Of a stretch of DNA of 64,000 bases, positions 1 through 64,000 are shown piece after piece; position 1 is the stretch's first letter, and every line of letters begins with the position of its first letter. The stretch covers positions 1-64,000 of IMG/VR virus record IMGVR_UViG_3300042540_001822; one strand, given 5' to 3'. The position numbers were made by a program, and so were the translations under genes. The notes under the pieces are model-generated. The model searched no databases. It had not been told where the DNA came from and saw only the letters and a list, made by a program, of their open reading frames with translations.

Positions 1-2
1 CC

Positions 3-311
3 CCAGGAGGAGGAAACCCCCCACCTCCCCCACCACCTCCTCCTCCCAAACCTGGAAATGAAGAAATTTGGCCTCCGAAAGGTTCAGATCCTAAGAATCC
101 ACCTCCTCCAAATGAAGATCCAGAAGATCCAGAAGGTCCAGAAGGTCCAGAAGGTCCAGGAGGAGGTAAACCAGGCGATAAACCTAAAGATAAACCTAAT
201 CCAGCTATTATCGGAAAAAAAGCTAGAATTACTTCTGGACCTAATGTCGGACAGATTGGCAAAATTACCGGAATCACCCCGGAAGGTAAGGTAATAATTC
301 AGCCCGACTAA
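3..311 (+). CDS. C-terminal part of a Pro/Gly-rich protein ending in a KOW-like motif (5' partial; absent from the ORF track)
   Basis: Frame 3 is open from the window edge: PGGGNPPPPPPPPPPKPG...PEGPEGPEG...IIGKKARITSGPNVGQIGKITGITPEGKVIIQPD*; TAA at 309-311. Confidence 0.8.
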   Translation, partial: PGGGNPPPPPPPPPPKPGNEEIWPPKGSDPKNPPPPNEDPEDPEGPEGPEGPGGGKPGDKPKDKPNPAIIGKKARITSGPNVGQIGKITGITPEGKVIIQPD

Positions 312-337
312 GATTATTTCCAATTAAAAATTAAATT

Positions 338-1321
338 ATGATAGAAGTAAATTTAGATGAATTGGTTATTCTAAATCCAGACAAAATGGAAGGAAGTGAG
401 AATGGTCAAAGAGGAAAGGTAGGAAAGGAACAAATTGATATTCCATCAGAAAGAGAAAATCCAGGAGAAGTTCCAATCCCAGACTTTGACGATTCAGAAA
501 AAACAAGGACCGGTATAGCAAGGAGTATTTCTAAGGTTACTGACGATGGAAAACAACACACAACAAGATCAACTTTAGGTGATGCTGGAACAATTTTTGA
601 CGTTAGTAAAAAATGGGAAAAATTAGCCAATGCTGCTTTATCAAAAGCTGGTTCAGGATTAAGTTCTCAAGCTAAAATGCTTCTCACTGGTTTAATTTCT
701 ACCAAACCCAAGGTAAACTGGAAAAAAGAACTAAAAAAATTCTTCGATTGGGGATTTTCTGGTCAAGAAGATACCCTTCCAAACCGTCGTCTTCTTGGTA
801 GTGGAGACATATTGTATGGAACTAAACCTAAAGAAAAAGAAACCGTCAGAACCCTTGTTGTGGCAGTAGACACCTCTGGTTCTATCTCAACAAAACAAGG
901 AGCTGTTTTTTTGAATGAATGTAATCATCTTTGTAAAATGTTTGATTTTGATGAGATGATTGTTATCTATTGTTCTGATGATATAGGAATAAACGGTAAG
1001 GGAGGGATTGAAAGAGTAAAAAGAGGAAAAAAAATTGAATTCAATCCAGATGGGTCTCCAAAAAATTGGCTCAGTACCGGAGGGAATGATAAAGGATTTG
1101 CTCCTCCTTTTGCCTGGTGTGAAAAAAATAAAATTGTTCCCAGCGCTTTTATTTATTTAACTGATACTGGAGCAGAATATCCATCCGCCACGGCATTTGG
1201 AATTCCAAAATACAAGAACAAAGTTTTTTGGTTTATCTGTTCTTTGTGGGGTGAAGAAAATTTGCCCCCTTTTGGTCGGTATGCTATCATACCCATGGAT
1301 CAAGAAGGAAATTTCACGTAA
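338..1321 (+). CDS. VWA-like (DUF2201-type) domain protein, paralog 1
   Basis: VNWKKEL...PNRR segment, MIDAS motif VAVDTSGSIS, YLTD motif. Confidence 0.8.
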   Translation: MIEVNLDELVILNPDKMEGSENGQRGKVGKEQIDIPSERENPGEVPIPDFDDSEKTRTGIARSISKVTDDGKQHTTRSTLGDAGTIFDVSKKWEKLANAALSKAGSGLSSQAKMLLTGLISTKPKVNWKKELKKFFDWGFSGQEDTLPNRRLLGSGDILYGTKPKEKETVRTLVVAVDTSGSISTKQGAVFLNECNHLCKMFDFDEMIVIYCSDDIGINGKGGIERVKRGKKIEFNPDGSPKNWLSTGGNDKGFAPPFAWCEKNKIVPSAFIYLTDTGAEYPSATAFGIPKYKNKVFWFICSLWGEENLPPFGRYAIIPMDQEGNFT

Positions 1322-1334
1322 AAAAATTTACAAA

Positions 1335-2276
1335 ATGATAGAAGTTAATGTTGAAGATATAGTAATCATAAATCCAGGAACGGTTCCTCAAACTCCAAAT
1401 GAAACAGAAGATGAAGGGGAGTTACAACCTGATGCCGAATTAGAAAATCCTCCAGAAAAACCTTCTGCTGGAAAAACTGCTGCAGGATCAGCTAGGATCC
1501 AAAGAAGTTTTGCTCCAGTAACAGGTGGGATTGGTAAACCTCAGATTAAAAAAGCAGAAAGTACCTTAGGTAAAGCTGGAACTATTTATGACGTAGCCCA
1601 AAAATGGGACAAACTAGCAAATGAAGCTGTTTCTAGGGGTATGTCTGGAATGAGTGATACAGCAAAAATGTTACTCAGAGATTTGATTTCTACCAAGGCA
1701 AAAGTCAATTGGAGAATTGTTCTGAAGAAATTTTTCGATAAGATTTTCAACAAGGAAGAGGATGTTTTACCCAATCGCAGGCTTTTGGGAACAGGAGACA
1801 TTCTATATGGTACCAAAAAATCAGATTCTGATGAGTTAAAAACTTTAGTTATAGCAATAGATACTTCTGGTTCTATTTCTAAAAAACAATGTTCTGTTTT
1901 TTTAAACGAAGTTTATAATCTGACTAAAACTTTCGAGTTTGATCAAACTGTAATTATCTATTGTGATGATAATATACCTAAAGGAGCCGTTGATCGTGTG
2001 AAGAAAAAAGGAAAATTAGATTTAGAAAAATGGCAAGGTGGTGGGGGCACTGCGTTTGCTCCTCCTTTTGCATGGTGTGAGGATAATAAGATTGTTCCAA
2101 CAGCTTTTATTTACTTTACGGATATGGAGGGTCCATTTCCCTCAGTTAATTCTTTTGGAATTAAAAAATACAAGGACAAAGTTTTATGGTTTGTTATTAC
2201 TCCAGGTGGATATAAAAAGCCTCCTTTTGGAAAACACATTCAAGTTCCCATCGACAACCAAGGAAATTTTGTATAA
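1335..2276 (+). CDS. VWA-like (DUF2201-type) domain protein, paralog 2
   Basis: IAIDTSGSIS and YFTDMEGPFP; start moved to ATG 1335 (MIEVNVEDIVIINP) because it matches the paralog 1 N-terminus. Confidence 0.8.
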   Translation: MIEVNVEDIVIINPGTVPQTPNETEDEGELQPDAELENPPEKPSAGKTAAGSARIQRSFAPVTGGIGKPQIKKAESTLGKAGTIYDVAQKWDKLANEAVSRGMSGMSDTAKMLLRDLISTKAKVNWRIVLKKFFDKIFNKEEDVLPNRRLLGTGDILYGTKKSDSDELKTLVIAIDTSGSISKKQCSVFLNEVYNLTKTFEFDQTVIIYCDDNIPKGAVDRVKKKGKLDLEKWQGGGGTAFAPPFAWCEDNKIVPTAFIYFTDMEGPFPSVNSFGIKKYKDKVLWFVITPGGYKKPPFGKHIQVPIDNQGNFV

Positions 2277-2282
2277 TCTTTT

Positions 2283-3431
2283 TTAATAAATCCCAAGATC
2301 CTCGAAGTCTGACATCATTTCTGTGTCACTTACCTCTTGATCAGTTAATTGAATTTTTTTCATCAATCTTTTGACAGCTGGATTTTGCATAATCGGATCT
2401 TTCCAAATTGGGGATAAGGCAAAAGATTTACCTTGAAGTGCCTGTGGTGAAATTGAATTTCTGATTGGATCTCTTTGTGCCTTACTCATCCTTTGAAATT
2501 TTTCAGTTGTAATAAGGTAAAAATATGCTGCCGTCCAAGAATTAAATTTTACTGCGTCATTATAAACCTCTTTTAAAACAGATTCTGGCATAAGACATCT
2601 CTTGGCTGAATTAACGGAGCATCTTTTGTCTAAAGGTAAACCTTCTAAAGAATACAATTGAAAATTATCTTCACAAGTAATGTAATATCCATCTCTACCC
2701 GCAGCAGGTGCTCCGATTAGTGTTTTTAGATTGTTATATCCACATTTGAAAATACCTGTGCTATTAAAAACTTTAGGACCTCCTTCTAAAGTTGATAAAT
2801 TACAATCTTGAACTTCAAAATTACGTTTTACATCACAATTTTCCGAACCTTGAAGAGAAACAAGACTTTGAGTATTTCCCAATTCGAAATCCCTACCTAC
2901 GAAATCTGGACATCCTTCTAAATTCTGGATTTTGCTTTCCCTAACGCGGAAATCCAGTCCTACTTTTCTGGGCGAACCAATTAAAGATTCAAGTTCATTA
3001 GAATTCACTTTGAAATTCCTTTTAACCTCCGTTGGAAAACCAGAAAAAGAAACTACAGGAAAACTAACTTCAAAATCATTTTCAATTGTACCGAATACAA
3101 CTTCAGGAACTAATTTTCCATTTTTAAACAAATGATTTCGGGTTTCTGGATTATTGTAAATATTTACCCCACCCTGTACGTTGATAATTCCGTCTTCTAA
3201 CTCCCAACTTCCTGAACAGATTGAATCTAGAACTTTTACCAGTTCCTCCGAAAATCCTGAAGAATCAGTAAGTGGTATATTTAAAGCTTTGCATGCTTCT
3301 TCGAAATCTACCCCTTGATTTTTACAGAATTCCCTAATTCTTTCTTTCCAATTTCTTAATTCTCTACTAGTATAAGACTCGTTTAGTTCTAAAAGTTTGG
3401 AGTAAAAATCAAAATCTTTGATTAAATGCAT
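2283..3431 (-). CDS. LRR-like repeat protein (L.SL.G.P..V..DF repeats) with C-terminal DFEDLGIY motif
   Basis: Repeats such as LESLIGSPRKVGLDF and IQNLEGCPDFVGRDF; ATG 3431 lies downstream of GATATATA (3450-3457). Confidence 0.75.
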   Translation of the reverse strand: MHLIKDFDFYSKLLELNESYTSRELRNWKERIREFCKNQGVDFEEACKALNIPLTDSSGFSEELVKVLDSICSGSWELEDGIINVQGGVNIYNNPETRNHLFKNGKLVPEVVFGTIENDFEVSFPVVSFSGFPTEVKRNFKVNSNELESLIGSPRKVGLDFRVRESKIQNLEGCPDFVGRDFELGNTQSLVSLQGSENCDVKRNFEVQDCNLSTLEGGPKVFNSTGIFKCGYNNLKTLIGAPAAGRDGYYITCEDNFQLYSLEGLPLDKRCSVNSAKRCLMPESVLKEVYNDAVKFNSWTAAYFYLITTEKFQRMSKAQRDPIRNSISPQALQGKSFALSPIWKDPIMQNPAVKRLMKKIQLTDQEVSDTEMMSDFEDLGIY

Positions 3432-3478
3432 TGGAGATATTTTTTTAATTATATATCTCAAAAATTTTAAAATTCTAA

Positions 3479-3943
3479 TTAGAAGTCACCAGGTGCAACT
3501 TGAAAACAGGGAATTCCGTTTCTTCTCCACATAGCAACCACCTTATCTCGGTCGTCGTAAACACAAAGAAGATTTTGTTTATCTGGAAATTCCTGATTTA
3601 GCCATTCCTCTTTTAAAACATCATCCGCTGTGAACATTCTGGAACCAGTTGCGGGCCTCATGAGCAACTTATTGGGTCGAATACCGTACATATCCAGCCA
3701 TTTCTCGGTTTCTTCTCTTGTTGCCTCACTTCTTCCGGAAAAAATAACCATGTTGAATCCAGCCTTTTGGAGGGATTTAAAAGATTCGATCACCGGAATG
3801 TTTGGTTTGTCCAAAGAAATGTTATTTGGATCGAAAAATTTAGGCCAATCAATTTTACCGCTGTCTTTTGTGGCCAGGGTTCTTCTTTCTCTGATGTCGG
3901 CCAATGTGCCGTCCAGGTCAAAGATAATTGTTTTATTTGTCAT
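3479..3943 (-). CDS. HAD 3'-phosphatase, T4 PseT/PNKP phosphatase-domain-like
   Basis: IIFDLDGTLAD, SGR, DDVLKE, VYDDRDKVVAMWRRNGIPCFQVAPGDF motifs. Confidence 0.85.
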   Translation of the reverse strand: MTNKTIIFDLDGTLADIRERRTLATKDSGKIDWPKFFDPNNISLDKPNIPVIESFKSLQKAGFNMVIFSGRSEATREETEKWLDMYGIRPNKLLMRPATGSRMFTADDVLKEEWLNQEFPDKQNLLCVYDDRDKVVAMWRRNGIPCFQVAPGDF

Positions 3944-4154
3944 TTGATTTTTGAGTTGGTACTCTAAGTATGATGAGAACAAGAATTGCTCCTAGGAAAG
4001 ATTTAAAGGTATAAACCACGTCAAAACCCATCCAATCCAAACCAAGCAAAAGTAGAAATGGAATGGCGAGGAAAATTGCTAGAACAAAGAAAATTACGAA
4101 ACTTGTGGCCCCTGCCGATGTTAATTTTCTGTTTAGTTTTTGAAGATCTGTCAT
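3933..4154 (-). CDS. small membrane protein
   Basis: Two hydrophobic segments; overlaps the next gene. Confidence 0.65.
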   Translation of the reverse strand: MTDLQKLNRKLTSAGATSFVIFFVLAIFLAIPFLLLLGLDWMGFDVVYTFKSFLGAILVLIILRVPTQKSNDK

Positions 4155-4173
4155 GTAGTTGAATTATTTTGAT

Positions 4174-4419
4174 TTAAAATTGTTCTTCCTCCCAGTATTT
4201 CACACCTGGTTCAGAACTGGCCCACACCTGTTTTCCATCTATGTCGATTCTGATGATGTTGTCCTTGAACTCAACCTTGGAAATGTAATTCTGTGGGCTC
4301 TTTATGTTGTCATAAACGTAAACCATTCCATCGTGACAGAAAAGTTTAACTACCGAACCTCCGGGTTGATGACTCAAAGGATTAGTTCTGTATTCATCTT
4401 GAACTTTGATTTCTTTCAT
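4174..4419 (-). CDS. hypothetical protein
   Basis: ORF in a tightly packed minus-strand run. Confidence 0.7.
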   Translation of the reverse strand: MKEIKVQDEYRTNPLSHQPGGSVVKLFCHDGMVYVYDNIKSPQNYISKVEFKDNIIRIDIDGKQVWASSEPGVKYWEEEQF

Positions 4420-4481
4420 GTTTAAATTTTTCGCTAAAGTAAGGCAGAAATTAGGTATTTTCTAATTTTTTAAAAAAAAAT

Positions 4482-4742
4482 TTATCGGTATTTTTTGAAC
4501 ATTTTCTCTATTTCAACCCAAGAAATCATTTTTCCACTCAAAACCCTCATGGTTAATAAAAAGTCCTCCGGATGTAAATTAAATTCACCTAGGTTGTGCC
4601 CTATAGATAGGTCCTTAGACATATGAATTTTTCTGGTTTTGATCGACTGCTGTCTAGCTATTCTGGAATTTTTTCTACTCAAACTATCCCTTCGTTGGCG
4701 TTCCCTCCAAACTAGAAATTGTCTTTTCCATGACGTCATCAA
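4482..4742 (-). CDS. hypothetical protein
   Basis: ORF in the same run. Confidence 0.55.
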   Translation of the reverse strand: MMTSWKRQFLVWRERQRRDSLSRKNSRIARQQSIKTRKIHMSKDLSIGHNLGEFNLHPEDFLLTMRVLSGKMISWVEIEKMFKKYR

Positions 4743-4750
4743 TCTTTTAT

Positions 4751-4948
4751 TTAAATTTTTGTTTTTTCAGCTGCCACCATTCGTATCATGTGGATTCGGA
4801 TTGCATTTTTTTCTTCGTCTCTAATTTTTGATTCGTTTAAATCCCTTACACACTCTTGGAGTTTCAAGTACACATTTCTTGCTGTACTCAGAACTTCTTG
4901 GTTGTAATTTGCCTTTAAACTTTGGGATCTAGGATCTTCCATGGTCAT
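4751..4948 (-). CDS. hypothetical protein
   Basis: ATGA overlap with the upstream ORF. Confidence 0.65.
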   Translation of the reverse strand: MTMEDPRSQSLKANYNQEVLSTARNVYLKLQECVRDLNESKIRDEEKNAIRIHMIRMVAAEKTKI

Positions 4949-5172
4949 TTAATTTTAAGTAGTTGTGTCAATTCTTCCTGGTTGAGATCTGAGAGAATGA
5001 TTGCGTTTGGATTTGTAATTTTGCACACGCACTTCCAACATAAAACTGAAGCAACCTCGGAGTCAACATTTTTCACCACCGTCTGACACTGGCGGCATGG
5101 TAAACTTGAATTCTTGTTTGAAGAATTTGAACTGTAGCCTATTTTTTTAGCCATAAATTTCTCGATAGTCAA
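4945..5172 (-). CDS. small Zn-binding protein
   Basis: CRQC...CWKC cysteine pairs. Confidence 0.65.
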   Translation of the reverse strand: MTIEKFMAKKIGYSSNSSNKNSSLPCRQCQTVVKNVDSEVASVLCWKCVCKITNPNAIILSDLNQEELTQLLKIK

Positions 5173-5473
5173 AAAGTGGGGTTGGATCAGAAAAGGATGT
5201 TTTGATTAATGCAGATTTCAGCAGTGAACACTTTTCAAATTCCTCTAAATCAGAATAAAGACCCATCATTCTACGAATTCCTAAAATTGTATCCTCATCA
5301 AAATTTAATCTTCTTCTTTTTTTCATGAAAGGCTCTAAAGCATGAATGGCCTCTTCACACACCAAATAGAAATTTTCGAATTTCGGATTTTCTGAAAATC
5401 GGGAAAAAAGTTCTGGGTTGGGCTTTGATTCCATCCCTCTATTTATTCTTTTGTCCATCAAATTATTCCTCAT
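5147..5473 (-). CDS. hypothetical protein with UVR-like helical C-terminus
   Basis: YSDLEEFEKCSLLK resembles a UVR motif; start uncertain. Confidence 0.6.
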   Translation of the reverse strand: MRNNLMDKRINRGMESKPNPELFSRFSENPKFENFYLVCEEAIHALEPFMKKRRRLNFDEDTILGIRRMMGLYSDLEEFEKCSLLKSALIKTSFSDPTPLFDYREIYG

Positions 5474-5705
5474 CTGATTCTAATTTAGTTCGCAAAATCA
5501 AATTCTTACACAAATTGGACTGTTTTAAATCCCGATATAAAGTTCTTCCGTGAGAAAGTATTTCAAACTCAACGTAAAAATCGTTCTTCAGATCTCTTAC
5601 CCTTTCTCTAATAATTGTGGCTCTATTGAAATTAATTTTGGATTTAATTTCCCAATAGTCCTTCTTGTTATCCGTGTTACAAAAAAATTTAACCAACATT
5701 TTCAA
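5463..5705 (-). CDS. hypothetical protein
   Basis: Overlapping ORFs in an operon. Confidence 0.6.
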   Translation of the reverse strand: MKMLVKFFCNTDNKKDYWEIKSKINFNRATIIRERVRDLKNDFYVEFEILSHGRTLYRDLKQSNLCKNLILRTKLESDEE

Positions 5706-5905
5706 TTTTTTTCAATTTCCATATCATACCCATTTTCGTGAACCAAAGGAGAATGTGATTTAACCCTGAGAGAATGAAGCCACCCTTTGAATAAAACCTT
5801 TTCTCTTGGTTTCATTTTTTGAAAAAAAGAAAGAAAAGAACCTTTGGATTTTTGAAAATCTTGGATAATTTGTGGTAAATCTCTGGGATCTGAAATTTCG
5901 TTCAT
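5702..5905 (-). CDS. hypothetical protein
   Basis: Overlapping ORFs in an operon. Confidence 0.6.
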   Translation of the reverse strand: MNEISDPRDLPQIIQDFQKSKGSFLSFFQKMKPREKVLFKGWLHSLRVKSHSPLVHENGYDMEIEKN

Positions 5906-5952
5906 GTAAACTTTAATTTCAAATTATACAAGAATATCTTGCCTTTGTTTCT

Positions 5953-6696
5953 TTATCCTATTTTTTCCCCTTCCCTCGTGAATTTATAATCCATCGAATC
6001 CATCCATTCGATTACAGCCTTATCTGAATTGATTGAACCATACTCTGCTTCTAATTCAGAATACAGTTCTCTAGATTTTTGTCTGGCCCATTTGGTTATG
6101 GAATCAGCCAAACTACCCAACCAATTGTCAAATTCTTTCTGCTCACTGGCATTGAAATTCCGTCCTTCCATGGGTTCTTCTACATCTATCTCTGCACTAA
6201 TTGTAAATTCATGATAATAGCGTGAACTATTTCTTTCGATGTTAATCCAAAAATCGTCAGGTGTTAAAGGGATAATTTTAGAATTGATTCCTAGCTCTTC
6301 GAATCCAGAAATCATAGCATCAATTTCGTCTTCTTCTTCTTTTTCTTCTTTTTCTTCTCCATAAGCAAACCACTTTACAGGTTGCAATTTAAGAGCTTCT
6401 TTAAAAAACTTTCCAACGTCTCTAACTCTGGCAGTGAAAGATGCACCATCTCCTTGAGACCAAAAACCGGAAAAATTACATTCAATATTTTCTAAACCCA
6501 ATTCCTCTAATCCGGATTTAAAATTTTCAATCACATCTTCGTACCACCAGGAATCTATCTTATCCCGGTATTCTTCTTTATAATTGGATAAAACCTTTTC
6601 CTGAATTTCCGGGGATAATTCATCGAATGAAAATTCTTGATTCTCTTCGTCAGATTCGAATAAACTGAAGTTCGAAAAGGGAATAATAAACCTCAT
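5953..6696 (-). CDS. acidic hypothetical protein with internal IDAMISGFEELGI motif
   Basis: N-terminus MRFIIPFSNFSLFE; GATATATA at 6701-6708. Confidence 0.75.
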   Translation of the reverse strand: MRFIIPFSNFSLFESDEENQEFSFDELSPEIQEKVLSNYKEEYRDKIDSWWYEDVIENFKSGLEELGLENIECNFSGFWSQGDGASFTARVRDVGKFFKEALKLQPVKWFAYGEEKEEKEEEDEIDAMISGFEELGINSKIIPLTPDDFWINIERNSSRYYHEFTISAEIDVEEPMEGRNFNASEQKEFDNWLGSLADSITKWARQKSRELYSELEAEYGSINSDKAVIEWMDSMDYKFTREGEKIG

Positions 6697-6713
6697 CCCT
6701 TATATATCTTTGA

Positions 6714-7019
6714 TTATTCTTTTTTATCCCAAAATTTAACCCAGCCAAAAATCTTGGCCCGATAATTTTCAAATCTGGTCATTGCTATCCATTTGCCTAG
6801 AACACTTCCGGACACATAAAAAAGGATAATCCAAACATCTCCCTTCAATAGATTTCCTATAGAATAGTAAACAGAAATTAAACTTACTAAATTGATGAAA
6901 ATAGAATTTAACAATAAACCTGATGTTTTGTTTTCATAAGTCAATTTTATTTCTAGAACTTTACCAATATTAAATAATAACTGGGAGAAAAAAACAACTA
7001 AATAAATTTGAAAAGACAT
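6714..7019 (-). CDS. small multi-pass membrane protein
   Basis: Three hydrophobic segments, GSVLG motif. Confidence 0.7.
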   Translation of the reverse strand: MSFQIYLVVFFSQLLFNIGKVLEIKLTYENKTSGLLLNSIFINLVSLISVYYSIGNLLKGDVWIILFYVSGSVLGKWIAMTRFENYRAKIFGWVKFWDKKE

Positions 7020-7445
7020 CTATCTTGATTCTAATTTCGTAACAAAAGTTCTTTTGATGATAGCATCGGGGCCTCCATCTTTTTCTCTGATAATAAAGTA
7101 CAATTCGTCATGAGGGTTTTTGAATAAATCAAGCAAAATTTGTTTCATTATCCAAGATGAAAGTTCATCCAAACTCGCAATAGAATAAGATGTTGAATCG
7201 AAAACGGAACCTTTGTAATTAGGACTTAATTTGTACATGTCCCAAAGAATACCATTCGAAATTAAACAATTTAAAATCTTTTCCTCGTTTCTATCACAGG
7301 TAATTGTTTTAGAAAAATGAACAAAACTATTTTTCTCTATTATTCTGTTTTTCACCCCTAATTCTATTTCAAGAGTAATTAGGGATCCTTCTTCGGTAAA
7401 TCCAAAGTTTGAAAATTCTTCTACAGCATATTTTTGTGTATCCAT
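7020..7445 (-). CDS. hypothetical protein
   Basis: ORF abuts its neighbours. Confidence 0.65.
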   Translation of the reverse strand: MDTQKYAVEEFSNFGFTEEGSLITLEIELGVKNRIIEKNSFVHFSKTITCDRNEEKILNCLISNGILWDMYKLSPNYKGSVFDSTSYSIASLDELSSWIMKQILLDLFKNPHDELYFIIREKDGGPDAIIKRTFVTKLESR

Positions 7446-7451
7446 TTGAAA

Positions 7452-8207
7452 TTAAAGCATATTTTCTGCCAATTCCCAAAGTTTGGTATTTATGGTATTG
7501 ACTCGTTGAAAGTTTTTTAAACCCGTAACCTTTCGGTTCTTACCTCCAGAGTTGACATGTTCGTTAGTTCCTCCAACAAATTTTTCTTGAACCAAATTGA
7601 ACGTGTTCCATAAAGTTGGCTCTGCATCTTCCTCCCGGCGGGGAATCAAGATTTGTTGATGGTTAATAATCGGGGTGTTTTCTTTGCCCCATCTAATAAT
7701 TTTGGCTGCCTCAACATAGGAGCATTGCTCCTTCCAGGTTAAATATTTTTCTGACATTCTTCTGACCTTTTCCGAAATAAACGGAAGTTTTTCTGCAAAA
7801 CTATCAGTGATTTCTCTAACCTGTTCAACACTAAAATTGACGTGTCTGAGTTTGAATGTGTGGGACAAAGCTGTGGGAACAGTTAAACCGTTTGAACAAA
7901 CCAAACGAAGTAAACCTGTACTTAAATTAAACGGAGTACTTCCATCGTGAGAATTTGATATCAGCAATTCTGGCAAACAGTCCCCCACCTGTGGGAGCGA
8001 GTCCAGCCTCATTCGCAAAAAGTGTTTACCGTGCAAATCCCTGCCCCTCTGGGTTGCGTGAGTTATTTGCCATCCCTCGGACAAGAATTTGTCCAAAATT
8101 TCGATGGTCGGAACAAAAGAATACCGATCGGTAACCTTTGGGGATCTGGATGTCGTAAAGACTGCTGGGGCAATACCAAGAACTTCTGTAGGGGATAATG
8201 TTGTCAT
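7452..8207 (-). CDS. DUF932 family protein
   Basis: NSHDGST, GLLRLVCSNGL, TLWNTFNLVQE motifs; start set at MTTLSP. Confidence 0.85.
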   Translation of the reverse strand: MTTLSPTEVLGIAPAVFTTSRSPKVTDRYSFVPTIEILDKFLSEGWQITHATQRGRDLHGKHFLRMRLDSLPQVGDCLPELLISNSHDGSTPFNLSTGLLRLVCSNGLTVPTALSHTFKLRHVNFSVEQVREITDSFAEKLPFISEKVRRMSEKYLTWKEQCSYVEAAKIIRWGKENTPIINHQQILIPRREEDAEPTLWNTFNLVQEKFVGGTNEHVNSGGKNRKVTGLKNFQRVNTINTKLWELAENML

Positions 8208-8296
8208 GTTTGTTTTTTTACAAGGTAAAAATATGAAAGTTTCTCCAAATAAAAAAATATTATTCAACTTATTTTTGAATCAAATTTTGGAAGATT

Positions 8297-8524
8297 TTGA
8301 TTTATATTTGGGACATGAAATCTACAAGACCATTATCAGAGGTTCAAAAATTAACCAGAAGTGAACAAATTAGTTCCACGTTGTCATGTCTTTGTGATGC
8401 ACTAAAGTCCTTAGAAGAATCGTCTGTACCCAACACATTTGAACTAAAATTAAAAATGGTGGCTACCGTAGAAGCTCTGGTGGAAAAACTTCAAAGACTC
8501 CATGGTATAGATGATTCATTTTGA
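8297..8524 (+). CDS. hypothetical helical protein
   Basis: Fills the gap between two minus-strand genes; start may be 8315. Confidence 0.55.
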   Translation: MIYIWDMKSTRPLSEVQKLTRSEQISSTLSCLCDALKSLEESSVPNTFELKLKMVATVEALVEKLQRLHGIDDSF

Positions 8525-8542
8525 ATTTTTCCAAAGTGAAAT

Positions 8543-9352
8543 TTAATTCTTCCAAAAATTCAAAGTAACCTCTGCTCCACTTCCGTGGAAAAGGGTAAAA
8601 TGGGAAAATCCATTGGACGCTAGTCTCTCTGTAATCAATTCTCTAGTTTCATTTCCCAAAATATCTGCATGAAATTCCATGGCAATTTTTTTAATTTTAC
8701 ACAGATTGTCATCTGTTAAATCATCCAGAATTTGTTTTTCTGCACCTTCGCAATCTATTTTCATAAAATCTATATGAGGTGGTAAAATCCCAATTTCAAA
8801 TAATTTGTTAAGGGTCACACACATCACATTTTCAAAGCCAGATTCTGAATGGTTTATATCTTTAACTATGCTAGCCCCACCAATTCCAGTAGACATATCA
8901 TATTTAAGGGATATGCTTCCATTTGATCCACCAACTGCCATTTTGTGACACTCCACCAAATTTCTAGGAGTGTTATCAAGTAAGCAAGAAAAAATCCTAG
9001 AGGCAGGTTCGAATGCTATTACTTTACTTGCTCCTCTCTGTATAGCTCTCCTAGAAAACATTCCTATATTTCCCCCTATATCAACAACTACATCACCCTG
9101 ATTAATAAAACATCCCATTCTTTCATAATCACATCCATTAGACTCGTGGATATAACAATCAAAAATTTCCCAGTACATATAATTCATATCATCAAGGCCG
9201 AATTGTTTAGAACAATATTTGTCCCAATCAAATCCTATAGTTTTATTTTCAAGACCAGGATCTCTTAAAATTTTTTTACCTTGGGAATTAATTACCCAAA
9301 AAGAAGAGGAGGAATTCTCAAAAGAGAATGGTATTTTATTTAATTCTGTCAC
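8543..9352 (-). CDS. FkbM family SAM-dependent methyltransferase
   Basis: VVDIGGNIGMFS, IAFEP, FMKIDCEGAE motifs; GTG start uncertain. Confidence 0.85.
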   Translation of the reverse strand: MTELNKIPFSFENSSSSFWVINSQGKKILRDPGLENKTIGFDWDKYCSKQFGLDDMNYMYWEIFDCYIHESNGCDYERMGCFINQGDVVVDIGGNIGMFSRRAIQRGASKVIAFEPASRIFSCLLDNTPRNLVECHKMAVGGSNGSISLKYDMSTGIGGASIVKDINHSESGFENVMCVTLNKLFEIGILPPHIDFMKIDCEGAEKQILDDLTDDNLCKIKKIAMEFHADILGNETRELITERLASNGFSHFTLFHGSGAEVTLNFWKN

Positions 9353-9432
9353 CTGAAATAGTATTTGATTTTTTATTAATTATAACCAAATTTGTTCCAT
9401 TCAGGAATTTTAAATTCAAAATATAACTTAAT

Positions 9433-10140
9433 TTAAAGTGATTTCCAAGTAAATCTTTTCACCAAATAATGGGTCACTTCAGAAGTTTCCGGAATATATT
9501 CCCTTGTAACGTTTGTATTAATCAAAACCCTAATTCTTCCTCTTAGCTTTAAAAATTCTTTCATCAGTTCAGGATCTTTAATTGTCCTGACTTTTCTATT
9601 ATCCCAATAAATTACAAATTTGTCGGGGAACCAATCTACTCTGTAAGAAATAAAATTTTTAGTTGGATCCTTGAATAAAAATCCTCTTCGAGCTCCCAAC
9701 ATTCTGTAGGGTTTAGGGTTGGATAAAAAAGCGTTGGATTCAATTTTATACCACCTAAAAGGGTTGAACAAATCAAAATTACGGTAATTAGGATTTTTTT
9801 TAGAATATCCCTCAAAGACGTCTAACTCCGGTGGCCACTGATCCAAAGGAGAAAGCCAAAAAGCAGGCCAAAGATTTTTTCCATAGGGGAGCTGTGCCTC
9901 TATCTCAAAGGTTCCAAAGTCAAAACCTTCAATGGAACAAACCAATCCGCAACCAGTTGGTATTGTCAAATCTCCAAATTGCCTGGGATTATGACGTGTT
10001 TTTAAATCTAGAATTCCGTCAGATCTAATTTCTGTAGCTTCCGGATCGGTCCACTTGTAGGTGTGATCTGGATGATAAGAACCCCATTCTTCCTGAAGTC
10101 TCCAATCATATCCGGACCAATTTATTTGTTCAATTTCCAT
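9433..10140 (-). CDS. GH16 glycoside hydrolase (laminarinase-like)
   Basis: LWPAFWL followed by the catalytic E-x-D-x-x-E motif (ELDVFE). Confidence 0.85.
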   Translation of the reverse strand: MEIEQINWSGYDWRLQEEWGSYHPDHTYKWTDPEATEIRSDGILDLKTRHNPRQFGDLTIPTGCGLVCSIEGFDFGTFEIEAQLPYGKNLWPAFWLSPLDQWPPELDVFEGYSKKNPNYRNFDLFNPFRWYKIESNAFLSNPKPYRMLGARRGFLFKDPTKNFISYRVDWFPDKFVIYWDNRKVRTIKDPELMKEFLKLRGRIRVLINTNVTREYIPETSEVTHYLVKRFTWKSL

Positions 10141-10144
10141 TTTT

Positions 10145-11002
10145 CTATGTTCCTAATTTTTTTAAAATTTCAGCTAAATTTCTAGCTCTTTCGCCAACCT
10201 GCTTAGCCCATCTTGATCTTAACATTTCAGATGCTGCTCTTTTAAATTTTTTAATTTTGAAATATTTTAAAAATGAATCGAATTTTAAAACACCGGTTGT
10301 TCCTAAATTAAAAACCATTTCTGTAAGAACACCTAATGCCGGCTCTGACATGTTTGTAGCCGAAGGTCCTAATATTCTACGTGCTCCTGCCAAAGCATTT
10401 TCTAAATCTAAAATTAGAAGATTCTCAGCTTGTTGTGGGGTTAGCTTTTGTGAACCTTTTTTTACTTTTGCTGAGTTAAGACCGATTTTCTTTAATTTTT
10501 CATCGGCGTCTTTTCTATTTAGATTAAATCCTACACCTACGGTGGGGATTCCTCTAGAATCCAAATACCTTTGAAATTTAACACCCTCGTGTTTTTTTAC
10601 TCTTTCTAGAATGGAGGAAATTATAGGATCTATTTTTGGATTAGCTTCCGATTGTTTAAGTCTTCGAAGATGGTTTTGAGCTTCTTGTTTATCTTTAAGG
10701 TCAAAAAGTCCTAATTCTCCAGTAATCGCGGATTGTACATCACGATATGAAAATTTAGGTGAAGAGGACATAATTTTGTTTACCATCTCCAATGTCTTCA
10801 AATCACCTATGGATCTTATTGCCTCTAAAAATTTTTTCTCGTCTGTTCCCAATCCACCAACCGAATTTTGGATTGAATTAGCAATATCCAATGTGTTAAT
10901 AGGTTGCCCAGTAGATTCATTTATTACGGAACGAGCAGAAAAAGATTTAAAATCTCGGAATTTAAAAATTCTAGAAGTAAAATTGAATTTCATCAAAAAC
11001 AA
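10145..11002 (-). CDS. T4-type (GH24) lysozyme with N-terminal annexin-like repeat
   Basis: HEG...YLDSRGIPTVGVGFNL and SRWAKQVGERA; N-terminal IANSIQNSVGGLGTDEKKFLEAI. Confidence 0.85.
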   Translation of the reverse strand: MFLMKFNFTSRIFKFRDFKSFSARSVINESTGQPINTLDIANSIQNSVGGLGTDEKKFLEAIRSIGDLKTLEMVNKIMSSSPKFSYRDVQSAITGELGLFDLKDKQEAQNHLRRLKQSEANPKIDPIISSILERVKKHEGVKFQRYLDSRGIPTVGVGFNLNRKDADEKLKKIGLNSAKVKKGSQKLTPQQAENLLILDLENALAGARRILGPSATNMSEPALGVLTEMVFNLGTTGVLKFDSFLKYFKIKKFKRAASEMLRSRWAKQVGERARNLAEILKKLGT

Positions 11003-11008
11003 TTCATC

Positions 11009-11257
11009 TTAATTTTTAGAATGATAAGTAGTCGTATTTCCCGTTTCTTTACGGGTTAAAATCTGTAGTTGTCTTTCAGTAGCGAATCCCCTTTGTCTTT
11101 TGAAAATAGAATCAACCACACCGTTTAGGTAAGCATCTCCACCCACTATGTTTCTCCAATAAGCCTCAGATTTAGGCATTCTTTGTGTTCTTTTTTTAGT
11201 TCCAGGAAGTTCTTCATTTGCCTCTTGGATAAATTGGGTAAATTTGATTAAAGCCAT
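11009..11257 (-). CDS. hypothetical protein with CTS-like N-terminus
   Basis: MALIKFTQFIQE. Confidence 0.7.
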   Translation of the reverse strand: MALIKFTQFIQEANEELPGTKKRTQRMPKSEAYWRNIVGGDAYLNGVVDSIFKRQRGFATERQLQILTRKETGNTTTYHSKN

Positions 11258-11260
11258 GTA

Positions 11261-11809
11261 TTAATTATTTTCTTCGTAGGATTTGATTGAATCTAGATTT
11301 TTGCCCACTAGAGTCATCAATTGTTGATTAACCTTTTTTAGGTTATCTATTATTTCATCCAATCTCATGTTATTTCTATAAACTTCGATGTGGTACATTT
11401 CCTGTTTTTTTGAAGATGAATTTCTACCCAATACATAAACCCCTTTAATATCAAATTGAGAAGAATCAGAGACTTCCCCAGAATCGTCTTGTTTGTTCAT
11501 AAGGTCAATTACTTCTTGAAAACTAAAGGTTCCATTTTTGATGGATTGAAAAATTTCTTCTCTCTCCTCTTCATCTATGTATTCATCAATTAAATCCTCG
11601 TCATAATAATTGAAAATTAAACCTGCTGCCTCTGATCTGGTGTGGGCTACACAAACAAATAAAAATCTGTCCAAGTCTCCTCCACAATTCGACTCCATGT
11701 CTAGCACCCAAGATTCTAAAGGTTGGTAAATTCCTAAATCTTCAAATCCAGAAATTAAATCTTCGATATCTTCGTTTTCAAATGTAATGAAATTTTTAAT
11801 GTTTTTCAT
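11261..11809 (-). CDS. acidic GFEDLG-motif protein
   Basis: MKNIKNFITFENEDIEDLISGFEDLGIY. Confidence 0.75.
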   Translation of the reverse strand: MKNIKNFITFENEDIEDLISGFEDLGIYQPLESWVLDMESNCGGDLDRFLFVCVAHTRSEAAGLIFNYYDEDLIDEYIDEEEREEIFQSIKNGTFSFQEVIDLMNKQDDSGEVSDSSQFDIKGVYVLGRNSSSKKQEMYHIEVYRNNMRLDEIIDNLKKVNQQLMTLVGKNLDSIKSYEENN

Positions 11810-11836
11810 GTACGGCTGGTTTTTTAGTTGAATTTT

Positions 11837-12517
11837 CTAAAAAATTCCCAAATCAGAAAATCCAGAAAATAGTTCTAGTTCATCGTCAAAACCAGGTGGT
11901 ATATTTATTTTTGCTTTAATGGGAGCAAAATCAGGCCAGTTCAAAACGGGGGCAATGATATGTATTCCTTGCGCAGGAAAAAATTCAAATAATTTATTCC
12001 AACAATCTGGATTCAAAAAAGAAGAAGTTTCAAGAGCTTTCTTTACATTCCCACATGCTGTAGTCCCACATGCTGTCTTAGACTCCAAAAGAACGTCTTT
12101 GGCATTCCAATCCTTACCTTTTTTGTCTATGTCTTTAGACTTAAAAGACCACCCGACAGAAAATGGCGACCCTGAATAATTTTCAAGTGGATTATCATCA
12201 ACATTGAATTTCTTTTTTACAAAAAAAGGAAATCCAGTTAGGTCTTTGAAATCGTTACTATAGGCATGGAAACTGCCTGAGACCTTTCCAAATTTTAGAC
12301 CGTGGGGAATCGCTTTTAATCTTTGAAATGAACAATCAAAATCTCCTTCTACGTTAATTAATTTTGATTTCGGATCTTGAGACCAAGACCCCTTGGTGCA
12401 TTTATTTAACCAATCCTTGAATGGATTGGGCAGTTCGTAAAACTCTTCACCTGCATCATTCGTGGACCAATCGTAATCTGATTCTTTGAAGAGTTTGAAA
12501 TTTTGAAGGTACTTCAT
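11837..12517 (-). CDS. LRR-like repeat protein with C-terminal GFSDLGIF motif
   Basis: MKYLQNFKLFKE; DLTGFP..V...F repeats; paralog of 2283 and 19794. Confidence 0.75.
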   Translation of the reverse strand: MKYLQNFKLFKESDYDWSTNDAGEEFYELPNPFKDWLNKCTKGSWSQDPKSKLINVEGDFDCSFQRLKAIPHGLKFGKVSGSFHAYSNDFKDLTGFPFFVKKKFNVDDNPLENYSGSPFSVGWSFKSKDIDKKGKDWNAKDVLLESKTACGTTACGNVKKALETSSFLNPDCWNKLFEFFPAQGIHIIAPVLNWPDFAPIKAKINIPPGFDDELELFSGFSDLGIF

Positions 12518-12528
12518 GTATTTTGTGT

Positions 12529-13017
12529 TTATGTTTGTGGAAACTTGATTAAATCTGCCATTCCAAATCCAAATTCATTTTTAATTTTTCGATCTGCCTC
12601 GAGAAATTGTTCGATCGAATTTAAATTAAAACTGCTCTCAAATCCATCTGACCCTGGTTTGGGATGGTCAATGATCCAAAAATTATCGATGGTATACTCT
12701 TTGGCAAACCTATGACTAGTCATGAGATAACCCAAATTATAGGAATCAAACTTTTCTTCGGAAAATTCAGATAAAATTTCTTCTATCTCAGATTTTTCAA
12801 ACTCTGCGTTATATAAAAAACTTTCTACAATTTCAAATGAAGAATTCCCTTCGATAATAAGAAGTTCACCCGAATGATTATATTCCTCTTGCACATAATA
12901 TTCAATGAATGCCAATTTTTTAACCTTATTTATTCCAAGTTCTTCAAATCCGGCAATCATGGAATCAATGTCAGATTCAGAAATCAAAAAACTCTGGATA
13001 TTTTGGAGATGCTTCAT
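12529..13017 (-). CDS. acidic GFEELG-motif protein
   Basis: MKHLQNIQSFLISESDIDSMIAGFEELGI; C-terminus FGFGMADL shared with 24346. Confidence 0.75.
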   Translation of the reverse strand: MKHLQNIQSFLISESDIDSMIAGFEELGINKVKKLAFIEYYVQEEYNHSGELLIIEGNSSFEIVESFLYNAEFEKSEIEEILSEFSEEKFDSYNLGYLMTSHRFAKEYTIDNFWIIDHPKPGSDGFESSFNLNSIEQFLEADRKIKNEFGFGMADLIKFPQT

Positions 13018-13036
13018 TCACGGAAGGAAATTTTCA

Positions 13037-13048
13037 GATATATATATC
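13037..13048. promoter_or_regulatory. palindromic GATATATATATC, putative bidirectional late promoter
   Basis: Lies between divergent genes 13017(-) and 13068(+); each strand reads GATATATA. Confidence 0.6.
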
Positions 13049-13067
13049 CAAAATTCAAATTCAAAAT

Positions 13068-13394
13068 ATGCGACATTTGGTTATTTATGAGTCTTGGTCC
13101 CAAGAGAAAACGATAGTTTTAGAATCTATCCGAAATCGTGCTAGAATTATTTTGAGCGTTCAGGCGGGCAGAATTCAAACAATAGATAATCCTAGGGGGA
13201 TTAGATTCCCTTGGTCTGAAGGCCAGACTTTAAACAGAAGTCTAGAAACTTGGGCTTGCAACAACGGGTTTACCATCAATGGAAAAGATCCATGTCCAGA
13301 AGAAAAAATATTTGGTATTAAAACCTCGGATATCCCAAAAGGTCACGAATGGAGAATGATGTTTCCGAATAAATTTAAAAAAACTAATTATTAA
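13068..13394 (+). CDS. hypothetical protein
   Basis: MRHLVIYESW N-terminus. Confidence 0.7.
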   Translation: MRHLVIYESWSQEKTIVLESIRNRARIILSVQAGRIQTIDNPRGIRFPWSEGQTLNRSLETWACNNGFTINGKDPCPEEKIFGIKTSDIPKGHEWRMMFPNKFKKTNY

Positions 13395-14920
13395 TGCCAA
13401 ATCCAGTTAAATATAATACTTCACCAGAATCCCTAGCTTTGAGAAGCGGGAATTTTTACCTTGGAACTGGTGATGTTCCAAAGGGAGGGACAACACTAGC
13501 ATATTGGGCTGGTGTAGATCCTCCAGGAGCAACAGCCTACACGATTTATCTTAATAAATCAGCAAATGGACCTTCTATCTACCAGGTCGGGGGAGGAGCA
13601 GATCTACAATCTTTGACAAATAGGATTGCAGGAACGATCCACACAACAGATGCACCTTGTATCGATTATTTCATGTCCCAATCGGATAAAATGATTGTTA
13701 ATAGGAATTTTGGACCCATCGTCACCAACGGTCTACAGTTTGCCGTGGATAAAAGATCTACTCTAAGCTGGAATGGAATTTCTGGGGTTATTGTTTATGA
13801 TATGCAAGGGGGAGGAACAAACTCTGTACCTTATCAGTGGGCTAATTCGTATGTTCAATCCTGGGCTGATTCTCCTTCTTCTCTAACAATCTGTTGTTTA
13901 ATAAGGAGAAGGGCAACACCTACAACATCCACACAATATCCCATTTCAAAATTAGGTACAATTGGTTCTAATTTTAACCTGGCTTCTTTTGGTTTAAGAG
14001 CTGTTTGGGATGGTTCTAATTCTTCCCTAACGTGGGTAGGTCCTGGTACTTCATCATATACTGCTTTGGGACAAGAAAATTTTGCAACTTTTGGAAGCGT
14101 AGTGGATCAAACCTCGTGGGTTGGTCTTCAGTATTCTTCTTCGACTGGTCAAGCTTGGTTCAATGGAAACAAAGTGGGAGGAACTGGTGGTACCACATTA
14201 GCAACTAACACTGGGAATTTAAGTTTATTAAGAATTCCCGGTACATCAACAACAGGAGCAGTCTCTTATGAAATTATTCAAGCTTTTTTTTACAACAGAG
14301 AATTGACAGATGCCGAAATGTACCAAAATTACCAAGCATCAATAGCTCCACCCGTTGGTTCTTTCTACGGAGGAGGTATAGTCTTTGCTACCGAACCCTT
14401 TGGAACCACGGGTGCTACCGGAACTGCATATATCGTGGCCAACGTGAATTCTGGTCCTCAGGAAAATCAAAATTCAAATTTTACTGTTACACCAACCCCT
14501 AATGCAACTAATGCTTTATATGCTGCGATTTCTGCATCGGAGTCAAATACAACGGCAATGCAAAATGCAGCTGCTTCTGCTGGTGTTACTGTCTCGGGAA
14601 TAGCCTGGGCCAGAAATTTATCAGAAGGGGGATTTGGGCCCGGATCTTGGTCATTGGCCTCTTTTGGGGCTGCAACAGCTATCCACAACAACATTTGGAA
14701 ACCATCGCCTGGAGCAAGCTCTGCAATAAATAGATTCGCATCGGGGATGACAATGTCAGCAGAATCTGTTTTGTGCTCCAATAAATCTGGTGCTTCTACC
14801 ACACAGGGAATGTCTTTTAATGATTCAGGAAGAACATCAATAATTAATCAAATAGCTCAGACTTCAAAAATTGCATGGGCTGTGAGATCTCAGACCTACT
14901 CGGTAACAGATGTAACCTAA
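13394..14920 (+). CDS. LamG/ConA-like beta-rich protein, possibly virion-associated
   Basis: Ser/Thr/Gly-rich; WFNG..VG and FFYNRELTDAEMYQNY typical of LamG C-termini. Confidence 0.65.
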   Translation: MPNPVKYNTSPESLALRSGNFYLGTGDVPKGGTTLAYWAGVDPPGATAYTIYLNKSANGPSIYQVGGGADLQSLTNRIAGTIHTTDAPCIDYFMSQSDKMIVNRNFGPIVTNGLQFAVDKRSTLSWNGISGVIVYDMQGGGTNSVPYQWANSYVQSWADSPSSLTICCLIRRRATPTTSTQYPISKLGTIGSNFNLASFGLRAVWDGSNSSLTWVGPGTSSYTALGQENFATFGSVVDQTSWVGLQYSSSTGQAWFNGNKVGGTGGTTLATNTGNLSLLRIPGTSTTGAVSYEIIQAFFYNRELTDAEMYQNYQASIAPPVGSFYGGGIVFATEPFGTTGATGTAYIVANVNSGPQENQNSNFTVTPTPNATNALYAAISASESNTTAMQNAAASAGVTVSGIAWARNLSEGGFGPGSWSLASFGAATAIHNNIWKPSPGASSAINRFASGMTMSAESVLCSNKSGASTTQGMSFNDSGRTSIINQIAQTSKIAWAVRSQTYSVTDVT

Positions 14921-15026
14921 AATTATGGTTTTTAATTCAATGTCCGATAATTACCACGGAAAATAAAGCCATGAAATATTTTTAATTTTTTTTCCAAGAT
15001 ATATAATTAAAAATTAGAATTTTAAA

Positions 15027-15485
15027 ATGAAAAATGTGATCAGATACGAAGACTTTGATGCCAATTCAAAACAAAGTATCCAAGAGTCTTTTTTTGGTTC
15101 AAATAAACCAAAACTTGGTTCTCTCCAGCCATACAAAAGACCAGGTATGCTCCAACAAATGACACGCAAGGCAAAAAGCTTTGTTGGTATAGAAAACAAA
15201 CAGGATCGGGAGAACTTCGAAAAGTTGATCACTGCACTGATGAATCCCCCTTACCCAGATTTTATCAGGGGAATCAAGGATGAAACTGGTTCTGACGGGG
15301 TGACCGCCATGGTGGCCTACACAGATATGGGAAATTTATTGGTTAGATGTGACGATAAAGATCCTATGATTTCTTTCAAAGGAAGAAATTTAGATTTAGC
15401 TGATTTAGAGGAAGAGTGTGAACGACTAGTCAGTCTTCTGAAATTAGAGGCAGAAGACCACGGTCCATATCCTAATTTTCACTAA
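15027..15485 (+). CDS. hypothetical protein with CTS-like N-terminus
   Basis: MKNVIRYEDF...IQE; GATATATA at 14998-15005. Confidence 0.7.
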   Translation: MKNVIRYEDFDANSKQSIQESFFGSNKPKLGSLQPYKRPGMLQQMTRKAKSFVGIENKQDRENFEKLITALMNPPYPDFIRGIKDETGSDGVTAMVAYTDMGNLLVRCDDKDPMISFKGRNLDLADLEEECERLVSLLKLEAEDHGPYPNFH

Positions 15486-15736
15486 AATTTAACCTCCTGA
15501 AGGTAGGTATATCTTCCGCACGAGTCTTTAATTTGTTTTCTATATGGAAGACCCTTTCCAGTAGATTGTTTTTGAATGAAATAAAATTCACAAAGTCCGT
15601 TTCCTAAATCTTTTTGATTTATCATTTGCCAGGAACTAGATTTATCTGGACCCAAGCAAGAAATGAAAATGCAAGAAAACAAAATAAATAGAAAAATCAA
15701 CTTTGACATCTTGTTTAAATTTTTGGAATTATACAA
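15482..15736 (-). CDS. putative lipoprotein
   Basis: Hydrophobic stretch followed by a lipobox-like FISC. Confidence 0.55.
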   Translation of the reverse strand: MYNSKNLNKMSKLIFLFILFSCIFISCLGPDKSSSWQMINQKDLGNGLCEFYFIQKQSTGKGLPYRKQIKDSCGRYTYLQEVKF

Positions 15737-15769
15737 GACAATTTGAGATTGTTCCGGTATAACTCCTTG

Positions 15770-16969
15770 CTACCTAGACCATCTTCTGGTGAAAAAATCA
15801 GATAAATTCCCACCAGGGCCAGCCTCATTTAAAGTCGCCCACCTAGATACAAGAATTGTGATTAGAGATGTAATAAGAGAGGTTACCCATATGGTCCACG
15901 TTGGTGGATCTACGCTCAAGTAAGAGAATTCTTTGAAGTCTTTTCTTACATAATGTTCAACCACCGAATTTTCAACTGCTTCAGATATTTCTAAAGGTTT
16001 GAATTTTCCAATTTTCATAATTTCTTCTCTTACCTCTGGAATAATTCTTCTGCTAGGCGACCACGTGAATGGACGGACCCATTCGATTTGGGCGTTCTTT
16101 GAATTCATACCAACGCAAACAACAAGTTCGTTGTCGTTGCCGCCATCCCAGTATGCTTCTTGCATGGATGCAGCCAAAGGTGGTTGATTCTTAAAAAACA
16201 AAAAGAAAATTCTAACCTTCTTTTTAGGTCCAAGTTTACCGTTTAAATGTGAAAACTTTTGTTTAAAAAATTTAACGTTGATTGGATTTAGTTGAACCAA
16301 AGAATCCAAACCCAAAACTGTTTCTTGTTTCCACTCATTTACTTTGGGGTATTCGAATAGTTTGTATGTTTTAACATCATCTGGAGTCACATTTGCAAAA
16401 TCAAAAGCAGAGTGTGCTGCCTGAACCCTATTTTCGTACCAGTGGCTGGTTGTTGTAGACTTAGAGTGTATTGGATTAAAATCCCAATCAATTTTGTACA
16501 TATCCCCGTCTTGTCCACATCCCCATCCTCCGTGGTTAATACTTCTGTCAAGTTCTACAAATTGAGGTGATGCTTTCCATAATTTGGTAAGGTACTGGTA
16601 GTAAGACTTAGATATAGAAAATTCTTCTCCCAAAGAATTTACAACAGTCCATCGGGGAGGATTCTTATCACAATACGAGCAATCGTAGGTTACCGTGTGA
16701 GATGTTTTTCCGTTAGAGATTGTTCTGGTACAAGTTTTGTGAACATATGTTTCCCAATATTCGTAATATCTAGCACCCGTAACCAACGCTCCATGGAATT
16801 CAGTGTCATTGACTTGAATTTTTTCAACAGAAAATTTGAAAATCAGAATGAAAAGAAAACAAACTATGGCTGGAACAATGACTTCCCACCAGGCCAAAGT
16901 GTGTTTATACCACCGAAGCAAAACAAATGAACCAATAAAGGGAATTACAAGACAAATCCAAATTGACAT
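15770..16969 (-). CDS. membrane protein with N- and C-terminal TM helices and a large soluble domain
   Basis: Hydrophobic termini; AYWDGGNDNELVVC segment; downstream of the LemA-like gene. Confidence 0.75.
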   Translation of the reverse strand: MSIWICLVIPFIGSFVLLRWYKHTLAWWEVIVPAIVCFLFILIFKFSVEKIQVNDTEFHGALVTGARYYEYWETYVHKTCTRTISNGKTSHTVTYDCSYCDKNPPRWTVVNSLGEEFSISKSYYQYLTKLWKASPQFVELDRSINHGGWGCGQDGDMYKIDWDFNPIHSKSTTTSHWYENRVQAAHSAFDFANVTPDDVKTYKLFEYPKVNEWKQETVLGLDSLVQLNPINVKFFKQKFSHLNGKLGPKKKVRIFFLFFKNQPPLAASMQEAYWDGGNDNELVVCVGMNSKNAQIEWVRPFTWSPSRRIIPEVREEIMKIGKFKPLEISEAVENSVVEHYVRKDFKEFSYLSVDPPTWTIWVTSLITSLITILVSRWATLNEAGPGGNLSDFFTRRWSR

Positions 16970-17108
16970 GGGAATTTATTTAAAAAAAGAAATAAGGGCT
17001 GATGTCGTTCTAACCGATTCTATCCTGTTAGACACGGCGAGTAATAAGAAACATCATTTTCTCTACACCCTTATTTTTCCGACACCTAGGTGTTGAGTTG
17101 AATTTGGT

Positions 17109-17666
17109 TTAGAAAATCTGAACGTCGTTGTCCTTGCCTTTTTGAATCACCTCGTCTGTACGATCTGAAGTGATAGGCTTATAAACCAACCTGGATCTTC
17201 CCATAAGATTCGATAAAATCCACCCAGAAGGAAACATGGTCATGATATTATCGTGTTCTAATACGATAGATTGAATCATCTTTTCTTCCATGAAAAATCC
17301 ATCTCTCTGTGCTTCAATTGCTCTACTGAGATCCCCATATAAGGAGGAAACAGCCTCAAAGTTGGAATTTGGATTTGACTCTTGAACCCACTTCATGAAT
17401 AAACCTTGGGCGTCTTTTCTACCTGCCATAATGGCGTCAACGTTTCGGGCAAAGGAGCTGTCGTTTCGAACAGCGACCTGTGATTTTTGGGACAAGGTCT
17501 TCCACATTTTATCGTAGAAGGCGGAGCGCTCGTCTATTTTTTGTTTAAATCTATTGGACAATGTTTTCTCTTGGTTTGAGATAGAAACTATGCTGATCAT
17601 CAGCAGTCCGAAAATAAGTCCACCAATACCTAGAATGGCGAACTTGACGATGTTTGAGTTTGTCAT
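17109..17666 (-). CDS. LemA-like membrane-anchored helical protein
   Basis: N-terminal TM, helical body, YGDLSRAIEAQRDGF, FPSGWIL. Confidence 0.65.
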   Translation of the reverse strand: MTNSNIVKFAILGIGGLIFGLLMISIVSISNQEKTLSNRFKQKIDERSAFYDKMWKTLSQKSQVAVRNDSSFARNVDAIMAGRKDAQGLFMKWVQESNPNSNFEAVSSLYGDLSRAIEAQRDGFFMEEKMIQSIVLEHDNIMTMFPSGWILSNLMGRSRLVYKPITSDRTDEVIQKGKDNDVQIF

Positions 17667-17707
17667 GTGTTTTTATTTTAAGGAGTTAGATATGAAAAGT
17701 TTCGTAA

Positions 17708-17857
17708 TTATAAACAATTCCAACAAATACCATCTGTGTATGAAGTTCCTAATAATTCTGGCAAATGAACACGGGTTCTATATTTTTTCTCACTTCCACA
17801 AAGAACACAGATGTGAATTTCTGTTGAGTACCAATATTTTCTGTCTTCGGACTTCAT
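17708..17857 (-). CDS. small Zn-binding protein
   Basis: CVLCG...CWNC; start set at MKSEDR. Confidence 0.5.
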   Translation of the reverse strand: MKSEDRKYWYSTEIHICVLCGSEKKYRTRVHLPELLGTSYTDGICWNCL

Positions 17858-18093
17858 TATTATTGAAAGTATGTTAGATTTTGGTTTTTTTTCTTCTGGT
17901 ATCAATTTGTAACCGTTTGAAATCCAAATATACGATTTTTTCTGATAACTTTCTCTTTTTCCGGAACTTTTTTTTTGTTTTAACTAAAATTATTTGCACA
18001 GCCTTTCCCGGTGATGTCCAGAGTCTTCTGACTTTCGAGTGGTTTTACCGCCACAAATGGATTTCAACAAAAAAAAAACAAAGGTAAAGCAAC

Positions 18094-18885
18094 ATGATAA
18101 ACACATCACATCTGTCTGTGGATTCTAGGAATCCCCAGGCATGGATCGCCATCCAAAAGAACAGGCTAAAAGTCCATTCGGGTCAAAAGGTATTTTTGAA
18201 CGATGGCCAGGAGTTTCAAATCGAACTCCATAATCCAACCCAGTCTAGATTGCTGGTAAAATTCCAACTTAATGGTCGATATCCCTCCCACCGGGGGTTA
18301 ATTTTAAACCCCGGACAAAGGTACTTTCTGGATCGATTTTTGGACGTCCAACGTCGTCTAACCTTTTCGACCTACGAGGTCGAAGACAATTCAGAATCTA
18401 GAGAGGCAATATCCAAAAACGGCTTGCTCAGGATTGAATTTTACGCGGAGGAAACACCTCCACCAACGAATTGGCTTACTTTCAACAACACCGGGACATT
18501 CAACGCAAATACCTGGAACAATTGTCTGAATCTTAAAGGTCATTCAGTAACGACCACGGGGACTTCTATATCTTCTAATTCAACATTTACCGGGACTTCG
18601 TATTATTCCGGAGAAACATTCGGTTCGCTCTGTGAAAATCTTTCCTCCAGGATAAACTCGTTAGAAACAGGAAGAATTGAGGAGGGCAAGAATTCAAACC
18701 AGTCGTTTTCTGAAGGTCACGGGAAATTCAATTCTTGGACCAGCTTTGTCACGGAAATTAAACTTCTCCCTTCTTCTAGAATGGAAATGGAAACTTCCGA
18801 GATGAAAACCTACTGTACACAGTGTGGAACAAAGAAAAAAAAGTCGGCGTGGAAATTCTGTCCACAATGTGGAAATAAAATGTAA
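18094..18885 (+). CDS. hypothetical protein with C-terminal zinc ribbon
   Basis: CTQCG...WKFCPQCGNKM. Confidence 0.75.
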   Translation: MINTSHLSVDSRNPQAWIAIQKNRLKVHSGQKVFLNDGQEFQIELHNPTQSRLLVKFQLNGRYPSHRGLILNPGQRYFLDRFLDVQRRLTFSTYEVEDNSESREAISKNGLLRIEFYAEETPPPTNWLTFNNTGTFNANTWNNCLNLKGHSVTTTGTSISSNSTFTGTSYYSGETFGSLCENLSSRINSLETGRIEEGKNSNQSFSEGHGKFNSWTSFVTEIKLLPSSRMEMETSEMKTYCTQCGTKKKKSAWKFCPQCGNKM

Positions 18886-18919
18886 ACCCAACGGGAAGGG
18901 TCAGTGTCAGTCCTCGGCT

Positions 18920-19432
18920 TTATCTCCGGGGACTTTTTGTGTCTCCCAGAATTTTTTTCACCATGCCATACACATCCCCATATTTGTCCATTGTTTGAAG
19001 TGTTTCTTCGTCCTTAATATCACAGTCTCGCAAATGAACTTTTTCCCCATTCAAGGGCTTAAAAAAAACTTTTAAAATACCTCTTCCCCTTTTGATATCT
19101 ACGTATGGTGAATATAAATATTCAACTTCTATAATGATATTACCCTTCAAATAAAATTCTAAAGAAAAATCACTTTCTCCTGCACGGCCTGTGACTCTAA
19201 TTACCTTTTCCCCCGTAGATTCTTCGATTTGTTTTTCAACATATCCCACCATTGAATTTTTATCATTCTCTGAGTTGAATTTATCCCAAATTTCAACTTC
19301 TGGATAAGGTGGGGGTTTTTGGTTTACCCCCAGATCCTCGAACCCTGAAATTAAATCATCAATTTCGTTTTGATTTGGAATTTCGTTTTCTTTAATTAAC
19401 CTTAAATCTTCGAATTTAAAAAGATGTTTCAT
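18920..19432 (-). CDS. GFEDLG-motif protein
   Basis: MKHLFKFEDL...EIDDLISGFEDLGV. Confidence 0.75.
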   Translation of the reverse strand: MKHLFKFEDLRLIKENEIPNQNEIDDLISGFEDLGVNQKPPPYPEVEIWDKFNSENDKNSMVGYVEKQIEESTGEKVIRVTGRAGESDFSLEFYLKGNIIIEVEYLYSPYVDIKRGRGILKVFFKPLNGEKVHLRDCDIKDEETLQTMDKYGDVYGMVKKILGDTKSPRR

Positions 19433-19467
19433 GGATTCAATTCATTAAATTGTAAATTGGGCTAACC

Positions 19468-19779
19468 CTATTCATAGCGATCGTCAAAAACTTTTTGTGC
19501 GAATTTCTCATCAAATTCTTTTAACTCTGATGGTGTTAGATCCTCACCATTTAAATATTTAGCATTCGTAATCCAAAATTTAAAAAATCCGTCATAATCT
19601 AAGCCTTCGACCTCGAGTTCAATGGAATCATCACTCACCCATTTGCCCTTGAAATACAAATCTTTAGGACCCGGTTTGGGATTAATCCCTAGCACCTCGA
19701 ATCCTGTAAGCATACCATCTAGTTCATCCTCTATATTCTCTTTTAAATTGAAATCTTCAAATTTAAAAAGATGTTTCAT
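19468..19779 (-). CDS. GFEVLG-motif protein
   Basis: MKHLFKFEDF...ELDGMLTGFEVLGI; AATATATA at 19784-19791. Confidence 0.75.
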   Translation of the reverse strand: MKHLFKFEDFNLKENIEDELDGMLTGFEVLGINPKPGPKDLYFKGKWVSDDSIELEVEGLDYDGFFKFWITNAKYLNGEDLTPSELKEFDEKFAQKVFDDRYE

Positions 19780-19793
19780 GTGTTATATATTTT

Positions 19794-20984
19794 CTAAAAC
19801 AACCCTAGCTCGTCAAATCCCGAGAACAAATCAAATTGGTCTTCGTATTCTGGTGGAATCTTTATTCCGGCTTTCACCTTCGGATCTAGATACTTCCAGA
19901 TAGGAGCCAACATGTGAACCGTCTTGCCCGGGTCCCGTTGGAATTCCTTGTTAAACCAGAGACTAGAAAGATAGGGCAAAGTCCCCATCATTTTTTTTGC
20001 ATCTGGATTTCCCTCCTTTAAAACTTCTAACCAACCGTTCACATCCCACTTGGCATCAAACCAATAGCCGGGTTTCTGATTTTTCATAAAATCCAATGTT
20101 CCTTTGGTTGTCAACACAAAATCATCAGAAATAACATCGCCTTGAACATGAAAAGGAGCCCCTTCCAGGCTTTTTAAAAGGATATTTTCTTCAAAGCGAA
20201 AATCTCCACCTATTTCCGAAGGAGAACCTCTTAGATTTTCAATCTTATTCCATGAACAGTGAAAATTTTTATCTACTGTGCGGGGAAACCCCATTCCGTC
20301 CATGGTGGTGAGATTTAAACCCGAAGCATCAAAATTGCCTTTCACATGGCCAAATTTGATGCCATTTTTGGCAGGTAAAGATGAAATATTTCGGTACGAT
20401 GGATGATGAATCTTATTTGATAAATTCACATCCCCATCCACATCGACCTCGCCGGTTCTGGAATTATAAATCCAGGTTTGAGGTTTTCCATTCTTAGTTT
20501 TACAAACAGATTCTAAAAATTTTAATTGTTGCGTAGTCAGGTTAGGATGTGGAGTTGAAAAAAATAAAGAGTCTTCTTCATCCCTAATTTTTTTAATTTC
20601 TGCCAAAATCGCCTGGTCCTCTGGACTTGGTTTGCGGCCAATTTTTTTTAGCCATCTGGAAAAATAACGTTCAATAAGATAAAAAAACATGGTGTCTATG
20701 TCTTCTTGTCCAAAAGTAGCAGATATTCCTGATTTTGGGGTTCTAACATAGCCTGCCTTGGTCAGGTGAAATCTTTTGCCATCCGGGGCTTCTACAACAA
20801 AGGTATCTTTTTGAACGTAGGGCGATTTTGAAACCTCTGAGAATCCCATTTGAGACAGAATATTCCATCTCGGAGAGTCTTCCAGTCGCAAAGGCCACGT
20901 TTTTAATTTTGGGGTTCTGACCGAAATTTTCCCGAAATCCTCCTGAAGTAAATTAAAATTTTTGAAATTTTGAAGATATTTCAT
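19794..20984 (-). CDS. LRR-like repeat protein with C-terminal GFDELGLF motif
   Basis: IENLRGSPSEIGGDF, LKSLEGAPFHVQGD; GATATATA at 21004-21011. Confidence 0.75.
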   Translation of the reverse strand: MKYLQNFKNFNLLQEDFGKISVRTPKLKTWPLRLEDSPRWNILSQMGFSEVSKSPYVQKDTFVVEAPDGKRFHLTKAGYVRTPKSGISATFGQEDIDTMFFYLIERYFSRWLKKIGRKPSPEDQAILAEIKKIRDEEDSLFFSTPHPNLTTQQLKFLESVCKTKNGKPQTWIYNSRTGEVDVDGDVNLSNKIHHPSYRNISSLPAKNGIKFGHVKGNFDASGLNLTTMDGMGFPRTVDKNFHCSWNKIENLRGSPSEIGGDFRFEENILLKSLEGAPFHVQGDVISDDFVLTTKGTLDFMKNQKPGYWFDAKWDVNGWLEVLKEGNPDAKKMMGTLPYLSSLWFNKEFQRDPGKTVHMLAPIWKYLDPKVKAGIKIPPEYEDQFDLFSGFDELGLF

Positions 20985-21046
20985 TCTTCGATTGAATTTC
21001 TTGTATATATCTTATTTAGCCAATTAAAATGACTAAATTAAAAATT

Positions 21047-22534
21047 CTAATTTTTCCCTGTACCTAGAGATTCTTTATTCCCAATATGAAAAAATCTTGG
21101 CCATTTGGTATAGATCTGTTTGAAATTGTTTTGCTGTCTAAATTTCAATTCGAATTCAAGATCTCGTTGAAATTTACAATTTTTAAAAATTTGTGTTCTG
21201 TATAATGATGGATTCAGAGAGAAATTTTTAAATATACCATCTTTCCATGCTCTATCTGCCAATGGGAATATGAAATCATTTTGTCCTTCATAACCAAAGT
21301 AATAAAGAAAATGCCTCAAATAACTAGGGAATGGATTTCTAAAATAATTTATATCTACATCAATTTCATTTTTAATTTCATCTACTTGTAAATCGAAATA
21401 TTCTGAAAATGAAATCAAATCGAATTTTCCTTCCAAAAGAGTTTGAACGTGTGTTTCCAAATTTAAAGGAGATAGGCTTTCCCAGTCATCTTCCAAATAC
21501 AAAATAAATTCGGAATCAATTTTATGAAGCCAATTCAATTTTTCTACAAATGCAAATTCTTCATCGTTGTCAAATGTGACAAGTTGAACCCTATTCTTTC
21601 CAAAAATTTCGGAAATATCTGAAAACATTTGTTCTCTTTCTTTCCATGGAGAACGATCATCCAAGATGTAAATTGAATCAATTTCATTTGGCAAAGATGG
21701 ATTATGAAAAATTAAAGAATTCAAAGTTCTTTTGAAAAGATGAAATCTTCTGGCCGTGCTAAAAACTAAGCTTGTTAGTTTTTTTGTAGTGGGAACTGGA
21801 ATTCCCTTTTGAGAAAAAAAATCAGCATTAAAGTCAATGGTTCCATTTTCTTTGGTAACATATCCACAACCATCCGAATAGAAATGATTTTGATATAAAA
21901 TTTTATCCTGAGAGGACACACCAGAATTCAAAGAATTTGTCCAAGTGTAATGGAGTGGCTGTGCAACCGAAGTTGGTATAATTCCTCCAGGATAACTTCG
22001 ATAATCTGTTTCCCCAATCAAAAAGTGACAGTCAAAATAGAAACTGGATACACCACCATCTCTTTGGAACCAAGCCAAACGACCGACATTGAAATCTAAA
22101 TAGGAGGTACAATTTCCAACCAAATTCTTGAAAGACATCTCATACCAATTAAAATGGTCATTAGATAAAACCCATTTTAAAACTTCAAAGATATCATCTT
22201 TTGTGTAAAATTCATCACTGTCCACTACCCAAAGGAGATCAATGTTTTGTTCTTTAAACCACGTTAATGATTCACTTCTTGTACCTTGGTCTGATGTGTT
22301 TCCATCATTACCTGGTGTCCAAAGAAAATCAACAACATCAGAAAATTCATTTTCTATTTTTTCCAAAGTCTTCTGATTCCGGTCAGGGAATCCAAGATCT
22401 TTATAAAGTTTGAATTGACCGCTGCCAACCCAAATTTTGAGATCCAACAGTTTTTTGGCCTGTCTCCAGGGCTCTAATAAACGGTCAAGCCTGTCGTGAC
22501 AGTTGTATGCTAAAATTTGTATTCCGATTCTCAC
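21047..22534 (-). CDS. two-domain GT2-like glycosyltransferase
   Basis: WVVDSDE in the first domain; ILDDRS and YLEDDW in the second. Confidence 0.65.
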   Translation of the reverse strand: MRIGIQILAYNCHDRLDRLLEPWRQAKKLLDLKIWVGSGQFKLYKDLGFPDRNQKTLEKIENEFSDVVDFLWTPGNDGNTSDQGTRSESLTWFKEQNIDLLWVVDSDEFYTKDDIFEVLKWVLSNDHFNWYEMSFKNLVGNCTSYLDFNVGRLAWFQRDGGVSSFYFDCHFLIGETDYRSYPGGIIPTSVAQPLHYTWTNSLNSGVSSQDKILYQNHFYSDGCGYVTKENGTIDFNADFFSQKGIPVPTTKKLTSLVFSTARRFHLFKRTLNSLIFHNPSLPNEIDSIYILDDRSPWKEREQMFSDISEIFGKNRVQLVTFDNDEEFAFVEKLNWLHKIDSEFILYLEDDWESLSPLNLETHVQTLLEGKFDLISFSEYFDLQVDEIKNEIDVDINYFRNPFPSYLRHFLYYFGYEGQNDFIFPLADRAWKDGIFKNFSLNPSLYRTQIFKNCKFQRDLEFELKFRQQNNFKQIYTKWPRFFHIGNKESLGTGKN

Positions 22535-22639
22535 GTTGAATTATACGTGGAAAAATTAGAAAAATTTCAAAAAATTTTGAAATTTGATTTTCTTGGTTTT
22601 TCATCAATCGAACTAGGATGATGAAGTTAATAATAAAAA

Positions 22640-23167
22640 TTATTTCAATGGAATTTTCAGTCCCATCTTTGCCATGGCGAGCAGGGCCTCTGCGTTTCCC
22701 TTGGCGTCATTGACCGGGTTGTGATCGTGTTTTGTGCGTCTAAATTTGGACTTCCATTCGGCATTCAATCCGGTATCCATTTTCATGCCGCAGTACAAAT
22801 CACCAATACGCCGACCTGAAAATCCAAATGGATTTCTTTCCAGATAAGAATGAAAGTAAAAATTGATCCACTGCCAGTCAAACGCGACGTTATCAGAGAT
22901 AAAGGTGGGCTTGCCAATAGAATTGGTTTTCAACCAATCTGCAAAGTTCGACATTACCACGGCGGGATCACCAAAATTTTCGTGCTCCTCCCTTGTGAAT
23001 CCGCTAACCGCCAGAGCATCAGACTTCCATTCATAGGATATGGGTTTGACCCTTCCAAGAAAAGTTTTTGAAAGGCTTGGCTCCAGCACCACGGCCCCAA
23101 AACAAACCATGGAGTACTTGCCTGGGATGGGCCCATCAGCCTCAACATCTACAATAATATATGACAT
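22640..23167 (-). CDS. DEDDh 3'-5' exo(ribo)nuclease (Rv2179c-like)
   Basis: IVDVEADGP, NVAFDW, HNPVNDAK motifs. Confidence 0.8.
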   Translation of the reverse strand: MSYIIVDVEADGPIPGKYSMVCFGAVVLEPSLSKTFLGRVKPISYEWKSDALAVSGFTREEHENFGDPAVVMSNFADWLKTNSIGKPTFISDNVAFDWQWINFYFHSYLERNPFGFSGRRIGDLYCGMKMDTGLNAEWKSKFRRTKHDHNPVNDAKGNAEALLAMAKMGLKIPLK

Positions 23168-23321
23168 GTTTTCTTTTTTAATTACCCCACAAATTTACAA
23201 AATAAAATTCAGATTGCCACGATTTTTCCTCATTTTTAAATCCCCCGTCTAAAATTGAAATTTCATGATGAAATTTAATTGCAAATTCAAATAAAATGAA
23301 TTTAAATTCATCACAAACCCC

Positions 23322-24248
23322 ATGTCTTCCATAGTCCTTATTTCTTCTTACTGTAACACCGATGAAAAATGTCAAGTACTACACGACAATCTTAAAATTA
23401 TGAAATCAGAGGGCTTGGAAATTGCACTCATTACTCCTCTTCAAATTTCTCCCGCAACCGCTTCCCTGTGTGATTATATTTTTTACACGAAAGAAAACCC
23501 AGTTTTGAAATATCCACAAAAGGCCATGATGTATTACCAGACATTTCCAGACGGAGACAAATTTTGGTGCGTCCAGAATGCTCTGCCTGATCCAGGATTT
23601 GCTTCTCTTAACCATATTAGGAGATTGGGGGAAATTTTCTCTTTACACGATTACAACCAATTTCATTTTGTGGTTTATGACATCCTTTTGGACGAATCCA
23701 CGATTCAATCTCTAAAGACGAACGGGATATCTATGTGTTATCCACATTACAGGGATGGAAAAATAAAATACGATTTGGGAGCAATTTTAATTTCTCTCAC
23801 TAGAAACCACCTCGCGGAGGTTCTACCTTTGCTTACCATTGAAAATTATCTTGCCGTCGCCAATAGGTCTATAGAAACATTTCTTTTCGACGTTCTCCAT
23901 CAAAAGATGGAAATCCCCATATCAGTTTTGCCAGTCTCTGATCTAATTTTCACCGAGCCCGATAATCCGACTAACCATTCCAATATCCCATCTCTTTTTT
24001 ACTCCATTATTTTGGAATACAACTCCATAGAAAACGTTCGTCTCTTTTTTCATGGAAGACATCAGGGCGAGGTTAGATGTGAAATTAACGGGAACACAAT
24101 TTTCTTTTTTTCTAACCAGCCTGGAGTTTTAGATTTAGGTATGGCAAAGTCACATATTAACTCGGCCATTATAATTTACAATGAAAAGTATTATGACATA
24201 ACAAATGACATTGTTAACCATGTACATTCAACTCTCGAAATCATCTGA
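23322..24248 (+). CDS. hypothetical protein, possibly glycan-related
   Basis: Long ORF; LISSYC N-terminus. Confidence 0.65.
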   Translation: MSSIVLISSYCNTDEKCQVLHDNLKIMKSEGLEIALITPLQISPATASLCDYIFYTKENPVLKYPQKAMMYYQTFPDGDKFWCVQNALPDPGFASLNHIRRLGEIFSLHDYNQFHFVVYDILLDESTIQSLKTNGISMCYPHYRDGKIKYDLGAILISLTRNHLAEVLPLLTIENYLAVANRSIETFLFDVLHQKMEIPISVLPVSDLIFTEPDNPTNHSNIPSLFYSIILEYNSIENVRLFFHGRHQGEVRCEINGNTIFFFSNQPGVLDLGMAKSHINSAIIIYNEKYYDITNDIVNHVHSTLEII

Positions 24249-24345
24249 TTAATTCAATAAGAAATTTTCTTTAATGATATTTTTCTAAAATAGATTTAAA
24301 GATGTTCAACACATAATACAGCAAGAAAAGTTGTAAAGTAATAAA

Positions 24346-24894
24346 TTACACTTTCCTTTTGGGCATTTTGTTTAAATCTGCCAATCCAAATCCAAAATTG
24401 CTTTTCAGTTCTTCATCCGTATCGACGGCTCCGTTCACTCCAACAAGACTCGTGTACACATAGCAGTTAGGATTAAATTTTTTGGATGTGGGCCAATCGA
24501 TGACCCATTCGGCATCCACTTCAAATTCTCCTTCGTCTTCCAAGATTTGACATAATTGATACCACGTGAAATCTTTTTGGCCCTGAAAATTCTTTTCTAA
24601 TTTTTTAATTTGAGATTCCTGGTTTTTTTGGAATTGCTCGAAATCCACGTCATACCCTAAAATAAAACTAACAGCCTTAAAGACAACTGGAAAAATATCC
24701 GTCTCGTCCGTCGGGATGGCGAGCAAAAAGCAACTGTGATCATTGTGTTCATAGGAAGTATATGTGATTTCCCCCACATAAATTTGAGGTTTTTGATTGA
24801 TGCCCAAGTCTTCAAATCCTTGAACGAGAGAATCCAAATCAAATTCTCCAAATTCCGATTCAAAAATCGATTTTAAAAGGGTGAGTCTTGGCAT
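24346..24894 (-). CDS. acidic GFEDLG-motif protein, paralog of 12529
   Basis: LDSLVQGFEDLGI; WVIDWP; FGFGLADL. Confidence 0.75.
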   Translation of the reverse strand: MPRLTLLKSIFESEFGEFDLDSLVQGFEDLGINQKPQIYVGEITYTSYEHNDHSCFLLAIPTDETDIFPVVFKAVSFILGYDVDFEQFQKNQESQIKKLEKNFQGQKDFTWYQLCQILEDEGEFEVDAEWVIDWPTSKKFNPNCYVYTSLVGVNGAVDTDEELKSNFGFGLADLNKMPKRKV

Positions 24895-24979
24895 AAAATT
24901 TAAAAAGTAATTTTACATTATATATTCTTTTTGCAAAATGAATTGATTGTTTATATCAAATTGGCTTTGCAATTTTCCG

Positions 24980-25462
24980 TCAATCCATTTCCCACATAGA
25001 CTCGTGAAAAGCCCTGATAAGGTCATCTACATTTCTTATTTTTACCAATTGATCTTCATCGTATTCGTCATCAAACATGTAGATTTGCCGATGTTCTTTT
25101 TCCTCTGGGGTAAGCTTGTAGGCAAAGGTCTGACCCCCGATATTGACAAAAGCAAGAACATGGATGGGCAAAACTTTTGAAAAATCCCCATCATAATCAT
25201 CTGCATAACCGCTATCGAGCCATCTATCATCGTCTTGTGGGTTTTGCCAAACCAGAAATGGAGTCTCTGGGTCTTTTCGATCTATGGTCAGAGAAAAGGG
25301 TTTTTTATTTATACCCAATTCTTCAAACCCAGTAATTAAATCATCAATTTCTGTGTTGTTTGTTGTTTGATCTTTTTGGTTCATCTGTTTCTCCATTTGT
25401 GCCACCATATGATCCAAGTTGTGAGAGAAATCAAATGATTCGAATAATTTAATGTGTCGCAT
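24980..25462 (-). CDS. GFEELG-motif protein
   Basis: MRHIKLFESF...EIDDLITGFEELGI. Confidence 0.75.
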   Translation of the reverse strand: MRHIKLFESFDFSHNLDHMVAQMEKQMNQKDQTTNNTEIDDLITGFEELGINKKPFSLTIDRKDPETPFLVWQNPQDDDRWLDSGYADDYDGDFSKVLPIHVLAFVNIGGQTFAYKLTPEEKEHRQIYMFDDEYDEDQLVKIRNVDDLIRAFHESMWEMD

Positions 25463-25486
25463 TTTTTCTAATTTAATTTTTTTCTT

Positions 25487-25687
25487 CTAATGTGTGTTTA
25501 TACAGTATTTTTTCACTTTTTCATTTCTCTCAATAAAAAAATCTACTCTCTTTTCTAATTCATCAGGAGTTGCCATAGGTTTGAACACAATACCATGTGT
25601 ATCTACCCAAAGTTCAACATCACAAGCACCATAAGATTCTTCTTTTAGAAGTTCTACCAAAATTTCTTTAAGTTTATTTGTTTCCAT
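25487..25687 (-). CDS. hypothetical protein
   Basis: Operon-packed ORF. Confidence 0.6.
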   Translation of the reverse strand: METNKLKEILVELLKEESYGACDVELWVDTHGIVFKPMATPDELEKRVDFFIERNEKVKKYCINTH

Positions 25688-25940
25688 TTATTCTTTCTTT
25701 AATTTTAGTTTCTAATTCACGAACAATCCTTTCCTTTTCTTCTAATTCTTTTTCGGATTTTTCAATTTCATCTTTTAATTCTTGATGATATTTTTTCATT
25801 TTTTTAAATTTAAGAACTGGATTTATTTCTGAATGAATATCATCAAACACCTCCTTGATAGTTTTTCCAAAGAGTATTTTACTCCAACTTACTTCTTCGT
25901 TTAGAAAATCCCCCAATTTCTTAATTTTTATATCTTTCAT
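25674..25940 (-). CDS. coiled-coil protein with CTS-like N-terminus
   Basis: KKLGDFLNEE; GATATATA at 25962-25969. Confidence 0.65.
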   Translation of the reverse strand: MKDIKIKKLGDFLNEEVSWSKILFGKTIKEVFDDIHSEINPVLKFKKMKKYHQELKDEIEKSEKELEEKERIVRELETKIKERINGNK

Positions 25941-25999
25941 AACATTGATTGATTTTTAGAATATATATCTAAATGAAACATTAATGTATCCCAGGAACG

Positions 26000-26278
26000 T
26001 TAGTCACAATTAATTTCTGCTATATTCACCCACATATATTCACATTTTGGGTCATTTTCATTTTCGGTTTTTCTGATTAACAAGTCATCTCCGTGTATCT
26101 CATCAACCCACCACCAACTCTTTCTATTATTTCTTTTTACTTTTTGATTGATGGACAAATCCCCGATTTTAAGAACAGATTGTTCCAATTGCAATTTATA
26201 AGCATCGACAATTTTTTGTGCTTCTAAATATTCTTTGTATTTTATCATAGGTTTGTGGTTTGGTGGTTTAAAATTCAC
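26000..26278 (-). CDS. hypothetical protein
   Basis: TATATTTG -7 box upstream, near 26314. Confidence 0.6.
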   Translation of the reverse strand: MNFKPPNHKPMIKYKEYLEAQKIVDAYKLQLEQSVLKIGDLSINQKVKRNNRKSWWWVDEIHGDDLLIRKTENENDPKCEYMWVNIAEINCD

Positions 26279-26336
26279 AAAAAATAAGTTTTCATATTTC
26301 TATATTTTCTGGACAAATATACCAGCTGATAAATTG

Positions 26337-26430
26337 CACGCAAGACGGGATTCGAACCAAACCTTAGTATATCCAGTCGTATCTCCTGAGTTGGCCGCAT
26401 CAGGCGCATTACCAATTATGCTACTTACGT
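26337..26430 (-). ncRNA. isolated tRNA-like element with a 10-nt anticodon loop
   Basis: ACGTAAG/CTTGCGT acceptor, GCAT/ATGC D stem, CCTGA/TCAGG stem with loop TGCGGCCAAC, GGTTCGAATCC in a weak T stem. Confidence 0.6.
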
Positions 26431-26526
26431 ATACTTATTTTAATCCATTGGAGATTAATCTACTTAATGAGAAATTACATTATATTCTTGGTGTATGGGT
26501 GAAGAAAAACTGGACAAATAAACGAG

Positions 26527-26736
26527 TTAGTGATAATTCATAGGTAAACAATCACAAGATGGTATATCATAAAATTTCTCACCAGTTTCTATATCTTCCA
26601 GTGTGTAATATTTTGTTCCTATTTTCCAAGGAGCATATGTTTTTAAAATTTTATGAACTTTTCCTCTATACTTAATCAATGAACTATCACTAACATCAGA
26701 TACATTCAATTCTGAGTTTTCGTTTTCTGATTTCAT
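26527..26736 (-). CDS. cassette-derived small protein
   Basis: Stop lies in GTTA at 26526; leader …LNVSDVSDS crosses the right cassette end. Confidence 0.65.
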   Translation of the reverse strand: MKSENENSELNVSDVSDSSLIKYRGKVHKILKTYAPWKIGTKYYTLEDIETGEKFYDIPSCDCLPMNYH

Positions 26737-26871
26737 TTTATTCTATGGCTTTATGGTTTGGTGTTTGTTTTTACAAATATACAAATAAGTTTCGGGATCT
26801 CCAAATCTTACTTACACAAATACATCATATTCCTGGTGTATAAGTGAAAGAAAACTGGACAAATAAACGAG

Positions 26872-27090
26872 TTATACAACATTTATAAAATCCTCTATCC
26901 GTTGATTAACTCGTTTTATTTTTTCGTGATTTTCGTCTTGATGGTAAATCAATTCTCTTCTACAATATTCTTCGTAATTATGACCACGTTCCGCAACCAT
27001 CCATTTTTCTTTCTTTTCAAGTCTTTCTGTGAGAATTGATTTGATTTGTTTTAAATCACTCAAACTCATTGTTTTAATATTAAGTTCCAT
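26872..27090 (-). CDS. cassette-borne small helical protein
   Basis: Lies within the 10-bp inverted ends 26871/27109. Confidence 0.65.
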   Translation of the reverse strand: MELNIKTMSLSDLKQIKSILTERLEKKEKWMVAERGHNYEEYCRRELIYHQDENHEKIKRVNQRIEDFINVV

Positions 27091-27102
27091 AAAATAAACG
27101 TT

Positions 27103-27196
27103 GTATAACAAGGTATATACGAAATACCCTATTAAGGTTTATACTAAATTTTAAAGTTTGTTGTTAGGGTACTTCGTATATACCCAACCGTTATGT
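27103..27196 (+). mobile_element. attC-like site a
   Basis: TAAC-AA-[20-bp stem with one A.C mismatch]-CAACC-GTTA. Confidence 0.75.
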
Positions 27197-27197
27197 T

Positions 27198-27425
27198 TCA
27201 TTTTAGACGAGCATACCATTTCAATCTATCATCATTACCAATTTCAACTAATTCAAATTTAACTTTACAGTTTTCTAATATTTTCCAAGGATGAAAATTA
27301 AAACTCAACGGGTCTATTGGTAATTCACCATTTCTATTACCTGTTAAATTTGAGTTATCGCATTTCACAACCCAATAAGGTGTTGTGTTGAAATTGGTTG
27401 ATTTAATTAATATTCCTATTTCCAT
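27198..27425 (-). CDS. cassette-associated hypothetical protein
   Basis: Ends next to GTT 27190. Confidence 0.6.
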   Translation of the reverse strand: MEIGILIKSTNFNTTPYWVVKCDNSNLTGNRNGELPIDPLSFNFHPWKILENCKVKFELVEIGNDDRLKWYARLK

Positions 27426-27468
27426 ATTTATTTAAGTTTAAAACGACATTTATCTGTAACCGTTATGT

Positions 27469-27690
27469 TCAAGTTTTTGAAACAGGACTAACCTCCACAA
27501 TTTCAATTTGGGAAGTTTTATTCAACAGTACCCTATTAGAATATTTAGAAATAATAAAATCTCTAATATCATCAACTGTTGAATTTTCGTCAATTCCATC
27601 TTTCTTCCAAAAAGTCATAGTGTAATTTTGATTATTTCTAAATCTATCACCACTTTTAACAGATACGTTTTTTAATTTAACTGATACCAT
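27469..27690 (-). CDS. cassette-associated hypothetical protein
   Basis: Ends next to GTT 27462. Confidence 0.6.
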   Translation of the reverse strand: MVSVKLKNVSVKSGDRFRNNQNYTMTFWKKDGIDENSTVDDIRDFIISKYSNRVLLNKTSQIEIVEVSPVSKT

Positions 27691-27736
27691 ATTTTTTTAA
27701 TTTATAAAACAATAATTTAACTAAATAAAACAAAAA

Positions 27737-27970
27737 TTATGAGTTTTTCAGTTTTCCCCATCTTTTGTTAAATTCTTCATCTGTTTTAAGTTTTTCCAAA
27801 AATTCATCCTCTGAATAGTTTGAAGTTGTTGTTGTCTTAAATGGTAATTCAACCGGTAATTCTCTCACAACTTCCCATTTTCTTTGTTCTTCAGGATTCA
27901 TTTTTTCAAGTTCATCCATATATTGTCTCCATAATGGATTTTCATCTTCTGTATTTAATTTCCAACTCAT
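27737..27970 (-). CDS. hypothetical protein ending in NS*
   Basis: Carries the shared AACTCATAATTTTTG tail. Confidence 0.6.
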   Translation of the reverse strand: MSWKLNTEDENPLWRQYMDELEKMNPEEQRKWEVVRELPVELPFKTTTTSNYSEDEFLEKLKTDEEFNKRWGKLKNS

Positions 27971-28017
27971 AATTTTTTGTTTTTTATATTAATTTGTATA
28001 ATTTTTGTTTTACATAC

Positions 28018-28071
28018 TTATAACAAATGATAGACAACATTAAAACGATTGTTTATCATCGAACGTTATAA
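28018..28071 (+). mobile_element. attC-like site b (54 nt, CATTAAAACGA loop family)
   Basis: ATGATAGACAA/TTGTTTATCAT stem between TAAC and GTTA. Confidence 0.75.
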
Positions 28072-28075
28072 GAAA

Positions 28076-28246
28076 TTATTTTTTAATCACTATTCCATTA
28101 TCTTTACAAAATTTTTGATCAACAATCCATTTGTTTTTATCCCAATCCCAAACATACATTCCATATATTCTACCAGGATAAGTCATAGGTGGAATTTTTG
28201 TAAAAACCCCTTCTAATATTATTTTTTCTTCTTTCTTTTTCCCCAT
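28076..28246 (-). CDS. 56-aa cassette ORF (below the ORF-track cut-off)
   Basis: MGKKKEEKIILEG...VIKK*; inside cassette 28065-28276. Confidence 0.6.
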   Translation of the reverse strand: MGKKKEEKIILEGVFTKIPPMTYPGRIYGMYVWDWDKNKWIVDQKFCKDNGIVIKK

Positions 28247-28316
28247 TTGTGTATATTAAAAATAACTACTTATAACAAAGTGTAAATAAACACGCAAAAC
28301 ATTATGTGCAAGCCTA

Positions 28317-28490
28317 CTATTCCGCTTCGATATGATTATATATTAATTTCATTACCCAAGCATTTTCAAACTCATAGAACCCACAAGTCGAGCAAGCATC
28401 TTCTTCGGTATCATAGTAGATTATTTTACCTTCTTTATTTTTCATAAAGTCCATATTTCTAAGGTCTATGATTACATATTGGTCTTTCAT
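28317..28490 (-). CDS. 57-aa cassette ORF (below the ORF-track cut-off)
   Basis: MKDQYVIIDL...HIEAE*; inside degenerate cassette 28301-28538. Confidence 0.6.
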   Translation of the reverse strand: MKDQYVIIDLRNMDFMKNKEGKIIYYDTEEDACSTCGFYEFENAWVMKLIYNHIEAE

Positions 28491-28637
28491 TTCGTTTTAA
28501 AATTAAATTTAATGATGATAAGCCGCCCAGCACATAAGAGCGGTTTGGCAAGGCTTGTTGGTTGGTTTTATGGGTTTAGGGTGTGGGGTCGGGGAAGGAA
28601 AACTGGACAAATAAACGATTTATGTGTAATAAAAAAA

Positions 28638-28922
28638 TTATTCAGCACTCACAAAATGACTTTTCTTCAATTCAGAAAAAGTTTCAAATCTTTTTTGTTT
28701 ATCGTCAATTGTTAAAAGATAGTAATACTGTTCACCATATTGAAAATGTGCCTTCTTTTCAATTTTAGCATTACCCTTAGTAAAGTTTCCTACTTTTTTA
28801 TGTTCATCTCCCGAAAATATAAAGTCCATATTAATTGTGTATTGATACTCGTCATTAAACCAGTAATACTTGTCAACATTTTTATCATCAAAAAAAGATT
28901 TGAATTTCTTAATTATACCCAT
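28638..28922 (-). CDS. cassette-borne protein with CTS-like N-terminus
   Basis: MGIIKKFKSFF; cassette 28619-28958. Confidence 0.6.
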   Translation of the reverse strand: MGIIKKFKSFFDDKNVDKYYWFNDEYQYTINMDFIFSGDEHKKVGNFTKGNAKIEKKAHFQYGEQYYYLLTIDDKQKRFETFSELKKSHFVSAE

Positions 28923-28963
28923 TTTGTTGTTTTAATTTATTTTTTACATACACATAACAAGGT

Positions 28964-29164
28964 TTAGGTGTATATGTAAAATAAATCCAAGTTTCTATGT
29001 TTCACTCTACAAAACTTACCATCTTTAGTTTCAATTAAGAAACTAATATCACCTCTATCTAAGTTTATCTTTTCTCGAATGTATCCATCAACTAATGATG
29101 TTCCGAGATTGAAACTGATATGTGTCCCAACTTCTAATTCTTTGTTCATTTTACAATCAATCAT
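28964..29164 (-). CDS. hypothetical protein
   Basis: Start set at MIDCKMNKEL. Confidence 0.5.
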   Translation of the reverse strand: MIDCKMNKELEVGTHISFNLGTSLVDGYIREKINLDRGDISFLIETKDGKFCRVKHRNLDLFYIYT

Positions 29165-29214
29165 GTGTATAAATTTTAAGTTACTAAATACAACAACAAA
29201 TATAAGAAATAAAA

Positions 29215-29559
29215 TTAAACGCCAAACCAAGAACCATTGTGTAGATAACACTGATTTATTACCTCACCAGTTTCAGTGTTTTTAATATCGTATCTTGGTT
29301 TATCCTCTGTCAGATAAATTTTCCTATCAAAATAACCTTTAGTGATTATTGAAATATTTTTAATAATATCATATCCCATGTTTTTGTATTCTGAAAAGGT
29401 AATATATCTTTCTTTGCCTATATTACCATCATAAACTAACATCAACGGTTCTTTTGAGTCAACCCATCCTGAAAATTTATCATGTTTGTTGATGATATTA
29501 AAAACATCCATTCCTTTTGTGGTTACTTTTTCACCTAAATTAAATTCTTTCATATTCAT
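29215..29559 (-). CDS. hypothetical protein
   Basis: Start set at MNMKEF; the upstream extension overlaps attC c. Confidence 0.55.
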   Translation of the reverse strand: MNMKEFNLGEKVTTKGMDVFNIINKHDKFSGWVDSKEPLMLVYDGNIGKERYITFSEYKNMGYDIIKNISIITKGYFDRKIYLTEDKPRYDIKNTETGEVINQCYLHNGSWFGV

Positions 29560-29581
29560 ATTTTTGTTTAATTTTACATTC

Positions 29582-29635
29582 ATACAACAAATGATAAAAA
29601 ACATTAAAACGAACACATATTCTTAACCGTTATAA
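29582..29635 (+). mobile_element. attC-like site c (chimeric arms)
   Basis: Left arm resembles b/d, right arm resembles i; joined at the shared loop. Confidence 0.6.
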
Positions 29636-29641
29636 GTAATA

Positions 29642-29761
29642 TTATTTTTGTTCAAGTAATTTAATTAATTCATCATATTCTTGTTGATTTTCTTCTTTTA
29701 TTACTTTTAACATATAACCCATCGGTGTTAGGTATTCTTTCTTTTCTTTCTTCTTTTTCAT
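29642..29761 (-). CDS. 39-aa cassette ORF
   Basis: MKKKKEKKEYLTPMGY...LLEQK*; lies between GTT 29629 and TAAC 29789. Confidence 0.45.
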   Translation of the reverse strand: MKKKKEKKEYLTPMGYMLKVIKEENQQEYDELIKLLEQK

Positions 29762-29794
29762 AATTTTAAATTTTTTAACTAAGTATAACAAAAA

Positions 29795-30277
29795 TTATTG
29801 TTCATCACTCTCAATAACTATATCTTCTGAATCTAAATTTTCAGAAACCAATTCATCAACAACTTGCTCTATTGTCTTTTTATATTCTTCCATCTGTTCT
29901 TTTTCATTAATGTAGTCAATAATCTCATTTAATTTATTTCTAAATTGCGAAAGTTTTTGACCAATTGTTTCTTCTTGAAAATTTGATTCTCTTGATGTTT
30001 TTAATCTTTCTATTTTTTTCATATTGTATAATTTTTGATACTCATCTACAATTAGTTTTATGTTGTATGTGTCTTTGCTAAACTCTGATTTATGAATATA
30101 CCAAGTCAAAAAATCAACTAACAATCCACTAACAACAGGTTCATTCAATTTAATAACCTCGCTTTCTAATATAATTTCAGCAATAGTTGTCATAGCAGCA
30201 TTTTCCTCTTTATTCCACATATCCATTCCATATCCTGTCTTTTCTATGTATTTCTCTATCAAGTAATCTGATGTCAT
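29795..30277 (-). CDS. hypothetical protein
   Basis: 5' leader GTTAGGTTTAGTTAAATTATTG is shared with gene 32456. Confidence 0.6.
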   Translation of the reverse strand: MTSDYLIEKYIEKTGYGMDMWNKEENAAMTTIAEIILESEVIKLNEPVVSGLLVDFLTWYIHKSEFSKDTYNIKLIVDEYQKLYNMKKIERLKTSRESNFQEETIGQKLSQFRNKLNEIIDYINEKEQMEEYKKTIEQVVDELVSENLDSEDIVIESDEQ

Positions 30278-30315
30278 AATTCTTTTTTTAATTTGTAAAA
30301 CAATAATTTAACTAA

Positions 30316-30369
30316 ACCTAACAAATGATAAACAACATTAAAACGATTGTTTATCATCGGACGTTAGCG
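30316..30369 (+). mobile_element. attC-like site d (54 nt)
   Basis: Perfect 11-bp stem ATGATAAACAA/TTGTTTATCAT. Confidence 0.8.
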
Positions 30370-30648
30370 ACCATTAAAAGACCGCCACAATTCGACAAAC
30401 TTTTCACGTTTCATTTGCCTTAATTCTCTATTATGCGCATATTTTCTTTCGTGGTAAATTTCTATTTCACTACCACCTGTGAAGTAAACTGAATACGTTA
30501 ACCAGGAACTATCCCCGCCAACTTGACCTACTCTTTCAATTTTTCGTAAATCAATGGTGTCGCCCCCAATATCAACTAAAGGATTAACGGCTTCTAACAC
30601 ATTATTTGCATCAGTGGGGGTGTCGTTTTTCAAATTATCTTTCTGCAT
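30364..30648 (-). CDS. cassette-derived protein
   Basis: Stop in GTTA; leader …TDANNVLEAV. Confidence 0.65.
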   Translation of the reverse strand: MQKDNLKNDTPTDANNVLEAVNPLVDIGGDTIDLRKIERVGQVGGDSSWLTYSVYFTGGSEIEIYHERKYAHNRELRQMKREKFVELWRSFNGR

Positions 30649-30721
30649 GTTATTAAAGTTTTGTGCTTCAATTTAAGAAAAAACTACATATATCTGTGAT
30701 CGTTAGCAGTAATACTACCAA

Positions 30722-31018
30722 TCAGTGCTGATTTTTCAAATAATTTGTTGTACATTCTATCCAACACTTTGCTTTATCCGTATTATCCATAAAATCAACT
30801 TTATGAACAAATAAACAAGTAAATTTTTCAGACCATCCCATTGGTAGCCAAAGAGTATTCATGTATCCTTCCAATAATTCCTTATTAGATTTTTCAAATT
30901 TAGTTTCATCTCTTTGTGATAGCCAATCCTCACACATTCTAACTATCGGTTGGAATTCTGGTATTCCAATCACATTTACTATTTTATTCAATATTTTTTC
31001 AGATTCAAATTGATTCAT
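30722..31018 (-). CDS. hypothetical protein
   Basis: Start set at MNQFES; the track extension is an attC half-site. Confidence 0.6.
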   Translation of the reverse strand: MNQFESEKILNKIVNVIGIPEFQPIVRMCEDWLSQRDETKFEKSNKELLEGYMNTLWLPMGWSEKFTCLFVHKVDFMDNTDKAKCWIECTTNYLKNQH

Positions 31019-31061
31019 ATTTTTAAGTTTTGTGGTAAGGTACTTCGCATATGCCCAGCCG

Positions 31062-31280
31062 TTATGCAAAAGGTAGCGGACAACCGTTCGGTATTGTATC
31101 AGCGTCTACAATTTCAACATCCAGTTTTTCACACCAGTGTTTACCCCATCTGTATTCATGATTACCATCATCGTGAATATGATGAGGACATTGCCAACAA
31201 CACTCAACAACCACTACCCTTCGCATAACATTATGTTGCTGCAATGTGGGCTGACCGTTTTCATTTTTACTGTTGTTCAT
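31062..31280 (-). CDS. cassette-derived Cys-rich small protein
   Basis: CCWQCPH...WC...CPLP; cassette 31061-31229. Confidence 0.7.
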   Translation of the reverse strand: MNNSKNENGQPTLQQHNVMRRVVVVECCWQCPHHIHDDGNHEYRWGKHWCEKLDVEIVDADTIPNGCPLPFA

Positions 31281-31321
31281 CTATGTTTCTTGTTTTGTTC
31301 TTTTTACTCAAATTCGTAAAA

Positions 31322-31504
31322 TTACTGTTTTGTGTTTTCTAATTTATTCTCTAATTCCTCCACTTTGTTTCTCCAATATCTCGTAACCGTATATTGTGCT
31401 GAACGAATATAATCGTATGGATGAACATATCCACCCCATCTTAATTTATATTCTTCTTCTTCTAGAGTTTTCTTAGCCTCTTTCAATTCTTCCTCTATGT
31501 TCAT
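31322..31504 (-). CDS. hypothetical coiled-coil protein
   Basis: ORF track. Confidence 0.55.
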   Translation of the reverse strand: MNIEEELKEAKKTLEEEEYKLRWGGYVHPYDYIRSAQYTVTRYWRNKVEELENKLENTKQ

Positions 31505-31511
31505 ATATTCT

Positions 31512-31787
31512 TTAATTTGTATTTTTTAATTTATTCAAAGTAATCACGTTATTTAGTTGCACTTCTTTTAATGTGATTTTTCGTGTATCTTTAAAGTTTT
31601 CGATTACTTCATCCAAATTTTTACTCATGTGTTTATCAAAATCACTTTCAGTTGGGTGGTCTAGATTAGCCTCAAACTCTACCTCAAAACCGTGTTCACT
31701 TAAAAATTTCTTTAATAAGTAAGTTAAACGAGATTTACCAGATGCAACTTGCCCTGATACTGTAATAATTAAATCTTTCTTTTCCAT
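31512..31787 (-). CDS. small P-loop-like protein fragment
   Basis: ITVSGQVASGKS; promoter at 31819. Confidence 0.6.
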   Translation of the reverse strand: MEKKDLIITVSGQVASGKSRLTYLLKKFLSEHGFEVEFEANLDHPTESDFDKHMSKNLDEVIENFKDTRKITLKEVQLNNVITLNKLKNTN

Positions 31788-31928
31788 TTTATTTTTTTAT
31801 AGTTTAGTGTTTGTTTTACAAATATACGAATAAGTTTTCAGATTTCCAAATTTTATCCACACAAATACATCATATTTCTGGTGTATAAGTGAAGAAAAAC
31901 TGGACAAATAAACGAGTTATAAACAATT

Positions 31929-32162
31929 TTAAGAAACATGTTCCCTTGTATTGAGTTCCGTTTTAATTAAACTCAAAAAATCTTTATGTTCATTGTATTT
32001 TTGCTCCATATCTGATTGTGTTGCTCGTGCTTCCCATATCATTTCACCACATCCACAACTGCACCAATACCCGACACCGTAAAATCTTCTACGTTCTGCT
32101 TTGTAAAATCGTAATAGATTTTTTGTATTTAATTTTCTTAATTCTTCGATTGACTTTCCCAT
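31929..32162 (-). CDS. cassette-borne small protein
   Basis: CSCGCG; cassette 31916-32181. Confidence 0.65.
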   Translation of the reverse strand: MGKSIEELRKLNTKNLLRFYKAERRRFYGVGYWCSCGCGEMIWEARATQSDMEQKYNEHKDFLSLIKTELNTREHVS

Positions 32163-32174
32163 AATAAAAACTGT

Positions 32175-32270
32175 TTATAACAAGGTGTATATGTAATTTT
32201 TTTTTACAAAGATATGAATAATTTTTGAAATTTCCAAATAAAAAACTACATATACACCCAACCGTTAGGT
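32175..32270 (+). mobile_element. attC-like site e with a promoter in its loop
   Basis: 17-bp stem (one A.C mismatch); loop holds TTTG-N20-TATCTTTG on the minus strand. Confidence 0.75.
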
Positions 32271-32456
32271 TCAATCATTAATTTGTTTTGATTTTTTTAA
32301 TTCTTCTTCTAACTCTTTTAATTGAATTTCCCAATGTTTCTTAAATTTAATCCAAAATTCATTTCCATTAGGTCCTTCCACCTCAATCTTTTCTCCACAA
32401 AATTTTATTGATGTTTTACAATGTTCAATTTTATCCTCTGTTGTTAAGTAATTCAT
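32271..32456 (-). CDS. cassette-borne small protein
   Basis: Cassette 32264-32504. Confidence 0.6.
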   Translation of the reverse strand: MNYLTTEDKIEHCKTSIKFCGEKIEVEGPNGNEFWIKFKKHWEIQLKELEEELKKSKQIND

Positions 32457-32546
32457 ATTTCTATTTTTTTTAATTTGTAAAACAATAATTTAACTAAACC
32501 TAACATATAAACGAAAACTCGTTTATTTGTCCACTCTTCTAATTAT

Positions 32547-32969
32547 TTAATAACCAAAATCTCCATACAAATCTTGAAAAGATAAATCATTCATAGCACC
32601 TAAATCATTCCAATGTTCAAGATTATTATTCTTTTTTGATTTGTGTTTTGGTGTTGCCCTTTCACTTCTCGATGGCGGTAATGAATTATAAGCATCATCC
32701 CAATATTTTTGCCAAAAATTCAAATCTTCTTTTGATAAGTCTCTTAATTTGATGGTACATTTACTCAAACTTGTTAGAGTTTCTTTTTCTTGTATAGTTG
32801 CTTCGTTTTCATGTAGTTTCCCAACTAAATTTTGAAGCCACCATCCTTTAATTTGATAGTAAGGATGTTTTAGTCCTCTGTTGTCTAATACAGATTTTGG
32901 TATCCAACCATTACCTTCTAGTTTATATGCTTTCTCTGTTTCTTGAATAATATTTAATTTTACTAACAT
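32547..32969 (-). CDS. hypothetical protein
   Basis: ETEKAY...WIPKS N-terminal beta motif. Confidence 0.65.
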   Translation of the reverse strand: MLVKLNIIQETEKAYKLEGNGWIPKSVLDNRGLKHPYYQIKGWWLQNLVGKLHENEATIQEKETLTSLSKCTIKLRDLSKEDLNFWQKYWDDAYNSLPPSRSERATPKHKSKKNNNLEHWNDLGAMNDLSFQDLYGDFGY

Positions 32970-33069
32970 AGTTTAATGTTTAAATTTATTAATTGCCTCT
33001 CTAAAATTTTGTATTTCAATTTAAGTTTAGTTAAACACTACGTTTATACCCAACCGTTAGCGGTAATTG

Positions 33070-33261
33070 TTAAAGTTCTTCTTTTTCCATTTTACCACAC
33101 CTTACACAATATCGTGTTTGGATTGTGCCAACATAAGGATATTGTTGCCCTTGTTTAACTAATAACATATCTATATTTTCTTGTTTCCATTTAGTCCACT
33201 TGTGTCTCCAAAAACAACTACCGTTAACAACGGTTTGGCTAGATTCAGGGGTTGCTTCCAT
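33070..33261 (-). CDS. cassette-derived small Zn-binding protein
   Basis: CFWRHKW...CVRCG; leader SSQTVVNGS; cassette 33056-33228. Confidence 0.7.
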   Translation of the reverse strand: MEATPESSQTVVNGSCFWRHKWTKWKQENIDMLLVKQGQQYPYVGTIQTRYCVRCGKMEKEEL

Positions 33262-33390
33262 AGGTTTAAAGTTTGTTTTTACAAATATACGAATAAGTTT
33301 TCAGATTTCCAAATTTTATCCACACAAATACATCATATTTCTAGTGTATAAGTGAAGAAAAACTGGACAAATAAACGAGTTATCGGAAAT

Positions 33391-33693
33391 TCATTTTTCT
33401 TCCGACTCCTGCTCCGAAGAAGGTTGTTGCTTTTCAAATTCTTCTCTGATTTTAGTTAATCTTGAAAACTCTGCTACCCAAGCATCTAATGTCATTCCAT
33501 TTACTGAAATGTTTTCAAGCCTGTCCCTACCATCACCATCCCAATCAATTACCACTTCTCTACTACTACCCATTTGCCCAAGACTTCGTAGTTTTGAAAA
33601 AAATTCTAATAGTGGCTTTACTGCATCATCTGAGCAGGTAAATGAAATGACATTTTGAAAAGCAATGTTTGGTGTTTTAAATTTTTGTTCCAT
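33391..33693 (-). CDS. cassette-borne protein
   Basis: MGSSR...DWDGDG; cassette 33379-33738. Confidence 0.7.
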   Translation of the reverse strand: MEQKFKTPNIAFQNVISFTCSDDAVKPLLEFFSKLRSLGQMGSSREVVIDWDGDGRDRLENISVNGMTLDAWVAEFSRLTKIREEFEKQQPSSEQESEEK

Positions 33694-33731
33694 TTTAAAT
33701 TAAGTTTATTACCCACGAAAAATGAACTATC

Positions 33732-33827
33732 CGATAACACGGGTTTGGCAAAATGCCACCAAATAGTTTGTGCCAAGATTGAAAGTTCGTGCAAGGTGGC
33801 ACTTCGCCAAGCCCGAAGCCGTTATGT
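33732..33827 (+). mobile_element. attC-like site f
   Basis: CGGGTTTGGCAAAATGCCACC/GGTGGCACTTCGCCAAGCCCG stem, 18 of 21 Watson-Crick pairs. Confidence 0.8.
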
Positions 33828-33834
33828 GTAATTG

Positions 33835-34152
33835 CTACATTCCGTACATTTGAAGAACTATATTCTTTGAACGACATAATTCAGCCCAAGCTTCTTGACA
33901 GTAATTTCTACCGTGTAATGCGTTATTAAATTCGTGACACAATTCAGTTACCAATGATTCAATGTCTTGTGTTAAATCAATTTGTGTTTCGTATTGGTAT
34001 CTTCCACGCAATATTCCATCCTCGTATAAGTGCAATTCACTTTTCGCTCTTGTTTCTAAATCTACATAGAATTGGTCTTTTTCGCTATTGTAGTGCATTG
34101 ATGTAGAAATTCCTTTCTTTGCCAACGCTTTCATTATGTCTTGTATTTCCAT
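33835..34152 (-). CDS. hypothetical protein
   Basis: Promoter at 34179; ends next to GTT 33821. Confidence 0.65.
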   Translation of the reverse strand: MEIQDIMKALAKKGISTSMHYNSEKDQFYVDLETRAKSELHLYEDGILRGRYQYETQIDLTQDIESLVTELCHEFNNALHGRNYCQEAWAELCRSKNIVLQMYGM

Positions 34153-34287
34153 TTTATTTTTGTTTACTGTTTGTTTTACAAATATACAAATAAATTTTTA
34201 GATTTACAAATTTTACCCCCCACAAATACATCATATTCCTGGTGTATAAGTGAAGGGAAACTGGACAAATAAACGAGTTATGTGCCA

Positions 34288-34488
34288 TTAAGAACCATAA
34301 CCGTTTTTAACCATTTTTTGACGAATTTGTTCAGCTATTTCTAACTTTATCTTTTCGTCTTGGTCATATCTTCCAACAAGGAAATTAAATGATTTTAACA
34401 TTGCAGTCCTTAACTCAAGTTGGTCATCATTTGGATATATTTTCCACATATATTCAACAAATTCGGCTTCGGTTTTACATAATTTCAT
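34288..34488 (-). CDS. cassette-borne small protein
   Basis: Cassette 34277-34513. Confidence 0.65.
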   Translation of the reverse strand: MKLCKTEAEFVEYMWKIYPNDDQLELRTAMLKSFNFLVGRYDQDEKIKLEIAEQIRQKMVKNGYGS

Positions 34489-34506
34489 GCTTCAAAAATT
34501 AACGGC

Positions 34507-34597
34507 ACATAACAAGGTATATGTGAAATACCTTATAAAGTTTCTACTAATTTTTAAGTTCGTCTTTAGGTACTTCACATATACCCAACTGTTATAT
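34507..34597 (+). mobile_element. attC-like site g
   Basis: TATATGTGAAATACCT/AGGTACTTCACATATA stem (one A.C mismatch). Confidence 0.8.
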
Positions 34598-34921
34598 TCA
34601 ATTTTCAATTTGTTTTGGAATTTCTACCCATTTATTATCAACCAATTTATATCGTGTTTCATAATCAAATGAAGTCTCGGAAGCATCATTATTAAAATAT
34701 AAAATATTTTCCATATCCCAACTACTTCTATAAAAGGTGTGTTCGTTATTTTCACAATGAATTACAGTGTTTCCGTCCATAACTATCATCGCATTTATAT
34801 GTGTTGAAAATAACTTACCCCCACATATCGGACATTTATGTTCATATTCATTTATATCACACCAATAATCACCCATTCTTTTTTGTTGGTATCTAAACCA
34901 TTCTAATTTTTCTTTTCCCAT
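34598..34921 (-). CDS. Zn-binding hypothetical protein
   Basis: CPICGG. Confidence 0.6.
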   Translation of the reverse strand: MGKEKLEWFRYQQKRMGDYWCDINEYEHKCPICGGKLFSTHINAMIVMDGNTVIHCENNEHTFYRSSWDMENILYFNNDASETSFDYETRYKLVDNKWVEIPKQIEN

Positions 34922-35008
34922 AATTTTATATTTTACTTACACAAATATATCATATTCTTGGTGTATGTGTGAAGGAAACCTGGACAAATAAACGAGTTAG
35001 CAGAAATA

Positions 35009-35278
35009 CTACTGAGCGTTACTAACAGGAATTGCATCTGCATCTAAATTATGGTCGTGTCTTTGCAGTTCAGAAACTAAATAGTTATCTCTAACAGACT
35101 TGTGAAATGGCTCAACATAACCTTCTTTTGCAAAATACCATTCGCCTTGATAGTTAAACTCAAAGCCACTATCTCGCATACAAATTGACATAGTTTCACC
35201 ACTTGCAGTTTTTAAAGTTAAACCGCTAAAAACTTCTTCTAATTGGATACCTAAATCCTCTGTTACTGTTACTTTCAT
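35009..35278 (-). CDS. cassette-borne protein
   Basis: Cassette 34996-35333. Confidence 0.65.
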   Translation of the reverse strand: MKVTVTEDLGIQLEEVFSGLTLKTASGETMSICMRDSGFEFNYQGEWYFAKEGYVEPFHKSVRDNYLVSELQRHDHNLDADAIPVSNAQ

Positions 35279-35326
35279 TTTGTTATTTATTTAAGTTAAA
35301 AATTCGTTTTAATTACACCGTACTTC

Positions 35327-35412
35327 TGCTAACAGCACATAAGCAAAAGCCCAAATCCAACCGCATAATGCCACCGCTATTTGTGCCTTCGCTTATCTGC
35401 AAACCGTTATAA
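35327..35412 (+). mobile_element. attC-like site h
   Basis: GCACATAAGCAAAAGC/GCCTTCGCTTATCTGC stem between TAAC and GTTA. Confidence 0.7.
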
Positions 35413-35427
35413 GTAATGAAACAAAAA

Positions 35428-35619
35428 TTATGAGTTTTCATTTTTCTTACTCCCATCTTCATTCCACTTCCTAAGAAATTCTTGATTTTCAGGTTTTGAA
35501 AGTTCTTCTTTCATCGCATCATCAAATTTCTTTTGCATTTCAAGATTTTGTTCCTCTGTCAGTGTATTCAAATCCTGAAAATCTTCTTTTGTTAATTTAC
35601 TTTTCATATTGTAAATCAT
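35428..35619 (-). CDS. hypothetical protein ending in NS*
   Basis: Shared 3' tail. Confidence 0.6.
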   Translation of the reverse strand: MIYNMKSKLTKEDFQDLNTLTEEQNLEMQKKFDDAMKEELSKPENQEFLRKWNEDGSKKNENS

Positions 35620-35696
35620 ATTGTAAAATTTTTGTTTTAAGTTTTGTGGTAAGGTACTTCACATATACCCAACCGTTATATTCAATATCAAAAATT

Positions 35697-35993
35697 TTAT
35701 GAGTTTTTATATTTTTCAACCCACTCATCATAAGATAGTCTATTTTCTACCAAATATCTTTTAGCAACCTTAGCGTTCCATTCTTTCATTTCTTCAAAAG
35801 TAACTCCTTTTATATACTTACTACAATTCAAATCAAATTTGTAATCTAACCCACCTTCCCACATCACTTCATAAAACACACTATCTTTATCGTGTCCAAT
35901 CGTTCCATTTATCTTATCAGACTGCATATCAACAAAAGCATCAGTTACTCTTTTCATATATGCTTCGTATTCTTTTTGAAATTCTTTTTTCAT
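35697..35993 (-). CDS. cassette-borne protein ending in NS*
   Basis: Cassette 35675-36023. Confidence 0.65.
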   Translation of the reverse strand: MKKEFQKEYEAYMKRVTDAFVDMQSDKINGTIGHDKDSVFYEVMWEGGLDYKFDLNCSKYIKGVTFEEMKEWNAKVAKRYLVENRLSYDEWVEKYKNS

Positions 35994-36035
35994 TTGTATA
36001 AAATTTTTGATACTAAATATAACAAAGAATATGTG

Positions 36036-36617
36036 TCATTGCCTTTCGTTCCAAACTGATTCTGCTTCATCAATAGTGTCAGACCACCAATCAAGTGAAT
36101 GTCCTTTTTGTTTACAATTCACCCTGTAATATTCTGTCATACTATCTCCAAAAGTCTTGTTTTCAATTTCCGTATCCGAACCACAAAAAGGACAAGGCAA
36201 CGCACACACAACAGCAGGTATATTCAATTGTGGGTTCTGTGGTTTATCCGAATTTTGTGTTTCTCTTGATGTGATTTCATTTAGTTCTTTGTATAATCCA
36301 TTATGCCAAGTTTTCATTTTATCTAAACAATCACTAATAACATCATCAATGTTTGTTTTATAAATTGAAACATCTTGTAATTCACCTTCTTTATATTCTT
36401 TTGTTGAAGGTAACATTTCAACAATATTATAAAACAAATCAATTGGTTTATTTTCCCAATTAAAAAAATTACCATCAAACTCACCATAACTTATTCTAAA
36501 TCCGCCACTAAGCAATCCGTGTGCGTATAATTTATAATTAACACCATCTACCATTAACATTTTTGGTAAATCTTTTTCACATCTTAACACGTGGTCTTTT
36601 TCTTCTTGTAATTCCAT
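36036..36617 (-). CDS. fusion of an unknown domain and a Lar-like (restriction alleviation) Zn finger, joined by an attC-derived linker
   Basis: PQLNIPAVVCALPCPFCG...WN; attC left-arm remnant at 36205-36240. Confidence 0.65.
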   Translation of the reverse strand: MELQEEKDHVLRCEKDLPKMLMVDGVNYKLYAHGLLSGGFRISYGEFDGNFFNWENKPIDLFYNIVEMLPSTKEYKEGELQDVSIYKTNIDDVISDCLDKMKTWHNGLYKELNEITSRETQNSDKPQNPQLNIPAVVCALPCPFCGSDTEIENKTFGDSMTEYYRVNCKQKGHSLDWWSDTIDEAESVWNERQ

Positions 36618-36618
36618 T

Positions 36619-36849
36619 TTATTTAGTTTTCAACATTTCTTTATAGGCATTACCTGTGCTAAATTGTTGTTCAAATGTTGGATTTGGATAATGTTCATTT
36701 TGAATCCAATTATCGTGATGTTCAAATGTTCTCCAACCATTATCACGTAATTCTTTTACCATATTCATTAACCCACTTCCAACTTTCATATCAGAAGGAA
36801 TTTCAATACCACCATCAGGTGTTACTTTTACAATAGTTTCTAATTTCAT
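36619..36849 (-). CDS. hypothetical protein
   Basis: ORF track. Confidence 0.6.
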   Translation of the reverse strand: MKLETIVKVTPDGGIEIPSDMKVGSGLMNMVKELRDNGWRTFEHHDNWIQNEHYPNPTFEQQFSTGNAYKEMLKTK

Positions 36850-36910
36850 AATTTATTTTTTTATAAATGAAGGAAAACTGGACAAATAAACGAGTTATAT
36901 TCAATAAAAA

Positions 36911-37090
36911 TTAATTTATGAGTTTATCTACATAATAGTTATCACCACCATAACCGTATTTAATTCTTGCTTGTTCAGCTTCTTCTTTTGTGTTATATGG
37001 TGCTAATATCACACCATTTTTCTCGTTTTGATGTGCTGGTTCTTTTTCATAAACCGCATAATACTCTTTTTTAAGTGCTTCGTATTTCAT
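36911..37090 (-). CDS. 59-aa cassette ORF (below the ORF-track cut-off)
   Basis: MKYEALKKEYY...DKLIN*; cassette 36894-37120. Confidence 0.6.
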   Translation of the reverse strand: MKYEALKKEYYAVYEKEPAHQNEKNGVILAPYNTKEEAEQARIKYGYGGDNYYVDKLIN

Positions 37091-37113
37091 ATGTATAAAT
37101 TAATTTTTACTAA

Positions 37114-37167
37114 ATATAACAAAGAATATGTGTCATTAAAACGAACACATATTCTCAATCGTTAGCG
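37114..37167 (+). mobile_element. attC-like site i (54 nt)
   Basis: Perfect GAATATGTGT/ACACATATTC stem with loop CATTAAAACGA. Confidence 0.8.
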
Positions 37168-37395
37168 GTAATTTTTACGAACATATCGTTCTACATATTT
37201 CCCGTAATCTTCCATCATTTCCCACCAAGTATCATTACTAATTAAGTTATCGGACAAATAATCTAATTTTGAACGACCATAAACTTTTACCACCCAACCA
37301 ATCGGGTCTAAAAAACTACCGCTAACACCAGATAAAAGCATTTTATTACTGCTAATATCTAACTTCTCTGCTTGTTTTTTACTTTTGTTTTTCAT
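37162..37395 (-). CDS. cassette-derived protein
   Basis: Leader …MLLSGVSGS; cassette 37161-37326. Confidence 0.65.
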   Translation of the reverse strand: MKNKSKKQAEKLDISSNKMLLSGVSGSFLDPIGWVVKVYGRSKLDYLSDNLISNDTWWEMMEDYGKYVERYVRKNYR

Positions 37396-37421
37396 ATTAA
37401 ATTATTGTTTATCATCAGTCG

Positions 37422-37667
37422 TTATAAAACATTTCCGAGAACGTTTCTTAGTTCGTCCTTATCTACGAATGAATTAAGAACAAAAATTTCTTTTCCTGTG
37501 TGATTTTTTTGAACAACATTATCGTTTATCCAAATATGTGCATTATAAATCTCAATTTCAGGTATTATTGTATATCTTGTAGGATATTTACCATCAGTCG
37601 TTTCGGTAATCAATATATTATGTTCACCAAAGAAATTTTTGTAAATCAGTTTTAATTTTGTTTTCAT
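37422..37667 (-). CDS. cassette-borne protein
   Basis: Stop in GTTA at 37421. Confidence 0.6.
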   Translation of the reverse strand: MKTKLKLIYKNFFGEHNILITETTDGKYPTRYTIIPEIEIYNAHIWINDNVVQKNHTGKEIFVLNSFVDKDELRNVLGNVL

Positions 37668-37736
37668 TTTATTTAGTTTTTAACATTTCGGTGTATGGAT
37701 GAAGAAAAACTGGACAAATAAACGAGTTAGCAACAA

Positions 37737-37946
37737 TTAGTGCTGACCATACCTCAAATGAATGTTATCATAATCAGTGTCATAATAAGCACCGTTTTCT
37801 TGCTTATGTTTCTTTATACATTGGTATAAATATATTTCGGTTAATCCAACCAAAGAACAATCACATTTATCCCAAACATTATACAGTTGTTTAATTTCGT
37901 CATCATTCAAATCTAATAAACTTTCTATTGTGTTCTTTTCATTCAT
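37737..37946 (-). CDS. hypothetical protein
   Basis: Follows attI-like junction 37726. Confidence 0.55.
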   Translation of the reverse strand: MNEKNTIESLLDLNDDEIKQLYNVWDKCDCSLVGLTEIYLYQCIKKHKQENGAYYDTDYDNIHLRYGQH

Positions 37947-38190
37947 AAATCAACGTTTTATATCAAGGTATAAATTCAATTAAATATTTTTACTATCTCT
38001 CTAACCTTATCAATCAAAAAATTAGTTTCTTCAATATGATGTTGTTCCAATCTTTTATACCTTTCTTCCCAAGTCAATGTATCATCATCCTTGTATTTTT
38101 TGATTTTAATCCACTTGTATGTTTCAAGTATTTCTTTCTTTTCTAATTCTTCCATAATAAAATATTTAATTAGATTTATACTAAGGAATA

Positions 38191-38409
38191 TTATTTTTGT
38201 TTTGAGAATGTTGATATAACACTATCAATAACTTCTTCTTTACTACCAATATCCCACCAATCTGGATTTTGTTTTAGTTTATACTCTGGATTATCGTTAT
38301 GATAAGTTTCTACCAACCCATCAACTAATCCATTCCACGAAATATTGTTCTGTTCTAAAACTGAAACAATCTCCGCATATTTAATCATTTTTTCTACTAT
38401 TTCTTCCAT
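38191..38409 (-). CDS. hypothetical protein
   Basis: ORF track. Confidence 0.55.
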   Translation of the reverse strand: MEEIVEKMIKYAEIVSVLEQNNISWNGLVDGLVETYHNDNPEYKLKQNPDWWDIGSKEEVIDSVISTFSKQK

Positions 38410-38549
38410 AATTTATATTTTTTAATAAGTTTCATATAACAAGGTGTATGGGAAATTTTTTATCAAATATACATCATATTCCTGATGTATGGATGAAGGA
38501 AACCTGGACAAATAAACGAGTTATAGCCAATACTACCGAAGTACTTCGA

Positions 38550-38978
38550 TTAAGCATTTAGTGGCTCATCAAAGATTACATTCCAACTATCTAATGGTTG
38601 CCAACCGCCACCCATAGTCATTACTTCTAAATCTGATGATGGTATATTTTTGAACGTAATATATTCGTCACCTTTATTATTTACTATTCTTGGTGATAGT
38701 TGAAAATCATCAGTCAATTTTGTTCTCAAAACACACATTTTACTAATCCCACCTTTTGATTTAGCATAGTATTTAGCATAATCTAAATCGTTTGTAAAAC
38801 TAATTGATGGTTGTTCTTCACCAGTTCTATTTGGTTTCATATATCCATCGTACTGTATATTCATTGCTTGTCCTTTACCTGTTCCATGATAAATATAATC
38901 ATCTTGTTTTATATCTTCATTTACAAATTGATTGAATGATTTAACCTCATCAATCATATCTCGTATTTCTTTACTCAT
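38550..38978 (-). CDS. ADP-ribosyltransferase-like protein with CTS-like N-terminus
   Basis: YIYHGT...PSISFTNDLDYAKYYA; N-terminus …KSFNQFVNE. Confidence 0.55.
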   Translation of the reverse strand: MSKEIRDMIDEVKSFNQFVNEDIKQDDYIYHGTGKGQAMNIQYDGYMKPNRTGEEQPSISFTNDLDYAKYYAKSKGGISKMCVLRTKLTDDFQLSPRIVNNKGDEYITFKNIPSSDLEVMTMGGGWQPLDSWNVIFDEPLNA

Positions 38979-39091
38979 TTTGTTTATGTTTATATAAAAA
39001 TATTTCTATGTTTCTACAAAAATACATCATATTCCTGGTGTATAAGTGAAAGAAAACTGGACAAATAAACGAGTTATAGATAATAAAATAT

Positions 39092-39340
39092 CTATTTAAT
39101 CTTAGTTCCTTTTGGAACAAATTTCTTCAAATCTTTTTTCAATTGTTTATCTACTGATTTAGAGTATTCTTCATCATTTTCAATCATCCAAGTATGAAGT
39201 TGAAGAAATTCTTTTTCTGATAGAGTTTCACCATCTAATTTACGTTGAATAAGTTTAGATATTTTACTATCTATAAAATCAGATATATTCAAGTTTTCTT
39301 GATGTTCGTTGAAACTTTGTATGTGTTTATTACCTTTCAT
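39092..39340 (-). CDS. hypothetical protein with CTS-like N-terminus
   Basis: KHIQSFNE; AATATATA at 39360-39367. Confidence 0.6.
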   Translation of the reverse strand: MKGNKHIQSFNEHQENLNISDFIDSKISKLIQRKLDGETLSEKEFLQLHTWMIENDEEYSKSVDKQLKKDLKKFVPKGTKIK

Positions 39341-39382
39341 CTTCGTAAATTGTTTTTAGTATATATTAAAAAGAAAACCTAA

Positions 39383-39436
39383 ATACAACAAATGAGAAAC
39401 AACATTAAAACGATTGTTTATCACACGACGTTGGCA
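39383..39436 (+). mobile_element. attC-like site j (54 nt)
   Basis: CAAC-AAATGAGAAACAA-CATTAAAACGA-TTGTTTATCACACGAC-GTTGGCA. Confidence 0.7.
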
Positions 39437-39720
39437 ACCACCTCTGTTGGAATTATTGTAAAATCCACCACTCTATACACACCATTTTCGTCTTCAAAAG
39501 AAATCTTACCAAATGTTTGTCCATTTTTAGTTTCCGAATCAGATACGTTAGTTTCAAACTTCAAATTTGAGTTTAATCGATCTTGTAAAATTTCTTTCAA
39601 ATCATCTACTGGTCCAAATAAGTTTTCTTCTATGAAAGACTTTACCTCGACTTCCACCAACATTCCTCTGTGACTTCTGTTTTCTATTTTCATCATGATT
39701 TTGGGTTTTAATTTGTGCAC
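39421..39720 (-). CDS. hypothetical protein whose C-terminus reads into attC j
   Basis: Ends …EVVANVV*; -7 box at 39742. Confidence 0.55.
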   Translation of the reverse strand: MHKLKPKIMMKIENRSHRGMLVEVEVKSFIEENLFGPVDDLKEILQDRLNSNLKFETNVSDSETKNGQTFGKISFEDENGVYRVVDFTIIPTEVVANVV

Positions 39721-39789
39721 CTTAGTTTATGGTTTGTTTTACAAATATACAAATAGGTTTTTTATTTAGTCTATATAAATATTCAAAAA

Positions 39790-40284
39790 TTAAAATCCCC
39801 CGCCGCCCCCTTTAAAATTAGGAACTAAATTGTATTTGATCCTATTATCATTCAGCATTTTTTGGACATCATCAAACTTATGATCATTTTTAAGATGTTC
39901 TAAAATGTCAATTTGTATAATGTAATCAAATATTGGAAAAGTTTCTTTGTTGGTAAAAATTCGTTCTTCCGATTGTGATTTATTAAATTTAAAGTAGGTG
40001 ACTGGTTTTATAACAAAACGATTTGATATTTTATCCCCGTCTAACATTATCCTGATACCACCCCATGTAAGAGATTTGTTTCTTGTACAGGAAACACTAT
40101 AATCGTAATTATATTTAGGCAAGTCATTATATCTTGTCAGAAATGTTTTGCTTTCTAATATAAAATATAAATTCATAAGATGGGTGAAATGGTATATTAT
40201 TCCTTCATTTTTTGATTCCTCTAAATGATCCTTCATCAAGAAGTTTTTAAACTTGTCAATGTGTTGTCTCATTTCTTTACTCAT
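39790..40284 (-). CDS. ART-like protein (DarT/DUF4433-like YHFT motif) with CTS-like N-terminus
   Basis: IIYHFTHLMNLYFILES...SVSCTR; AATATATA at 40296-40303. Confidence 0.5.
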   Translation of the reverse strand: MSKEMRQHIDKFKNFLMKDHLEESKNEGIIYHFTHLMNLYFILESKTFLTRYNDLPKYNYDYSVSCTRNKSLTWGGIRIMLDGDKISNRFVIKPVTYFKFNKSQSEERIFTNKETFPIFDYIIQIDILEHLKNDHKFDDVQKMLNDNRIKYNLVPNFKGGGGGF

Positions 40285-40416
40285 AGTTTTATCTTTATAT
40301 ATTAAATCTCAGAACTAAATGTTTTGAAGAAACTTTATGGGCAATGCTAATAATCAGATGTCTTAACAAAATTATACATTTAACATTCTACTTCATTTAA
40401 ATCCGATATAACTCGA

Positions 40417-40671
40417 TTTACTCTGCCCTACTTGACTTCATCTTAGACTTCACCATAGACTCTGCCCTAGACTTCACCATAGACTCTGCCCTAGACTTCA
40501 CCATAGACTCTGCCCTAGACTTCACCATAGACTTCACCATAGACTTCACCATAGACTCTGCCCTAGACTCTGCCCTAGACTTCACCATAGACTCTGCCCT
40601 AGACTTCACCATAGACTCTGCCCTAGACTTCACCATAGACTCTGCCCTAGACTTCACCATAGACTCTGCCC
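40417..40671. repeat. tandem array of two 12-bp units (TAGACTTCACCA x10, TAGACTCTGCCC x9)
   Basis: 19 perfect units at 40444-40671 plus degenerate leading copies. Confidence 0.95.
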
Positions 40672-41121
40672 ATTTTACATAACCCCTTTGTGCAAGCGCC
40701 CCCCGACCCAGTGCTTATTGTATATACGTGAGGGCCCCGGGTTTTTCCATGCTAAGGGTCCCCTAAATTGGTCCATTTAGACCCCTTCTAAGTCCGAGGG
40801 TCCCCCATTTATAACCGGGCCCTGTATAAGGGGCCTTTTACCCCCTAAAAAAGGACCCTGTTTTTACCCCCCTCCATGGACCGGAGGGGACCTATTTTAG
40901 GGTCCATTTGGGTGCTTCGGATTTCCCGGAATTTAAGGCTTATTTATAGAATAGGGTCCCCGGGATGGATTTGGATCCTTGGTCCCCAGCCCTCCCCCAG
41001 CCCATGGCCATTCTTGGGCCCCAAAAAAACCCCCAAAAACACCCGTTGTTTAATCTGTTCATTACCTGGTTTTCCGATGGATTCTTAACCCCGTTTAACC
41101 TCACGCCTAACCTCGGTCCAC

Positions 41122-41149
41122 AAAAAACCCCAGACCGTTAGGCCTGGGG
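41122..41149 (-). terminator. intrinsic terminator
   Basis: CCCCAGGCC-TAAC-GGTCTGGGG followed by a T-run. Confidence 0.85.
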
Positions 41150-41196
41150 CTTGAAGGAGGTCCAACCACGAACCCCCTTCGGGAGGGGGTCCCTTC

Positions 41197-41556
41197 TTAG
41201 TCTTCCCCCTCCTGGTCCATTGATTTTTTACGGTCCAGCCCTTCCAGCCCCCCAAACAACTTTTCCATCATTTTCATGACTTGGTCGTGATCGGATTTTT
41301 TCGTTGCGTGGATTTTCCCGAGGAAATAACCGGCCAGAAGAAGTTTCTTTTCGTAGCGTGACAGGGGACCAGGAACGTCCAGTTCTTCGTCCCGGATTTT
41401 CCTGCCAGATACGAGAATGGCTTCGGACAACTTGCTTTGACTTCGGAAAGATTGAATACAATCCTCCGCAAGTTGGTCGAAGTATTGTTCGGTGAGACCG
41501 AGGCCTCCGGAGATGGTCGAATCGTCGACCGGTGCGTCATGTGGATGCTGTGACAT
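41197..41556 (-). CDS. hypothetical protein, paralog of 51870
   Basis: MSQHPHDAP...SRYEKKLLLAGYF...MDQEGED. Confidence 0.75.
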   Translation of the reverse strand: MSQHPHDAPVDDSTISGGLGLTEQYFDQLAEDCIQSFRSQSKLSEAILVSGRKIRDEELDVPGPLSRYEKKLLLAGYFLGKIHATKKSDHDQVMKMMEKLFGGLEGLDRKKSMDQEGED

Positions 41557-41794
41557 AAAAGAAGGGTTTAAAAGGTTAGTGATGTAAAGATAAGAAAACG
41601 GGACGAAAGAAAAAAATGGAACCCCAAAAAAATCTGGGATTAGTTATCTGAAATGAAGTTGTCCTTTCCCCGCTTATAGAGCTTGGCTGACGGCTTTGCT
41701 TTCGTGGTCATTTTCCTACGGACAATTTGGGCAATGTGCCTTAAGGATAGACCGTGTTGCCAGGTGGTGGTTTCTTTTTGCATGGTGTGGTTGG

Positions 41795-42079
41795 TTATTT
41801 CTTTTTAAATTGTTCAAACCATCTTTCACAATGTTCATTTTTCAAATCTAATTCTTGTACAGGACTTCCATATCCTATATTAAAACCAATTTTAAAAGCA
41901 CTTTTTAATTCTTTCTCACTATGCATTCTTTCAGCTTGCCATTTAGCACCTTCAATCCAAAAAAGGCGTTTAATGGTTATAATTCTATTTTCAGAATCAT
42001 CTTTTGTGAAAGGAAATAATCTTTCAGCTGCCTCTTCAATTGTTTCTTGTTTAGGTTCTTCTGCTGTTGGTATGTTCAT
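41795..42079 (-). CDS. hypothetical protein
   Basis: QETIEEAAE...GAKWQAERM motif common in Bacteroidota-phage small ORFs. Confidence 0.65.
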   Translation of the reverse strand: MNIPTAEEPKQETIEEAAERLFPFTKDDSENRIITIKRLFWIEGAKWQAERMHSEKELKSAFKIGFNIGYGSPVQELDLKNEHCERWFEQFKKK

Positions 42080-42080
42080 A

Positions 42081-42449
42081 TTATTTATTTTTAACTATTT
42101 CTATCAATTTAATTAAACAAGCAAGTTCTGCTTCTTCTTCCTTTCCACCTCCAATAATATAATTAAACATTATTGTATGATGTGGAAATACACCATACTT
42201 ATCTTTTAGATTATACTTCTCTCTAAACCATCTAAATGCTTGTGAGAATGTTGGGGCGGATATACAATCCCCAATACTACCATAATAAGATTCTTGGTTA
42301 GTTTTTGGTGTGAGTTTACCCCAGTCACAGATACAAGGTATCAATTTGGGTGCATAAGTCCATTGCATAAAACAAGGTTCATTAAACCCAAGTTCTTTGA
42401 GTTCTAAGGCTTGTTCGTAAGGAACGAATTCTTTTTCTAAGGAGTTCAT
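42081..42449 (-). CDS. hypothetical protein
   Basis: ALELKELGFNEPC...APTFSQAFRWFREK. Confidence 0.7.
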   Translation of the reverse strand: MNSLEKEFVPYEQALELKELGFNEPCFMQWTYAPKLIPCICDWGKLTPKTNQESYYGSIGDCISAPTFSQAFRWFREKYNLKDKYGVFPHHTIMFNYIIGGGKEEEAELACLIKLIEIVKNK

Positions 42450-42802
42450 AACAAGTTTTTTAAAGTGTATTCGATAGCAGCTTCATAGGCTTCTGTTGGT
42501 GAGTTAGATTCCCCAATTTTTCCTGATAAAACTGCCATATCTCCAAACTTATGTTGAATACACGGATGCCATATCTTACCATTTGTATAGACATAGCACC
42601 AATATTCATGTTTCTCATACAACCACATTATCACTTCCACAATGGTTGGTATTGAAACAGATTGTTTGGTTAAGTTGTAGTTACCTAATGGCGCGTTATC
42701 AATTTGTGTATTACTAATTAGATCATAAAAAGAAGTGCATTTTTTTTTAAAATCTTTCTCTTTTAGCAACTTGCCTAATTCAAAACTTACTGAGGTGTTC
42801 AT
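42446..42802 (-). CDS. hypothetical protein, distant relative of 42081
   Basis: VSFELGKLLKEK...PTIVEVIMWLYEKH...SPTEAYEAAIEY. Confidence 0.7.
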   Translation of the reverse strand: MNTSVSFELGKLLKEKDFKKKCTSFYDLISNTQIDNAPLGNYNLTKQSVSIPTIVEVIMWLYEKHEYWCYVYTNGKIWHPCIQHKFGDMAVLSGKIGESNSPTEAYEAAIEYTLKNLL

Positions 42803-42814
42803 TTCTTTTATGTT

Positions 42815-42967
42815 TTAATCGTGTAGTTTTGTCCATTTAAAGAATCCTATTAGATACATTAGTAACATTCCAATACTTGGTGCTTCTCTAATAATTTCAT
42901 TACCATTTAAGAAAATACAAACTAAAACACCTAACCAAAATGGGTAATACTTTTTTATTTTTTCCAT
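42815..42967 (-). CDS. small membrane protein
   Basis: Start set at MEKIKKYY; two hydrophobic segments. Confidence 0.5.
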   Translation of the reverse strand: MEKIKKYYPFWLGVLVCIFLNGNEIIREAPSIGMLLMYLIGFFKWTKLHD

Positions 42968-43038
42968 TTTATAAATAATTTTTGGTAATGTAAATATAAG
43001 AAAAGACTTGGAAAGAAAAACCGAATCCCCGTTTTTTT

Positions 43039-44004
43039 CTATTCTGGATATAAACGAGCAAGGGCGCGCATCTCTAGAGAATCCCCGTCCAAAATCTGTT
43101 TTTGAACCCTTTCTTCTGTCGGGAGTTCCTGAGGTTCCACGGTTGGCTCTGCCCAAATAATTTCCCCGCCATTTCTGAGGTCAAAGTAAAGCCTTTTCCC
43201 GATGGATCCTCTTCTGTTTTTTGTGAACTCTAAGAAGGTGATGGATTTGTCCTCCTCGTCAAATCTCATTTCCAGCATGCCGGTCGTGGCGTGCTTTAAA
43301 CGATTGGATCCAAGAAAAACTCCGTCTTTGGTCACCTGTTGGATACACAGAAACGTGGTAAACTTGGACTGGGGGTTTCCTCCCATGTTGTGTTTCTTCA
43401 TAAGATTCACTAACCACTTCTGAGCAACAACAGATGAAATTTTGAGGGACTCCTGAACATATTCTTGAACCTCTACAAAAGAATCAATTAGGACAACATC
43501 GAACCCGAGGTCTAAGGCCTGTTCGAGTATGGTTTGAGGATTGTGGTCTATGAACTCCCCTAAAAACAGAGTTTGCAAAGTTGAGAGTCGAGGGAATCTT
43601 TGAACGTATTTGGCTAGATCTACCCTCGTCATTTCCGCAGAGACGAACAGACATTTGGCACCTTGCTCTGTCAGTGAAGCTAGGGTGTCCATGCCAACAG
43701 TGGATTTGCCAACACCCGGGTCTCCAACAAGAATCCAGTTGGTGGCTTTGGGTACTCCACCCTCCGGGGTGAAAAGGAAATCAAGGGCTGTCTGCGTGAG
43801 GTGATTTTCCCACAGAGAATCTGGAAATGACATAGAACCTAAAGAAAGGATCTCTAGCGCCTTGGCTGGTTTGGGAGATAGGGCAACGTGAGGGCCCTTT
43901 GTATTTACCCGGGCCGCAGCGGCCTTCTTCACAGCCGCAGCTATGCGGGCTTTGGCTTCTTCGGACATTGGTCTGCGTTGTCCTGTGGTGGTTTTTCTAG
44001 GCAT
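43039..44004 (-). CDS. RadA/Sms-like RecA-superfamily ATPase
   Basis: Walker A GDPGVGKST, Walker B VVLIDS, QVTKDG, KNRRG. Confidence 0.8.
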   Translation of the reverse strand: MPRKTTTGQRRPMSEEAKARIAAAVKKAAAARVNTKGPHVALSPKPAKALEILSLGSMSFPDSLWENHLTQTALDFLFTPEGGVPKATNWILVGDPGVGKSTVGMDTLASLTEQGAKCLFVSAEMTRVDLAKYVQRFPRLSTLQTLFLGEFIDHNPQTILEQALDLGFDVVLIDSFVEVQEYVQESLKISSVVAQKWLVNLMKKHNMGGNPQSKFTTFLCIQQVTKDGVFLGSNRLKHATTGMLEMRFDEEDKSITFLEFTKNRRGSIGKRLYFDLRNGGEIIWAEPTVEPQELPTEERVQKQILDGDSLEMRALARLYPE

Positions 44005-44081
44005 GGTTTGGAATTGAAATTTGAAGTAAAAAAAACCACGGGCCGAGAGGAGTGCTGTCTCCTCCCAAGCCCGTGGAGTTG

Positions 44082-44582
44082 TTAGGCTGGCTGAGAATCC
44101 AACCGATTGAGTTCGGTTGGAATTGCTGGGGTGGTTGGGTTGGTGTTGGCGAAGCAGTCATCCCCAAGGCCCCTTTCGATAGATTGGGGATTGGTGAGGG
44201 GAAGGCCACACCGGCAACACCGACCTTCGTGAAGAAGGGAAATTCCCTTGGTGCGAAGAAGGTGTGGATGAGCAACAGCGTTGAGGACGAAGTTGAACAC
44301 CTGGGCGAGTTGGGAGTTGGGGAGAAGATTTTTTGCGGGTTTGTAGGTCATGGTGTCCTGGAAGATGGTCCCCGCAAAAACCATGCCTTGTTCCTTGTCA
44401 CCCAGAAGGGAAATGTTGACAAAGAAAATGGGGAGACGGACCTTGCGGTCTTTTTTGTCCCGGGCCTGCTTCACATGCACTGTGATGTGCTTTTCGGTCG
44501 CAGGGTTGAAGAAGGTGAGGACTGCACGACCTGCAAAGAAGAGGCGTGGGAGGGAGAGGGGGTTGACGTTGGAACGTATCAT
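44082..44582 (-). CDS. DUF6011-type Zn-finger protein
   Basis: CCRCGLPLTNPQSIERGLGDDC; start set at MIRSNV. Confidence 0.75.
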   Translation of the reverse strand: MIRSNVNPLSLPRLFFAGRAVLTFFNPATEKHITVHVKQARDKKDRKVRLPIFFVNISLLGDKEQGMVFAGTIFQDTMTYKPAKNLLPNSQLAQVFNFVLNAVAHPHLLRTKGISLLHEGRCCRCGLPLTNPQSIERGLGDDCFANTNPTTPAIPTELNRLDSQPA

Positions 44583-45070
44583 AGGTGGTTGGTTTATAAT
44601 GTAAAGATACGACATATCCCCGAGGATAAAAAATTAAACCCCGTTTTTTTCCAATTTATTTTTGGTCCAAAATTCCCCGGAGAAAACAAAGAATGCATAC
44701 GCATAAAACCCCGGGGTTTCCCATCCTGGCTTGGCCCAGCCTGGGCAGGCTGGGGCTCGGGCCTTGGCTGGGGATGGATAGGCCTTACCAGGCCAGGCTG
44801 GACCTGAGGTTAATAACCCGACGGTTTGATGTGTTTTATGGTTGGTTTCGTTCGGGGTTTTCGTGTGAAGTGGAAAGGGTATAAGAAGGTAGGATTAATT
44901 TAATGGAAAAAAACATACTCAAAACCTTTACTTTATGGAAAAAATGAATTGAAAATTGCCAATGATGATATTTTGGTGGAATAAAAAAGGCCCTCTTTTA
45001 TCGCGCGCTAAGAGTATGTTAGTGACATACTATGTTTTTGGGGGCCTTACCTATTTAAGCAAATAAGTTT

Positions 45071-45262
45071 TTACAAGGAATGATTATACCCATTAACCAA
45101 TCGTTCTGCAAATTCTTTATCCCTAGTTTTTAGGATAAGGTTTTTTGTTTGTTCTACATGCCCTCTGTGTATCTCATATTCTGTTGGAAATTTGCGTTCC
45201 AACAAAACAAGAGAATCTTTACCTTTAACAAATGCTTGACAGGAATCAGGGTTTGGTTTCAT
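45071..45262 (-). CDS. hypothetical protein
   Basis: ORF track. Confidence 0.55.
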   Translation of the reverse strand: MKPNPDSCQAFVKGKDSLVLLERKFPTEYEIHRGHVEQTKNLILKTRDKEFAERLVNGYNHSL

Positions 45263-45300
45263 GGGTTAGGTGTTACACGAATATACAAGTTATCGGAAAT

Positions 45301-45645
45301 TCATTTTTTTCCCGGATCAGTGTAAAAACAAAGTGTGTGGAATAAACCAAATGAAATTGATTTGAACTCTCTCGAAAAAATGTTGTAAGTGTTGAATAGT
45401 TCTTCAAACTCAAAATACATTTTATGTAGAATTTCATTTGCTTTTTCCCTTTCAATCTTACCTTTCTCTTGTTCAATTCTAACATCTAATGCGTTCCAAG
45501 CCAACGAATATACTCTTGCAATTAGTTTATCTGAAAATACCCCACACAACTGCATATTAGCCAGAAGTTTATTGTGTGCTTCGTAGTTTGGTTGAAGTTT
45601 TTTTAATTCTTTTGGTGGTTCACCAACTTGATAATCTAAGTTCAT
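45301..45645 (-). CDS. hypothetical protein
   Basis: Promoter at 45666; left end GTTATCGGAAATTCATTTTT identical to 33379. Confidence 0.65.
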   Translation of the reverse strand: MNLDYQVGEPPKELKKLQPNYEAHNKLLANMQLCGVFSDKLIARVYSLAWNALDVRIEQEKGKIEREKANEILHKMYFEFEELFNTYNIFSREFKSISFGLFHTLCFYTDPGKK

Positions 45646-45708
45646 ATGTTTAGTGTTTGTTTTTACAAATATACAAATAAATTTCTAAATTTTCAAATCT
45701 TATCTACA

Positions 45709-45948
45709 CTAATATACAAGTTGTAGGTAATGCCTTGAAAACCATTCCTCAAATTTCAATGCTTTGTCAGGAACATCTTTAATATCAGTATCCACACTTC
45801 TATTTTTGTATTGTTCCATATCAAACATTCTACCATTACTCCACGCCTTTCTAAGATGTTCCTTGAAAAAGGCACTACTCATAACAGCAGATATAAGCAA
45901 TTGCTCATCGCTGTTATTAAGTTTTTGTTGTTTATTATCATTCTTCAT
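45709..45948 (-). CDS. cassette-derived protein that starts inside the attC k loop
   Basis: Leader …EQLLISAVMSSA. Confidence 0.65.
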   Translation of the reverse strand: MKNDNKQQKLNNSDEQLLISAVMSSAFFKEHLRKAWSNGRMFDMEQYKNRSVDTDIKDVPDKALKFEEWFSRHYLQLVY

Positions 45949-46008
45949 ATTATCAAATTTTGTCTGTTAATTAAAAGAGCAACTGCTCATATCTGCAAAC
46001 CGTTTTAG
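45879..46008 (+). mobile_element. attC-like site k
   Basis: GCAGATATAAGCAATTGCTC/GAGCAACTGCTCATATCTGC, 18 of 20 pairs with two A.C mismatches; R' degenerate. Confidence 0.7.
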
Positions 46009-46021
46009 CTAATAAAATTTA

Positions 46022-46237
46022 CTACGCCTTTACCCATTTTTTACCATTGTGTTTTAATTCTACAACTTGTTTTAATTTCGTTTGTTCATCGTATGCTTCA
46101 ACATTACTACTGTCTAAAGGGTGTTCACCCCATCTGCTGTAAGTAAGTTGTTGTTCCCACAATTCTCTTGCCTGTTTTTCGTCCTTTGCCATTATTACAA
46201 CTTCTGCTTTAATAATGAATTTTTTAATTGTTTTCAT
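46022..46237 (-). CDS. hypothetical protein
   Basis: ORF track. Confidence 0.55.
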   Translation of the reverse strand: MKTIKKFIIKAEVVIMAKDEKQARELWEQQLTYSRWGEHPLDSSNVEAYDEQTKLKQVVELKHNGKKWVKA

Positions 46238-46278
46238 AATCCGTAAATTTTCAAATCTTACCTACACTAATATACAAG

Positions 46279-46656
46279 TTAGCGGTCAGCTTTAGACAGT
46301 TCACTTTTCAGCCACTCTTTACGCCAATTAAGACAGTAGTTAATGGCATCTTCAAGTTTCTTAAACTCTTTACTATGCGGTAATTCCATAAACATTGAAA
46401 TATCGTGAACATTACACACATCGTGTTTAGTTCTTGGACACACCCACCAATGAGTTTTTTTGTATTTAGTATAATCTTTGTTATCAGGTGGACAACCATC
46501 TAACCCACAAATAACATCAAAAGGCATAAAGATACCTTTCCAAACAACTTCCCAGCATCCACTACCTTCTGAATAGTTTTTGGGAGTTTTCAATGACCAA
46601 GCCGAACCGCTAACACGGGTTTGGCAAAATGGCTGTTCAGTAATTCTATTTGACAT
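46279..46656 (-). CDS. cassette-derived protein
   Basis: Leader …PFCQTRVSGSA; cassette 46278-46614. Confidence 0.65.
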   Translation of the reverse strand: MSNRITEQPFCQTRVSGSAWSLKTPKNYSEGSGCWEVVWKGIFMPFDVICGLDGCPPDNKDYTKYKKTHWWVCPRTKHDVCNVHDISMFMELPHSKEFKKLEDAINYCLNWRKEWLKSELSKADR

Positions 46657-46682
46657 ACCTATAACATAACAAGTGATATATG

Positions 46683-47183
46683 TTATTTGACTTCGTACAA
46701 GTGAAAGCAAATTACATATTCAAAGTCATCACCAAAATCTTCATCATCTAAATATTCACATTTAGGTTCTAACTTACCAATGTATTCACCCCATTTGTGC
46801 CAACGCCATCCCCCACCTTTGCCTTTATTTTCTTTATCTTGAAATACGGGTGTAACTGCAATAAAGTATTTCCTGTTGGGGTCTTCAATTTCTTCCTTAA
46901 AATACTCTTTTATTTGTTCAATACTATCACCAACACCATATTGTGCTTTAAGATAACTTGGAGCAAAAACTTCAAAACTTTGGTCAAATGGGATACTACC
47001 CATATCATCAAATTCTAAAAACTCTTCGTGAGAAAAATTAAATTCAATGTTACATTGGTAAACACCAATACCGAACTGCATCCATAATTCATCACACTGC
47101 GGGATGTATTCAAAATTGTGCTCTTTTGATATGGCACTTCTTCTTTCTATTTCTTTCCAATTTGGAGTTAAGTTTACTAACAT
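46683..47183 (-). CDS. hypothetical protein
   Basis: GGWRWHKWGEYIG motif. Confidence 0.7.
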   Translation of the reverse strand: MLVNLTPNWKEIERRSAISKEHNFEYIPQCDELWMQFGIGVYQCNIEFNFSHEEFLEFDDMGSIPFDQSFEVFAPSYLKAQYGVGDSIEQIKEYFKEEIEDPNRKYFIAVTPVFQDKENKGKGGGWRWHKWGEYIGKLEPKCEYLDDEDFGDDFEYVICFHLYEVK

Positions 47184-47239
47184 TTGTGTTTCAAATTAAA
47201 TTGTCTTATTGTCTAGAAAAAAGTTTTAAGTCTGGTGAT

Positions 47240-47767
47240 TTATTTATTTAGAACTATCTTTGCAAATGACGAATCCACATTCATCTTTTGAATTAATTCA
47301 TCCGTGGTCATATTTTTAGCTTCATTTAATATCTTCTCCTTTTGGTTTGCGATATTCAAATCAACTTTAGCATCTGCCGCCATATTTTTTAATTCGGTTA
47401 CAACAAAGTTAGATAACTCATGTGGAATTTGTTTAGCACTAGAATCTGTTGTTAAAAAGTTCATTGTTTGACCACCCGCCACAATTAATAAAGCGTCTTT
47501 CTTAGATGGTGTGAACACCAAAAGTGCCCACCACAAAAACATAAAAGGATAACTCCACAATATCCATTTTCTAGATGATTTTGCTGTTTGTAAATAATCT
47601 TCCTTGTCACTTTCAGGGGTTTCAGAACTCAAATATTTACCACGACAAATAATATTAATAATAGTAGCTACAACAGCAATGGTCGTAAAAATAGCAACAC
47701 CCCAACCAAATAGTGTTCTTGCATTGTCAGCTACTGCGAGCCAATAAAATAATTTTGTGTAATTCAT
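47240..47767 (-). CDS. membrane protein
   Basis: Two TM segments, PSKKDALLI motif. Confidence 0.7.
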   Translation of the reverse strand: MNYTKLFYWLAVADNARTLFGWGVAIFTTIAVVATIINIICRGKYLSSETPESDKEDYLQTAKSSRKWILWSYPFMFLWWALLVFTPSKKDALLIVAGGQTMNFLTTDSSAKQIPHELSNFVVTELKNMAADAKVDLNIANQKEKILNEAKNMTTDELIQKMNVDSSFAKIVLNK

Positions 47768-47791
47768 AATTTTTGTTTTGAAAAGTTTGAG

Positions 47792-48151
47792 TTATTGATT
47801 TTTTAATAAGGGATTTCCTAATGCAATACTTCTAAGTGCTAACATTGCGTTATTATACTGTTTTGCAGTCATTGTATTTTCATAGTCTCGAAATAAATAC
47901 TTCAAAACATATTTACATCTTTCTTCCAGTAAATCCTTTTCTTTGTCTAAATATTGTTTAGATCTGTTGTCTTCAATTACACCATTTGAATTCTCAAAGT
48001 AAATTTCCTCACCTTTAGAATCATATTCCCACTTTTCCCAATATCCACCTGAAATCTCAAAGTAAACTAGATTACCATTCGTGTCTTTAATTGCCAAGGA
48101 AGGATTGGCCTTAAAATCCCATTTGATTAGTTGTCCTACTGTTTGTTCCAT
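47792..48151 (-). CDS. dispersed member of the 21-aa repeat family, fused to a different C-terminus
   Basis: QLIKWDFK...YFEISGGYWEKWEYDSKG. Confidence 0.7.
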   Translation of the reverse strand: MEQTVGQLIKWDFKANPSLAIKDTNGNLVYFEISGGYWEKWEYDSKGEEIYFENSNGVIEDNRSKQYLDKEKDLLEERCKYVLKYLFRDYENTMTAKQYNNAMLALRSIALGNPLLKNQ

Positions 48152-48155
48152 GGTT

Positions 48156-48365
48156 TCACTTTTCTAAAACATACCGCATCATTTCTTGCATCTTGAGAAT
48201 CAAAACTTTCATTTCATCCTCATTAAGATACAACCTACTGTTAGGTGTTTTATCATCTAATTCTTTGGTTTCTATGATGATTCCATCGAACTCTTCCATG
48301 GGGTAAATTCCAACATTCTGGGATTCTGTTGAAATAATAGTTTTGATCCAAACTTTGTTAGCCAT
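48156..48365 (-). CDS. hypothetical protein
   Basis: ORF track. Confidence 0.6.
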   Translation of the reverse strand: MANKVWIKTIISTESQNVGIYPMEEFDGIIIETKELDDKTPNSRLYLNEDEMKVLILKMQEMMRYVLEK

Positions 48366-48420
48366 TCCGTGAAAATTGATGTTTTAGTTTATGGTGTAAA
48401 TATAGGATAAAAATGGAAAT

Positions 48421-48454
48421 AAAAAAAATGGAACCCCGGAAATTCCGGGGCTCC
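48421..48454 (-). terminator. intrinsic terminator overlapping the promoter upstream element
   Basis: GGAGCCCCGG-AATTT-CCGGGGTTCC followed by A and a T-run; similar structure near 48946-48977. Confidence 0.75.
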
Positions 48455-48460
48455 TTCAAT

Positions 48461-48895
48461 TTACTTCAAAATCAAAATTCTTTTTCCTGTTGAAATTTCT
48501 TGGGTCAAAATCATTTCAAAGTTTGGATTTTGAATCAAAAATTCCAAAACAAAATTCACTTTGTCATGAATTTGGGGTTGGGTTGGAATGGTTTGGACTT
48601 TTGGTTTTGGTTGAGAAATCTTTTTGAGACAAACTTGAACATAACCATGTTGAGCTCCAACAATTCTGGCAATGTCTTTGGATGAGAGTTCGGGGAATTT
48701 CTTTTTCAACCTCAAAATTTTCTGACTTTTTGTGGTTTTCTTTTCCTCCCTCAAACAAAAGTGAACATAACCAATGTGAACTCCCAATTTCTTGGAAATG
48801 TCCATGAATGACATTTTGGGATTTTCCTTTCGGATTTGCAGGATTTTTTCCTTTTTGAAAATTGGTTTGGGGGTTGGGATTTGGATGTTTTGCAT
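48461..48895 (-). CDS. tandem-HTH putative DNA-binding protein
   Basis: Two repeats: KILQIRKENP..SFMDISKKLGV..GYV and KILRLKKKFP..SSKDIARIVGA..GYV. Confidence 0.65.
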   Translation of the reverse strand: MQNIQIPTPKPIFKKEKILQIRKENPKMSFMDISKKLGVHIGYVHFCLREEKKTTKSQKILRLKKKFPELSSKDIARIVGAQHGYVQVCLKKISQPKPKVQTIPTQPQIHDKVNFVLEFLIQNPNFEMILTQEISTGKRILILK

Positions 48896-48984
48896 AAGTG
48901 GTTGGTTTTAGTTAATGATGTAAAGATAATCCAAAACTTAGAAAAATAAAAATGGAACCCCGGAAAATTGGGGCTCCATTTCAA

Positions 48985-49521
48985 TTAAACAACTGGACCA
49001 ACAAGTTCGGTTTTGGATTTCCGAATTTTGAGGATGGATTCAAAGGAGTAGGTTCGAATGATAACCTTGTCAATCAAACCACCTTGTTCTCCCTCTGTTT
49101 TTGTGGGTAAACCTTGGACTTCTTCTTTGGAAATTTCCACCCCATCCAAGAGGTAGGTTGATTGACCGCCTCTCAGGAAAATACACTCAAGATATTCCTT
49201 TCCTTTGTGGGTGATGAAAGGGGAGTTTGGGATCCTTTCTCCCCATGCCCTAGGTCCTGGCTCCCAACATCCATTGGGGGAATCTGTTGCAAGGATTTCA
49301 AACACTCTGTTGGCTTCATGTTGCTTTGAAAGCCTCCGGTTGACCATGTTGAAGTAACCTTTGCCATTTTTGAAAATCATCACCCTTGAATTGGTGGTAA
49401 GTTTGGTGACCCTTCCTTGTTGAGGATTGGATTTTCCCCCAAGCAAATCTACTTTGACGAGGGTATCAAGGCTGACGATTTGGCAACCTTTGAAAGAATT
49501 GATTTGAGATTTTTGAAACAT
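48985..49521 (-). CDS. hypothetical protein
   Basis: Start set at MFQKSQ; promoter at 49541. Confidence 0.7.
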   Translation of the reverse strand: MFQKSQINSFKGCQIVSLDTLVKVDLLGGKSNPQQGRVTKLTTNSRVMIFKNGKGYFNMVNRRLSKQHEANRVFEILATDSPNGCWEPGPRAWGERIPNSPFITHKGKEYLECIFLRGGQSTYLLDGVEISKEEVQGLPTKTEGEQGGLIDKVIIRTYSFESILKIRKSKTELVGPVV

Positions 49522-49619
49522 ATGTGGTTGGTTTATGTCGTAAAGATACGACATTTTTACTAAGAATAAAACCAAAACCCCGAAAAGTTTTTCCCCAATT
49601 TATGGGGCTAAGTAAATTG

Positions 49620-49693
49620 TGATTCCACTAGGACTCGAACCTAGGACCTACAAATTATGAGTTTGCAGCTCTAACCAACTGAGCTATGGAATC
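49620..49693 (-). tRNA. tRNA with CAT anticodon (elongator Met or Ile2)
   Basis: Canonical cloverleaf GATTCCA/TGGAATC, loop CTCATAA, TTCGAGT; CCA not encoded. Confidence 0.92.
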
Positions 49694-50000
49694 TTTGGGT
49701 AAATTCTGTTTACGGTTTGTAGGGGTTTGTAAACAAAATTATGGTGGGTTGTTTAATTCATTTTTTTGATTTCCTCTATTAACTGAATAAACATGGATTT
49801 TGTTATATGTTCTTGTTTAACCCACATATAAATTATGCCCATCCTTTCATGGTAATCTTTTTTAGTTTGTAATTTTTCAATGAGTTCCTTTATCATTTAA
49901 CTATTTGTTTTTTCTTCTTTTGACCCGCCCGCGTTCGACGTATGTTAGTAATATACTATGTTAAAAAGTAACACCTAGCCGTTGTCTGTTTCGGAACGTG

Positions 50001-50098
50001 TAGTCAGGACAGGATTCGAACCTGCACACCTCAGTGTTTTATAGTTCATCAACTATGCGTTTCCCAAATGATATGTCTACCAATTTCGCCACCTGACT
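50001..50098 (-). ncRNA. AGTCAGG-family tRNA-like element 1
   Basis: AGTCAGG…GCAGGTTCGAATCCTGTCCTGACTA; Leu-type D loop; no canonical anticodon arm. Confidence 0.8.
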
Positions 50099-50201
50099 AT
50101 TTGTTTAACGATACGGTATTACATTATTTTCAATACACCATAAGTAATACTCTCTGTTGTCAATGTAATAATCTTTCATTGTTTCTATTTTTAATTGTTA
50201 G

Positions 50202-50333
50202 TAGTCAGGACAGGACTCGAACCTGTGCCTTGAGACTGACCCCTTGCTGACCTTTAGGTATCCACATCCTACCAGACTTGATGTGATATTTCTTTATCTG
50301 GGGAGCTGCTCTAACCAACTGAGCTACCTGACT
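50202..50333 (-). ncRNA. AGTCAGG-family tRNA-like element 2 (132 nt)
   Basis: Class-I D arm GCTCAGTTGGTTAGAGC; long insert. Confidence 0.8.
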
Positions 50334-50338
50334 GTGTT

Positions 50339-50536
50339 TTATTCCTCAATATATGTCCACTTTTTAATATCTTTCTCATCACAATAATCATCATATGATG
50401 GAAGATACCACTCACCATTTTTATAATAACACACCTCAAACTTTGGTGTGTTTTTTAATGATGTCCGAATCAAAACCCAACTATTATCTTTGGGAGGTAT
50501 TTTGTCTTTTTTGAAATCTATCCAATTCATATCCAT
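50339..50536 (-). CDS. DUF551-like small protein
   Basis: MNWID...PP...W motif. Confidence 0.6.
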   Translation of the reverse strand: MDMNWIDFKKDKIPPKDNSWVLIRTSLKNTPKFEVCYYKNGEWYLPSYDDYCDEKDIKKWTYIEE

Positions 50537-50538
50537 AC

Positions 50539-50745
50539 TTAAGAATTAAACAATCTTTTATATTCACTTTCACAAGTATCTCGTTTGTTTAATGGGTGAA
50601 CGTCATTCCACTCACCTATATCAACACATTTGACATCTTTTACCTTGGGGTAAATGTAACTAGTGTTTTCAATTAATTGTGTAATTTCTTGTTCACCGAC
50701 ATTTTTTATATCAATAACCAGTAATTCTACTTTATATGCTTTCAT
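50539..50745 (-). CDS. hypothetical protein
   Basis: DIGEWNDVHPLN motif. Confidence 0.65.
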   Translation of the reverse strand: MKAYKVELLVIDIKNVGEQEITQLIENTSYIYPKVKDVKCVDIGEWNDVHPLNKRDTCESEYKRLFNS

Positions 50746-50759
50746 ATTTTTATTTTTAG

Positions 50760-50892
50760 CAGTCAGGACAGGATTCGAACCTGTGGTGCAAGTTATTAGG
50801 TGAAGTAATACTCTTCATTCATCAGACTGAGCTGAACCTCTCATTACCTTGCCGACTTGTAGTAGTTGCGTCTGCCATTCCGCCACATGACT
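50760..50892 (-). ncRNA. AGTCAGG-family tRNA-like element 3 (133 nt)
   Basis: G73; insert with GCAAG/CTTGC and GTAAT/ATTAC stems. Confidence 0.8.
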
Positions 50893-51022
50893 ATTTTATT
50901 TTTTTATGCTGTCAACATTCTTATTACAACACCTAACAATACTGAGTAAATCATTGCGGTAATTGCAAAACCAATCATTATACCATCAAAATATGTTTTT
51001 TCCTTTTTCATAACTTTAAATT

Positions 51023-51232
51023 TTAGGATTTCTGTCTTATCCAAACCTCACCACATTTTTCACACTCTTGTCGGTCTTTAAAATTTCGTACATCATGCTC
51101 GCAAACCGATTTCATAACAGCAGATTGGCGTAATACTTTGGCATACTCATCGGCAAAGTTAAGTGCCATTTCTAAAGTCCAGTGTCTCGTTTCAATCATT
51201 CGAGTTGATTTGTAATATTCTTTTGCTGTCAT
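51023..51232 (-). CDS. hypothetical protein
   Basis: Contains …QSAVMKSVCEH...CEKCG. Confidence 0.55.
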   Translation of the reverse strand: MTAKEYYKSTRMIETRHWTLEMALNFADEYAKVLRQSAVMKSVCEHDVRNFKDRQECEKCGEVWIRQKS

Positions 51233-51421
51233 AACCTTTATTTATGAACTGTGAGGTATTGACTTATCCTTTTGAATTACTTCTAGTGTATCTAGCTGTT
51301 CTTTCAAAGATTTAAGTTCTGTGTGACAAATTAATAACTGCCTTTCCTTTTCTTTAATATGCAATTTTACATCGTAAATTGCTTTCTCAATTTTATTCAT
51401 TGTGTTAATTAAAAATTTTAG

Positions 51422-51515
51422 TAGTCAGACAGGGTTCGAACCTGTATGTCAGCTTTACATTTCGTTGACTGACCGCACCTTGAAGCGAGCGTCTATCCAA
51501 TTCCGCCACTTGACT
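51422..51515 (-). pseudogene. AGTCAGG-family element 4: tRNA-Leu-like with an 8-nt anticodon loop
   Basis: CGC-TTCAAGGT-GCG; 1-nt deletion in the acceptor 3' strand; long variable arm. Confidence 0.7.
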
Positions 51516-51521
51516 ATTTAT

Positions 51522-51737
51522 TTAAGTAAGCAAATCCCCACACTTTAGTATATCCCCAACCATTTTCTTGGTACCATTTTCATCAGTAATAGAATTTAGT
51601 TGATAGTGTTTTCCACTGTTGATTGCATCAGCAGTTAAAAGGAATAATGCTTGGATAAATCCATTACAATAAGCAGTCAATTCATATGTGTGTCCATTAC
51701 TGCTTTTAAATAAGCCTATGTACTTGTTATGTTTCAC
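51522..51737 (-). CDS. hypothetical protein
   Basis: Promoter at 51757. Confidence 0.6.
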   Translation of the reverse strand: MKHNKYIGLFKSSNGHTYELTAYCNGFIQALFLLTADAINSGKHYQLNSITDENGTKKMVGDILKCGDLLT

Positions 51738-51869
51738 TGTATTTATTTTATTAAGACAAATATACTATTGAAATGAGATTAGAAAAAATGAAACCCCAGG
51801 CCAAAAGACCTGGGGCTTGAAAGGGACCCAACCACAGATCCCTTTCGGGAGGGGGACTTTGGACTCCTA

Positions 51870-52220
51870 TTAGTCTTCCCCCTCCTGGTCCATTTCTTTT
51901 TTACGTTCAAGACCCCCAAACAAACCCCCCATCATTTTCTGAATTTCTTCTCGTTTGTTTTCGAATCCTGCGTGGATTTTTCCAACAAAATAACCTGCCA
52001 GAAGAAGTTTCTTTTCGTAACGTGTTAGGGAACCAGGAACATCCAGTTCCTCGGAACGAACAAAGTTACCACAGTCAAGAATGGTGTCAGAAACTGAATC
52101 ACATTTCTTAAAGGAATTCACACATTCCTTAGCCAATGAATCGAAACAGGAATCTGATAAACTGAGACCTCCGGAGATAGTTTTTGGGTAGAATGGTGCG
52201 TCATGCGGATGATTTGACAT
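51870..52220 (-). CDS. hypothetical protein, paralog of 41197
   Basis: MSNHPHDAP...TRYEKKLLLAGYF...MDQEGED. Confidence 0.75.
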   Translation of the reverse strand: MSNHPHDAPFYPKTISGGLSLSDSCFDSLAKECVNSFKKCDSVSDTILDCGNFVRSEELDVPGSLTRYEKKLLLAGYFVGKIHAGFENKREEIQKMMGGLFGGLERKKEMDQEGED

Positions 52221-52320
52221 AAAATAAGGGTTTAAAGGTTAATGATGTAAAGGTAAGATAAAATTTAGTGAAAAAAAAATGGAACCCCGATTTTATAAAA
52301 TAAATTTGAAATTGTTTTAG

Positions 52321-52407
52321 TAGTCAGGACAGGATTCGAACCTGTGTTCAGGGACTCAAAGTAAGTAACCCTCTGAGTTTGAATGGCAATCTTTTCGCCA
52401 CCTGACT
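52321..52407 (-). ncRNA. AGTCAGG-family tRNA-like element 5
   Basis: Long ACTCAGAG/CTTTGAGT hairpin replaces the anticodon arm. Confidence 0.8.
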
Positions 52408-52471
52408 ATTTGTAATTTTGGCTTTTCATTTAGTATCCACAGAGCCCAAATTACTAAAATGAACTGTGCTG

Positions 52472-52593
52472 TAGTCAGGACAGGATTCGAACCTGTGACA
52501 TTGCAACCCTTATACTTCCCGCGTCCTAATGATTATGAACCGTGTTGTTTTCGGGATGTGATAAACCTCTTTCACATTACGCAATACCTGACT
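52472..52593 (-). ncRNA. AGTCAGG-family tRNA-like element 6
   Basis: No D arm; ATGTGA/TCACAT and TCCCG/CGGGA stems. Confidence 0.75.
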
Positions 52594-52596
52594 ATG

Positions 52597-52806
52597 TTTC
52601 CCCACCCTGAGATTTGGGGTGAGTAGTCATTCTGGTTTTTTCCTATTGATAAAACCTACAGGGCATCCCCTATTAAAACAGTCACACTACGAAGGAGGGG
52701 CTGTGAGTGGCACCTTTAGCCCTAAGAACCGGCATTCCGCTGTCCGATTTAAGCGAGTCCATTGTTTAAGTCTTGAACCAAAGACTCTGAGTATCTCTTA
52801 CTCATT
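52597..52806 (-). ncRNA. candidate structured ncRNA
   Basis: Non-coding; hairpins at 52603-52621, 52769-52786, 52788-52804. Confidence 0.45.
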
Positions 52807-52807
52807 G

Positions 52808-52928
52808 CAGTCAGGACAGGACTCGAACCCGTGGAGAACGGCTTGATAGTTTCTGCGCGAGGGCTACTTAATTCGCCACCCCTCAATCCTTGTTCTCAAT
52901 TACGCTGCGGAACCACCGCCACCTGACT
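52808..52928 (-). ncRNA. AGTCAGG-family tRNA-like element 7
   Basis: G73; GCGG/CCGC D hairpin; GAGAAC/GTTCTC and GAGGG/CCCTC stems. Confidence 0.8.
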
Positions 52929-53089
52929 ATATTTAAAGTAACCCAACTCAGAGGGGTATTTGTTACATTATCACAGCTTTTGCAAAGTACTCTGGTTAAT
53001 TACTCCGTCTGTACCCAACTGCTTTATGTTGGCTTATAGCTGGCTATTTTAATGCAACTCACAACTTTATTTGTTGGAATTACTTTTTG

Positions 53090-53170
53090 TAGTCAGGGCA
53101 GGACTCGAACCTGCGGGAACTGTTTTGCCACGTAGGACTTATGTAGGCTCCACCATTTTGCCACCTGACT
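53090..53170 (-). ncRNA. AGTCAGG-family tRNA-like element 8 (81 nt)
   Basis: Perfect acceptor and T arm; non-canonical middle. Confidence 0.75.
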
Positions 53171-53340
53171 GTGTGTACCGTTCCTATCTACTTTATGAAC
53201 ATACGGTACCAGATGCTTCATCATGACCTTCGGATAGGTAAGTTTTGAGGATGAGAAGACCTCTGTGTTGTAAGTTGCCTACCATAAATGGTATCCTTTA
53301 GCATCTACTCAAGCAATTCCTTTCTCAAGGGAACAACACT
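53171..53340 (-). ncRNA. candidate structured ncRNA
   Basis: Stems GTACCGT/ACGGTAC, GTGTTG/CAACAC, TACCAT/ATGGTA. Confidence 0.5.
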
Positions 53341-53342
53341 AG

Positions 53343-53463
53343 CAGTAAGGACAGGCTTCGAACCTGTAAGGTCTCCATGACAGAGCCTATGGTGTGATTA
53401 CGCTCACTCATCTTAGGGATGCGAACCCATTCCAATACCGTTTACCAATTTCGGCACCTAACT
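53343..53463 (-). ncRNA. AGTCAGG-family tRNA-like element 9
   Basis: AGTTAGG/CCTTACT acceptor, CCG/CGG D stem, G73. Confidence 0.75.
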
Positions 53464-53975
53464 AAAAAAGAAGGTTCTGGATCGTACCTGGACCAATCAG
53501 GAGAACCTTCAAATTGTATATAAAAGGTCATTTATAATCCTACCTATATTTCCAAGATCCTTTGGAATATAGTAACCATCCAAGGTAGGCCTATACTCTG
53601 GCACTCCGTCTGTACTTGTTGGCCTAATCAATGTGTCATAGGTTTTCAGATACAGCGTTCAGTGTTACCCTCAGGACTTCTTCATCCTGCCCCCAAAGTT
53701 ACGTGGGAACCTCACTTAGAAGTTTAAGTGTGTATCGTAGAATTGTCCAGTATTTCTACGACTTGTGGATTACAACACGACCAATTAAGGCCCCTTACCC
53801 TCTCAATCCATAATGAGGGACTCATTTATTCTCGTTCCCGACGTAACCTACTGAATACCTTCTGTGGTTATACGAATTTCACTTTTGTGTATCTTTCACC
53901 CATAGCCACGAAGACTTCCAGTCGTGGATCACACACCATAACGGATGAGTACTTCCGTTAATTGTGGGCTCTTTT
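53464..53975 (-). ncRNA. candidate large structured ncRNA (about 500 nt)
   Basis: At least 7 clear stems; no plausible minus-strand ORF in the track. Confidence 0.5.
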
Positions 53976-54072
53976 GTTGATTAATAAGGATTCGAACCTT
54001 AATCCTCCAGCCCTGTAGCGTTTCGTGTTCCCGAACCTACCGGGGCCAGTGTGCCCATTACACTATAATCAA
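53976..54072 (-). ncRNA. tRNA-like element with a 29-nt structured anticodon loop
   Basis: TTGATTA/TAATCAA acceptor, GTGT/ACAC D stem, GGCCC/GGGCT stem, TAAGG-TTCGAAT-CCTTA. Confidence 0.65.
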
Positions 54073-54122
54073 TCGAGAGTTTCGAACCTCTCAGGTACCA
54101 AGGTAATTAATCTTGGACTTTG

Positions 54123-54262
54123 CAATCGGTGTGAGAATCGAACTCACTCAAAAGGACGGTTCCTTTATCAGTTACACAAAGTAATTACTCCTTGCTTTAC
54201 CTGCCGTGTAACGTTTTGTGGCCACTCCGCGTTACCAAATGTCAACCAAAGACATACCAATT
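54123..54262 (-). ncRNA. tRNA-like element (140 nt)
   Basis: AATTGGT/ACCGATT acceptor, GTGAG-TTCGATT-CTCAC T arm; 5' boundary uncertain. Confidence 0.5.
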
Positions 54263-54340
54263 CCGCTGTCTTCCCAGCTGTGTGGGTTTAGTATTGACTT
54301 ACCCGTCAATGACGAGCTCTTGCCCCAAACCAAGGCTAGG

Positions 54341-54436
54341 TAGTCAGGACAGGAATCGAACCTGTGAGTATAGGATTAGCGCTTAGCCTATACACATCTT
54401 ATTTCTAGAGTGCGTCTACCACTCCGCCACCTGACC
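54341..54436 (-). ncRNA. AGTCAGG-family tRNA-like element 10
   Basis: Leu-type D arm, 7-bp GTATAGG/CCTATAC variable arm, collapsed anticodon stem. Confidence 0.8.
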
Positions 54437-54655
54437 AAATAAAGGGACTGGTTACCCCTTAAGTACCGTTTTCCCGGTTGACGATCTTTCTGTTCACACC
54501 ATGCCACTTTTTTTAGGCATTACAGTGACTGGTTGTTCCCTACTCCAACTACCAGAAAGATCTCGTTGAAAGCAAGGCCGGGTCTAAAAATGGAAAGCAA
54601 TAACTTTCCAAATGAACCATTTTCCATTTTCAGTCTCCCGACTGAAGATGATGAT
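54437..54655 (-). ncRNA. candidate structured ncRNA
   Basis: 10-bp GATCTTTCTG/CAGAAAGATC; TGGAAAG/CTTTCCA; TTCAGTC/GACTGAA. Confidence 0.5.
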
Positions 54656-54687
54656 TTTTCCAAAATGTCAAAGAACAAAATCTTTAG

Positions 54688-54758
54688 TAGCGGGTGGGGG
54701 TAACGCTCCCCCTACACACCTTGGGTTATGAGCCCAGGCTGCTACTAAGCTACCCGCA
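54688..54758 (-). tRNA. divergent initiator-like tRNA(CAT)
   Basis: 1-72 mismatch, GGG/CCC in the anticodon stem, loop CTCATAA; T loop AGCGTTA and reduced D arm. Confidence 0.6.
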
Positions 54759-54770
54759 TAAATATCTATC

Positions 54771-55178
54771 TTACCACCATGAATCGTACCAAATTGTGAA
54801 TCCTTCCTTTAATGCCTGTGATGCCTTTTCTAGAAATTCAATGTCTTTCTCCTTCATTTCATCAGACGACTTACCAAAATTAAAACCTTCAGTAATGGGA
54901 AGTTCATCATCAATAACCAAAGCACCAATCCTATCTAAATCTTCCTGGGTAAGTTTGACAGGAGTACAGTTGAAATGATTTTCTTTACCTCCCTTTTCCC
55001 TGTAAATTTTTTCCATCAAACCATGAAGATTTGGATGGTTTCTCCAGTGAAAAAATTTTTCTGGTTTATGAATGGTTCCATCATTTTCCACAAGGAAATC
55101 TATTTCTTCATGGAAATCGACAGTGTTAGAAGGTTTGAATTCCTTCATTTTATAAACATACATATCTAATCCACCCAT
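54771..55178 (-). CDS. conserved phage hypothetical protein
   Basis: GLDMY...FHWRNHPNLHGLME...YDSWW. Confidence 0.8.
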   Translation of the reverse strand: MGGLDMYVYKMKEFKPSNTVDFHEEIDFLVENDGTIHKPEKFFHWRNHPNLHGLMEKIYREKGGKENHFNCTPVKLTQEDLDRIGALVIDDELPITEGFNFGKSSDEMKEKDIEFLEKASQALKEGFTIWYDSWW

Positions 55179-55274
55179 ACTTTGTTTTTGTTTTGTGAAA
55201 GCAAATTTATGTAAAGAATCGAAATTAAAAAAATTAAACCTCTGTTTTTAAACCGGAAAATTTCAAAAATGTTT

Positions 55275-55475
55275 CTACTTTTTTTTCAGTAATCCAAATA
55301 AAACAATTACACCCAAAACAAAAAAAGCAAATTGTGAAAAGGAAATCCCAGACTCAATTCCTGCCAATTCTGTTAATAGCCAGTAGAAAAATCCAATTAC
55401 TAAAATATTCCACAATAAAATTAGTAGTCCTGCTAGAACTACTAATTTAATGAAACAGCCAATCAAATCACTCAT
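55275..55475 (-). CDS. small membrane protein
   Basis: Two TM segments. Confidence 0.6.
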   Translation of the reverse strand: MSDLIGCFIKLVVLAGLLILLWNILVIGFFYWLLTELAGIESGISFSQFAFFVLGVIVLFGLLKKK

Positions 55476-55918
55476 TTGATTTCTCCTTTTCTGAAGTAAA
55501 ATGGGTTTTCCATTCCAGGTGATTTTTTGATTTTGTCCAACATGTGATTGTTGAATTCAATTGCAGATTCAAATTCTGGAACATTCAATTTTTCTGATTC
55601 CACCCATTCGAAGGGTAGAACCATCATTCTGGTTGCCAGTTGGGTTTTTTCCCAGAATTTGGTGACAACATTTTCCTGCTTTGAAAAACCATCAGCTGGA
55701 GAATTGAGGTAGGCATGAAGCTGAGATGGATTGTTGGGTTTGATGATTGCAAACATTCCTTTCATAACTCCATACATAGATTCATGAACCAAACCAACCA
55801 AAACCTTGTCTCCATTCTTGGCAAGTTCTCCAAGAAGCAATTCGATAGGGGTTGGTTGATAGGTTTGACCTGAATTGTCGTTGACAATTACTGTTTGTGG
55901 TTTTTGGTTTTTGTTCAT
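55472..55918 (-). CDS. hypothetical protein
   Basis: Promoter at 55941. Confidence 0.65.
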   Translation of the reverse strand: MNKNQKPQTVIVNDNSGQTYQPTPIELLLGELAKNGDKVLVGLVHESMYGVMKGMFAIIKPNNPSQLHAYLNSPADGFSKQENVVTKFWEKTQLATRMMVLPFEWVESEKLNVPEFESAIEFNNHMLDKIKKSPGMENPFYFRKGEIK

Positions 55919-55988
55919 AAGTGGTTGTTTTTAGTAAAAGCAAATGTACAATAATTCTTAGAAAAGTAAAAATGAAACCTCATTTTTT

Positions 55989-56765
55989 TCAAATCCCCAA
56001 TTCTGCAAAATCATGAATTGTTGTACCTACTTCCTCCCCAAATACTTCTTGAATAGTTTTTAGTTCCCCATATGGAATATCCATATTATAAACAGAGATG
56101 CTATAATAAAATTCCCGATCTTCTTTGAATCCCATCTCATAAGTGAATGAATTGATTTTTTTCTCGGGTTTACTTTGGTATCTCTTCCACAATTTAAATT
56201 TGGGGTTTAGAGGTTCAACCCTCACATATTTGGAACCAGCTGAAACAACTTTAAAAACATCTCCAAGTTCATATCTTGGTCTGTAAGAATCTTTGGAAAT
56301 TAAACACAATGACCCAACCTTAAATTTCTCTTTTGCTGATTGTATTTTAGTATTCAATACTTTGTCGATTGGTAAAAAAATAATACTGTTAGCAGAAATC
56401 GTAACATTTACATTTGGTTCATCCACCAAATAACCTTTAACACACAAATTCGATTTACTTCTCACACACATTTTATACCCGTGTTTGGAAAAAGAGGGAG
56501 AGTTAATTTGAATTATTTCACCTGGTTTTACTAATTTGTAATTGATAGCACCAATGATATTTTGATTAATTTCAGTTCTAGTAGCAACAAAATACTCTTG
56601 ATAACCATACACAATTTTAGGAATCTCTAATTTTACATCTTCCATCAGAATTTCCAAAATATGGGGCGCATAACCATAGATAGCAGGTAATTCTGCTTCA
56701 AATTTTTCCCTTGTAGGTTCAAACCTAACAATGTTACGTGCTAATGAAAGTCTAGTTCTAGGCAT
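55989..56765 (-). CDS. hypothetical protein with weak C-terminal DFAELGI motif
   Basis: ORF track. Confidence 0.7.
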   Translation of the reverse strand: MPRTRLSLARNIVRFEPTREKFEAELPAIYGYAPHILEILMEDVKLEIPKIVYGYQEYFVATRTEINQNIIGAINYKLVKPGEIIQINSPSFSKHGYKMCVRSKSNLCVKGYLVDEPNVNVTISANSIIFLPIDKVLNTKIQSAKEKFKVGSLCLISKDSYRPRYELGDVFKVVSAGSKYVRVEPLNPKFKLWKRYQSKPEKKINSFTYEMGFKEDREFYYSISVYNMDIPYGELKTIQEVFGEEVGTTIHDFAELGI

Positions 56766-56817
56766 AAGATTTAATACCGTAAGAATAAAAGAATCAAGTG
56801 AACAAAAAAAATGAAAC

Positions 56818-57051
56818 CTATCTTCTATTTCTAAATACTCCCACCAAAATTAAAAACACTACCATAAAGAAAATCACATATTCTCTATCCTCTGGTTTGT
56901 TTTCAATTGCCGCTTGTATCACAATCCAAACTGATTTTCCAATTAATTGGATAACATACCAAAAGAATTTAGCAATATCTCCAAATAGGGGAACATTGAT
57001 TATAACATACCCAAAGGCAAAAAAAACCAACAACCTAAATGCTTGATTCAT
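56818..57051 (-). CDS. small membrane protein
   Basis: Hydrophobic segments. Confidence 0.55.
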   Translation of the reverse strand: MNQAFRLLVFFAFGYVIINVPLFGDIAKFFWYVIQLIGKSVWIVIQAAIENKPEDREYVIFFMVVFLILVGVFRNRR

Positions 57052-57053
57052 TT

Positions 57054-57320
57054 TTATTTGGTTTGGGTTTTCTTTAACCTTTCCTTCTTGGCCTTCTCCC
57101 TTCTTGCTATCCAGGCGAATTCAGCATTAACCCTCTTCATTTCCCGATCTGCTGCCTTCTGAAAAACGGTGGAATTAAAGGTTGATTTTTGGGGTGTTGG
57201 TTTGGGTTGATTCCTTTCGTTTTCGATTTGGGTCCAACGTAAAACTGGATCTTGGGTAACCTGTTGGGCAAAGGTTTGGATACAACAGATAAGGCAGAGG
57301 AAAAAAAGAGATGCTTTCAT
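57054..57320 (-). CDS. small protein with a signal peptide
   Basis: MKASLFFLCLICCIQTFAQ. Confidence 0.55.
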   Translation of the reverse strand: MKASLFFLCLICCIQTFAQQVTQDPVLRWTQIENERNQPKPTPQKSTFNSTVFQKAADREMKRVNAEFAWIARREKAKKERLKKTQTK

Positions 57321-57367
57321 AGGGTTGGGTTTCGCGAGCGCTGAGTATGTTAGTAATATAGTATGTT

Positions 57368-57943
57368 TTAAAATGTGTTGTTGTCAATTTGGGATTTCTC
57401 TTCCGTGTTTATCTTCGTAACTTCCTCGTCTTCGTAAGAAATTCTAATTTCAGCTTCTCCGTATTTCACAGAGGTAATTTCAAGTAAAATAGAACCACCG
57501 GGTATATTCCAATTGTACAAACAAACTACCTTGTCAAGATTAAGAGCCAACATCTCGTGACCATCTCCTTCTTCATAAGGGTTTCTAAAATAGAAATATT
57601 GATCGGAATGTGCACCGTATTTTTTGGTGAAAATTTCGATGTATTTATTCAAGGAAGCCTTGGTGTCATACCAATCTGTATGAGTCTCGGCTACCACTAA
57701 AAATTTCCAAACCAATTTTGATTTGGGAGTTGAAACTGTGTAAATCTTACCGGTTTTTCCGCCGAAAGTACCTTCCCAGGTAATAACATTACCTTTGGAT
57801 GATTTTTGAACAAATCCCTTTGCAATAAAGTTTTTCTTTGTGATTTCCAAACTTTCTCCTACCCTCATGCCGTTAAACTCGACTTGAGAGTGTGAAAGAA
57901 ATGGAATTAGAAAAAGAAGAGGGATTAAAAGAAATTTTTTCAT
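57368..57943 (-). CDS. exported protein with a signal peptide
   Basis: MKKFLLIPLLFLIPFLSHSQ, Bacteroidota-style Q after the cleavage site. Confidence 0.7.
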   Translation of the reverse strand: MKKFLLIPLLFLIPFLSHSQVEFNGMRVGESLEITKKNFIAKGFVQKSSKGNVITWEGTFGGKTGKIYTVSTPKSKLVWKFLVVAETHTDWYDTKASLNKYIEIFTKKYGAHSDQYFYFRNPYEEGDGHEMLALNLDKVVCLYNWNIPGGSILLEITSVKYGEAEIRISYEDEEVTKINTEEKSQIDNNTF

Positions 57944-57967
57944 GGGTTTGTGATTTGGAAATTAAAG

Positions 57968-58321
57968 TTAAAGTGAATATGACGATTCTTGGTTGGCAAA
58001 ATAACCAACCTCCTGTAATTCTGTGATTGCTGCCTGGTCCCATTTATCGGGAAGACCAGATTCGATTTTCAACATCCACTCAACGTGCTCCTCTTTGTCC
58101 TCATCATAAACAAGGGCCAGGTCAAGATAAGTGCCAAAGTCGTGGGGACAATGTAAGGTTTTGAATCGTGCTCCTTCGGGAGGAACACCATGAATTCGAA
58201 GTAACTGCCGGGTAAATGCCTGGACTTCTTGTCTTGCCCTGGTGGAATAATTTTCAGAGCCAATTTGGGCACATTCCTCTTCGTGAGGAACTGTGGTTGC
58301 TAATTCTAGAGTTTCTAACAT
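57968..58321 (-). CDS. conserved phage hypothetical protein
   Basis: TVPHEEECAQIG...PHDFGTY...LPDKWD. Confidence 0.75.
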   Translation of the reverse strand: MLETLELATTVPHEEECAQIGSENYSTRARQEVQAFTRQLLRIHGVPPEGARFKTLHCPHDFGTYLDLALVYDEDKEEHVEWMLKIESGLPDKWDQAAITELQEVGYFANQESSYSL

Positions 58322-58418
58322 GTGTGTGTTTTTATGAAGGTAAATGTACAAATAAACTGGGAAACAAAAAAACGAAACCCTACAAAACTAGGGATTTTTA
58401 ATCAATATTTTAAGAACA

Positions 58419-59126
58419 TTAATTAATAATAAATTTACTGAAATTACTGAATGATGTTTCAAAGTATTCATCTTCAAAGTATTTATTTGAATATTCATTT
58501 TTTTCATATGGAACATAAAATCTAACATCTTCATTTTCCATTTTTCTTATAGGAAAAATATAAGTTGTATTATGTACATATTTTGGATAATTTAATTCAT
58601 TTTGTATTAGGTCCAAAAATAAGGTTTCTTCATATTCTTCATAATATGATCCTAATTCTACTGTTAGTTGTGTTTTTAAATCTAGATTAGTCTTTATATT
58701 TTTAAGTTTATTATATTCAGTTTCTTCAAAAATATAACCATACATAGTTTTAAATTCTCTCCAATTATACATTATTTCCTTATATTCATAATTACCATTC
58801 CATTTTTCAACTAATATAACATAATATCTAATATCTTTGTAAATTAAAACTTTAGTTTGGATTGATATAAAATTTTGTTCATTATTTTTAGACATCATAT
58901 AAGAACCTTGTAAATTACTCCAAGTTTCTTTCCATTTTTTATCTTCACAAATAACATTCTTATAATCAATCCATTCTCCAATTGTATGGTTATAAGACCA
59001 ACCAATTGATGATGTTAATTGAAAGGAAGAGTCAATAAATTTCAATTTTTGTCTATTAACCCTATCTTGAGCTAAAGTTAATAACGAAAGAAAAATAAAA
59101 AAAATTGTTAAAATTTTGTGTTTCAT
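58419..59126 (-). CDS. exported protein with a signal peptide
   Basis: MKHKILTIFFIFLSLLTLAQ. Confidence 0.7.
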   Translation of the reverse strand: MKHKILTIFFIFLSLLTLAQDRVNRQKLKFIDSSFQLTSSIGWSYNHTIGEWIDYKNVICEDKKWKETWSNLQGSYMMSKNNEQNFISIQTKVLIYKDIRYYVILVEKWNGNYEYKEIMYNWREFKTMYGYIFEETEYNKLKNIKTNLDLKTQLTVELGSYYEEYEETLFLDLIQNELNYPKYVHNTTYIFPIRKMENEDVRFYVPYEKNEYSNKYFEDEYFETSFSNFSKFIIN

Positions 59127-59155
59127 GAATTCTCGTTTTTTTAAAATCCCTTTTT

Positions 59156-59371
59156 TTACATGTCTCTTTCTTCTAGAAAAGCTTGAATTTCTTCCACCAA
59201 AGCTGGATCCTCAATGGAAAAACCATCTTTGTCTCTTAACTGAAAATCTATGACCTTTCCTTTTTCATTCAACCATTCCTTATAGATAAGCTTTCCTTTA
59301 GAATCTTGAAGGATGAAGGTTTCTTCAGTAATAGGACCTGAAGTGTCGTGATTCAAAATTTCAAATCTCAT
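59156..59371 (-). CDS. hypothetical protein
   Basis: Promoter at 59393. Confidence 0.65.
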   Translation of the reverse strand: MRFEILNHDTSGPITEETFILQDSKGKLIYKEWLNEKGKVIDFQLRDKDGFSIEDPALVEEIQAFLEERDM

Positions 59372-59435
59372 GAGTGTGTGTTTTTATGAAGGTAAATGTA
59401 CAAATAAACTGGGAATCAAAAAAACGAAACCCCGT

Positions 59436-59747
59436 TTATAATTTTACAAGTTTAAATTTTTCACCACCAATTACGATTTCTTTATCTTCACAAGGTTTAG
59501 GCCGATTATCTATGATTTTACCTTTTGAATCCTCGTAGTAGATTCTATTACCTTGAGAATCCCACTCCTGCTTTGACCAATATCCATTTGAATTCTCAAA
59601 GTAGATTAATTTACCTTGAGAATTCCATTCCTTCTTTGCCCAAAATCCACCTGAACCCTCAAAGTAGATTTCTTTGCCATTCTTGTCTAGTATTGCCAAG
59701 TTTCCATTGGTCTTGAAGTCCCATTTGATTTGTTGTGCTATTGTCAT
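59436..59747 (-). CDS. 21-aa repeat family paralog 1 (2 full units)
   Basis: MTIAQQIKWDF...GEKFKLVKL. Confidence 0.8.
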   Translation of the reverse strand: MTIAQQIKWDFKTNGNLAILDKNGKEIYFEGSGGFWAKKEWNSQGKLIYFENSNGYWSKQEWDSQGNRIYYEDSKGKIIDNRPKPCEDKEIVIGGEKFKLVKL

Positions 59748-59992
59748 ACTTTTACAAGTTTAAATTTTTCACCACCGATTACAATCTCTTTACCTTCACA
59801 GGGTTTGGGTCGTTTGTCTATGATGTAACCATCTGAATCCTCATAGTAAATTCTATTACCTTGAGAATTGTATTCACGCTTTGTCCAACCTCCATTTGAA
59901 TTCTCCCAGTAGATTACTTTACCATTCTTGTCTTTGACTACCAATTCACCATTGGTCTTAAAATCCCATTTGATTTGTTGTGCAATTGTCAT
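59744..59992 (-). CDS. 21-aa repeat family paralog 2 (1 full unit)
   Basis: ATGA-coupled to its neighbours. Confidence 0.8.
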   Translation of the reverse strand: MTIAQQIKWDFKTNGELVVKDKNGKVIYWENSNGGWTKREYNSQGNRIYYEDSDGYIIDKRPKPCEGKEIVIGGEKFKLVKV

Positions 59993-60303
59993 ACTTTCAC
60001 GAGTTTAAATTTTTCACCACCAAATTCTACAATCTTACCTTCACAGGTTTTAGGTCGGTTGTCTATGATTAGACCATCTGAATCCCCAAAGTAGATTTGA
60101 TTACCTTTAGAATCGTATTCACACTTTTCCCAATCCCCATGTGAATTCTCCCAGTAGATTAATCTACCTTGAGAATCGTATTCATACTTTACCCAAAGTC
60201 CAGTTGAATCCTCAGAGTAGATTACTCTACCATTCTTGTCTTGGATATCCAAGGAACCATTGGTCTCAAAATCCCATTTGATTTGTTGTGCGATTGTTTT
60301 TAT
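59989..60303 (-). CDS. 21-aa repeat family paralog 3 (2 full units; ATA in place of ATG)
   Basis: In-frame (I)KTIAQQIKWDFETNG upstream of the track start. Confidence 0.7.
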   Translation of the reverse strand: MKTIAQQIKWDFETNGSLDIQDKNGRVIYSEDSTGLWVKYEYDSQGRLIYWENSHGDWEKCEYDSKGNQIYFGDSDGLIIDNRPKTCEGKIVEFGGEKFKLVKV

Positions 60304-60674
60304 ACTTTTACAAGTTTAAATTTTTCACCACCGATTAGGATTTCTTTACCTTCACAGGGTTTGGGTCGTTTGTCTATAATTCCACCATTTGAATTCTCGT
60401 AGTAGAGTTCATTGCCTTGAGAATCCCGTTCATACTTTGCCCAATCACCATTTGAATTCTCTATGTAGATTCTATTTCCTTTGGAATCCAGTTCCCTCTT
60501 TACCCAAAATCCACCTGAATTTTCATAGTAGATTTCATTTCCTTGGGAATCGTATTCTCGTTTTGCCCAATCCCCAAATGAATTCTCCCAGTAGATTCTA
60601 TTACCATTCTTGTCTTTGATTGTCAATTTACCATTGGTCTTGAAATCCCATTTGATTTGTTGTGCTATTGTCAT
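60300..60674 (-). CDS. 21-aa repeat family paralog 4 (3 full units)
   Basis: ATGA-coupled. Confidence 0.8.
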   Translation of the reverse strand: MTIAQQIKWDFKTNGKLTIKDKNGNRIYWENSFGDWAKREYDSQGNEIYYENSGGFWVKRELDSKGNRIYIENSNGDWAKYERDSQGNELYYENSNGGIIDKRPKPCEGKEILIGGEKFKLVKV

Positions 60675-60985
60675 ACTTTCACAAGTTTAAATTTTTCACC
60701 ACCAAATTCTACTATCTTACCTTCGCAAGACTTGGGTCGTTTGTCTTTAATTAGACCATCTGAATTCTCAAAGTAGATTTGATTGCCTCCAGAATCGTAT
60801 TCATACTTTGCCCAAAATCCATCTGAATTCTCAAAGTAGATTACTTTTCCTCGAGAATCGTATTCACGCTTTAACCAATACCCAGTTGAATCCTCAGAGT
60901 AGATTGGGTTACCATTCTTGTCTTTGATTTCCAAGGGGCCATTGGTGAAATCCCATTTGATTTGTTGTCCTATTGTTTGGTTCAT
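60671..60985 (-). CDS. 21-aa repeat family paralog 5 (2 full units)
   Basis: Start MNQTIGQQ; promoter at 61005. Confidence 0.8.
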   Translation of the reverse strand: MNQTIGQQIKWDFTNGPLEIKDKNGNPIYSEDSTGYWLKREYDSRGKVIYFENSDGFWAKYEYDSGGNQIYFENSDGLIKDKRPKSCEGKIVEFGGEKFKLVKV

Positions 60986-61088
60986 TTTCGGATTTTTACA
61001 AAGGTAAATGTAAGAATAAAAGGGGAAACAAAAAAACGAAACACACAAAAAGTCTTGAATTTAACTTCATCAAAAATTGGATTGTTTT

Positions 61089-61511
61089 TTACATATCAAT
61101 AGAGAAACAATGGTTCCAATCATCTTTTGATGGATTTTCAGAATAAAACCATGAACCATTACGGAAAAGAAAAATATTAATTGGTCTAAATAAGTCACAA
61201 TAAAACAAAAATTCATTCATGTTTTCGAAAACCTTGGCTTCTGTTCCAGTTTCTCCCTTATCTCTTTTATATGCAACTGTAATACCTACAGCGGGATTTT
61301 CAAAATCGTGTGATTGACCTTGTTCAGGAGACAATTTCTTCTCAAGATAAGATAAATCTCCTAACCCCAAAATTTGAGATGCTGCAAGTAATGAGTTGTA
61401 GTGGGTGTGAAGCATGTGACCCAATGCTTCTGTCTGACCAAATTTAGAACAGTATATCGCCTCAATAGTTCCATTTGGCATTTCAACACCTATAACTGAA
61501 TGGTTTTGCAT
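61089..61511 (-). CDS. conserved phage hypothetical protein
   Basis: IYC...G...LGHML..HY...LGDLSYL...AYKRDKGE. Confidence 0.75.
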   Translation of the reverse strand: MQNHSVIGVEMPNGTIEAIYCSKFGQTEALGHMLHTHYNSLLAASQILGLGDLSYLEKKLSPEQGQSHDFENPAVGITVAYKRDKGETGTEAKVFENMNEFLFYCDLFRPINIFLFRNGSWFYSENPSKDDWNHCFSIDM

Positions 61512-61575
61512 AATTATATTTTATTAATGAGCCAAATGTAGAAAACAAAATTGGATCAAAAAAATTAAACCCCAC

Positions 61576-61601
61576 AAAAAACCCGGTTTGAAGACCGGGT
61601 T
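61576..61601 (-). terminator. intrinsic terminator (identical copy at 62618-62643)
   Basis: AACCCGGTC-TTCA-AACCGGGTT followed by a T-run. Confidence 0.85.
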
Positions 61602-61615
61602 ATTTTGGATTGGAT

Positions 61616-62122
61616 TTAAACAACTTTGAAAATCAATGTTATTCTTGGATTCATAAACATTCCAGATCCAGATACAACTGCTTTACAGTGATTTAAGAAT
61701 TCTGGTGTGTATTTTCTCTTATCCGGGTCTTCTAAAACCTCTTCACATTGATCTTTTTCAATCTCTGGATTTTCATTAAAGTTATTTATAAAATCTTCCA
61801 ATTCCCTTTTGAAATCCTCTGGTGAGATTGAAGGATCTGCTGCAAATATTACCATTCCATTATCACGTTGACTAAGATTCATACCATTTTGGTCACCCCC
61901 AATTATTTCTTCAACACCTTGTTCAAGGTCTAATGTTTCGCCAGGGGTTGAACCTTCTAAATCACGCAGTTTTTGAGAGGGATTAGTGTGATAGGTTACC
62001 ATATAAGTGTTAGGTTGTGTCCAATCAATGGGGGAACCGTCTTTTGTGAGTTTTGAAAAATCACCAGTTGCTGTGATAATTGGATTGGTTCCAAAATTTT
62101 CGAATAATTTAATGTGTTTCAT
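61616..62122 (-). CDS. hypothetical protein with CTS-like N-terminus
   Basis: MKHIKLFENF; GATATATA at 62139-62146. Confidence 0.75.
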   Translation of the reverse strand: MKHIKLFENFGTNPIITATGDFSKLTKDGSPIDWTQPNTYMVTYHTNPSQKLRDLEGSTPGETLDLEQGVEEIIGGDQNGMNLSQRDNGMVIFAADPSISPEDFKRELEDFINNFNENPEIEKDQCEEVLEDPDKRKYTPEFLNHCKAVVSGSGMFMNPRITLIFKVV

Positions 62123-62176
62123 TTTTTTGTTTTTTTTTTATATATCTAAATGTGAGGAAGAATTTTTGGTTGGTTT

Positions 62177-62551
62177 CTATTTCAGATTCTTGGCAATAAC
62201 TTCCCATTGATTTAAAATCTCTTCCATCATATTTGTGCCATTTTTCAAAATTGCGTAGTAGCATTCTTCATATCTCAGTTCCTCAAGATTCTCCTCCAAT
62301 TCACTCACAGATTTAACCAAACCATGTGAAAGATTTTCCAAAAAATTTTCCCAATTTCTTTCAATGGGTGCATTGTTGTAGGATTTCACTTGTTCTAGGG
62401 TTTTCTGCCATACAGATTCTTCTGCTTCTTGCAAAGTTAGAAAAGTTCCAACCGGATCTTTCTCACCCCTATATAAATTGTAGTACATAACAAGGAATGG
62501 TCCTGAATTAGATGAAGCCCCAAAATTTTCGAATAATTCTACGTGTTTCAT
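62177..62551 (-). CDS. hypothetical protein with CTS-like N-terminus
   Basis: MKHVELFENF; GATATATA at 62567-62574. Confidence 0.75.
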   Translation of the reverse strand: MKHVELFENFGASSNSGPFLVMYYNLYRGEKDPVGTFLTLQEAEESVWQKTLEQVKSYNNAPIERNWENFLENLSHGLVKSVSELEENLEELRYEECYYAILKNGTNMMEEILNQWEVIAKNLK

Positions 62552-62736
62552 TTTTTATTTTTTTTTTATATATCTAAATGTAAGAAAAAATTTTGGAGCA
62601 AAAAAACCAAACCCCACAAAAAACCCGGTTTGAAGACCGGGTTCTTAATTTTTGTATTTTAAAGTTTTGTTTTTTAATTTAAGTTCTCGTTAGCACTGCG
62701 TATATACGCAAAACGTTATAAGTAATAAAACAAAAA

Positions 62737-63153
62737 TTATGAGTTTATTATATTAATTAACGATTTCTTACAATTTTCAATAACTTCATTTGAGACATAT
62801 TCATCTTTGTATGTTTTTAATTCGTCCAGGTAGAATTTTGATAATTCTTTTAACCCTTCATCCGAAGTTAGAAATCTATAACCGATCCTTCCAAGTTCAT
62901 AATCAAAATCATTATCACCCTGATTTATTTTAATAAACTTAATTAAGAAATCTTTATCAAAATTACCTTCATTTGGTTTTACTTTATATCGTTGAACTCC
63001 ACCATATAATCCTTCGTATATGGATTCAAATAAATCATGAATTCCCATCATACCTGTAAAAAAATCAATAATAATATTATTATAATTCATACTTTCTTGT
63101 TTTAGTTGTTCGTTAATAAACTGACTTAGAGTTCTTTTAATATTCTTTTTCAT
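62737..63153 (-). CDS. hypothetical protein with CTS-like N-terminus and cassette-type NS* tail
   Basis: LSQFINE; followed by GTTATAAGTAAT at 62715 and an attC-like half-site. Confidence 0.65.
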   Translation of the reverse strand: MKKNIKRTLSQFINEQLKQESMNYNNIIIDFFTGMMGIHDLFESIYEGLYGGVQRYKVKPNEGNFDKDFLIKFIKINQGDNDFDYELGRIGYRFLTSDEGLKELSKFYLDELKTYKDEYVSNEVIENCKKSLINIINS

Positions 63154-63186
63154 ATTTATTATTTTTATATGTATAGTTTTAATTTT

Positions 63187-63534
63187 TTACCCACCCACTT
63201 TTGAAATAGATGTTTTAGTTGCCCCACATTTAAAACCATCATCAAAAATCAAATTTACCATAGCACTATCATTTTTACCTCGTTCTACCCAAGTTACAGT
63301 TGCTATATCACCAGATAATGCCTTATCATATAACCCATCATGTTGTCCAGCCATATGTATTTCTCTTTTAAAATGTTTGCCTAACGCTTTTTTCATCATT
63401 TTTTCGTAGCTTTCCATTTGATTTTTAATGATTTCAGGATTGACTAAAACCTTATCACCTTTTTTAAAATCAGTAGTTATTTCTTCATTCAAGAATTGTT
63501 GCCAGTTCTTTACTTTGTTTATTTGTTCTCCCAT
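63187..63534 (-). CDS. hypothetical protein with CTS-like N-terminus
   Basis: KVKNWQQFLNEE. Confidence 0.7.
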   Translation of the reverse strand: MGEQINKVKNWQQFLNEEITTDFKKGDKVLVNPEIIKNQMESYEKMMKKALGKHFKREIHMAGQHDGLYDKALSGDIATVTWVERGKNDSAMVNLIFDDGFKCGATKTSISKVGG

Positions 63535-63617
63535 TTTTTGCTATTATTTTTATTTTTTATGTATCTAAATGTAATTAAGAATTTTTGACCAAAAAAATCA
63601 AACCCCATTTTTACAAT

Positions 63618-63935
63618 CTAGAAATCGGAATCCTTGGAAACTGTGTTACCTTCTTTGGTTCCAAAATAATAGGAAAAGATCATAAGAACCAAAGTTCTAA
63701 TTAAATCAAAAAGCTGGTCGCTTTGTTCTGGTGAAAGTAGGGATACTTTCCATGCAATTGTTTTATCCACAATAAACAAAGCAACCAAAGAGGTAAAAAT
63801 AACTAAAATGTATCTTACCAAAATTTCTTTGGTGCTTTTAGCAAACATCCTATAAACAAAAAAGGATGTGCCTAAGATAAATCCTAGAGCCATGAAAATC
63901 CCTAGCATCATAATGGTGGGAGAAGAGGAAAACAT
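63618..63935 (-). CDS. small 3-TM membrane protein (holin-like topology)
   Basis: Three hydrophobic helices, SYYFGTK; GATATATA at 63940-63947. Confidence 0.6.
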   Translation of the reverse strand: MFSSSPTIMMLGIFMALGFILGTSFFVYRMFAKSTKEILVRYILVIFTSLVALFIVDKTIAWKVSLLSPEQSDQLFDLIRTLVLMIFSYYFGTKEGNTVSKDSDF

Positions 63936-63947
63936 GGATTATATATC

Positions 63948-63979
63948 AAAAAAAAAGACCCAAACTTTCGTTTGGGTCT
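63948..63979 (-). terminator. intrinsic terminator
   Basis: AGACCCAAAC-GAAA-GTTTGGGTCT followed by a T-run. Confidence 0.85.
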
Positions 63980-64000
63980 GGCGTCAATTTTAATTCTTTT

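Follow-up and report, generated by a model that had tools for sequence, protein, structure and literature searches.

Organization of tagged genes within the window

We analyzed a 64,000-nucleotide stretch of DNA (IMGVR_UViG_3300042540_001822:1-64000, referred to here as the window), which is part of a 219-kb record from a huge freshwater phage. The window contains about 22 genes whose products begin with a similar, roughly 11-residue N-terminal tag, and many of these genes are preceded by a (G/A)ATATATA box (Table 1). At least 60 such genes are present in the whole record. A preliminary description had counted about 20 of these proteins, likened their N-termini to the capsid-targeting sequence of the phage T4 internal proteins, and listed 12 boxes. 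We found that all 12 boxes exist, and each lies 4-24 nt upstream of the ATG of a same-strand gene. Several of the N-termini previously listed (genes at 25674, 38550, 39790, 62737, and 63187) carry the aromatic pair further from Met1, at residues 9-18, and are either weaker members or have miscalled starts.

Table 1. Tagged genes and (G/A)ATATATA boxes of the window. A and B denote paralogue families.
Position	Strand	Feature	N-terminus or sequence	Remarks
2283..3431	-	Tagged gene, divergent member of LRR family A	MHLIKDFDFY...	382 aa; box 18 nt upstream
3450..3457	-	Box	GATATATA	18 nt before the ATG at 3431
5953..6696	-	Tagged gene	MRFIIPFSNFSLFESDEE	247 aa; phrog_5162 of unknown function; internal SGFEELG motif at residue 131
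6701..6708	-	Box	GATATATA	4 nt before the ATG at 6696 (short-spacing class)
10145..10993	-	Lysozyme-like protein	MKFNFTSRIFKFRDF...	PHROG endolysin, tail-lysozyme, and internal-virion-lysozyme hits; last gene examined of the operon that starts at the 13041 box
11009..11257	-	Tagged gene	MALIKFTQFIQEANEE	82 aa; F-I-Q-E is the most T4-like site in the window; no PHROG family
11261..11809	-	Tagged gene of family B	MKNIKNFITFENE	Followed by LISGFEDLGI
11837..12517	-	Tagged gene of LRR family A	MKYLQNFKLFKE	C-terminal ...LFSGFSDLGIF
12529..13017	-	Tagged gene of family B	MKHLQNIQSFLISE	
13037..13048	.	Palindrome with boxes on both strands	GATATATATATC	Each box 23 nt from a divergent tagged gene (12529-13017 on the minus strand and 13068-13394 on the plus strand)
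13068..13394	+	Tagged gene	MRHLVIYESW	G003 orthologue begins MKHLQLYESF
14998..15005	+	Box	GATATATA	21 nt before the ATG at 15027
15027..15485	+	Tagged gene	MKNVIRYEDF	152 aa; no known family
18920..19432	-	Tagged gene of family B	MKHLFKFEDL...LISGFEDLGV	
19468..19779	-	Tagged gene of family B	MKHLFKFEDF	
19784..19791	-	Box	AATATATA	4 nt before the ATG at 19779
19794..20984	-	Tagged gene of LRR family A	MKYLQNFKNF	396 aa
21004..21011	-	Box	GATATATA	19 nt before the ATG at 20984
24346..24894	-	Family B gene with a looser tag	MPRLTLLKSIFESE...LVQGFEDLGI	
24919..24926	-	Box	AATATATA	24 nt before the ATG at 24894
24980..25462	-	Tagged gene of family B	MRHIKLFESF	
25674..25940	-	Gene with a displaced tag	MKDIKIKKLGDFLNEE	
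25962..25969	-	Box	GATATATA	21 nt before the ATG at 25940
38550..38978	-	Gene with a displaced tag	..MIDEVKSFNQFVNE	Start may be miscalled
39092..39340	-	Gene with a weak tag	MKGNKHIQSFNEHQE	
39360..39367	-	Box	AATATATA	19 nt before the ATG at 39340
39790..40284	-	Gene with a displaced tag	MSKEMRQHIDKFKNFLMKD	
40296..40303	-	Box	AATATATA	11 nt before the ATG at 40284
61616..62122	-	Tagged gene	MKHIKLFENF	168 aa; see text
62139..62146	-	Box	GATATATA	16 nt before the ATG at 62122
62177..62551	-	Tagged gene	MKHVELFENF	124 aa
62567..62574	-	Box	GATATATA	15 nt before the ATG at 62551
62737..63153	-	Gene with a displaced tag	MKKNIKRTLSQFINEQ	
63187..63534	-	Gene with a displaced tag	MGEQINKVKNWQQFLNEE	
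63940..63947	-	Box	GATATATA	4 nt before the ATG of an untagged membrane-protein gene (63618-63935), which heads the run 63618 to 62737

The tag is position-specific, conserved, and found on unrelated domains

We next questioned whether the resemblance among N-termini was specific to their position relative to Met1. An aromatic residue at both positions 7 and 10 occurs in 40 of 399 ATG-ORFs of the record, while 5.7 were expected from internal frequency and 4-9 were found at most other offsets (17 at 8/11). The consensus is M-K-H-[LI]-x-x-F-x-x-[FY]-E. Position 4 is L, I, or V in 40 of 40 of these proteins, and [LIVMF]-x-E falls within residues 6-15 in 34 of 40, compared to 77 of 359 other proteins. 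The Glu is not at a fixed place (8, 11, or 13), and 6 of 40 tags lack any [LIVMF]-x-E. The same position-specific tag occurs in 31 unrelated proteins of a complete 373-kb relative (G003) and in 38 proteins of the distant 462-kb phage LR756500, against 2-11 at other offsets apart from the adjacent 8/11 register (15 in G003 and 9 in LR756500). A T4-type Vibrio phage used as a control shows no such peak. In LR756500 the consensus is MKYIKEYEEFLNE, and [LIVMF]11-x-E13 is present in 19 of 38 tagged proteins compared to 17 of 503 others.

Since much of the raw count in the record comes from two paralogue families, we removed residues 1-16 and clustered the remaining sequences. After paralogues were collapsed, 18, 31, and 29 independent clusters remained in the record, G003, and LR756500, respectively, against 6-7 expected. 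We considered whether the shared start could be a nucleotide-level feature, such as a translation-initiation region for short-leader late mRNAs, or a by-product of duplication and recombination of a promoter-plus-first-codons cassette with no role for the peptide. Tandem family A genes do share the box, spacer, and first codons almost exactly, many boxes lie only 4 nt from the ATG, and the first codons are AT-rich in all genes. However, synonymous codons are mixed at the conserved residues, family A uses GC-rich codons for the same peptide, and GC in the first codons equals that of other genes in this record. Furthermore, 31 of 31 tagged proteins in G003 are singletons, and the peptide is conserved across orthologues down to 30% identity and across phages with 40% polymerase identity. 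We regard a purely nucleotide-level origin as very unlikely.

The tag also behaves as a separate element. Among 31 homologues of the gene at 61616-62122, the tag is the most conserved segment of an otherwise divergent family; in 22 aligned homologues, H3 and E8 are invariant and L6, F7, and F10 are at least 90% conserved, while mean column identity is 36%. AlphaFold2 (AF2) predicts residues 1-10 of this protein to be disordered and the rest to form a globular fold with no match in PDB or BFVD. Across two unrelated families, residues 1-10 and 1-14 have a pLDDT below 50 and are predicted to be disordered ahead of confident folds. The tag is found on LRR, lysozyme-like, LysM, ATP-grasp, CHAP, SLT, PG_binding_1, OmpA-like, and adenylate-kinase domains.

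A (G/A)ATATATA box tracks tagged genes and, in relatives, head genes

The window has 16 matches to (G/A)ATATATA against 6.9 expected, and none of 100 shuffles reached 16. Genome-wide, 49 of 68 boxes lie 40 nt or less upstream of a same-strand ATG, and the box is strongly associated with tagged genes (odds ratio 14, p = 2e-15). In this record it also precedes an endolysin-like gene and a tail-fibre-like gene. In relatives, the box lies upstream of the prohead-protease gene in 50 of 52 clade loci and of the gene after the capsid gene in 51 of 52. The sequence logo shows only G-ATATATA, with no -35 element. These data support late expression of the tagged genes well, although the public RNA runs we searched hold only contigs of relatives, with no usable 5' ends, and transcription start points remain inferred.

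Relatives encode a prohead protease, a capsid protein, and a gp55-like sigma factor

We reasoned that if the tag is a T4-type capsid-targeting sequence and the box a T4-type late promoter, a T4 gp21-type prohead protease and a late sigma factor should be encoded as well, as the preliminary description anticipated. The record itself has no protease, capsid gene, or gp55-like gene. Synteny and its repeat-bounded ends indicate that it is a fragment, which ends where the structural module begins in relatives, so the link rests on those relatives. All five relatives examined, four of them rated 100% complete by CheckV, have a Peptidase_S77 protease gene next to a gp23-like capsid gene, and both proteins are also present in LR756500. 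The capsid protein carries ...HYHSLNE|SAGAY, invariant in 52 of 52 loci, and the coiled-coil-rich gene just after the capsid gene carries the tag in 39 of 52 loci. A gp55-like sigma factor is present in five of five relatives at 76-82% identity to the copy in relative G005, which matches phrog_234, late sigma factor, at 1.4e-14. A profile built from the protease's own 14-residue repeats does not preferentially find the tags, and complex prediction for protease plus peptide gave no answer.

A possible expanded capsid-targeting system

Every prediction of the preliminary description that could be checked by computation came out as expected, though for the protease and the sigma factor only in relatives. 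The window is part of a fragment of a huge T4-related freshwater phage, whose complete relatives are 350-435 kb. We propose, with moderate confidence, that the tag is the clade's version of the T4 capsid-targeting sequence, in a greatly expanded system of this type. We hypothesize that the hydrophobic residue at 4 and the aromatic residues at 7 and 10 form one face of a short helix that docks the protein onto the scaffolding core while the prohead is built, that a gp21-type (Peptidase_S77) prohead protease then cuts after a nearby Glu in a [hydrophobic]-x-E context, and that the mature protein stays free inside the head and is delivered to the next cell with the DNA. Docking, cleavage, packaging, and injection are inferred. 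No virion proteome or cleavage data exist for any member of the clade. Some tagged proteins are ordinary-looking enzymes (adenylate kinase, ATP-grasp) whose packaging is not obviously useful, and packing 30-60 different proteins is far beyond what is documented for T4. The genes would be transcribed late from the single-element promoter, probably read by a gp55-like late sigma factor. Since the box sits either about 4 nt or 15-26 nt before the ATG, some of these mRNAs may have almost no leader.

Many tagged proteins are cell-wall enzymes or binders, which in other phages often sit on the tail, and LRR arrays could be receptor-binding modules. Together with the variable Glu position, this raises the possibility that the tag is a docking signal for the tail, baseplate, neck, or capsid surface, for example for arrays of LRR receptor-binding proteins and wall-degrading enzymes sharing one adaptor, and it need not be cut. 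We consider this unlikely since a disordered tag of 10-13 residues is short for a structural anchor, the closest sequence analogue is the T4 head-targeting signal, the tag is on the gene right after the capsid gene in most loci, and [LIVMF]-x-E is enriched just after the aromatic pair. It is similarly doubtful that the tag serves localization in the infected cell, recognition by a phage chaperone or export route, or timed degradation. Nothing shows packaging directly, tagged adenylate kinase and ATP-grasp enzymes would also make sense as intracellular enzymes, and several peptidoglycan enzymes must reach the wall. However, the tag is amphipathic and charged, is not a hydrophobic signal peptide, has no lipobox, co-occurs with the head-gene promoter, and resembles the T4 signal at the residues that matter in T4.

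A broader reading is possible but tentative: a whole group of huge phages, from this lake clade to LR756500, whose polymerase is only about 40% identical, might use one conserved 10-13-residue T4-like tag to load 30-60 or more different proteins, roughly a tenth of their genes, into the capsid. This would be the largest injected protein repertoire known for any phage. Fast-evolving tandem LRR families would then serve as injected host-takeover or anti-defence proteins, and the tag would let one read the injected proteome of uncultured huge phages directly from sequence.

Comparison with known systems

T4 IPII and IPIII begin MKTYQEFIAE and IPI begins MKTFKEF (AF158101). Mutational work puts targeting on residues 4 and 7 and processing on residues 8 and 10 (PMC9026906). 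Similar to the T4 signal of 10-19 residues, which is cleaved by gp21, the tag described here is at the extreme N-terminus, starts with M-K, has hydrophobic or aromatic residues three apart, often with a possible cleavage site of the [L/I]-x-E type nearby, is portable between unrelated proteins, and is probably made late. In LR756500 the heptad Y-E-E-F-L-N-E nearly matches Y-Q-E-F-I-A-E of T4. The cargo set is likewise hypervariable between related phages, as only 101 of 399 proteins are shared with G003. In contrast to T4, the register is shifted by three residues (4, 7, and 10 instead of 4 and 7), the Glu is at 8, 11, or 13, the cargo includes large tandem LRR families, and there are 30-60 or more tagged proteins per genome (6-16% of ORFs), where T4 has a handful.

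The giant phages phiKZ, 201phi2-1, and SPN3US pack tens of different proteins in the head, a T4-related protease cuts these ejection (inner-body) proteins after Glu, and paralogous cargo families share identical N-termini (PMC5694885). Their cleavage motif is [S/A/G]-x-E, their propeptides are often longer than 100 residues, and no short common N-terminal tag has been described for them, while the present clade is T4-like in polymerase, capsid protein, and late sigma factor.

The T4 late promoter TATAAATA, read by gp55, gp33, and the gp45 clamp, is likewise a single AT-rich 8-bp element with no -35 element, placed before head and other late genes. The element found here differs in its sequence, G-ATATATA with G at -1 in 70-80% of sites, and in its bimodal spacing to the ATG.

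Genomic context of the record

The 219,475-bp IMG/VR virus record that contains the window (G000) has 35.8% GC, was rated 88% complete by CheckV, and comes from freshwater lakes. The record contains a split T4-like family-B DNA polymerase, with its two ORFs about 19 kb apart, as in the relatives. We found that the nearest records in the phage collection are the huge uncultured phages LR756500 to LR756504 and the Prevotella Lak phages, at 29-40% polymerase identity, while no near-identical cultured phages were found. IMG/VR holds a large clade of relatives at 58-96% polymerase identity, and four of these are rated 100% complete by CheckV (three with direct terminal repeats, at 373, 430, and 434 kb, and one linear record of 349 kb).

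The record itself has no gp23-like capsid gene, no S77 protease, and no gp55-like gene, and the head module of the window's own phage was not found among the IMG/VR capsid-gene loci. Both ends of the record lie in 9-bp-period collagen-like tandem arrays, and the record ends of the complete relative G003 (69% polymerase identity) lie in similar arrays, which probably explains why the assembly broke and why the structural module is missing. Gene order against G003 shows that the right end of the record corresponds to G003 position about 117 kb, exactly where the structural module of G003 (about 5-117 kb) begins. Based on this synteny, we infer that the record is a fragment of a much larger genome.

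A position-specific N-terminal tag and its associated box

The preliminary description had placed (G/A)ATATATA boxes upstream of genes whose N-termini resemble the T4 capsid-targeting sequence. All 12 of its box positions are correct. The window has 16 (G/A)ATATATA sites against 6.9 expected, and no shuffle reached 16. In the whole record, 49 of 68 boxes lie 40 nt or less upstream of a same-strand ATG.

We next questioned whether the N-terminal likeness was real. Loose regular expressions were uninformative, as F..F-type patterns were not enriched or were only about twofold enriched. The likeness is real, however, once it is anchored to Met1. An aromatic residue at both positions 7 and 10 occurs in 40 of 399 ORFs, against 5.7 expected and 4-9 at most other offsets (17 at 8/11). 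The consensus is M-K-H-[LI]-x-x-F-x-x-[FY]-E, position 4 is L, I, or V in all 40, and [LIVMF]-x-E lies within residues 6-15 in 34 of 40 compared to 77 of 359 other proteins. Two paralogue families, a 22-member family of about 270 residues and an 11-plus-3-member family, inflate the count. After residues 1-16 were deleted and the remaining sequences clustered, 18 independent groups remained against about 7 expected.

The tag is conserved, portable, and predicted to be unstructured

We asked whether the same position-specific signal was present in other phages. G003 has 31 proteins with the 7/10 pair, all singletons, and the first 400 kb of LR756500 (about 40% polymerase identity, 24% GC) has 38, in 29 clusters. 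Other offsets give 2-11, apart from the adjacent 8/11 register (15 in G003 and 9 in LR756500). A T4-type Vibrio phage used as a control shows no peak at any offset. Since a shared start could also be a nucleotide-level feature or a recombination artefact, we examined codon usage and found that conserved residues use mixed synonymous codons and that in this record the 5' GC content of tagged genes equals that of other genes, indicating that the constraint is on the peptide. For the window gene 61616-62122, 31 homologues were found, down to 30% identity, and the decapeptide MKHIKLFExF is the best-conserved segment: H3 and E8 are invariant and L6, F7, and F10 are at least 90% conserved, against a mean column identity of 36%. 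Together with the number of groups that remain after clustering, these data contradict a nucleotide-level or recombination origin of the tag.

AlphaFold2 gives confident folds for the protein encoded by this gene and for the large family (pLDDT 83.8 and 92.5), while it leaves residues 1-10 and 1-14 below pLDDT 50. A fold search with the model of 61616-62122 found no match in PDB or BFVD. The large family is a leucine-rich-repeat (LRR) solenoid plus a helical domain. Other tagged proteins carry lysozyme-like, LysM, and ATP-grasp domains in this record, and CHAP, SLT, PG_binding_1, OmpA-like, and adenylate-kinase domains in G003. Searches of Pfam and PHROGs gave nothing for 20 tagged proteins of the window region.

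A second short motif, [DE]-x-L-[IF]-S-G-F-[ED]-[ED]-L-G-[IL], occurs in 35 proteins of this record, and every one of them also carries the N-terminal tag. This motif forms the last 8 residues of the LRR family (...LFSGFDELGLF-stop), follows the tag after 10-35 residues in family B, and is internal in two other proteins. It is absent from G003 and from the other loci compared for it. The second motif could be a further docking or cleavage site.

Comparison with the T4 capsid-targeting sequence

In the T4 record, IPII and IPIII begin MKTYQEFIAE, IPI begins MKTFKEF, and gp23 is cut after ...AFGSFLTE. Published mutagenesis assigns targeting to residues 4 and 7 and processing to residues 8 and 10 (PMC9026906). 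The tag keeps a hydrophobic residue at position 4 and an aromatic residue at position 7, and adds an aromatic residue at position 10 and a Glu shortly after, although the position of the presumed cleavage is not fixed. In LR756500 the consensus is MKYIKEYEEFLNE, in which Y-E-E-F-L-N-E matches Y-Q-E-F-I-A-E of T4 with a three-residue shift, and [LIVMF]11-x-E13 occurs in 19 of 38 tagged proteins compared to 17 of 503 others. A homologue of the LRR family in a T4-type Vibrio phage, which has an S77 protease, begins MCTFEEWFGE.

Head machinery in relatives

All five relatives examined, and LR756500, have a Peptidase_S77 domain at the start of a 632-678-residue ORF that is directly followed by a gp23-like capsid gene. 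In the five clade relatives, the long C-terminal extension of the protease ORF carries about 13-16 tandem 14-residue repeats of the type ..YSEYLAENLD.., while in LR756500 these repeats are degenerate. This extension may be a built-in scaffold with many [LV]-A-E cleavage sites. We hypothesized that the tag mimics one unit of this repeat, but this was not supported, since a profile of the repeats does not preferentially hit N-termini, and there remains only a visual resemblance for some tags, such as MEKLKSFSEFLAE in G003. Complex prediction of the protease domain of G005, one of the five relatives, with a tag peptide gave no answer and is evidence neither way.

The capsid protein has ...HYHSLNE/SAGAY, invariant in 52 of 52 loci, which is a plausible L-x-E maturation site at residue 44. 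The gene just after the capsid gene is rich in charged coiled-coil sequence and carries the tag in 39 of 52 loci, while most of the others have H7/F10 followed by F-L-x-E.

The box and late transcription

The logo of the box is G-ATATATA with no -35 element. The box is strongly linked to tagged genes (31 of 65 against 20 of 334, odds ratio 14, p = 2e-15), and many of the 20 exceptions carry displaced tags. In this record it also precedes an endolysin-like gene and a tail-fibre-like gene, and in 52 clade loci it lies within 60 nt upstream of the protease gene in 50 and of the post-capsid gene in 51. A gp55-like late sigma factor (phrog_234, E = 1.4e-14) is present in all five relatives, and the four other copies are 76-82% identical to the G005 protein. 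A Bacteroidota-type TAnnTTTG early promoter was not clearly enriched (49 genes against 35 for the reverse-complement control).

The spacing from box to ATG is bimodal in both this record and G003, at about 4 nt and at 15-26 nt. If transcripts start 5-7 nt after the box, as appears to be the case in T4, the first class would be essentially leaderless. RNA data did not provide usable 5' ends. Two RNA runs look like DNA of relatives, while contigs from two metatranscriptome runs (freshwater and river) match relatives of gene 61616-62122, with one identical piece at 62975-63192, which is consistent with transcription but cannot exclude DNA carry-over.

A possible expanded capsid-targeting system

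The simplest account of these data is a T4-type capsid-targeting system enlarged to dozens of cargo proteins, which would be transcribed late, docked to the scaffolding core through the tag, released by the S77 protease, and delivered on infection. Packaging, cleavage, and injection are inferred, and the protease, capsid, and sigma factor evidence comes from relatives rather than from this record. We cannot exclude that the tag is a docking signal for another part of the virion or a late signal unrelated to the virion. The cargo set is highly variable, since only 101 of 399 proteins have a G003 homologue and most tagged ones do not, and this resembles the hypervariable internal-protein loci of T4-like phages (PMC9026906).

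Huge phages are known almost only from metagenomes, and most of their genes have no assigned role. If this tag marks head-packaged proteins, it sorts 6-16% of all ORFs per genome, a sizeable share of otherwise unassignable ORFs, into one functional class that is made late, carried in the virion, and delivered with the DNA. It would also point to a protein-injection strategy on a scale not described before. Furthermore, the tag gives a simple rule for finding such proteins in other genomes, and the analysis identifies the probable late promoter of the clade and hints that some late mRNAs are nearly leaderless. While capsid-targeting sequences are known from T4, we found no paper, among those searched, linking them to huge phages, and no description of this tag.

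Other sequence features

Coordinates of features in the window, the whole record (G000), loci (L numbers), and relatives
Location	Strand	Feature
Window 1-300 and G000 219,092-219,475 (L008:15092-15475)		Collagen-like tandem arrays at both contig ends
Window 338-2276		Two adjacent HNH-endonuclease-like genes (phrog_1314)
Window 11261-11809, 12529-13017, 18920-19432, 5953-6696; L001:12429-13247 (C-terminus)		Examples of the second short motif
Window 6697-6708, 19780-19791, 63936-63947, and many sites in L001-L003		Spacing between box and ATG
Window 13037-13048		Palindromic GATATATATATC that provides a box on each strand, each 23 nt from a divergent tagged gene
Window 40418-40660		ORF made of tandem MVKSRAES repeats
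Window 41197-41556 and 51870-52220		Paralogue pairs in the 41-55 kb region
Window 47792-48151, 59436-60985; G000 138387-139996, 149114-151384		17-member family of small proteins
Window 49619-49693	minus	Single tRNA-Met (CAT) gene
Window 61655-62078 and 62975-63192		Matches to metatranscriptome contigs
G000 181894-183048 and 202484-203887		Two ORFs of the family-B DNA polymerase
L102:11463-13493 (G005), L105:10884-12854 (G003); also G001, G002, G004 and LR756500		Prohead protease fused to a long C-terminal extension

The 41-55 kb region of the window, which neighbours the ORF of tandem repeats, has higher GC (about 0.40). In addition to the tagged families, the record contains a family of small proteins, 82-150 aa, starting MTIAQQIKWDFKTNG..., that sits in three tandem clusters, and these proteins have no tag and no box.

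What the first reader, a model, noticed from the sequence alone, without database searches (positions are those of the whole stretch)
2286..56020. Portable GFEDLG peptide motif shared by about 11 otherwise diverse proteins
D-x-[LM]-[IFLVM]-x-[GD]-F-x-[DEV]-L-G-[IVL] occurs in ORFs 2283, 5953, 11261, 11837, 12529, 18920, 19468, 19794, 24346, 24980 and weakly in 55989. It sits near the N-terminus (11261, 12529, 18920, 19468, 24346, 24980), as the last about 10 residues (2283, 11837, 19794, 55989) or internally (5953). Codons differ between copies, so selection acts on the peptide. The host proteins belong to at least three folds. It looks like an amphipathic docking helix, a sorting tag for a shared partner such as a head, ejection or host complex. 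I know no named motif like it.
Basis: partly seen in the sequence, partly recalled or inferred. Interest (0 to 1): 0.82.

Follow-up and report, generated by a model that had tools for sequence, protein, structure and literature searches.

The report
Shared peptide tag in huge phage
A large uncultured freshwater phage puts the same short helical peptide, a shared N-terminal leader and a shared upstream DNA signal on dozens of otherwise unrelated proteins; this looks like an address label for one common partner, possibly the phage head, but the partner has not been identified.

Summary
The motif is real. Eleven copies of [GD]-F-x-[DEV]-L-G-[ILV] lie on the minus strand, against 0.045 expected by chance. 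The eleventh, in the ORF at 55989, is weak.

The window understates the motif. In 119 kb of the source contig (IMG/VR, 219 kb), 37-38 of 211 genes carry it. They fall into about ten unrelated families. It is invariant where the protein bodies share only 25-35% identity. Its codons are scrambled between copies. AlphaFold2 predicts it as an amphipathic helix.

It is portable. The ORF at 5953 belongs to a widespread phage family, and only this copy has the motif, as a roughly 30-residue insertion.

Two more features travel with it:
- An N-terminal leader, M-K-H-[LI]-x-x-F-x-x-[FY]-E, that resembles the T4 capsid targeting sequence.
- A DNA element, GATATATAA, 3-24 nt upstream of the start codon.

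Neither the solved-structure sequences (PDB) nor the GTDB species-representative genomes contain the motif, and no Pfam family covers the carrier proteins. Among 1.84 billion representative proteins, only about 20 clusters carry it, apparently all from this lineage.

My best reading (0.4) is a docking helix for one shared partner, most likely part of a head-cargo tag. The partner is untested. I found no head genes in the roughly 190 kb of a sister contig that I examined.

The parts
25310..25345 (-). Motif copy, N-type, in ORF 24980-25462 (160 aa); residues 40-51, DDLITGFEELGI
   Evidence: The N-terminal leader MRHIKLFESF lies at 25433-25462. A degenerate second copy lies near the C-terminus.
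24799..24834 (-). Motif copy, N-type, in ORF 24346-24894 (182 aa, family B)
   Evidence: AlphaFold2 predicts the motif as helix 20-29, after leader helix 2-15 and before an alpha/beta body.
19800..19835 (-). Motif copy, C-type; last residues of ORF 19794-20984 (396 aa, leucine-rich-repeat family A), ending GFDELGLF-stop
19684..19719 (-). Motif copy, N-type, in ORF 19468-19779 (103 aa); variant GFEVLGI
19325..19360 (-). Motif copy, N-type, in ORF 18920-19432 (170 aa)
   Evidence: Orthologs at 73-80% identity keep both the leader and the motif.
12931..12966 (-). Motif copy, N-type, in ORF 12529-13017 (162 aa, family B)
11843..11878 (-). Motif copy, C-type; tail of ORF 11837-12517 (226 aa, family A), ending GFSDLGIF-stop
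11729..11764 (-). Motif copy, N-type, in ORF 11261-11809 (182 aa; distant member of family B)
6286..6321 (-). Motif copy inside a lineage-specific insertion of about 30 residues in ORF 5953-6696 (247 aa, phrog_5162 family)
   Evidence: Five phage homologs lack both this insertion and the N-terminal extension.
2289..2324 (-). Motif copy, C-type; tail of ORF 2283-3431 (382 aa from the ATG; divergent family A), ending DFEDLGIY-stop
55992..56027 (-). Weak, uncertain copy; the last residues DFAELGI of ORF 55989-56765 (258 aa)
   Evidence: It fails the leave-one-out HMM. It has no leader and no upstream element.
61616..62122 (-). ORF with the N-terminal leader (MKHIKLFENF) and the upstream element, but no motif
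62177..62551 (-). ORF with the N-terminal leader (MKHVELFENF) and the upstream element, but no motif
15027..15485 (+). ORF with the N-terminal leader (MKNVIRYEDF) and the upstream element, but no motif
3449..3457 (-). GATATATAA element 18 nt upstream of the ATG at 3431
6700..6708 (-). GATATATAA element, 3 intervening nt before the ATG of ORF 5953-6696
13040..13048 (-). GATATATAT element 23 nt upstream of ORF 12529-13017. A divergent partner at 13037-13045 on the + strand precedes ORF 13068-13394.
14998..15006 (+). GATATATAA element 21 nt upstream of ORF 15027-15485
19783..19791 (-). AATATATAA element, 3 intervening nt before the ATG of ORF 19468-19779
21003..21011 (-). GATATATAC element 19 nt upstream of ORF 19794-20984
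24918..24926 (-). AATATATAA element 24 nt upstream of ORF 24346-24894
62138..62146 (-). GATATATAA element 16 nt upstream of ORF 61616-62122
62566..62574 (-). GATATATAA element 15 nt upstream of ORF 62177-62551
63939..63947 (-). GATATATAA element directly after a terminator-like hairpin, 3 intervening nt before the ATG of ORF 63618-63935

Best explanation
The motif, [DE]-x-[LM]-[ILF]-x-G-F-x-[DE]-L-G-[ILV], is a portable amphipathic helix of about 12 residues with an L-G cap. This phage lineage has grafted it onto the N-terminal region, a surface loop or the C-terminus of many unrelated proteins so that all of them bind one shared partner.

The motif is one part of a composite tag. The carrier proteins also begin with a leader, M-K-H-[LI]-x-x-F-x-x-[FY]-E-[AS], that resembles the T4 capsid targeting sequence, including a hydrophobic-x-Glu site of the kind prohead proteases cut. 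Their genes are preceded by a dedicated promoter-like element, GATATATAA.

The mechanism I think most likely has three steps. The genes are switched on together. The leader takes the proteins into the assembling head core and is then cut off. The motif, now at or near a free end, is the handle that holds the cargo on a head-internal partner, or on a first target after ejection. On this reading the set is a large, diversified arsenal of delivered proteins: leucine-rich-repeat binders, a relative of a protein annotated as a YeeU-like antitoxin, and small alpha/beta proteins.

Shown here: the reality of the motif, its portability, purifying selection on the peptide, its predicted helical state, and its co-occurrence with the leader and the DNA element.

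Inferred: that a shared partner exists, what it is, that the proteins are packaged, and that the leader is cleaved.
For: Enrichment: 11 copies against 0.045 expected, with a clean HMM separation.

Genome-wide: 37 of 211 genes by the first pattern, 38 with a slightly relaxed one, in 14 BLAST clusters that merge into about 10 families.

Portability:
- The ORF at 5953 differs from five phage homologs by an N-terminal leader extension and a motif-bearing insertion of about 30 residues flanked by acidic and proline-containing linkers.
- Leucine-rich-repeat homologs in other huge phages and in a Vibrio phage lack the tail.

Selection:
- In family B (25-35% identity) the only invariant columns are G, F, E, L, G and I of the motif.
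- In 81 family A sequences the terminal G-[LI]-F is invariant.
- Synonymous sites are scrambled.
- Orthologs at 73-80% identity keep the leader and the motif.

Structure: the motif is helical in both AlphaFold2 models, and the family A leader (residues 1-14) has pLDDT below 50, meaning it is not part of the fold.

Composite tag:
- Leader against motif: odds ratio 43, p=8e-17.
- DNA element against leader: odds ratio 20, p=1e-10.
- A hydrophobic-x-E-[SANGT] site within residues 6-22 occurs in 32 of 38 tagged genes and 21 of 173 untagged genes.
- A distant relative from another sample keeps terminator, GATATATAA, ATG, leader and motif together.

T4 parallel:
- T4 IPII and IPIII begin MKTYQEFIAE-A.
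- T4 internal proteins are diverse apart from a conserved targeting sequence (PMC3012670).
- Prohead proteases of T4 and giant phages cut after Glu (PMC5694885).
- The phage's topoisomerase II large subunit is closest to T4-type gp39.
- The DNA element also precedes a tail-fibre-like gene (Mtd_N domain) and a glycoside hydrolase family 19 (GH19) gene with a peptidoglycan-binding domain.
Against: - No partner was tested, and no virion or expression data exist. The two RNA-labelled runs held only low-depth fragments that are probably DNA.
- No head, protease or scaffold gene was seen in about 190 kb of the sister contig. So I could not check that the DNA element is a late promoter or that a T4-type protease exists.
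- In family A the motif helix is modelled at pLDDT about 90, which suggests it packs on its own C-domain rather than waiting for a partner.
- Similar N-termini (M-K-x-K-x-F...E) are common in other large phages and may have a more general meaning.
- The association statistics are inflated by paralogy: 20 of the carriers belong to one family.
- Forty or more cargo species would be unusually many.
Confidence: 0.4

Rival explanations
1. The motif docks onto a hub inside the infected cell. It attaches variable binding modules, such as the leucine-rich-repeat proteins, to one phage or host machine. Candidates are the phage ClpB-like AAA+ protein, its MoxR/VWA system or DnaJ, or a host hub such as a protease, RNA polymerase or the sliding clamp. 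This would work like F-box or PRANC adaptors in eukaryotic systems.
For: - The architecture is a repeat domain followed by a short conserved terminal peptide, expanded into 20 or more paralogs.
- The invariant free terminus G-[LI]-F resembles peptides that bind through a free C-terminus. That resemblance rests on my own knowledge.
- The genome encodes a 678-residue ClpB-like AAA+ protein, a MoxR ATPase with VWA partners, and DnaJ.
- Placement at the N-terminus, C-terminus or internally is typical of hub-binding motifs.
Against: - The bacterial clamp consensus needs Gln at position 1, and no copy has it.
- No bacterial protein family among GTDB species representatives carries the motif, so it does not mimic a common host motif.
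- This reading does not explain the targeting-sequence-like leader or its Glu site.
- No partner was tested.
Confidence: 0.25
2. The motif acts within or between the tagged proteins themselves. It is a capping helix that packs on the protein's own body or on the leader helix, or it mediates self-association among tagged proteins. On this reading there is no separate partner.
For: - The family A model places the helix (residues 192-203) at pLDDT about 90 within a confident C-domain.
- In the ORF at 24346 the leader and the motif are modelled as two consecutive helices.
- The ORF at 24980 has a second, degenerate copy at its C-terminus (p<0.001).
Against: - A helix with invariant G-F-x-x-L-G is unlikely to fit about ten unrelated bodies.
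- In family B the motif is more conserved than the body it would pack on.
- In the ORF at 5953 it sits in an inserted loop with acidic and proline-containing linkers.
- The second-copy pattern is not general. The other N-type proteins are weaker than the ORF at 24980 (p 0.03 or higher, mostly above 0.15).
- The family A leader is disordered and is not paired with the tail.
Confidence: 0.17
3. The motif is a recognition and cleavage site for a maturation protease. G-F-E followed by an acidic residue resembles the [S/A/G]-x-E sites of giant-phage prohead proteases. On this reading the N-type leader region is a propeptide that is removed.
For: - G-F-E is invariant in all 16 N-type and internal copies.
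- Giant-phage proteases cut after Glu at A/S/G-x-E, and their propeptides often hold several sites (PMC5694885).
Against: - C-type copies mostly read G-F-D-E, G-F-S-D or G-F-N-E. Cutting five residues from a C-terminus has no obvious purpose.
- The invariant residues are F, L and G, not Glu.
- The conserved span of about 12 residues is longer than known sites.
Confidence: 0.1
4. The motif has no function of its own. It is a passenger of paralogy or of a mobile promoter-and-leader cassette that spreads by recombination within the genome.
For: - Half the copies belong to one family.
- The DNA element and the leader lie directly at gene boundaries in tandem arrays, where recombination could copy them.
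Against: - Synonymous sites are near saturation while the peptide stays invariant.
- The motif is the best conserved part of family B.
- It occurs at N-terminal, internal and C-terminal positions in about ten families.
- It is kept in divergent relatives.
Confidence: 0.03

Closest known systems
Capsid targeting sequence (CTS) of phage T4 internal proteins (IPI-III, Alt)
   Same: - It is a short conserved peptide shared by otherwise highly diverse proteins of one phage.
- It is an add-on to the proteins rather than part of a fold.
- T4's MKTYQEFIAE-A resembles the leader found here, M-K-H-[LI]-Q-x-F-x-[LI]-[FY]-E-[AS].
- The carriers are variable accessory proteins (PMC3012670).
   Different: - The GFEDLG motif is not at the extreme N-terminus. 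It lies 20-50 residues in, in a loop, or at the C-terminus, and it has no sequence likeness to the CTS.
- The tag here is composite: leader, helix and DNA element.
- Packaging and cleavage are untested.
- There are many more carriers, at least 38.
N-terminal propeptides and Glu-specific cleavage sites of giant phages (phiKZ, 201phi2-1, SPN3US)
   Same: - Leader regions are conserved between diverged paralogs.
- Cleavage follows small-residue-x-Glu.
- Propeptides carry multiple candidate sites (PMC5694885).
- G-F-E is invariant in the N-type copies.
   Different: - C-terminal copies do not keep the Glu in register.
- No protease gene was found in the DNA examined.
- The conserved span is longer and more helix-like than a cleavage site.
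Encapsulation peptides of bacterial microcompartments and cargo-loading peptides of encapsulins (from my own knowledge)
   Same: - They are short terminal or inter-domain peptides joined by flexible linkers. The microcompartment peptides are amphipathic helices.
- They sit at the N- or C-terminus of unrelated cargo proteins.
- They bind the inside of a protein shell. Encapsulin shells share the HK97 fold with phage capsids.
   Different: - No microcompartment shell or encapsulin gene was seen.
- Those peptides conserve a pattern rather than a sequence, whereas here the sequence is nearly invariant.
- A shell partner is only a hypothesis.
Sliding-clamp binding motifs (bacterial QL[SD]LF or QLxLxL; T4 gp45-binding C-terminal tails) (from my own knowledge)
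   Same: - They are portable and occur at the N-terminus, C-terminus or internally on unrelated proteins.
- The family A tail E-L-G-L-F-COOH resembles the C-terminus Q-L-G-L-F that I recall for E. coli Pol II.
   Different: - The defining Gln is absent in all copies.
- N-type copies end in N-x-K-P, without the final aromatic residue.
- The carriers are not replication or repair proteins.
F-box and poxvirus ankyrin-PRANC adaptors (from my own knowledge)
   Same: They combine an expanded family of repeat-domain binders with one short conserved terminal docking element that links them to a common machine.
   Different: - There is no sequence or fold relation.
- Those are eukaryotic ubiquitin-system elements.
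- This is only a functional analogy for the hub-docking rival.

Membership tests
T4-type capsid targeting sequence | Lies at the extreme N-terminus, about 10-20 residues directly after the initiator Met | tested here: not met
   The GFEDLG motif starts at residue 21-45 (position of the conserved Gly), is internal (residue 131 of the ORF at 5953; residue 487 of a 643-residue protein), or forms the last 8 residues. The separate N-terminal leader does meet this feature.
T4-type capsid targeting sequence | Sequence like MKTYQEFIAE, ending in a hydrophobic-x-Glu cleavage site | tested here: inconclusive
   The motif has no likeness. The co-occurring leader resembles it: in family A, M and K are always present, F7 is invariant and E11 occurs in 67 of 68 sequences, followed by A or S. 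This is a resemblance only. Similar N-termini occur in other large phages.
T4-type capsid targeting sequence | Removed by the prohead protease, and sufficient to load a foreign protein into the head | not testable with these tools
   This needs virion mass spectrometry and fusion experiments.
T4-type capsid targeting sequence | The phage has a T4-type prohead protease and a scaffold core | tested here: inconclusive
   I walked about 190 kb of the 231-kb sister contig and saw no head genes or protease family. The contig is probably an incomplete genome.
Giant-phage prohead protease site ([S/A/G]-x-E) | A small residue, any residue, then Glu at a fixed place in every copy | tested here: not met
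   This is met in 16 of 16 N-type and internal copies (G-F-E). It fails in most C-type copies, which read G-F-D, G-F-S or G-F-N.
Bacterial beta-clamp binding motif | Gln at position 1 of QL[SD]LF or QLxLxL | tested here: not met
   The residue before L-G is D, E or V in all 37 copies and never Q.
Encapsulation or cargo-loading peptide | A short terminal peptide (an amphipathic helix in microcompartment cargo) joined to unrelated cargo proteins by flexible linkers | tested here: met
   The motif is helical in both AlphaFold2 models. It has acidic low-complexity flanks upstream and N-x-K-P or proline flanks downstream. There are about ten carrier families.
Encapsulation or cargo-loading peptide | A shell protein that binds the peptide | not tested
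   No shell or capsid gene was available, and there was no co-folding tool.
Any described protein family or solved peptide | A significant match of the motif or leader module outside this lineage | tested here: not met
   - Pfam and PHROGs: no family covers the motif.
- Profile search of solved-structure sequences (PDB): best E-value is 1.
- 1.84 billion representative proteins: 21 hits, of which 20 appear to come from this phage lineage (by sequence likeness) and 1 is spurious.
- GTDB genomes: 23 heterogeneous chance hits.

The most novel reading that the evidence does not exclude
The phage uses a two-part protein address code. The first part is a cleavable leader like the T4 capsid targeting sequence. 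The second is a retained GFEDLG handle. Both are driven by their own promoter-like element. Together they load several dozen diversified binder and effector proteins into its head and deliver them to the host with the DNA. In effect this would be a phage secretion signal serving an arsenal far larger than the three to four internal proteins of T4.
Probability: 0.25. Interest if true: 0.88.

Novelty: new variant of a known kind. Interest (0 to 1): 0.66.

Why it matters
If the tag is an address label, it identifies in one step a whole class of proteins in an uncultured huge phage. These make up about 18% of the genes in the DNA I examined, and all but one family otherwise have no annotation. The tag would say that they act together, either as delivered cargo or as adaptors on one hub.

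It would also give a short, transplantable peptide for loading or docking proteins in a new phage lineage.

It would extend the targeting-sequence idea from T4 to a composite code with N-terminal, internal and C-terminal placements.

Finally, the linked DNA element gives a handle on gene regulation, possibly through leaderless transcripts, in phages of hosts that do not use Shine-Dalgarno sequences.

Tried and rejected
- Near-identity search of the region against cultured and deposited phages found no match.
- Pfam and PHROGs scans of all carrier proteins found nothing except phrog_5162 for the ORF at 5953.
- A word-based protein search with the motif region found only close orthologs.
- A motif profile against solved-structure sequences gave only chance C-terminal helices at E of 1 or more.
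- ESM Atlas look-alikes for the ORF at 24346 gave unnamed clusters only.
- Foldseek of both models against solved structures (PDB), and of the family A model against the viral predicted-structure library, gave only weak leucine-rich-repeat matches for family A and nothing for family B.
- DNA-pattern scans of IMG/VR returned the motif only from the source contig, plus chance hits and one unrelated small-protein family with K-L-V-R-GFEELGVN. I rejected that family as related: it has a different composition, a basic flank, and the octapeptide is part of a globular fold.
- A scan of GTDB genomes gave chance hits only.
- Clamp-binding reading: the motif fails on the missing Gln. The phage Y-family polymerase shows no informative motif.
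- The idea that all N-type proteins carry a second C-terminal copy holds clearly only for the ORF at 24980.
- I walked the sister contig from 18 to 112 kb and from 134 to 210 kb looking for head genes, to test whether the DNA element is a late promoter. I found none.
- RNA evidence: two RNA-labelled runs held only low-depth fragments of relatives, probably DNA, with no transcript ends.

Full report
OBSERVATION

The pattern [GD]-F-x-[DEV]-L-G-[ILV] occurs 11 times in six-frame translation.

Shuffling residues within all open segments gives 0.045 matches on average and never more than one. A small HMM of the motif scores the 11 copies at 18-30 bits and nothing else above 7 bits. The invariant Leu is written with six different codons and the second Gly with four. 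Third-position identity at identical residues averages 0.47.

One copy is doubtful. The ORF at 55989 is not found by an HMM built without it, and it lacks the other shared features described below.

EXTENT

The window is part of IMG/VR contig UViG_3300042540_001822 (219,475 bp). Degenerate DNA patterns for the motif pulled five more pieces of that contig out of IMG/VR, each with further copies.

In the 119 kb I could read, 37 of 211 crude gene calls carry the motif. With one more variant (E-F-D-E-L-G-L-F) the count is 38.

- Twenty belong to family A. This family has 22-residue leucine-rich-type repeats and a conserved C-domain of about 85 residues that ends in F-E-L-F-S-G-F-D-E-L-G-L-F-stop.
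- Sixteen carry the motif 20-50 residues from the N-terminus or internally. After iterative comparison they fall into family B (seven members) and about eight singletons or small groups.

A near-identical 231-kb sister contig and many short metagenomic relatives exist.

ANATOMY

The N-type consensus is [DE]-[IL]-D-x-L-I-S-G-F-E-[DE]-L-G-I-N-x-K-P, with G, F, E, L and G invariant in 16 copies. C-type copies share [ED]-L-F-S-G-F-x-[ED]-L-G-[LI]-[FY]-stop. Across 81 family A sequences the terminal G and F are invariant.

Hydrophobic residues fall at positions i, i+1, i+4 and i+7, which is the spacing of one face of a helix. AlphaFold2 models support this.
- Family A (81-sequence alignment, pLDDT 91): the motif is helix 192-203 followed by L-G-L-F.
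- The ORF at 24346 (21 sequences, pLDDT 74): the motif is helix 20-29, between a leader helix and an alpha/beta body.

Flanks are acidic low-complexity sequence upstream and N-x-K-P or proline-containing sequence downstream.

PORTABILITY

The ORF at 5953 belongs to a family found in 207 deposited phage genomes. I aligned it with five of them: XaC1, 19-1-2, Av-05, K64-1 (where it is annotated as a YeeU-like antitoxin) and GAP32. The ORF at 5953 has exactly two additions. One is an N-terminal extension. The other is an insertion of about 30 residues that holds the motif between an acidic run and a proline-containing linker.

In family B the bodies share 25-35% identity, and the only invariant columns are those of the motif. 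Leucine-rich-repeat homologs in the huge phages LR756501 and LR756502 and in a Vibrio phage lack the tail.

First, nearly all carriers begin with M-[KR]-x-[LI]-x-x-F-x-x-[FY], usually followed by E-[AS]. A strict pattern matches 25 of 37 carriers and 8 of 174 other genes (odds ratio 43, p=8e-17). The extension added to the ORF at 5953 is this leader. In the family A model it is disordered, with pLDDT below 50.

Second, the 9-mer [AG]-ATATATA-[ACT], mostly GATATATAA, occurs 16 times in the window, and 14 of these lie 3-24 nt upstream of a start codon on the same strand. Across the 119 kb it is associated with the leader (odds ratio 20, p=1e-10). It sits between tandem genes and, in places, directly after terminator-like hairpins.

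A distant relative from a different sample keeps terminator, GATATATAA, 7 nt, ATG, leader and motif together.

These statistics are inflated by paralogy and should be read as qualitative.

THE GENOME

There is no close relative among deposited phages. The window holds accessory genes: a polynucleotide-kinase-type phosphatase, an FkbM methyltransferase, a family 16 glycosidase, a lysozyme, DUF932, VWA-like proteins, a Lar-like domain and one standard tRNA.

Elsewhere the contig has:
- a topoisomerase II large subunit closest to T4-type gp39 at 28-30% identity;
- DnaJ and a Y-family polymerase;
- a ClpB-like AAA+ protein and a MoxR ATPase;
- ribosomal protein S21 and a sigma-70 factor;
- glutamine synthetase and many glycosyltransferases.

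Three secreted proteins in the window have signal peptides ending in A-Q or S-Q, which is typical of Bacteroidota by my own knowledge. I saw no head or tail module in about 190 kb, so the contig is probably part of a larger genome.

MECHANISM

The conservation pattern argues for a binding function shared by all carriers: an invariant short helix on about ten unrelated bodies, placed at either end or in an inserted loop, and flanked by linkers.

The leader resembles the T4 capsid targeting sequence, MKTYQEFIAE-A, which I read from T4 itself. It ends in a hydrophobic-x-Glu site in 32 of 38 carriers against 21 of 173 other genes. T4 internal proteins are described as highly diverse apart from that sequence (PMC3012670). 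Prohead proteases of T4 and giant phages cut after Glu (PMC5694885).

I therefore favour, at 0.4, a composite cargo tag. The leader takes the protein into the prohead and is removed. The GFEDLG helix, then near a free end, is the handle for a shared partner.

The rivals are:
- docking on an intracellular hub (0.25);
- a cis-acting or self-associating helix (0.17), supported by the confident packing in the family A model and by a second degenerate copy in the ORF at 24980;
- a protease site (0.1), which fits the invariant G-F-E of N-type copies but not the C-type copies;
- a functionless passenger (0.03).

COMPARISON AND NOVELTY

- No Pfam or PHROG family covers the motif.
- A profile search of solved-structure sequences finds nothing better than E=1.
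- A scan of 185,579 species-representative genomes gives only heterogeneous chance hits.
- A profile of the leader plus motif finds 21 proteins among 1.84 billion representatives. Twenty appear, by sequence likeness, to come from this lineage, and one is a spurious repeat protein.

The kind of thing is known: a short targeting or docking peptide shared by diverse proteins of one virus or compartment. This sequence, its three placements, its pairing with a leader and a DNA element, and its scale are new. I rate it a new variant of a known kind.

LIMITS

There was no partner test, no virion or transcript data and no complete genome. Gene calls are crude (longest ATG ORFs). The family B model is of moderate confidence.

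Noticed in passing
window 3449-3457, 6700-6708, 13037-13048, 14998-15006, 19783-19791, 21003-21011, 24918-24926, 25961-25969, 39359-39367, 40295-40303, 62138-62146, 62566-62574, 63939-63947; also L047, L061, L084, L086, L088, L138: A promoter-like 9-mer, mostly GATATATAA, lies either 3-7 or 14-24 nt upstream of start codons of genes with the M-K-H-L..F leader. It sometimes follows a terminator hairpin directly. The short spacing suggests leaderless or nearly leaderless mRNAs. The phage encodes S21 and a sigma factor.
   Followed up: partly
window 50001-50098, 50202-50333, 52321-52407, 54341-54436 (all minus strand): Rfam finds four more full-length tRNA matches of unusual length (87-132 nt) that ARAGORN did not report. 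They may be tRNA genes with inserted sequences. They lie in a gene-poor stretch.
   Followed up: no
window 24995-25036 (minus strand): The ORF at 24980 carries a degenerate second copy of the motif helix near its C-terminus, V-D-D-L-I-R-A-F-H-E. It is significant against random windows (p<0.001). The other N-type proteins show at most weaker similarity (p 0.03 or higher, mostly above 0.15).
   Followed up: partly
L001-L081 (about 70 IMG/VR contigs, many around 60 kb): An unrelated small phage protein of about 92-105 residues, in contigs of 48-62% GC, contains the identical octapeptide GFEELGVN. There it is preceded by a basic K-L-V-R and lies inside a conserved globular sequence. This is probably coincidence or a common helix-cap shape.
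   Followed up: partly
L110, L111, L112 (huge phages LR756501 and LR756502; Vibrio phage TDDLMA): Similar N-termini (M-I-K-K-F-x-x-F-E, M-K-F-K-E-Y-L-N-E, and M-K-Y-L-R-N-F-K-N-F in LR756502) occur on many small proteins of other large phages. The leader type may therefore be much more widespread than the GFEDLG motif.
   Followed up: no
window 57054-57320, 57368-57943, 58419-59126 (minus strand): Three adjacent ORFs have N-terminal signal peptides ending in A-Q or S-Q. This is a Bacteroidota-like style and hints at the host phylum.
   Followed up: no
window 47792-48151, 59436-59747, 59744-59992, 60300-60674, 60671-60985 (minus strand): A separate paralog family starts M-T-I-A-Q-Q-I-K-W-D-F-K-T-N-G. 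Four copies are in tandem and one lies 12 kb away.
   Followed up: no
window 40418-40660 (minus strand): This ORF begins with four exact tandem repeats of the octapeptide M-V-K-S-R-A-E-S.
   Followed up: no
window 41197-41556 and 51870-52220 (minus strand): Two paralogous ORFs begin M-S-x-H-P-H-D-A-P and lie 10 kb apart. Both are next to gene-poor stretches.
   Followed up: no
L095, L104-L109, L136, L137 (sister contig, 18-210 kb): The gene content is unusual for a phage. There are more than a dozen glycosyltransferases of several families and a sugar-modification cluster (DegT, PglD). There are also glutamine synthetase, a ClpB-like AAA+ protein, MoxR plus VWA proteins, ribosomal protein S21 and Tad3. 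No structural genes were seen in about 190 kb.
   Followed up: partly

Follow-up and report, generated by a model that had tools for sequence, protein, structure and literature searches.

Integrons and CALINs, including those described in virulent phages by Qi et al. 2023 (PMC9892861), are co-oriented arrays of short cassettes separated by imperfect hairpins closed by AAC...GTT, in which one strand folds better than the other and cassette borders lie in the AAC/GTT triplet. A second precedent is provided by the promoter-early stem-loops (PeSLs) of T4-type phages (Arbiol 2010, PMC2839356; Comeau 2014, PMC4122927), small composite stem-loop plus promoter cassettes between ORFans in hyperplastic regions, where breakpoints of insertion, deletion and replacement fall; those papers left open whether a helper recombinase exists. 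Xer-type enzymes can also act on a folded single strand, as at the attP of CTX-type phages, and REP/REPIN elements with RAYT transposases supply numerous intergenic imperfect palindromes of about 100 nt. Here we compared with these systems a 20-kb stretch of a flavobacterial-type phage, contained in a window of 64,000 nucleotides (positions 1 to 64,000 of IMG/VR record IMGVR_UViG_3300042540_001822).

A first-pass annotation of the window proposed an integron-like cassette array with eleven attC-like hairpins, many half-sites, about 30 small unrelated ORFs, stem mismatches implying that the - strand is the recombinogenic one, and no tyrosine recombinase, and inferred a CALIN-like array that a phage or host IntI could act on in trans. 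The observation itself is confirmed, whereas the interpretation is only partly supported. The array (26300–46710, - strand) comprises about 45 small ORFs, of the order first proposed, most of which are followed within 0–22 nt of the stop codon by YAAC and a punctuation element; 30 of 55 array ORFs have YAAC in this interval, against 18 of 82 elsewhere in the window. All eleven hairpins exist on the - strand, which is also the gene strand, and belong to one family that reads, on the gene-sense strand, YAAC-G, GTT bulge, stem, loop, stem, TGTTR. The proposed strand asymmetry is likewise real, with 37 G.U pairs on the - strand against 7 on the + strand, and no tyrosine recombinase is present in the window.

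A covariance model (R1) built from 80 family members recovered nine of the eleven hairpins at E<0.001 on the - strand, with far higher scores there than on the + strand. The B-type hairpins lie at 27106–27193 (TAACGGTTGGGTATAT ... ATATACCTTGTTA; 115 bits against 43.7 on the + strand, fold -30.7 kcal/mol), 32178–32267 (89.4 against 36 bits), whose loop holds a Bacteroidota-type promoter motif (TTTGG-N19-TATCTTTG, at 32238), and 34510–34594 (99 against 44.4 bits). Those of D type lie at 33735–33824 (GC-richer, 5 G.U pairs; 59.4 against 12.3 bits), 35330–35409 (35.9 bits; fold -30.1 on the - strand against -15.7 on the +) and 45882–46003 (31.3 bits at 45883–46004). The small hairpin originally annotated at 45879 is really the 3' arm of this last, larger element, whose 64-nt loop contains the ATG of the next ORF. 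The A-type hairpins at 28021–28068 (short stem, conserved loop TCGTTTTAATG; 26.3 bits), 30319–30366 (26.3 bits; fold -13.2 against -9.9) and 37117–37164 (49.4 against 13.4 bits) were also recovered; the stem of the 37117 hairpin is fully compensated relative to that at 30319, with the same loop and base. The two remaining sites are weaker. That at 29585–29632 is a chimera, in which a 5' arm of the 37117 type is joined to a 3' arm of the 30319 type inside the conserved loop, and it no longer pairs (E -4.7; R1 13 bits, E 2.1), while that at 39386–39433 is an A-type variant closed by CAAC...GTTG (fold -8.2 against -4.3) that R1 does not reach at E<=10.

The half-sites are real as well: the 5'-core motif occurs 9 times against 0.57 expected, and R1 gives weak hits at several of them. 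A 5' half-site consisting of TAACGGTTGGGTATAA plus the loop motif, without a 3' arm, lies at 32948–33073 (- strand; R1 24.7 bits), and other 5' halves lie at 27443–27465, 30685–30705, 31037–31064, 35650–35678 (16.4 bits at 35596–35692), 37403–37424 and 62699–62718 (18.6 bits at 62675–62732). A 3' half-site (arm plus TTGTTAT only) lies at 28257–28318 (- strand; 21.3 bits), with others at about 36000–36035, 38421–38450 (12.6 bits at 38421–38537) and 28935–28975. The first-pass annotation missed a second, non-hairpin punctuation element, TAAC-TCGTTTATTTGTCCAG, with 15 hits against 0.23 expected. These C elements (TAAC-TCGTTTATTTGTCCAGTTTTYCTTC; 26510–39073, - strand) are often followed by a short hairpin and a promoter motif; the 17-mer starts at 26510, 26855, 28603, 31900, 33363, 34261, 34980, 36878, 37710, 38504 and 39057, and one inverted copy is at 32518–32534 (+). 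Host-type promoter motifs (TTTG-N18-21-TAnnTTTG; 26770–45697, - strand) start, by their high coordinate, at 45697, 34210, 33313, 32238, 31850, 29226 and 26805, giving 8 on the - strand (7 in the array) and 1 on the + strand, against 1.9 expected for both strands together.

The hairpin family is widespread in uncultivated phages of probable Bacteroidota hosts. At least 119 IMG/VR loci carry the 5' core, 91 of 127 hits are full hairpins, and other contigs hold 9–18 hairpins a few hundred nt apart. An alignment of 80 sequences gave 26 pairs, 12 of them with compensatory changes, and invariant G.U (G.T) pairs at 3 positions flanking a 3-nt bulge. The gene-sense strand folds better in 238 of 259 hairpins with RNA parameters and in 232 of 259 with DNA parameters, although with DNA parameters the window's own hairpins favour it in only 7 of 11 cases. 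Such invariant G.U pairs and a conserved bulge are typical of protein-recognised RNA, the element is sense to the genes in 87 of 93 cases, it travels with the downstream gene (95 against 7 endpoints), and some loops enclose the start codon of the next ORF. We considered a purely RNA-level element, such as a binding or cleavage site for a phage-encoded RNA-binding protein or nuclease, or an mRNA stabiliser before each early gene, with breakpoints clustering there only because it is the sole conserved intergenic sequence. We regard this as unlikely, since no Rfam family matches and it does not explain the recombinase linkage or the precise AAC junctions described below, although an RNA role could coexist with a DNA role.

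It is very unlikely that the array is a canonical integron remnant, a CALIN whose attC sites are recombined in trans by an IntI of the host or of another element. This reading is favoured by the AAC...GTT-closed imperfect hairpins between co-oriented ORFs, by cassette borders at AAC/GTT, by HattCI/IntegronFinder-type tools having called such sites attC in virulent phages, and by the finding that IntI1 recombined similar TAACG...CTTGTTAT hairpins of Pseudoalteromonas phage PH101 (PMC9892861). However, an attC covariance model built here (R2), which finds three untrained attCs, scored the window hairpins at 7.4 bits or less and found nothing in four array-rich loci or in P12002L. The bulge geometry also differs: real attCs show a 5x6 internal loop and a single bulged base in the L box, and have an unpaired central spacer plus extrahelical bases on the other arm, whereas here a 3-nt bulge on the 5' arm is followed by a 21-bp unbroken stem. 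The folding strand is ORF-sense, while in the real attCs examined the antisense strand usually folds better under RNA parameters, and many units carry a promoter-like motif of their own after or inside the hairpin. The full element, typical of Flavobacteriia-type phages, occurs only in phage-like contigs and not in isolate chromosomes. Finally, P12002L_attC1, a site called attC by Qi et al., is a member of this very family, and was the one phage site that IntI1 failed to recombine (PMC9892861), which makes action in trans by a host IntI unlikely.

The integron-like reading nevertheless gains strong support from relatives. A tblastn search with IntI1 found a 265-aa tyrosine recombinase just downstream of 13 arrays. 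Anchoring instead on this recombinase (80 loci, 50–100% identity) gave 279 same-strand hairpins upstream against 6 downstream (0.81 against 0.01 per kb), and 51 of 54 loci with at least 1.5 kb of upstream sequence have hairpins there; these loci may share ancestry, so they do not represent 51 independent associations. Both flanks vary in gene content, and genes beyond the recombinase are not conserved between loci. Median TAAC-to-TAAC spacing in these arrays is 388 nt. A conserved hairpin-less TAAC site lies about 41 nt before the recombinase start in 62 of 74 loci, and a similar site is seen in phages Freya and Ingeline. The enzyme has all catalytic residues, its best family models are XerA/'integron integrase', TIGR02249 and XerC/D, all below their cutoffs, and it lacks the additional domain specific to IntI, which also speaks against a canonical integron. 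As in integrons, a recombinase of the Xer/IntI superfamily sits at one end beside a simple hairpin-less site; read outward from it, the inferred crossover edge is distal and the folding strand runs 5'->3' towards the recombinase gene, as for intI and the attC bottom strand, but the ORFs lie on the folding strand and point towards the recombinase. Compared with Xer/dif recombination, there are many sites per genome arranged as an array, no dif-like 11-6-11 duplex core has been identified, and the sites separate genes rather than resolving dimers.

Unit boundaries in relatives fall exactly at the AAC/GTT triplet. Among homology breakpoints between contigs, 75 fall within 15 nt upstream of TAAC (3 expected), and 95 shared segments start at the hairpin's 5' edge. 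Five units found in unrelated contexts start at (A)TAAC and end at the next TAAC, in some cases with only TAAC common to the two neighbouring elements. In cultured, near-identical isolates of Polaribacter phage Freya with identical flanks, five indels or replacements lie immediately upstream of the integrase; every junction lies directly after YAAC, and the left and right repeat copies differ just 5' of AAC. Freya's hairpins match R1 only weakly (23 bits or less), and a search for closely related genome pairs with an indel inside an R1-type array found none.

A possible, though less favoured, alternative is that the units are PeSL-like regulatory cassettes only: terminators, insulators or RNase processing sites paired with promoters, shuffled by the phage's general homologous or microhomology recombination at conserved punctuation, with selection keeping only junctions that respect unit borders, and with the neighbouring recombinase serving lysogeny or dimer resolution and having no role in shuffling. 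The composite layout matches the PeSL description (PMC2839356, PMC4122927), with regulatory element plus ORF as the unit and mini-circles predicted in both cases. Promoter motifs lie on the gene strand and follow hairpins in other loci, the structure is sense-strand with invariant G.U pairs, a U-rich UUGUUAU tail follows a GC-based inner stem, and the window has arrays without a recombinase. The chimeric hairpin and the half-sites broken at several loop positions fit homologous recombination in conserved loops, and point to some homologous or illegitimate recombination as well. However, junctions share as little as TAAC between different element types, and in Freya the flanking repeats are imperfect (an indel plus mismatches in about 20 nt), yet all five events switch within AAC, which is too little homology for ordinary homologous recombination and too precise for selection alone. 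The sharp change in hairpin density at the recombinase gene also argues against this alternative, and sixteen 5' and thirteen 3' nucleotides are nearly invariant across more than 80 contigs, which a plain terminator does not need. In contrast to PeSLs, the hairpins here are much longer (26 bp or more), with invariant cores and a bulge, the promoter motifs are of the Bacteroidota -33/-7 type rather than sigma-70 type, crossovers map to one triplet (AAC) rather than to AT-rich promoter spacers, and a dedicated recombinase gene is linked in relatives.

We therefore favour, with a probability of roughly 0.55, a phage gene-cassette array that works both like an integron and like T4-type PeSL cassettes. 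In this view each unit runs from one YAAC to the next, as structured hairpin, in many units a promoter-like motif, one or a few small ORFs, stop codon, T-rich ATTRCnnM and YAAC. Units would be exchanged, inserted and deleted by site-specific recombination with its crossover in the AAC triplet at the 5' foot of the hairpin, the likely substrate being the folded gene-sense strand and the likely enzyme the small XerA/IntI-like recombinase that related phages encode at the downstream end of the array. The hairpin family with its covariation and strand bias, the arrays in many phage contigs, the recombinase linkage in relatives and the junctions at YAAC are shown by our analysis; that the recombinase catalyses the exchanges, that its substrate is folded single-stranded DNA, and that the array in this particular phage is still active are inferences. 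The enzyme could instead be an ordinary lysogeny integrase, with the variable block next to its attP, and sense orientation, invariant G.U pairs and adjacent promoter motifs are equally what a purely RNA-level element would show. No recombinase was found within the 64 kb or in one other piece of the same contig that was examined, and we interpret this copy, with its many half and chimeric sites, as CALIN-like and partly decayed. The hairpin plus promoter motif probably also insulates each unit transcriptionally, as terminator-promoter PeSL cassettes do.

The many dispersed copies of a roughly 90-nt imperfect palindrome in intergenic DNA, with decayed half copies, also raise the possibility of selfish REPIN/MITE-like repeats spread by a transposase and without function for the phage, but we consider this very unlikely. 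No transposase or RAYT-like gene was seen among the ORFs scanned in the window, and no target-site duplications were seen. Instead, the hairpins lie strictly after stop codons in a consistent sense orientation, their stems covary while the cores stay invariant across distant phages, and they are linked in relatives to a tyrosine recombinase rather than a HUH enzyme and bound exchangeable gene units.

Between about 26.3 and 46.7 kb almost all genes of the window lie on the - strand and are very small, and G+C is 0.27-0.31, apart from a 40-45 kb block at 0.39-0.43. This block (40300-45100) interrupts the array and looks like foreign DNA or a different module, with long intergenic stretches rich in G and C runs (40661-40939 and 44616-45070), several terminator-like GC hairpins, a KaiC/RecA-like ATPase (43039-44004) and a DUF6011 protein (44082-44615). 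Read in gene orientation, intergenic spaces start with YAAC within 0-22 nt of the preceding stop codon for 30 of 55 array ORFs, against 18 of 82 elsewhere in the window, and one of a few conserved elements follows the YAAC. The eleven "full sites" of the first-pass annotation form a single family, which in the gene-sense strand reads (T/C)AAC-G, a 3-nt bulge (GTT), a stem whose first 8 bp are conserved (GGGTRTAT), a variable distal stem, a loop of 6-65 nt, the return arm (ATAYACC) and T-GTT(A/G). Three variants were distinguished: short A-type copies that share the loop TCGTTTTAATG, B-type copies with stems of about 21 bp and loops of 30-40 nt, and GC-richer D-type copies. The 5' core occurs 9 times against 0.57 expected by chance. 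The observation made in the first-pass annotation is thus confirmed, though with three corrections: 29585-29632 is a chimera of two hairpins joined in the loop, 39386-39433 is a weak CAAC/GTTG variant, and the site placed at 45879 is the 3' arm of a 122-nt element whose loop contains the next start codon.

A second, hairpin-less punctuation element, TAAC-TCGTTTATTTGTCCAG, is likewise far above chance, with 15 occurrences against 0.23 expected. This C element (26510-39073), TAAC-TCGTTTATTTGTCCAGTTTTCCTTC, is identical over about 26 nt in some 25 other IMG/VR contigs (loci L001-L030), including GC-richer phages that share almost no genes with this one. It is always preceded by TAA and often lies 15-25 nt before an ATG; it could be a promoter for a phage factor or another recombination site. 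In the GC-richer phage group many genes start with the same ...CCCTAACCCATGAAACCAACCCC... sequence, and gene-sized indels between relatives at about 90% identity (for example, locus L006 versus L016, or L012 versus L028) have their junctions in these repeated gene starts, not at hairpins.

Searches of INPHARED by megablast and blastn, with the array or with one hairpin as the query, gave essentially nothing, and the family was reached only through exact-motif scans and a covariance model. The scans showed that the window is part of IMG/VR contig 3300042540_001822, which is 219 kb long, and placed the B core in at least 119 viral loci; of 127 hits, 91 are complete hairpins of the same architecture, and many lie in contigs of 100-460 kb. 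A scan of bacterial genome contigs gave mostly chance hits; the full element appeared only on 17 small MAG contigs that look like phage, several of them labelled Flavobacteriaceae, Crocinitomicaceae or Bacteroidales, and in no isolate chromosome, so the element is not host-borne. An alignment of 80 copies gives 26 base pairs, 12 of them with compensatory changes, and three G.U pairs flanking the bulge are kept in 77-80 of the 80 sequences. The covariance model built from this alignment (R1) finds the window's sites on the - strand at 26-115 bits, with far lower scores on the + strand. The gene-sense strand folds better in 238 of 259 related hairpins with RNA parameters and in 232 of 259 with DNA parameters, and 87 of 93 elements are sense to their flanking ORFs. 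No Rfam family matches: searches returned only tRNA at gathering thresholds, and only one chance-level miRNA hit in the array at permissive thresholds. Even on the more ordinary reading, the hairpin is a widespread, conserved structured element that is absent from Rfam. Outside the array, Rfam's tRNA model also matches four - strand stretches of 87-132 nt (50001-50098, 50202-50333, 52321-52407 and 54341-54436), which are too long for plain tRNAs and may be tRNAs with inserts or introns, or tRNA-like elements; ARAGORN reports only tRNA-Met at 49619-49693.

To ask whether these hairpins belong among attC sites, we took genuine attCs from class 1 integrons on phage P1 MH445380 and on five plasmids, aligned ten of them and built a second covariance model (R2). 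Although its seed is small and GC-rich, and it is not IntegronFinder's own model, R2 recovers the attCs of qacG2, arr-3 and dfrA27, on which it was not trained, at 43, 21.8 and 18.1 bits. It finds nothing in the window or in four array-rich loci (L044, L070, L042 and L075), and with filters off the hairpin sites score 7.4 bits or less. Of the R''/R' boxes RYYYAAC and GTTRRRY, only (T/C)AAC and GTT(A/G) are conserved, and by direct reading GTTRRRY is present in only about 1 of the 11 window sites. The real attCs show a 5-bp R box, a 5x6 unpaired spacer and an L box with one bulged base, whereas the phage hairpin has a 3-nt bulge on the 5' arm, with no unpaired bases opposite, and then an unbroken stem. 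With RNA parameters, the five strictly selected attCs all fold better as the strand antisense to the cassette ORF, as do most of the genuine ones in a relaxed list; with DNA parameters the count is 7 of 11. The window hairpins, like most of those of relatives, fold better on the ORF-sense strand.

Integron cassettes are promoterless and expressed from a common Pc. Here, host-type promoter motifs (TTTG-N18-21-TAnnTTTG) are enriched on the gene strand, with 8 matches against 1 on the other strand and 1.9 expected for both strands together; they follow hairpins in other loci and sit inside the loop of one window hairpin, although these are motif matches only. Generic sigma-70 and terminator scans showed no excess (12 terminators against 10.0 expected), and the region carries the Bacteroidota-type motif instead. 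There is no tyrosine recombinase, and no integron integrase with the IntI-specific additional domain, in the window; a weak run of recombinase-like tblastn hits at 44082-44615 proved to be the DUF6011 protein. In a published assay (Qi et al. 2023; PMC9892861), the site "P12002L_attC1", whose primer sequence maps to an R1 hit in Polaribacter phage P12002L, was the only phage site that IntI1 failed to recombine. The sites of Pseudoalteromonas phage PH101 that IntI1 did recombine (attC1 and attC2; PMC9892861, Table S3) are also TAACG...CTTGTTAT hairpins, and a gammaproteobacterial phage may therefore carry a related punctuation system. The window is thus probably not a canonical CALIN awaiting a host IntI, and the interpretation of the first-pass annotation, a CALIN-like array that a phage or host IntI could act on in trans, is only partly supported.

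The analogy at the level of function is nevertheless strongly supported by relatives. Using IntI1 as a probe, we found a tyrosine recombinase of about 265 aa immediately downstream of the array, on the same strand, in 13 hairpin loci. The enzyme has core-binding and catalytic domains (PF13495 and PF00589) and the full R..K..HxxR..H..Y catalytic set, in columns that are invariant in our alignment of the recombinases, but lacks the additional domain seen as an insertion in IntI1. It scores best on the NCBIfam model XerA ("site-specific tyrosine recombinase/integron integrase"), at 172-195 bits against an equivalog cutoff of 220, and then on the integron-integrase model TIGR02249 (150-171 bits, cutoff 265) and the XerC/D models, all below cutoff. 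In the reciprocal test, anchored on the enzyme, 80 loci at 50-100% identity, drawn from 526 relatives, gave 279 hairpins upstream on the same strand against 6 downstream, with 4 and 5 on the other strand, and 51 of 54 loci with at least 1.5 kb of upstream sequence carry hairpins there. The recombinase-bearing loci are phylogenetically related, and our hairpin finder is heuristic, with a background of about 0.01 per kb in the downstream control regions; however, genes beyond the recombinase differ from locus to locus, so this is not just a frozen syntenic block. Directly before the recombinase start, a conserved TAAC with no hairpin, followed by TATTATATATA, is present in 62 of 74 loci, and could be a promoter, an attI-like site, or both.

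Homology between unrelated contigs ends at the elements far more often than expected. Of 332 internal homology ends, which are partly redundant, 142 lie in an element or within 15 nt upstream of it, against about 24 expected: 75 lie within 15 nt upstream of TAAC (3 expected) and 67 inside an element (21 expected), with the peak at 0/-1 relative to TAAC. In the dominant pattern, with 95 ends, the hairpin plus what follows it is shared, starting at TAAC, while the integron-type pattern of an ORF plus its downstream hairpin accounts for only 7. Five units shared between different contexts begin at (A)TAAC and stop at the next TAAC, and sometimes the two neighbouring elements have nothing but TAAC in common. 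The outer flanks carry a consensus, ATTRCnnM, before TAAC, but do not covary with their own 3' partners, as expected if they are continually reassorted at TAAC; an outer stem beyond TAAC/GTTA was rejected as a conserved feature, since own partners pair no better than permuted partners. These boundaries match those of integron cassettes (G|TT, or AAC on the other strand), though none of these events is in the window's own phage, and a search for near-identical genome pairs with indels inside R1-type arrays found none. Breakpoints within the elements are equally a property of the PeSL regulatory cassettes of T4-type phages, and the layout here, by sequence alone, is likewise a stem-loop plus a promoter-like motif between small ORFs. 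The main rival, which we consider less likely, is that regulatory cassettes are shuffled by general recombination next to an unrelated lysogeny integrase. PeSL exchange by homologous recombination would fall in the AT-rich promoter or RBS part, next to a sigma-70 promoter, in a T4-like phage, whereas crossovers here map to the YAAC at the 5' foot of the hairpin with minimal homology, the promoter motif is TTTG-N19-TAnnTTTG, and no T4-like DNA similarity was found.

Cultured phages provide a natural experiment. The enzyme's cultured relatives are the "integrases" of Cellulophaga phage Ingeline and of Polaribacter phages Freya (paired with Polaribacter sp. HaHaR_3_91) and Leef, which the describing paper took only as a sign of temperate potential (PMC8776804). 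The ten Freya isolates range from 43,978 to 48,920 bp, and the difference lies directly upstream of the integrase. Mapping Freya_1, 5, 6, 8 and 9 onto Freya_10 reveals five different deletions or replacements, with the mapped flanks 99-100% identical, and every junction lies immediately after YAAC of a T-rich ...ATTGTTnnYAAC motif. The left and right copies differ in the bases just 5' of AAC, as in ...TTTTTACCAAC against ...TTGTTGCTAAC, and the switch is therefore confined to the AAC triplet. The first Freya_10 cassette begins with CAAC-GGAT-stem...stem-TGTTA, the same architecture as the window hairpins, but R1 recognises Freya's elements only weakly, so Freya supports the mechanism rather than membership of the same sequence family. 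Ingeline has the same integrase-proximal ...ATTGTTGCTAAC|ACCC site.

Seen from the recombinase gene outward, the geometry equals that of intI and attC: the crossover edge is distal, and the folding strand runs 5'->3' towards the recombinase. The differences are that the ORFs are inverted, that many units carry a promoter-like motif, and that the bulge sits on the other arm. We therefore consider it most likely (probability about 0.55) that the region is a phage cassette platform that works like an integron but uses a Xer-like enzyme and non-attC hairpins, with the hairpin plus promoter motif doubling as a PeSL-like insulator. The conserved hairpin and its preferred strand, the linkage of arrays to the recombinase in relatives and the junctions at YAAC were observed, whereas catalysis by the enzyme, the single-stranded substrate and activity in this particular phage, whose 64-kb window has no recombinase and many half or chimeric sites, are inferred. 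A more far-reaching possibility, which we rate as slightly less likely than not, is that phages of Flavobacteriia carry their own integron-like gene-capture platform, consisting of a minimal XerA-like tyrosine recombinase, a recombinase-proximal TAAC site and an array of self-promoted mini-cassettes, each headed by a folded YAAC hairpin that is recombined as single-stranded DNA of the gene-sense strand. Such a system would be active today, given that the Freya isolates differ by whole cassettes, and the window would be a large recombinase-less array of it. It would be a second, independently evolved (or anciently diverged) integron-type machine, used by viruses to trade accessory and anti-defence genes.

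If the recombinase does drive exchange at the YAAC hairpins, this is a dedicated, site-specific route by which phages acquire, lose and reorder small accessory genes. It would extend the integron principle of folded-hairpin sites plus a tyrosine recombinase to viruses and to an enzyme outside the IntI clade, would explain why attC finders occasionally flag "CALINs" in virulent marine phages, and would give a mechanism for the hyperplastic regions of large phages, where until now only homologous recombination at PeSLs had been proposed. Hairpins of this kind have been flagged as attC/CALIN in virulent phages (PMC9892861), and PeSLs are known, but the conserved family itself, the long arrays, the linked Xer-like recombinase and the AAC-precise cassette polymorphism in cultured isolates were not found in the literature searched.

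The cargo of the arrays may be anti-restriction in nature. One window cassette (36036-36617, - strand) has a weak match to a Lar restriction-alleviation protein (23 bits, cutoff 28.6), and in Polaribacter phage P12002L (29248-30848 and 38118-38816) the R1-family hairpins flank DNA methyltransferase genes. In other contigs, many array cassettes downstream of hairpins (loci L048, L076, L086, L097, L101, L106, L108 and L137) encode paralogous small proteins with a shared N-terminus (...KFIATTIREYLNE...), preceded by a conserved AATATTTATATATAAA motif. Within the window, five adjacent small ORFs at 59436-61048 and a sixth at 47792-48151, on the - strand, all match one gene in locus L002 (41-65% identity) and together form a paralogous family. 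Also outside the array lie an HNH endonuclease (338-1321, + strand), a weak Rv2179c-like 3'-5' exoribonuclease match (22640-23167, - strand; 25.4 bits, just under cutoff) and a lysozyme/endolysin-domain protein (10145-11002, - strand).
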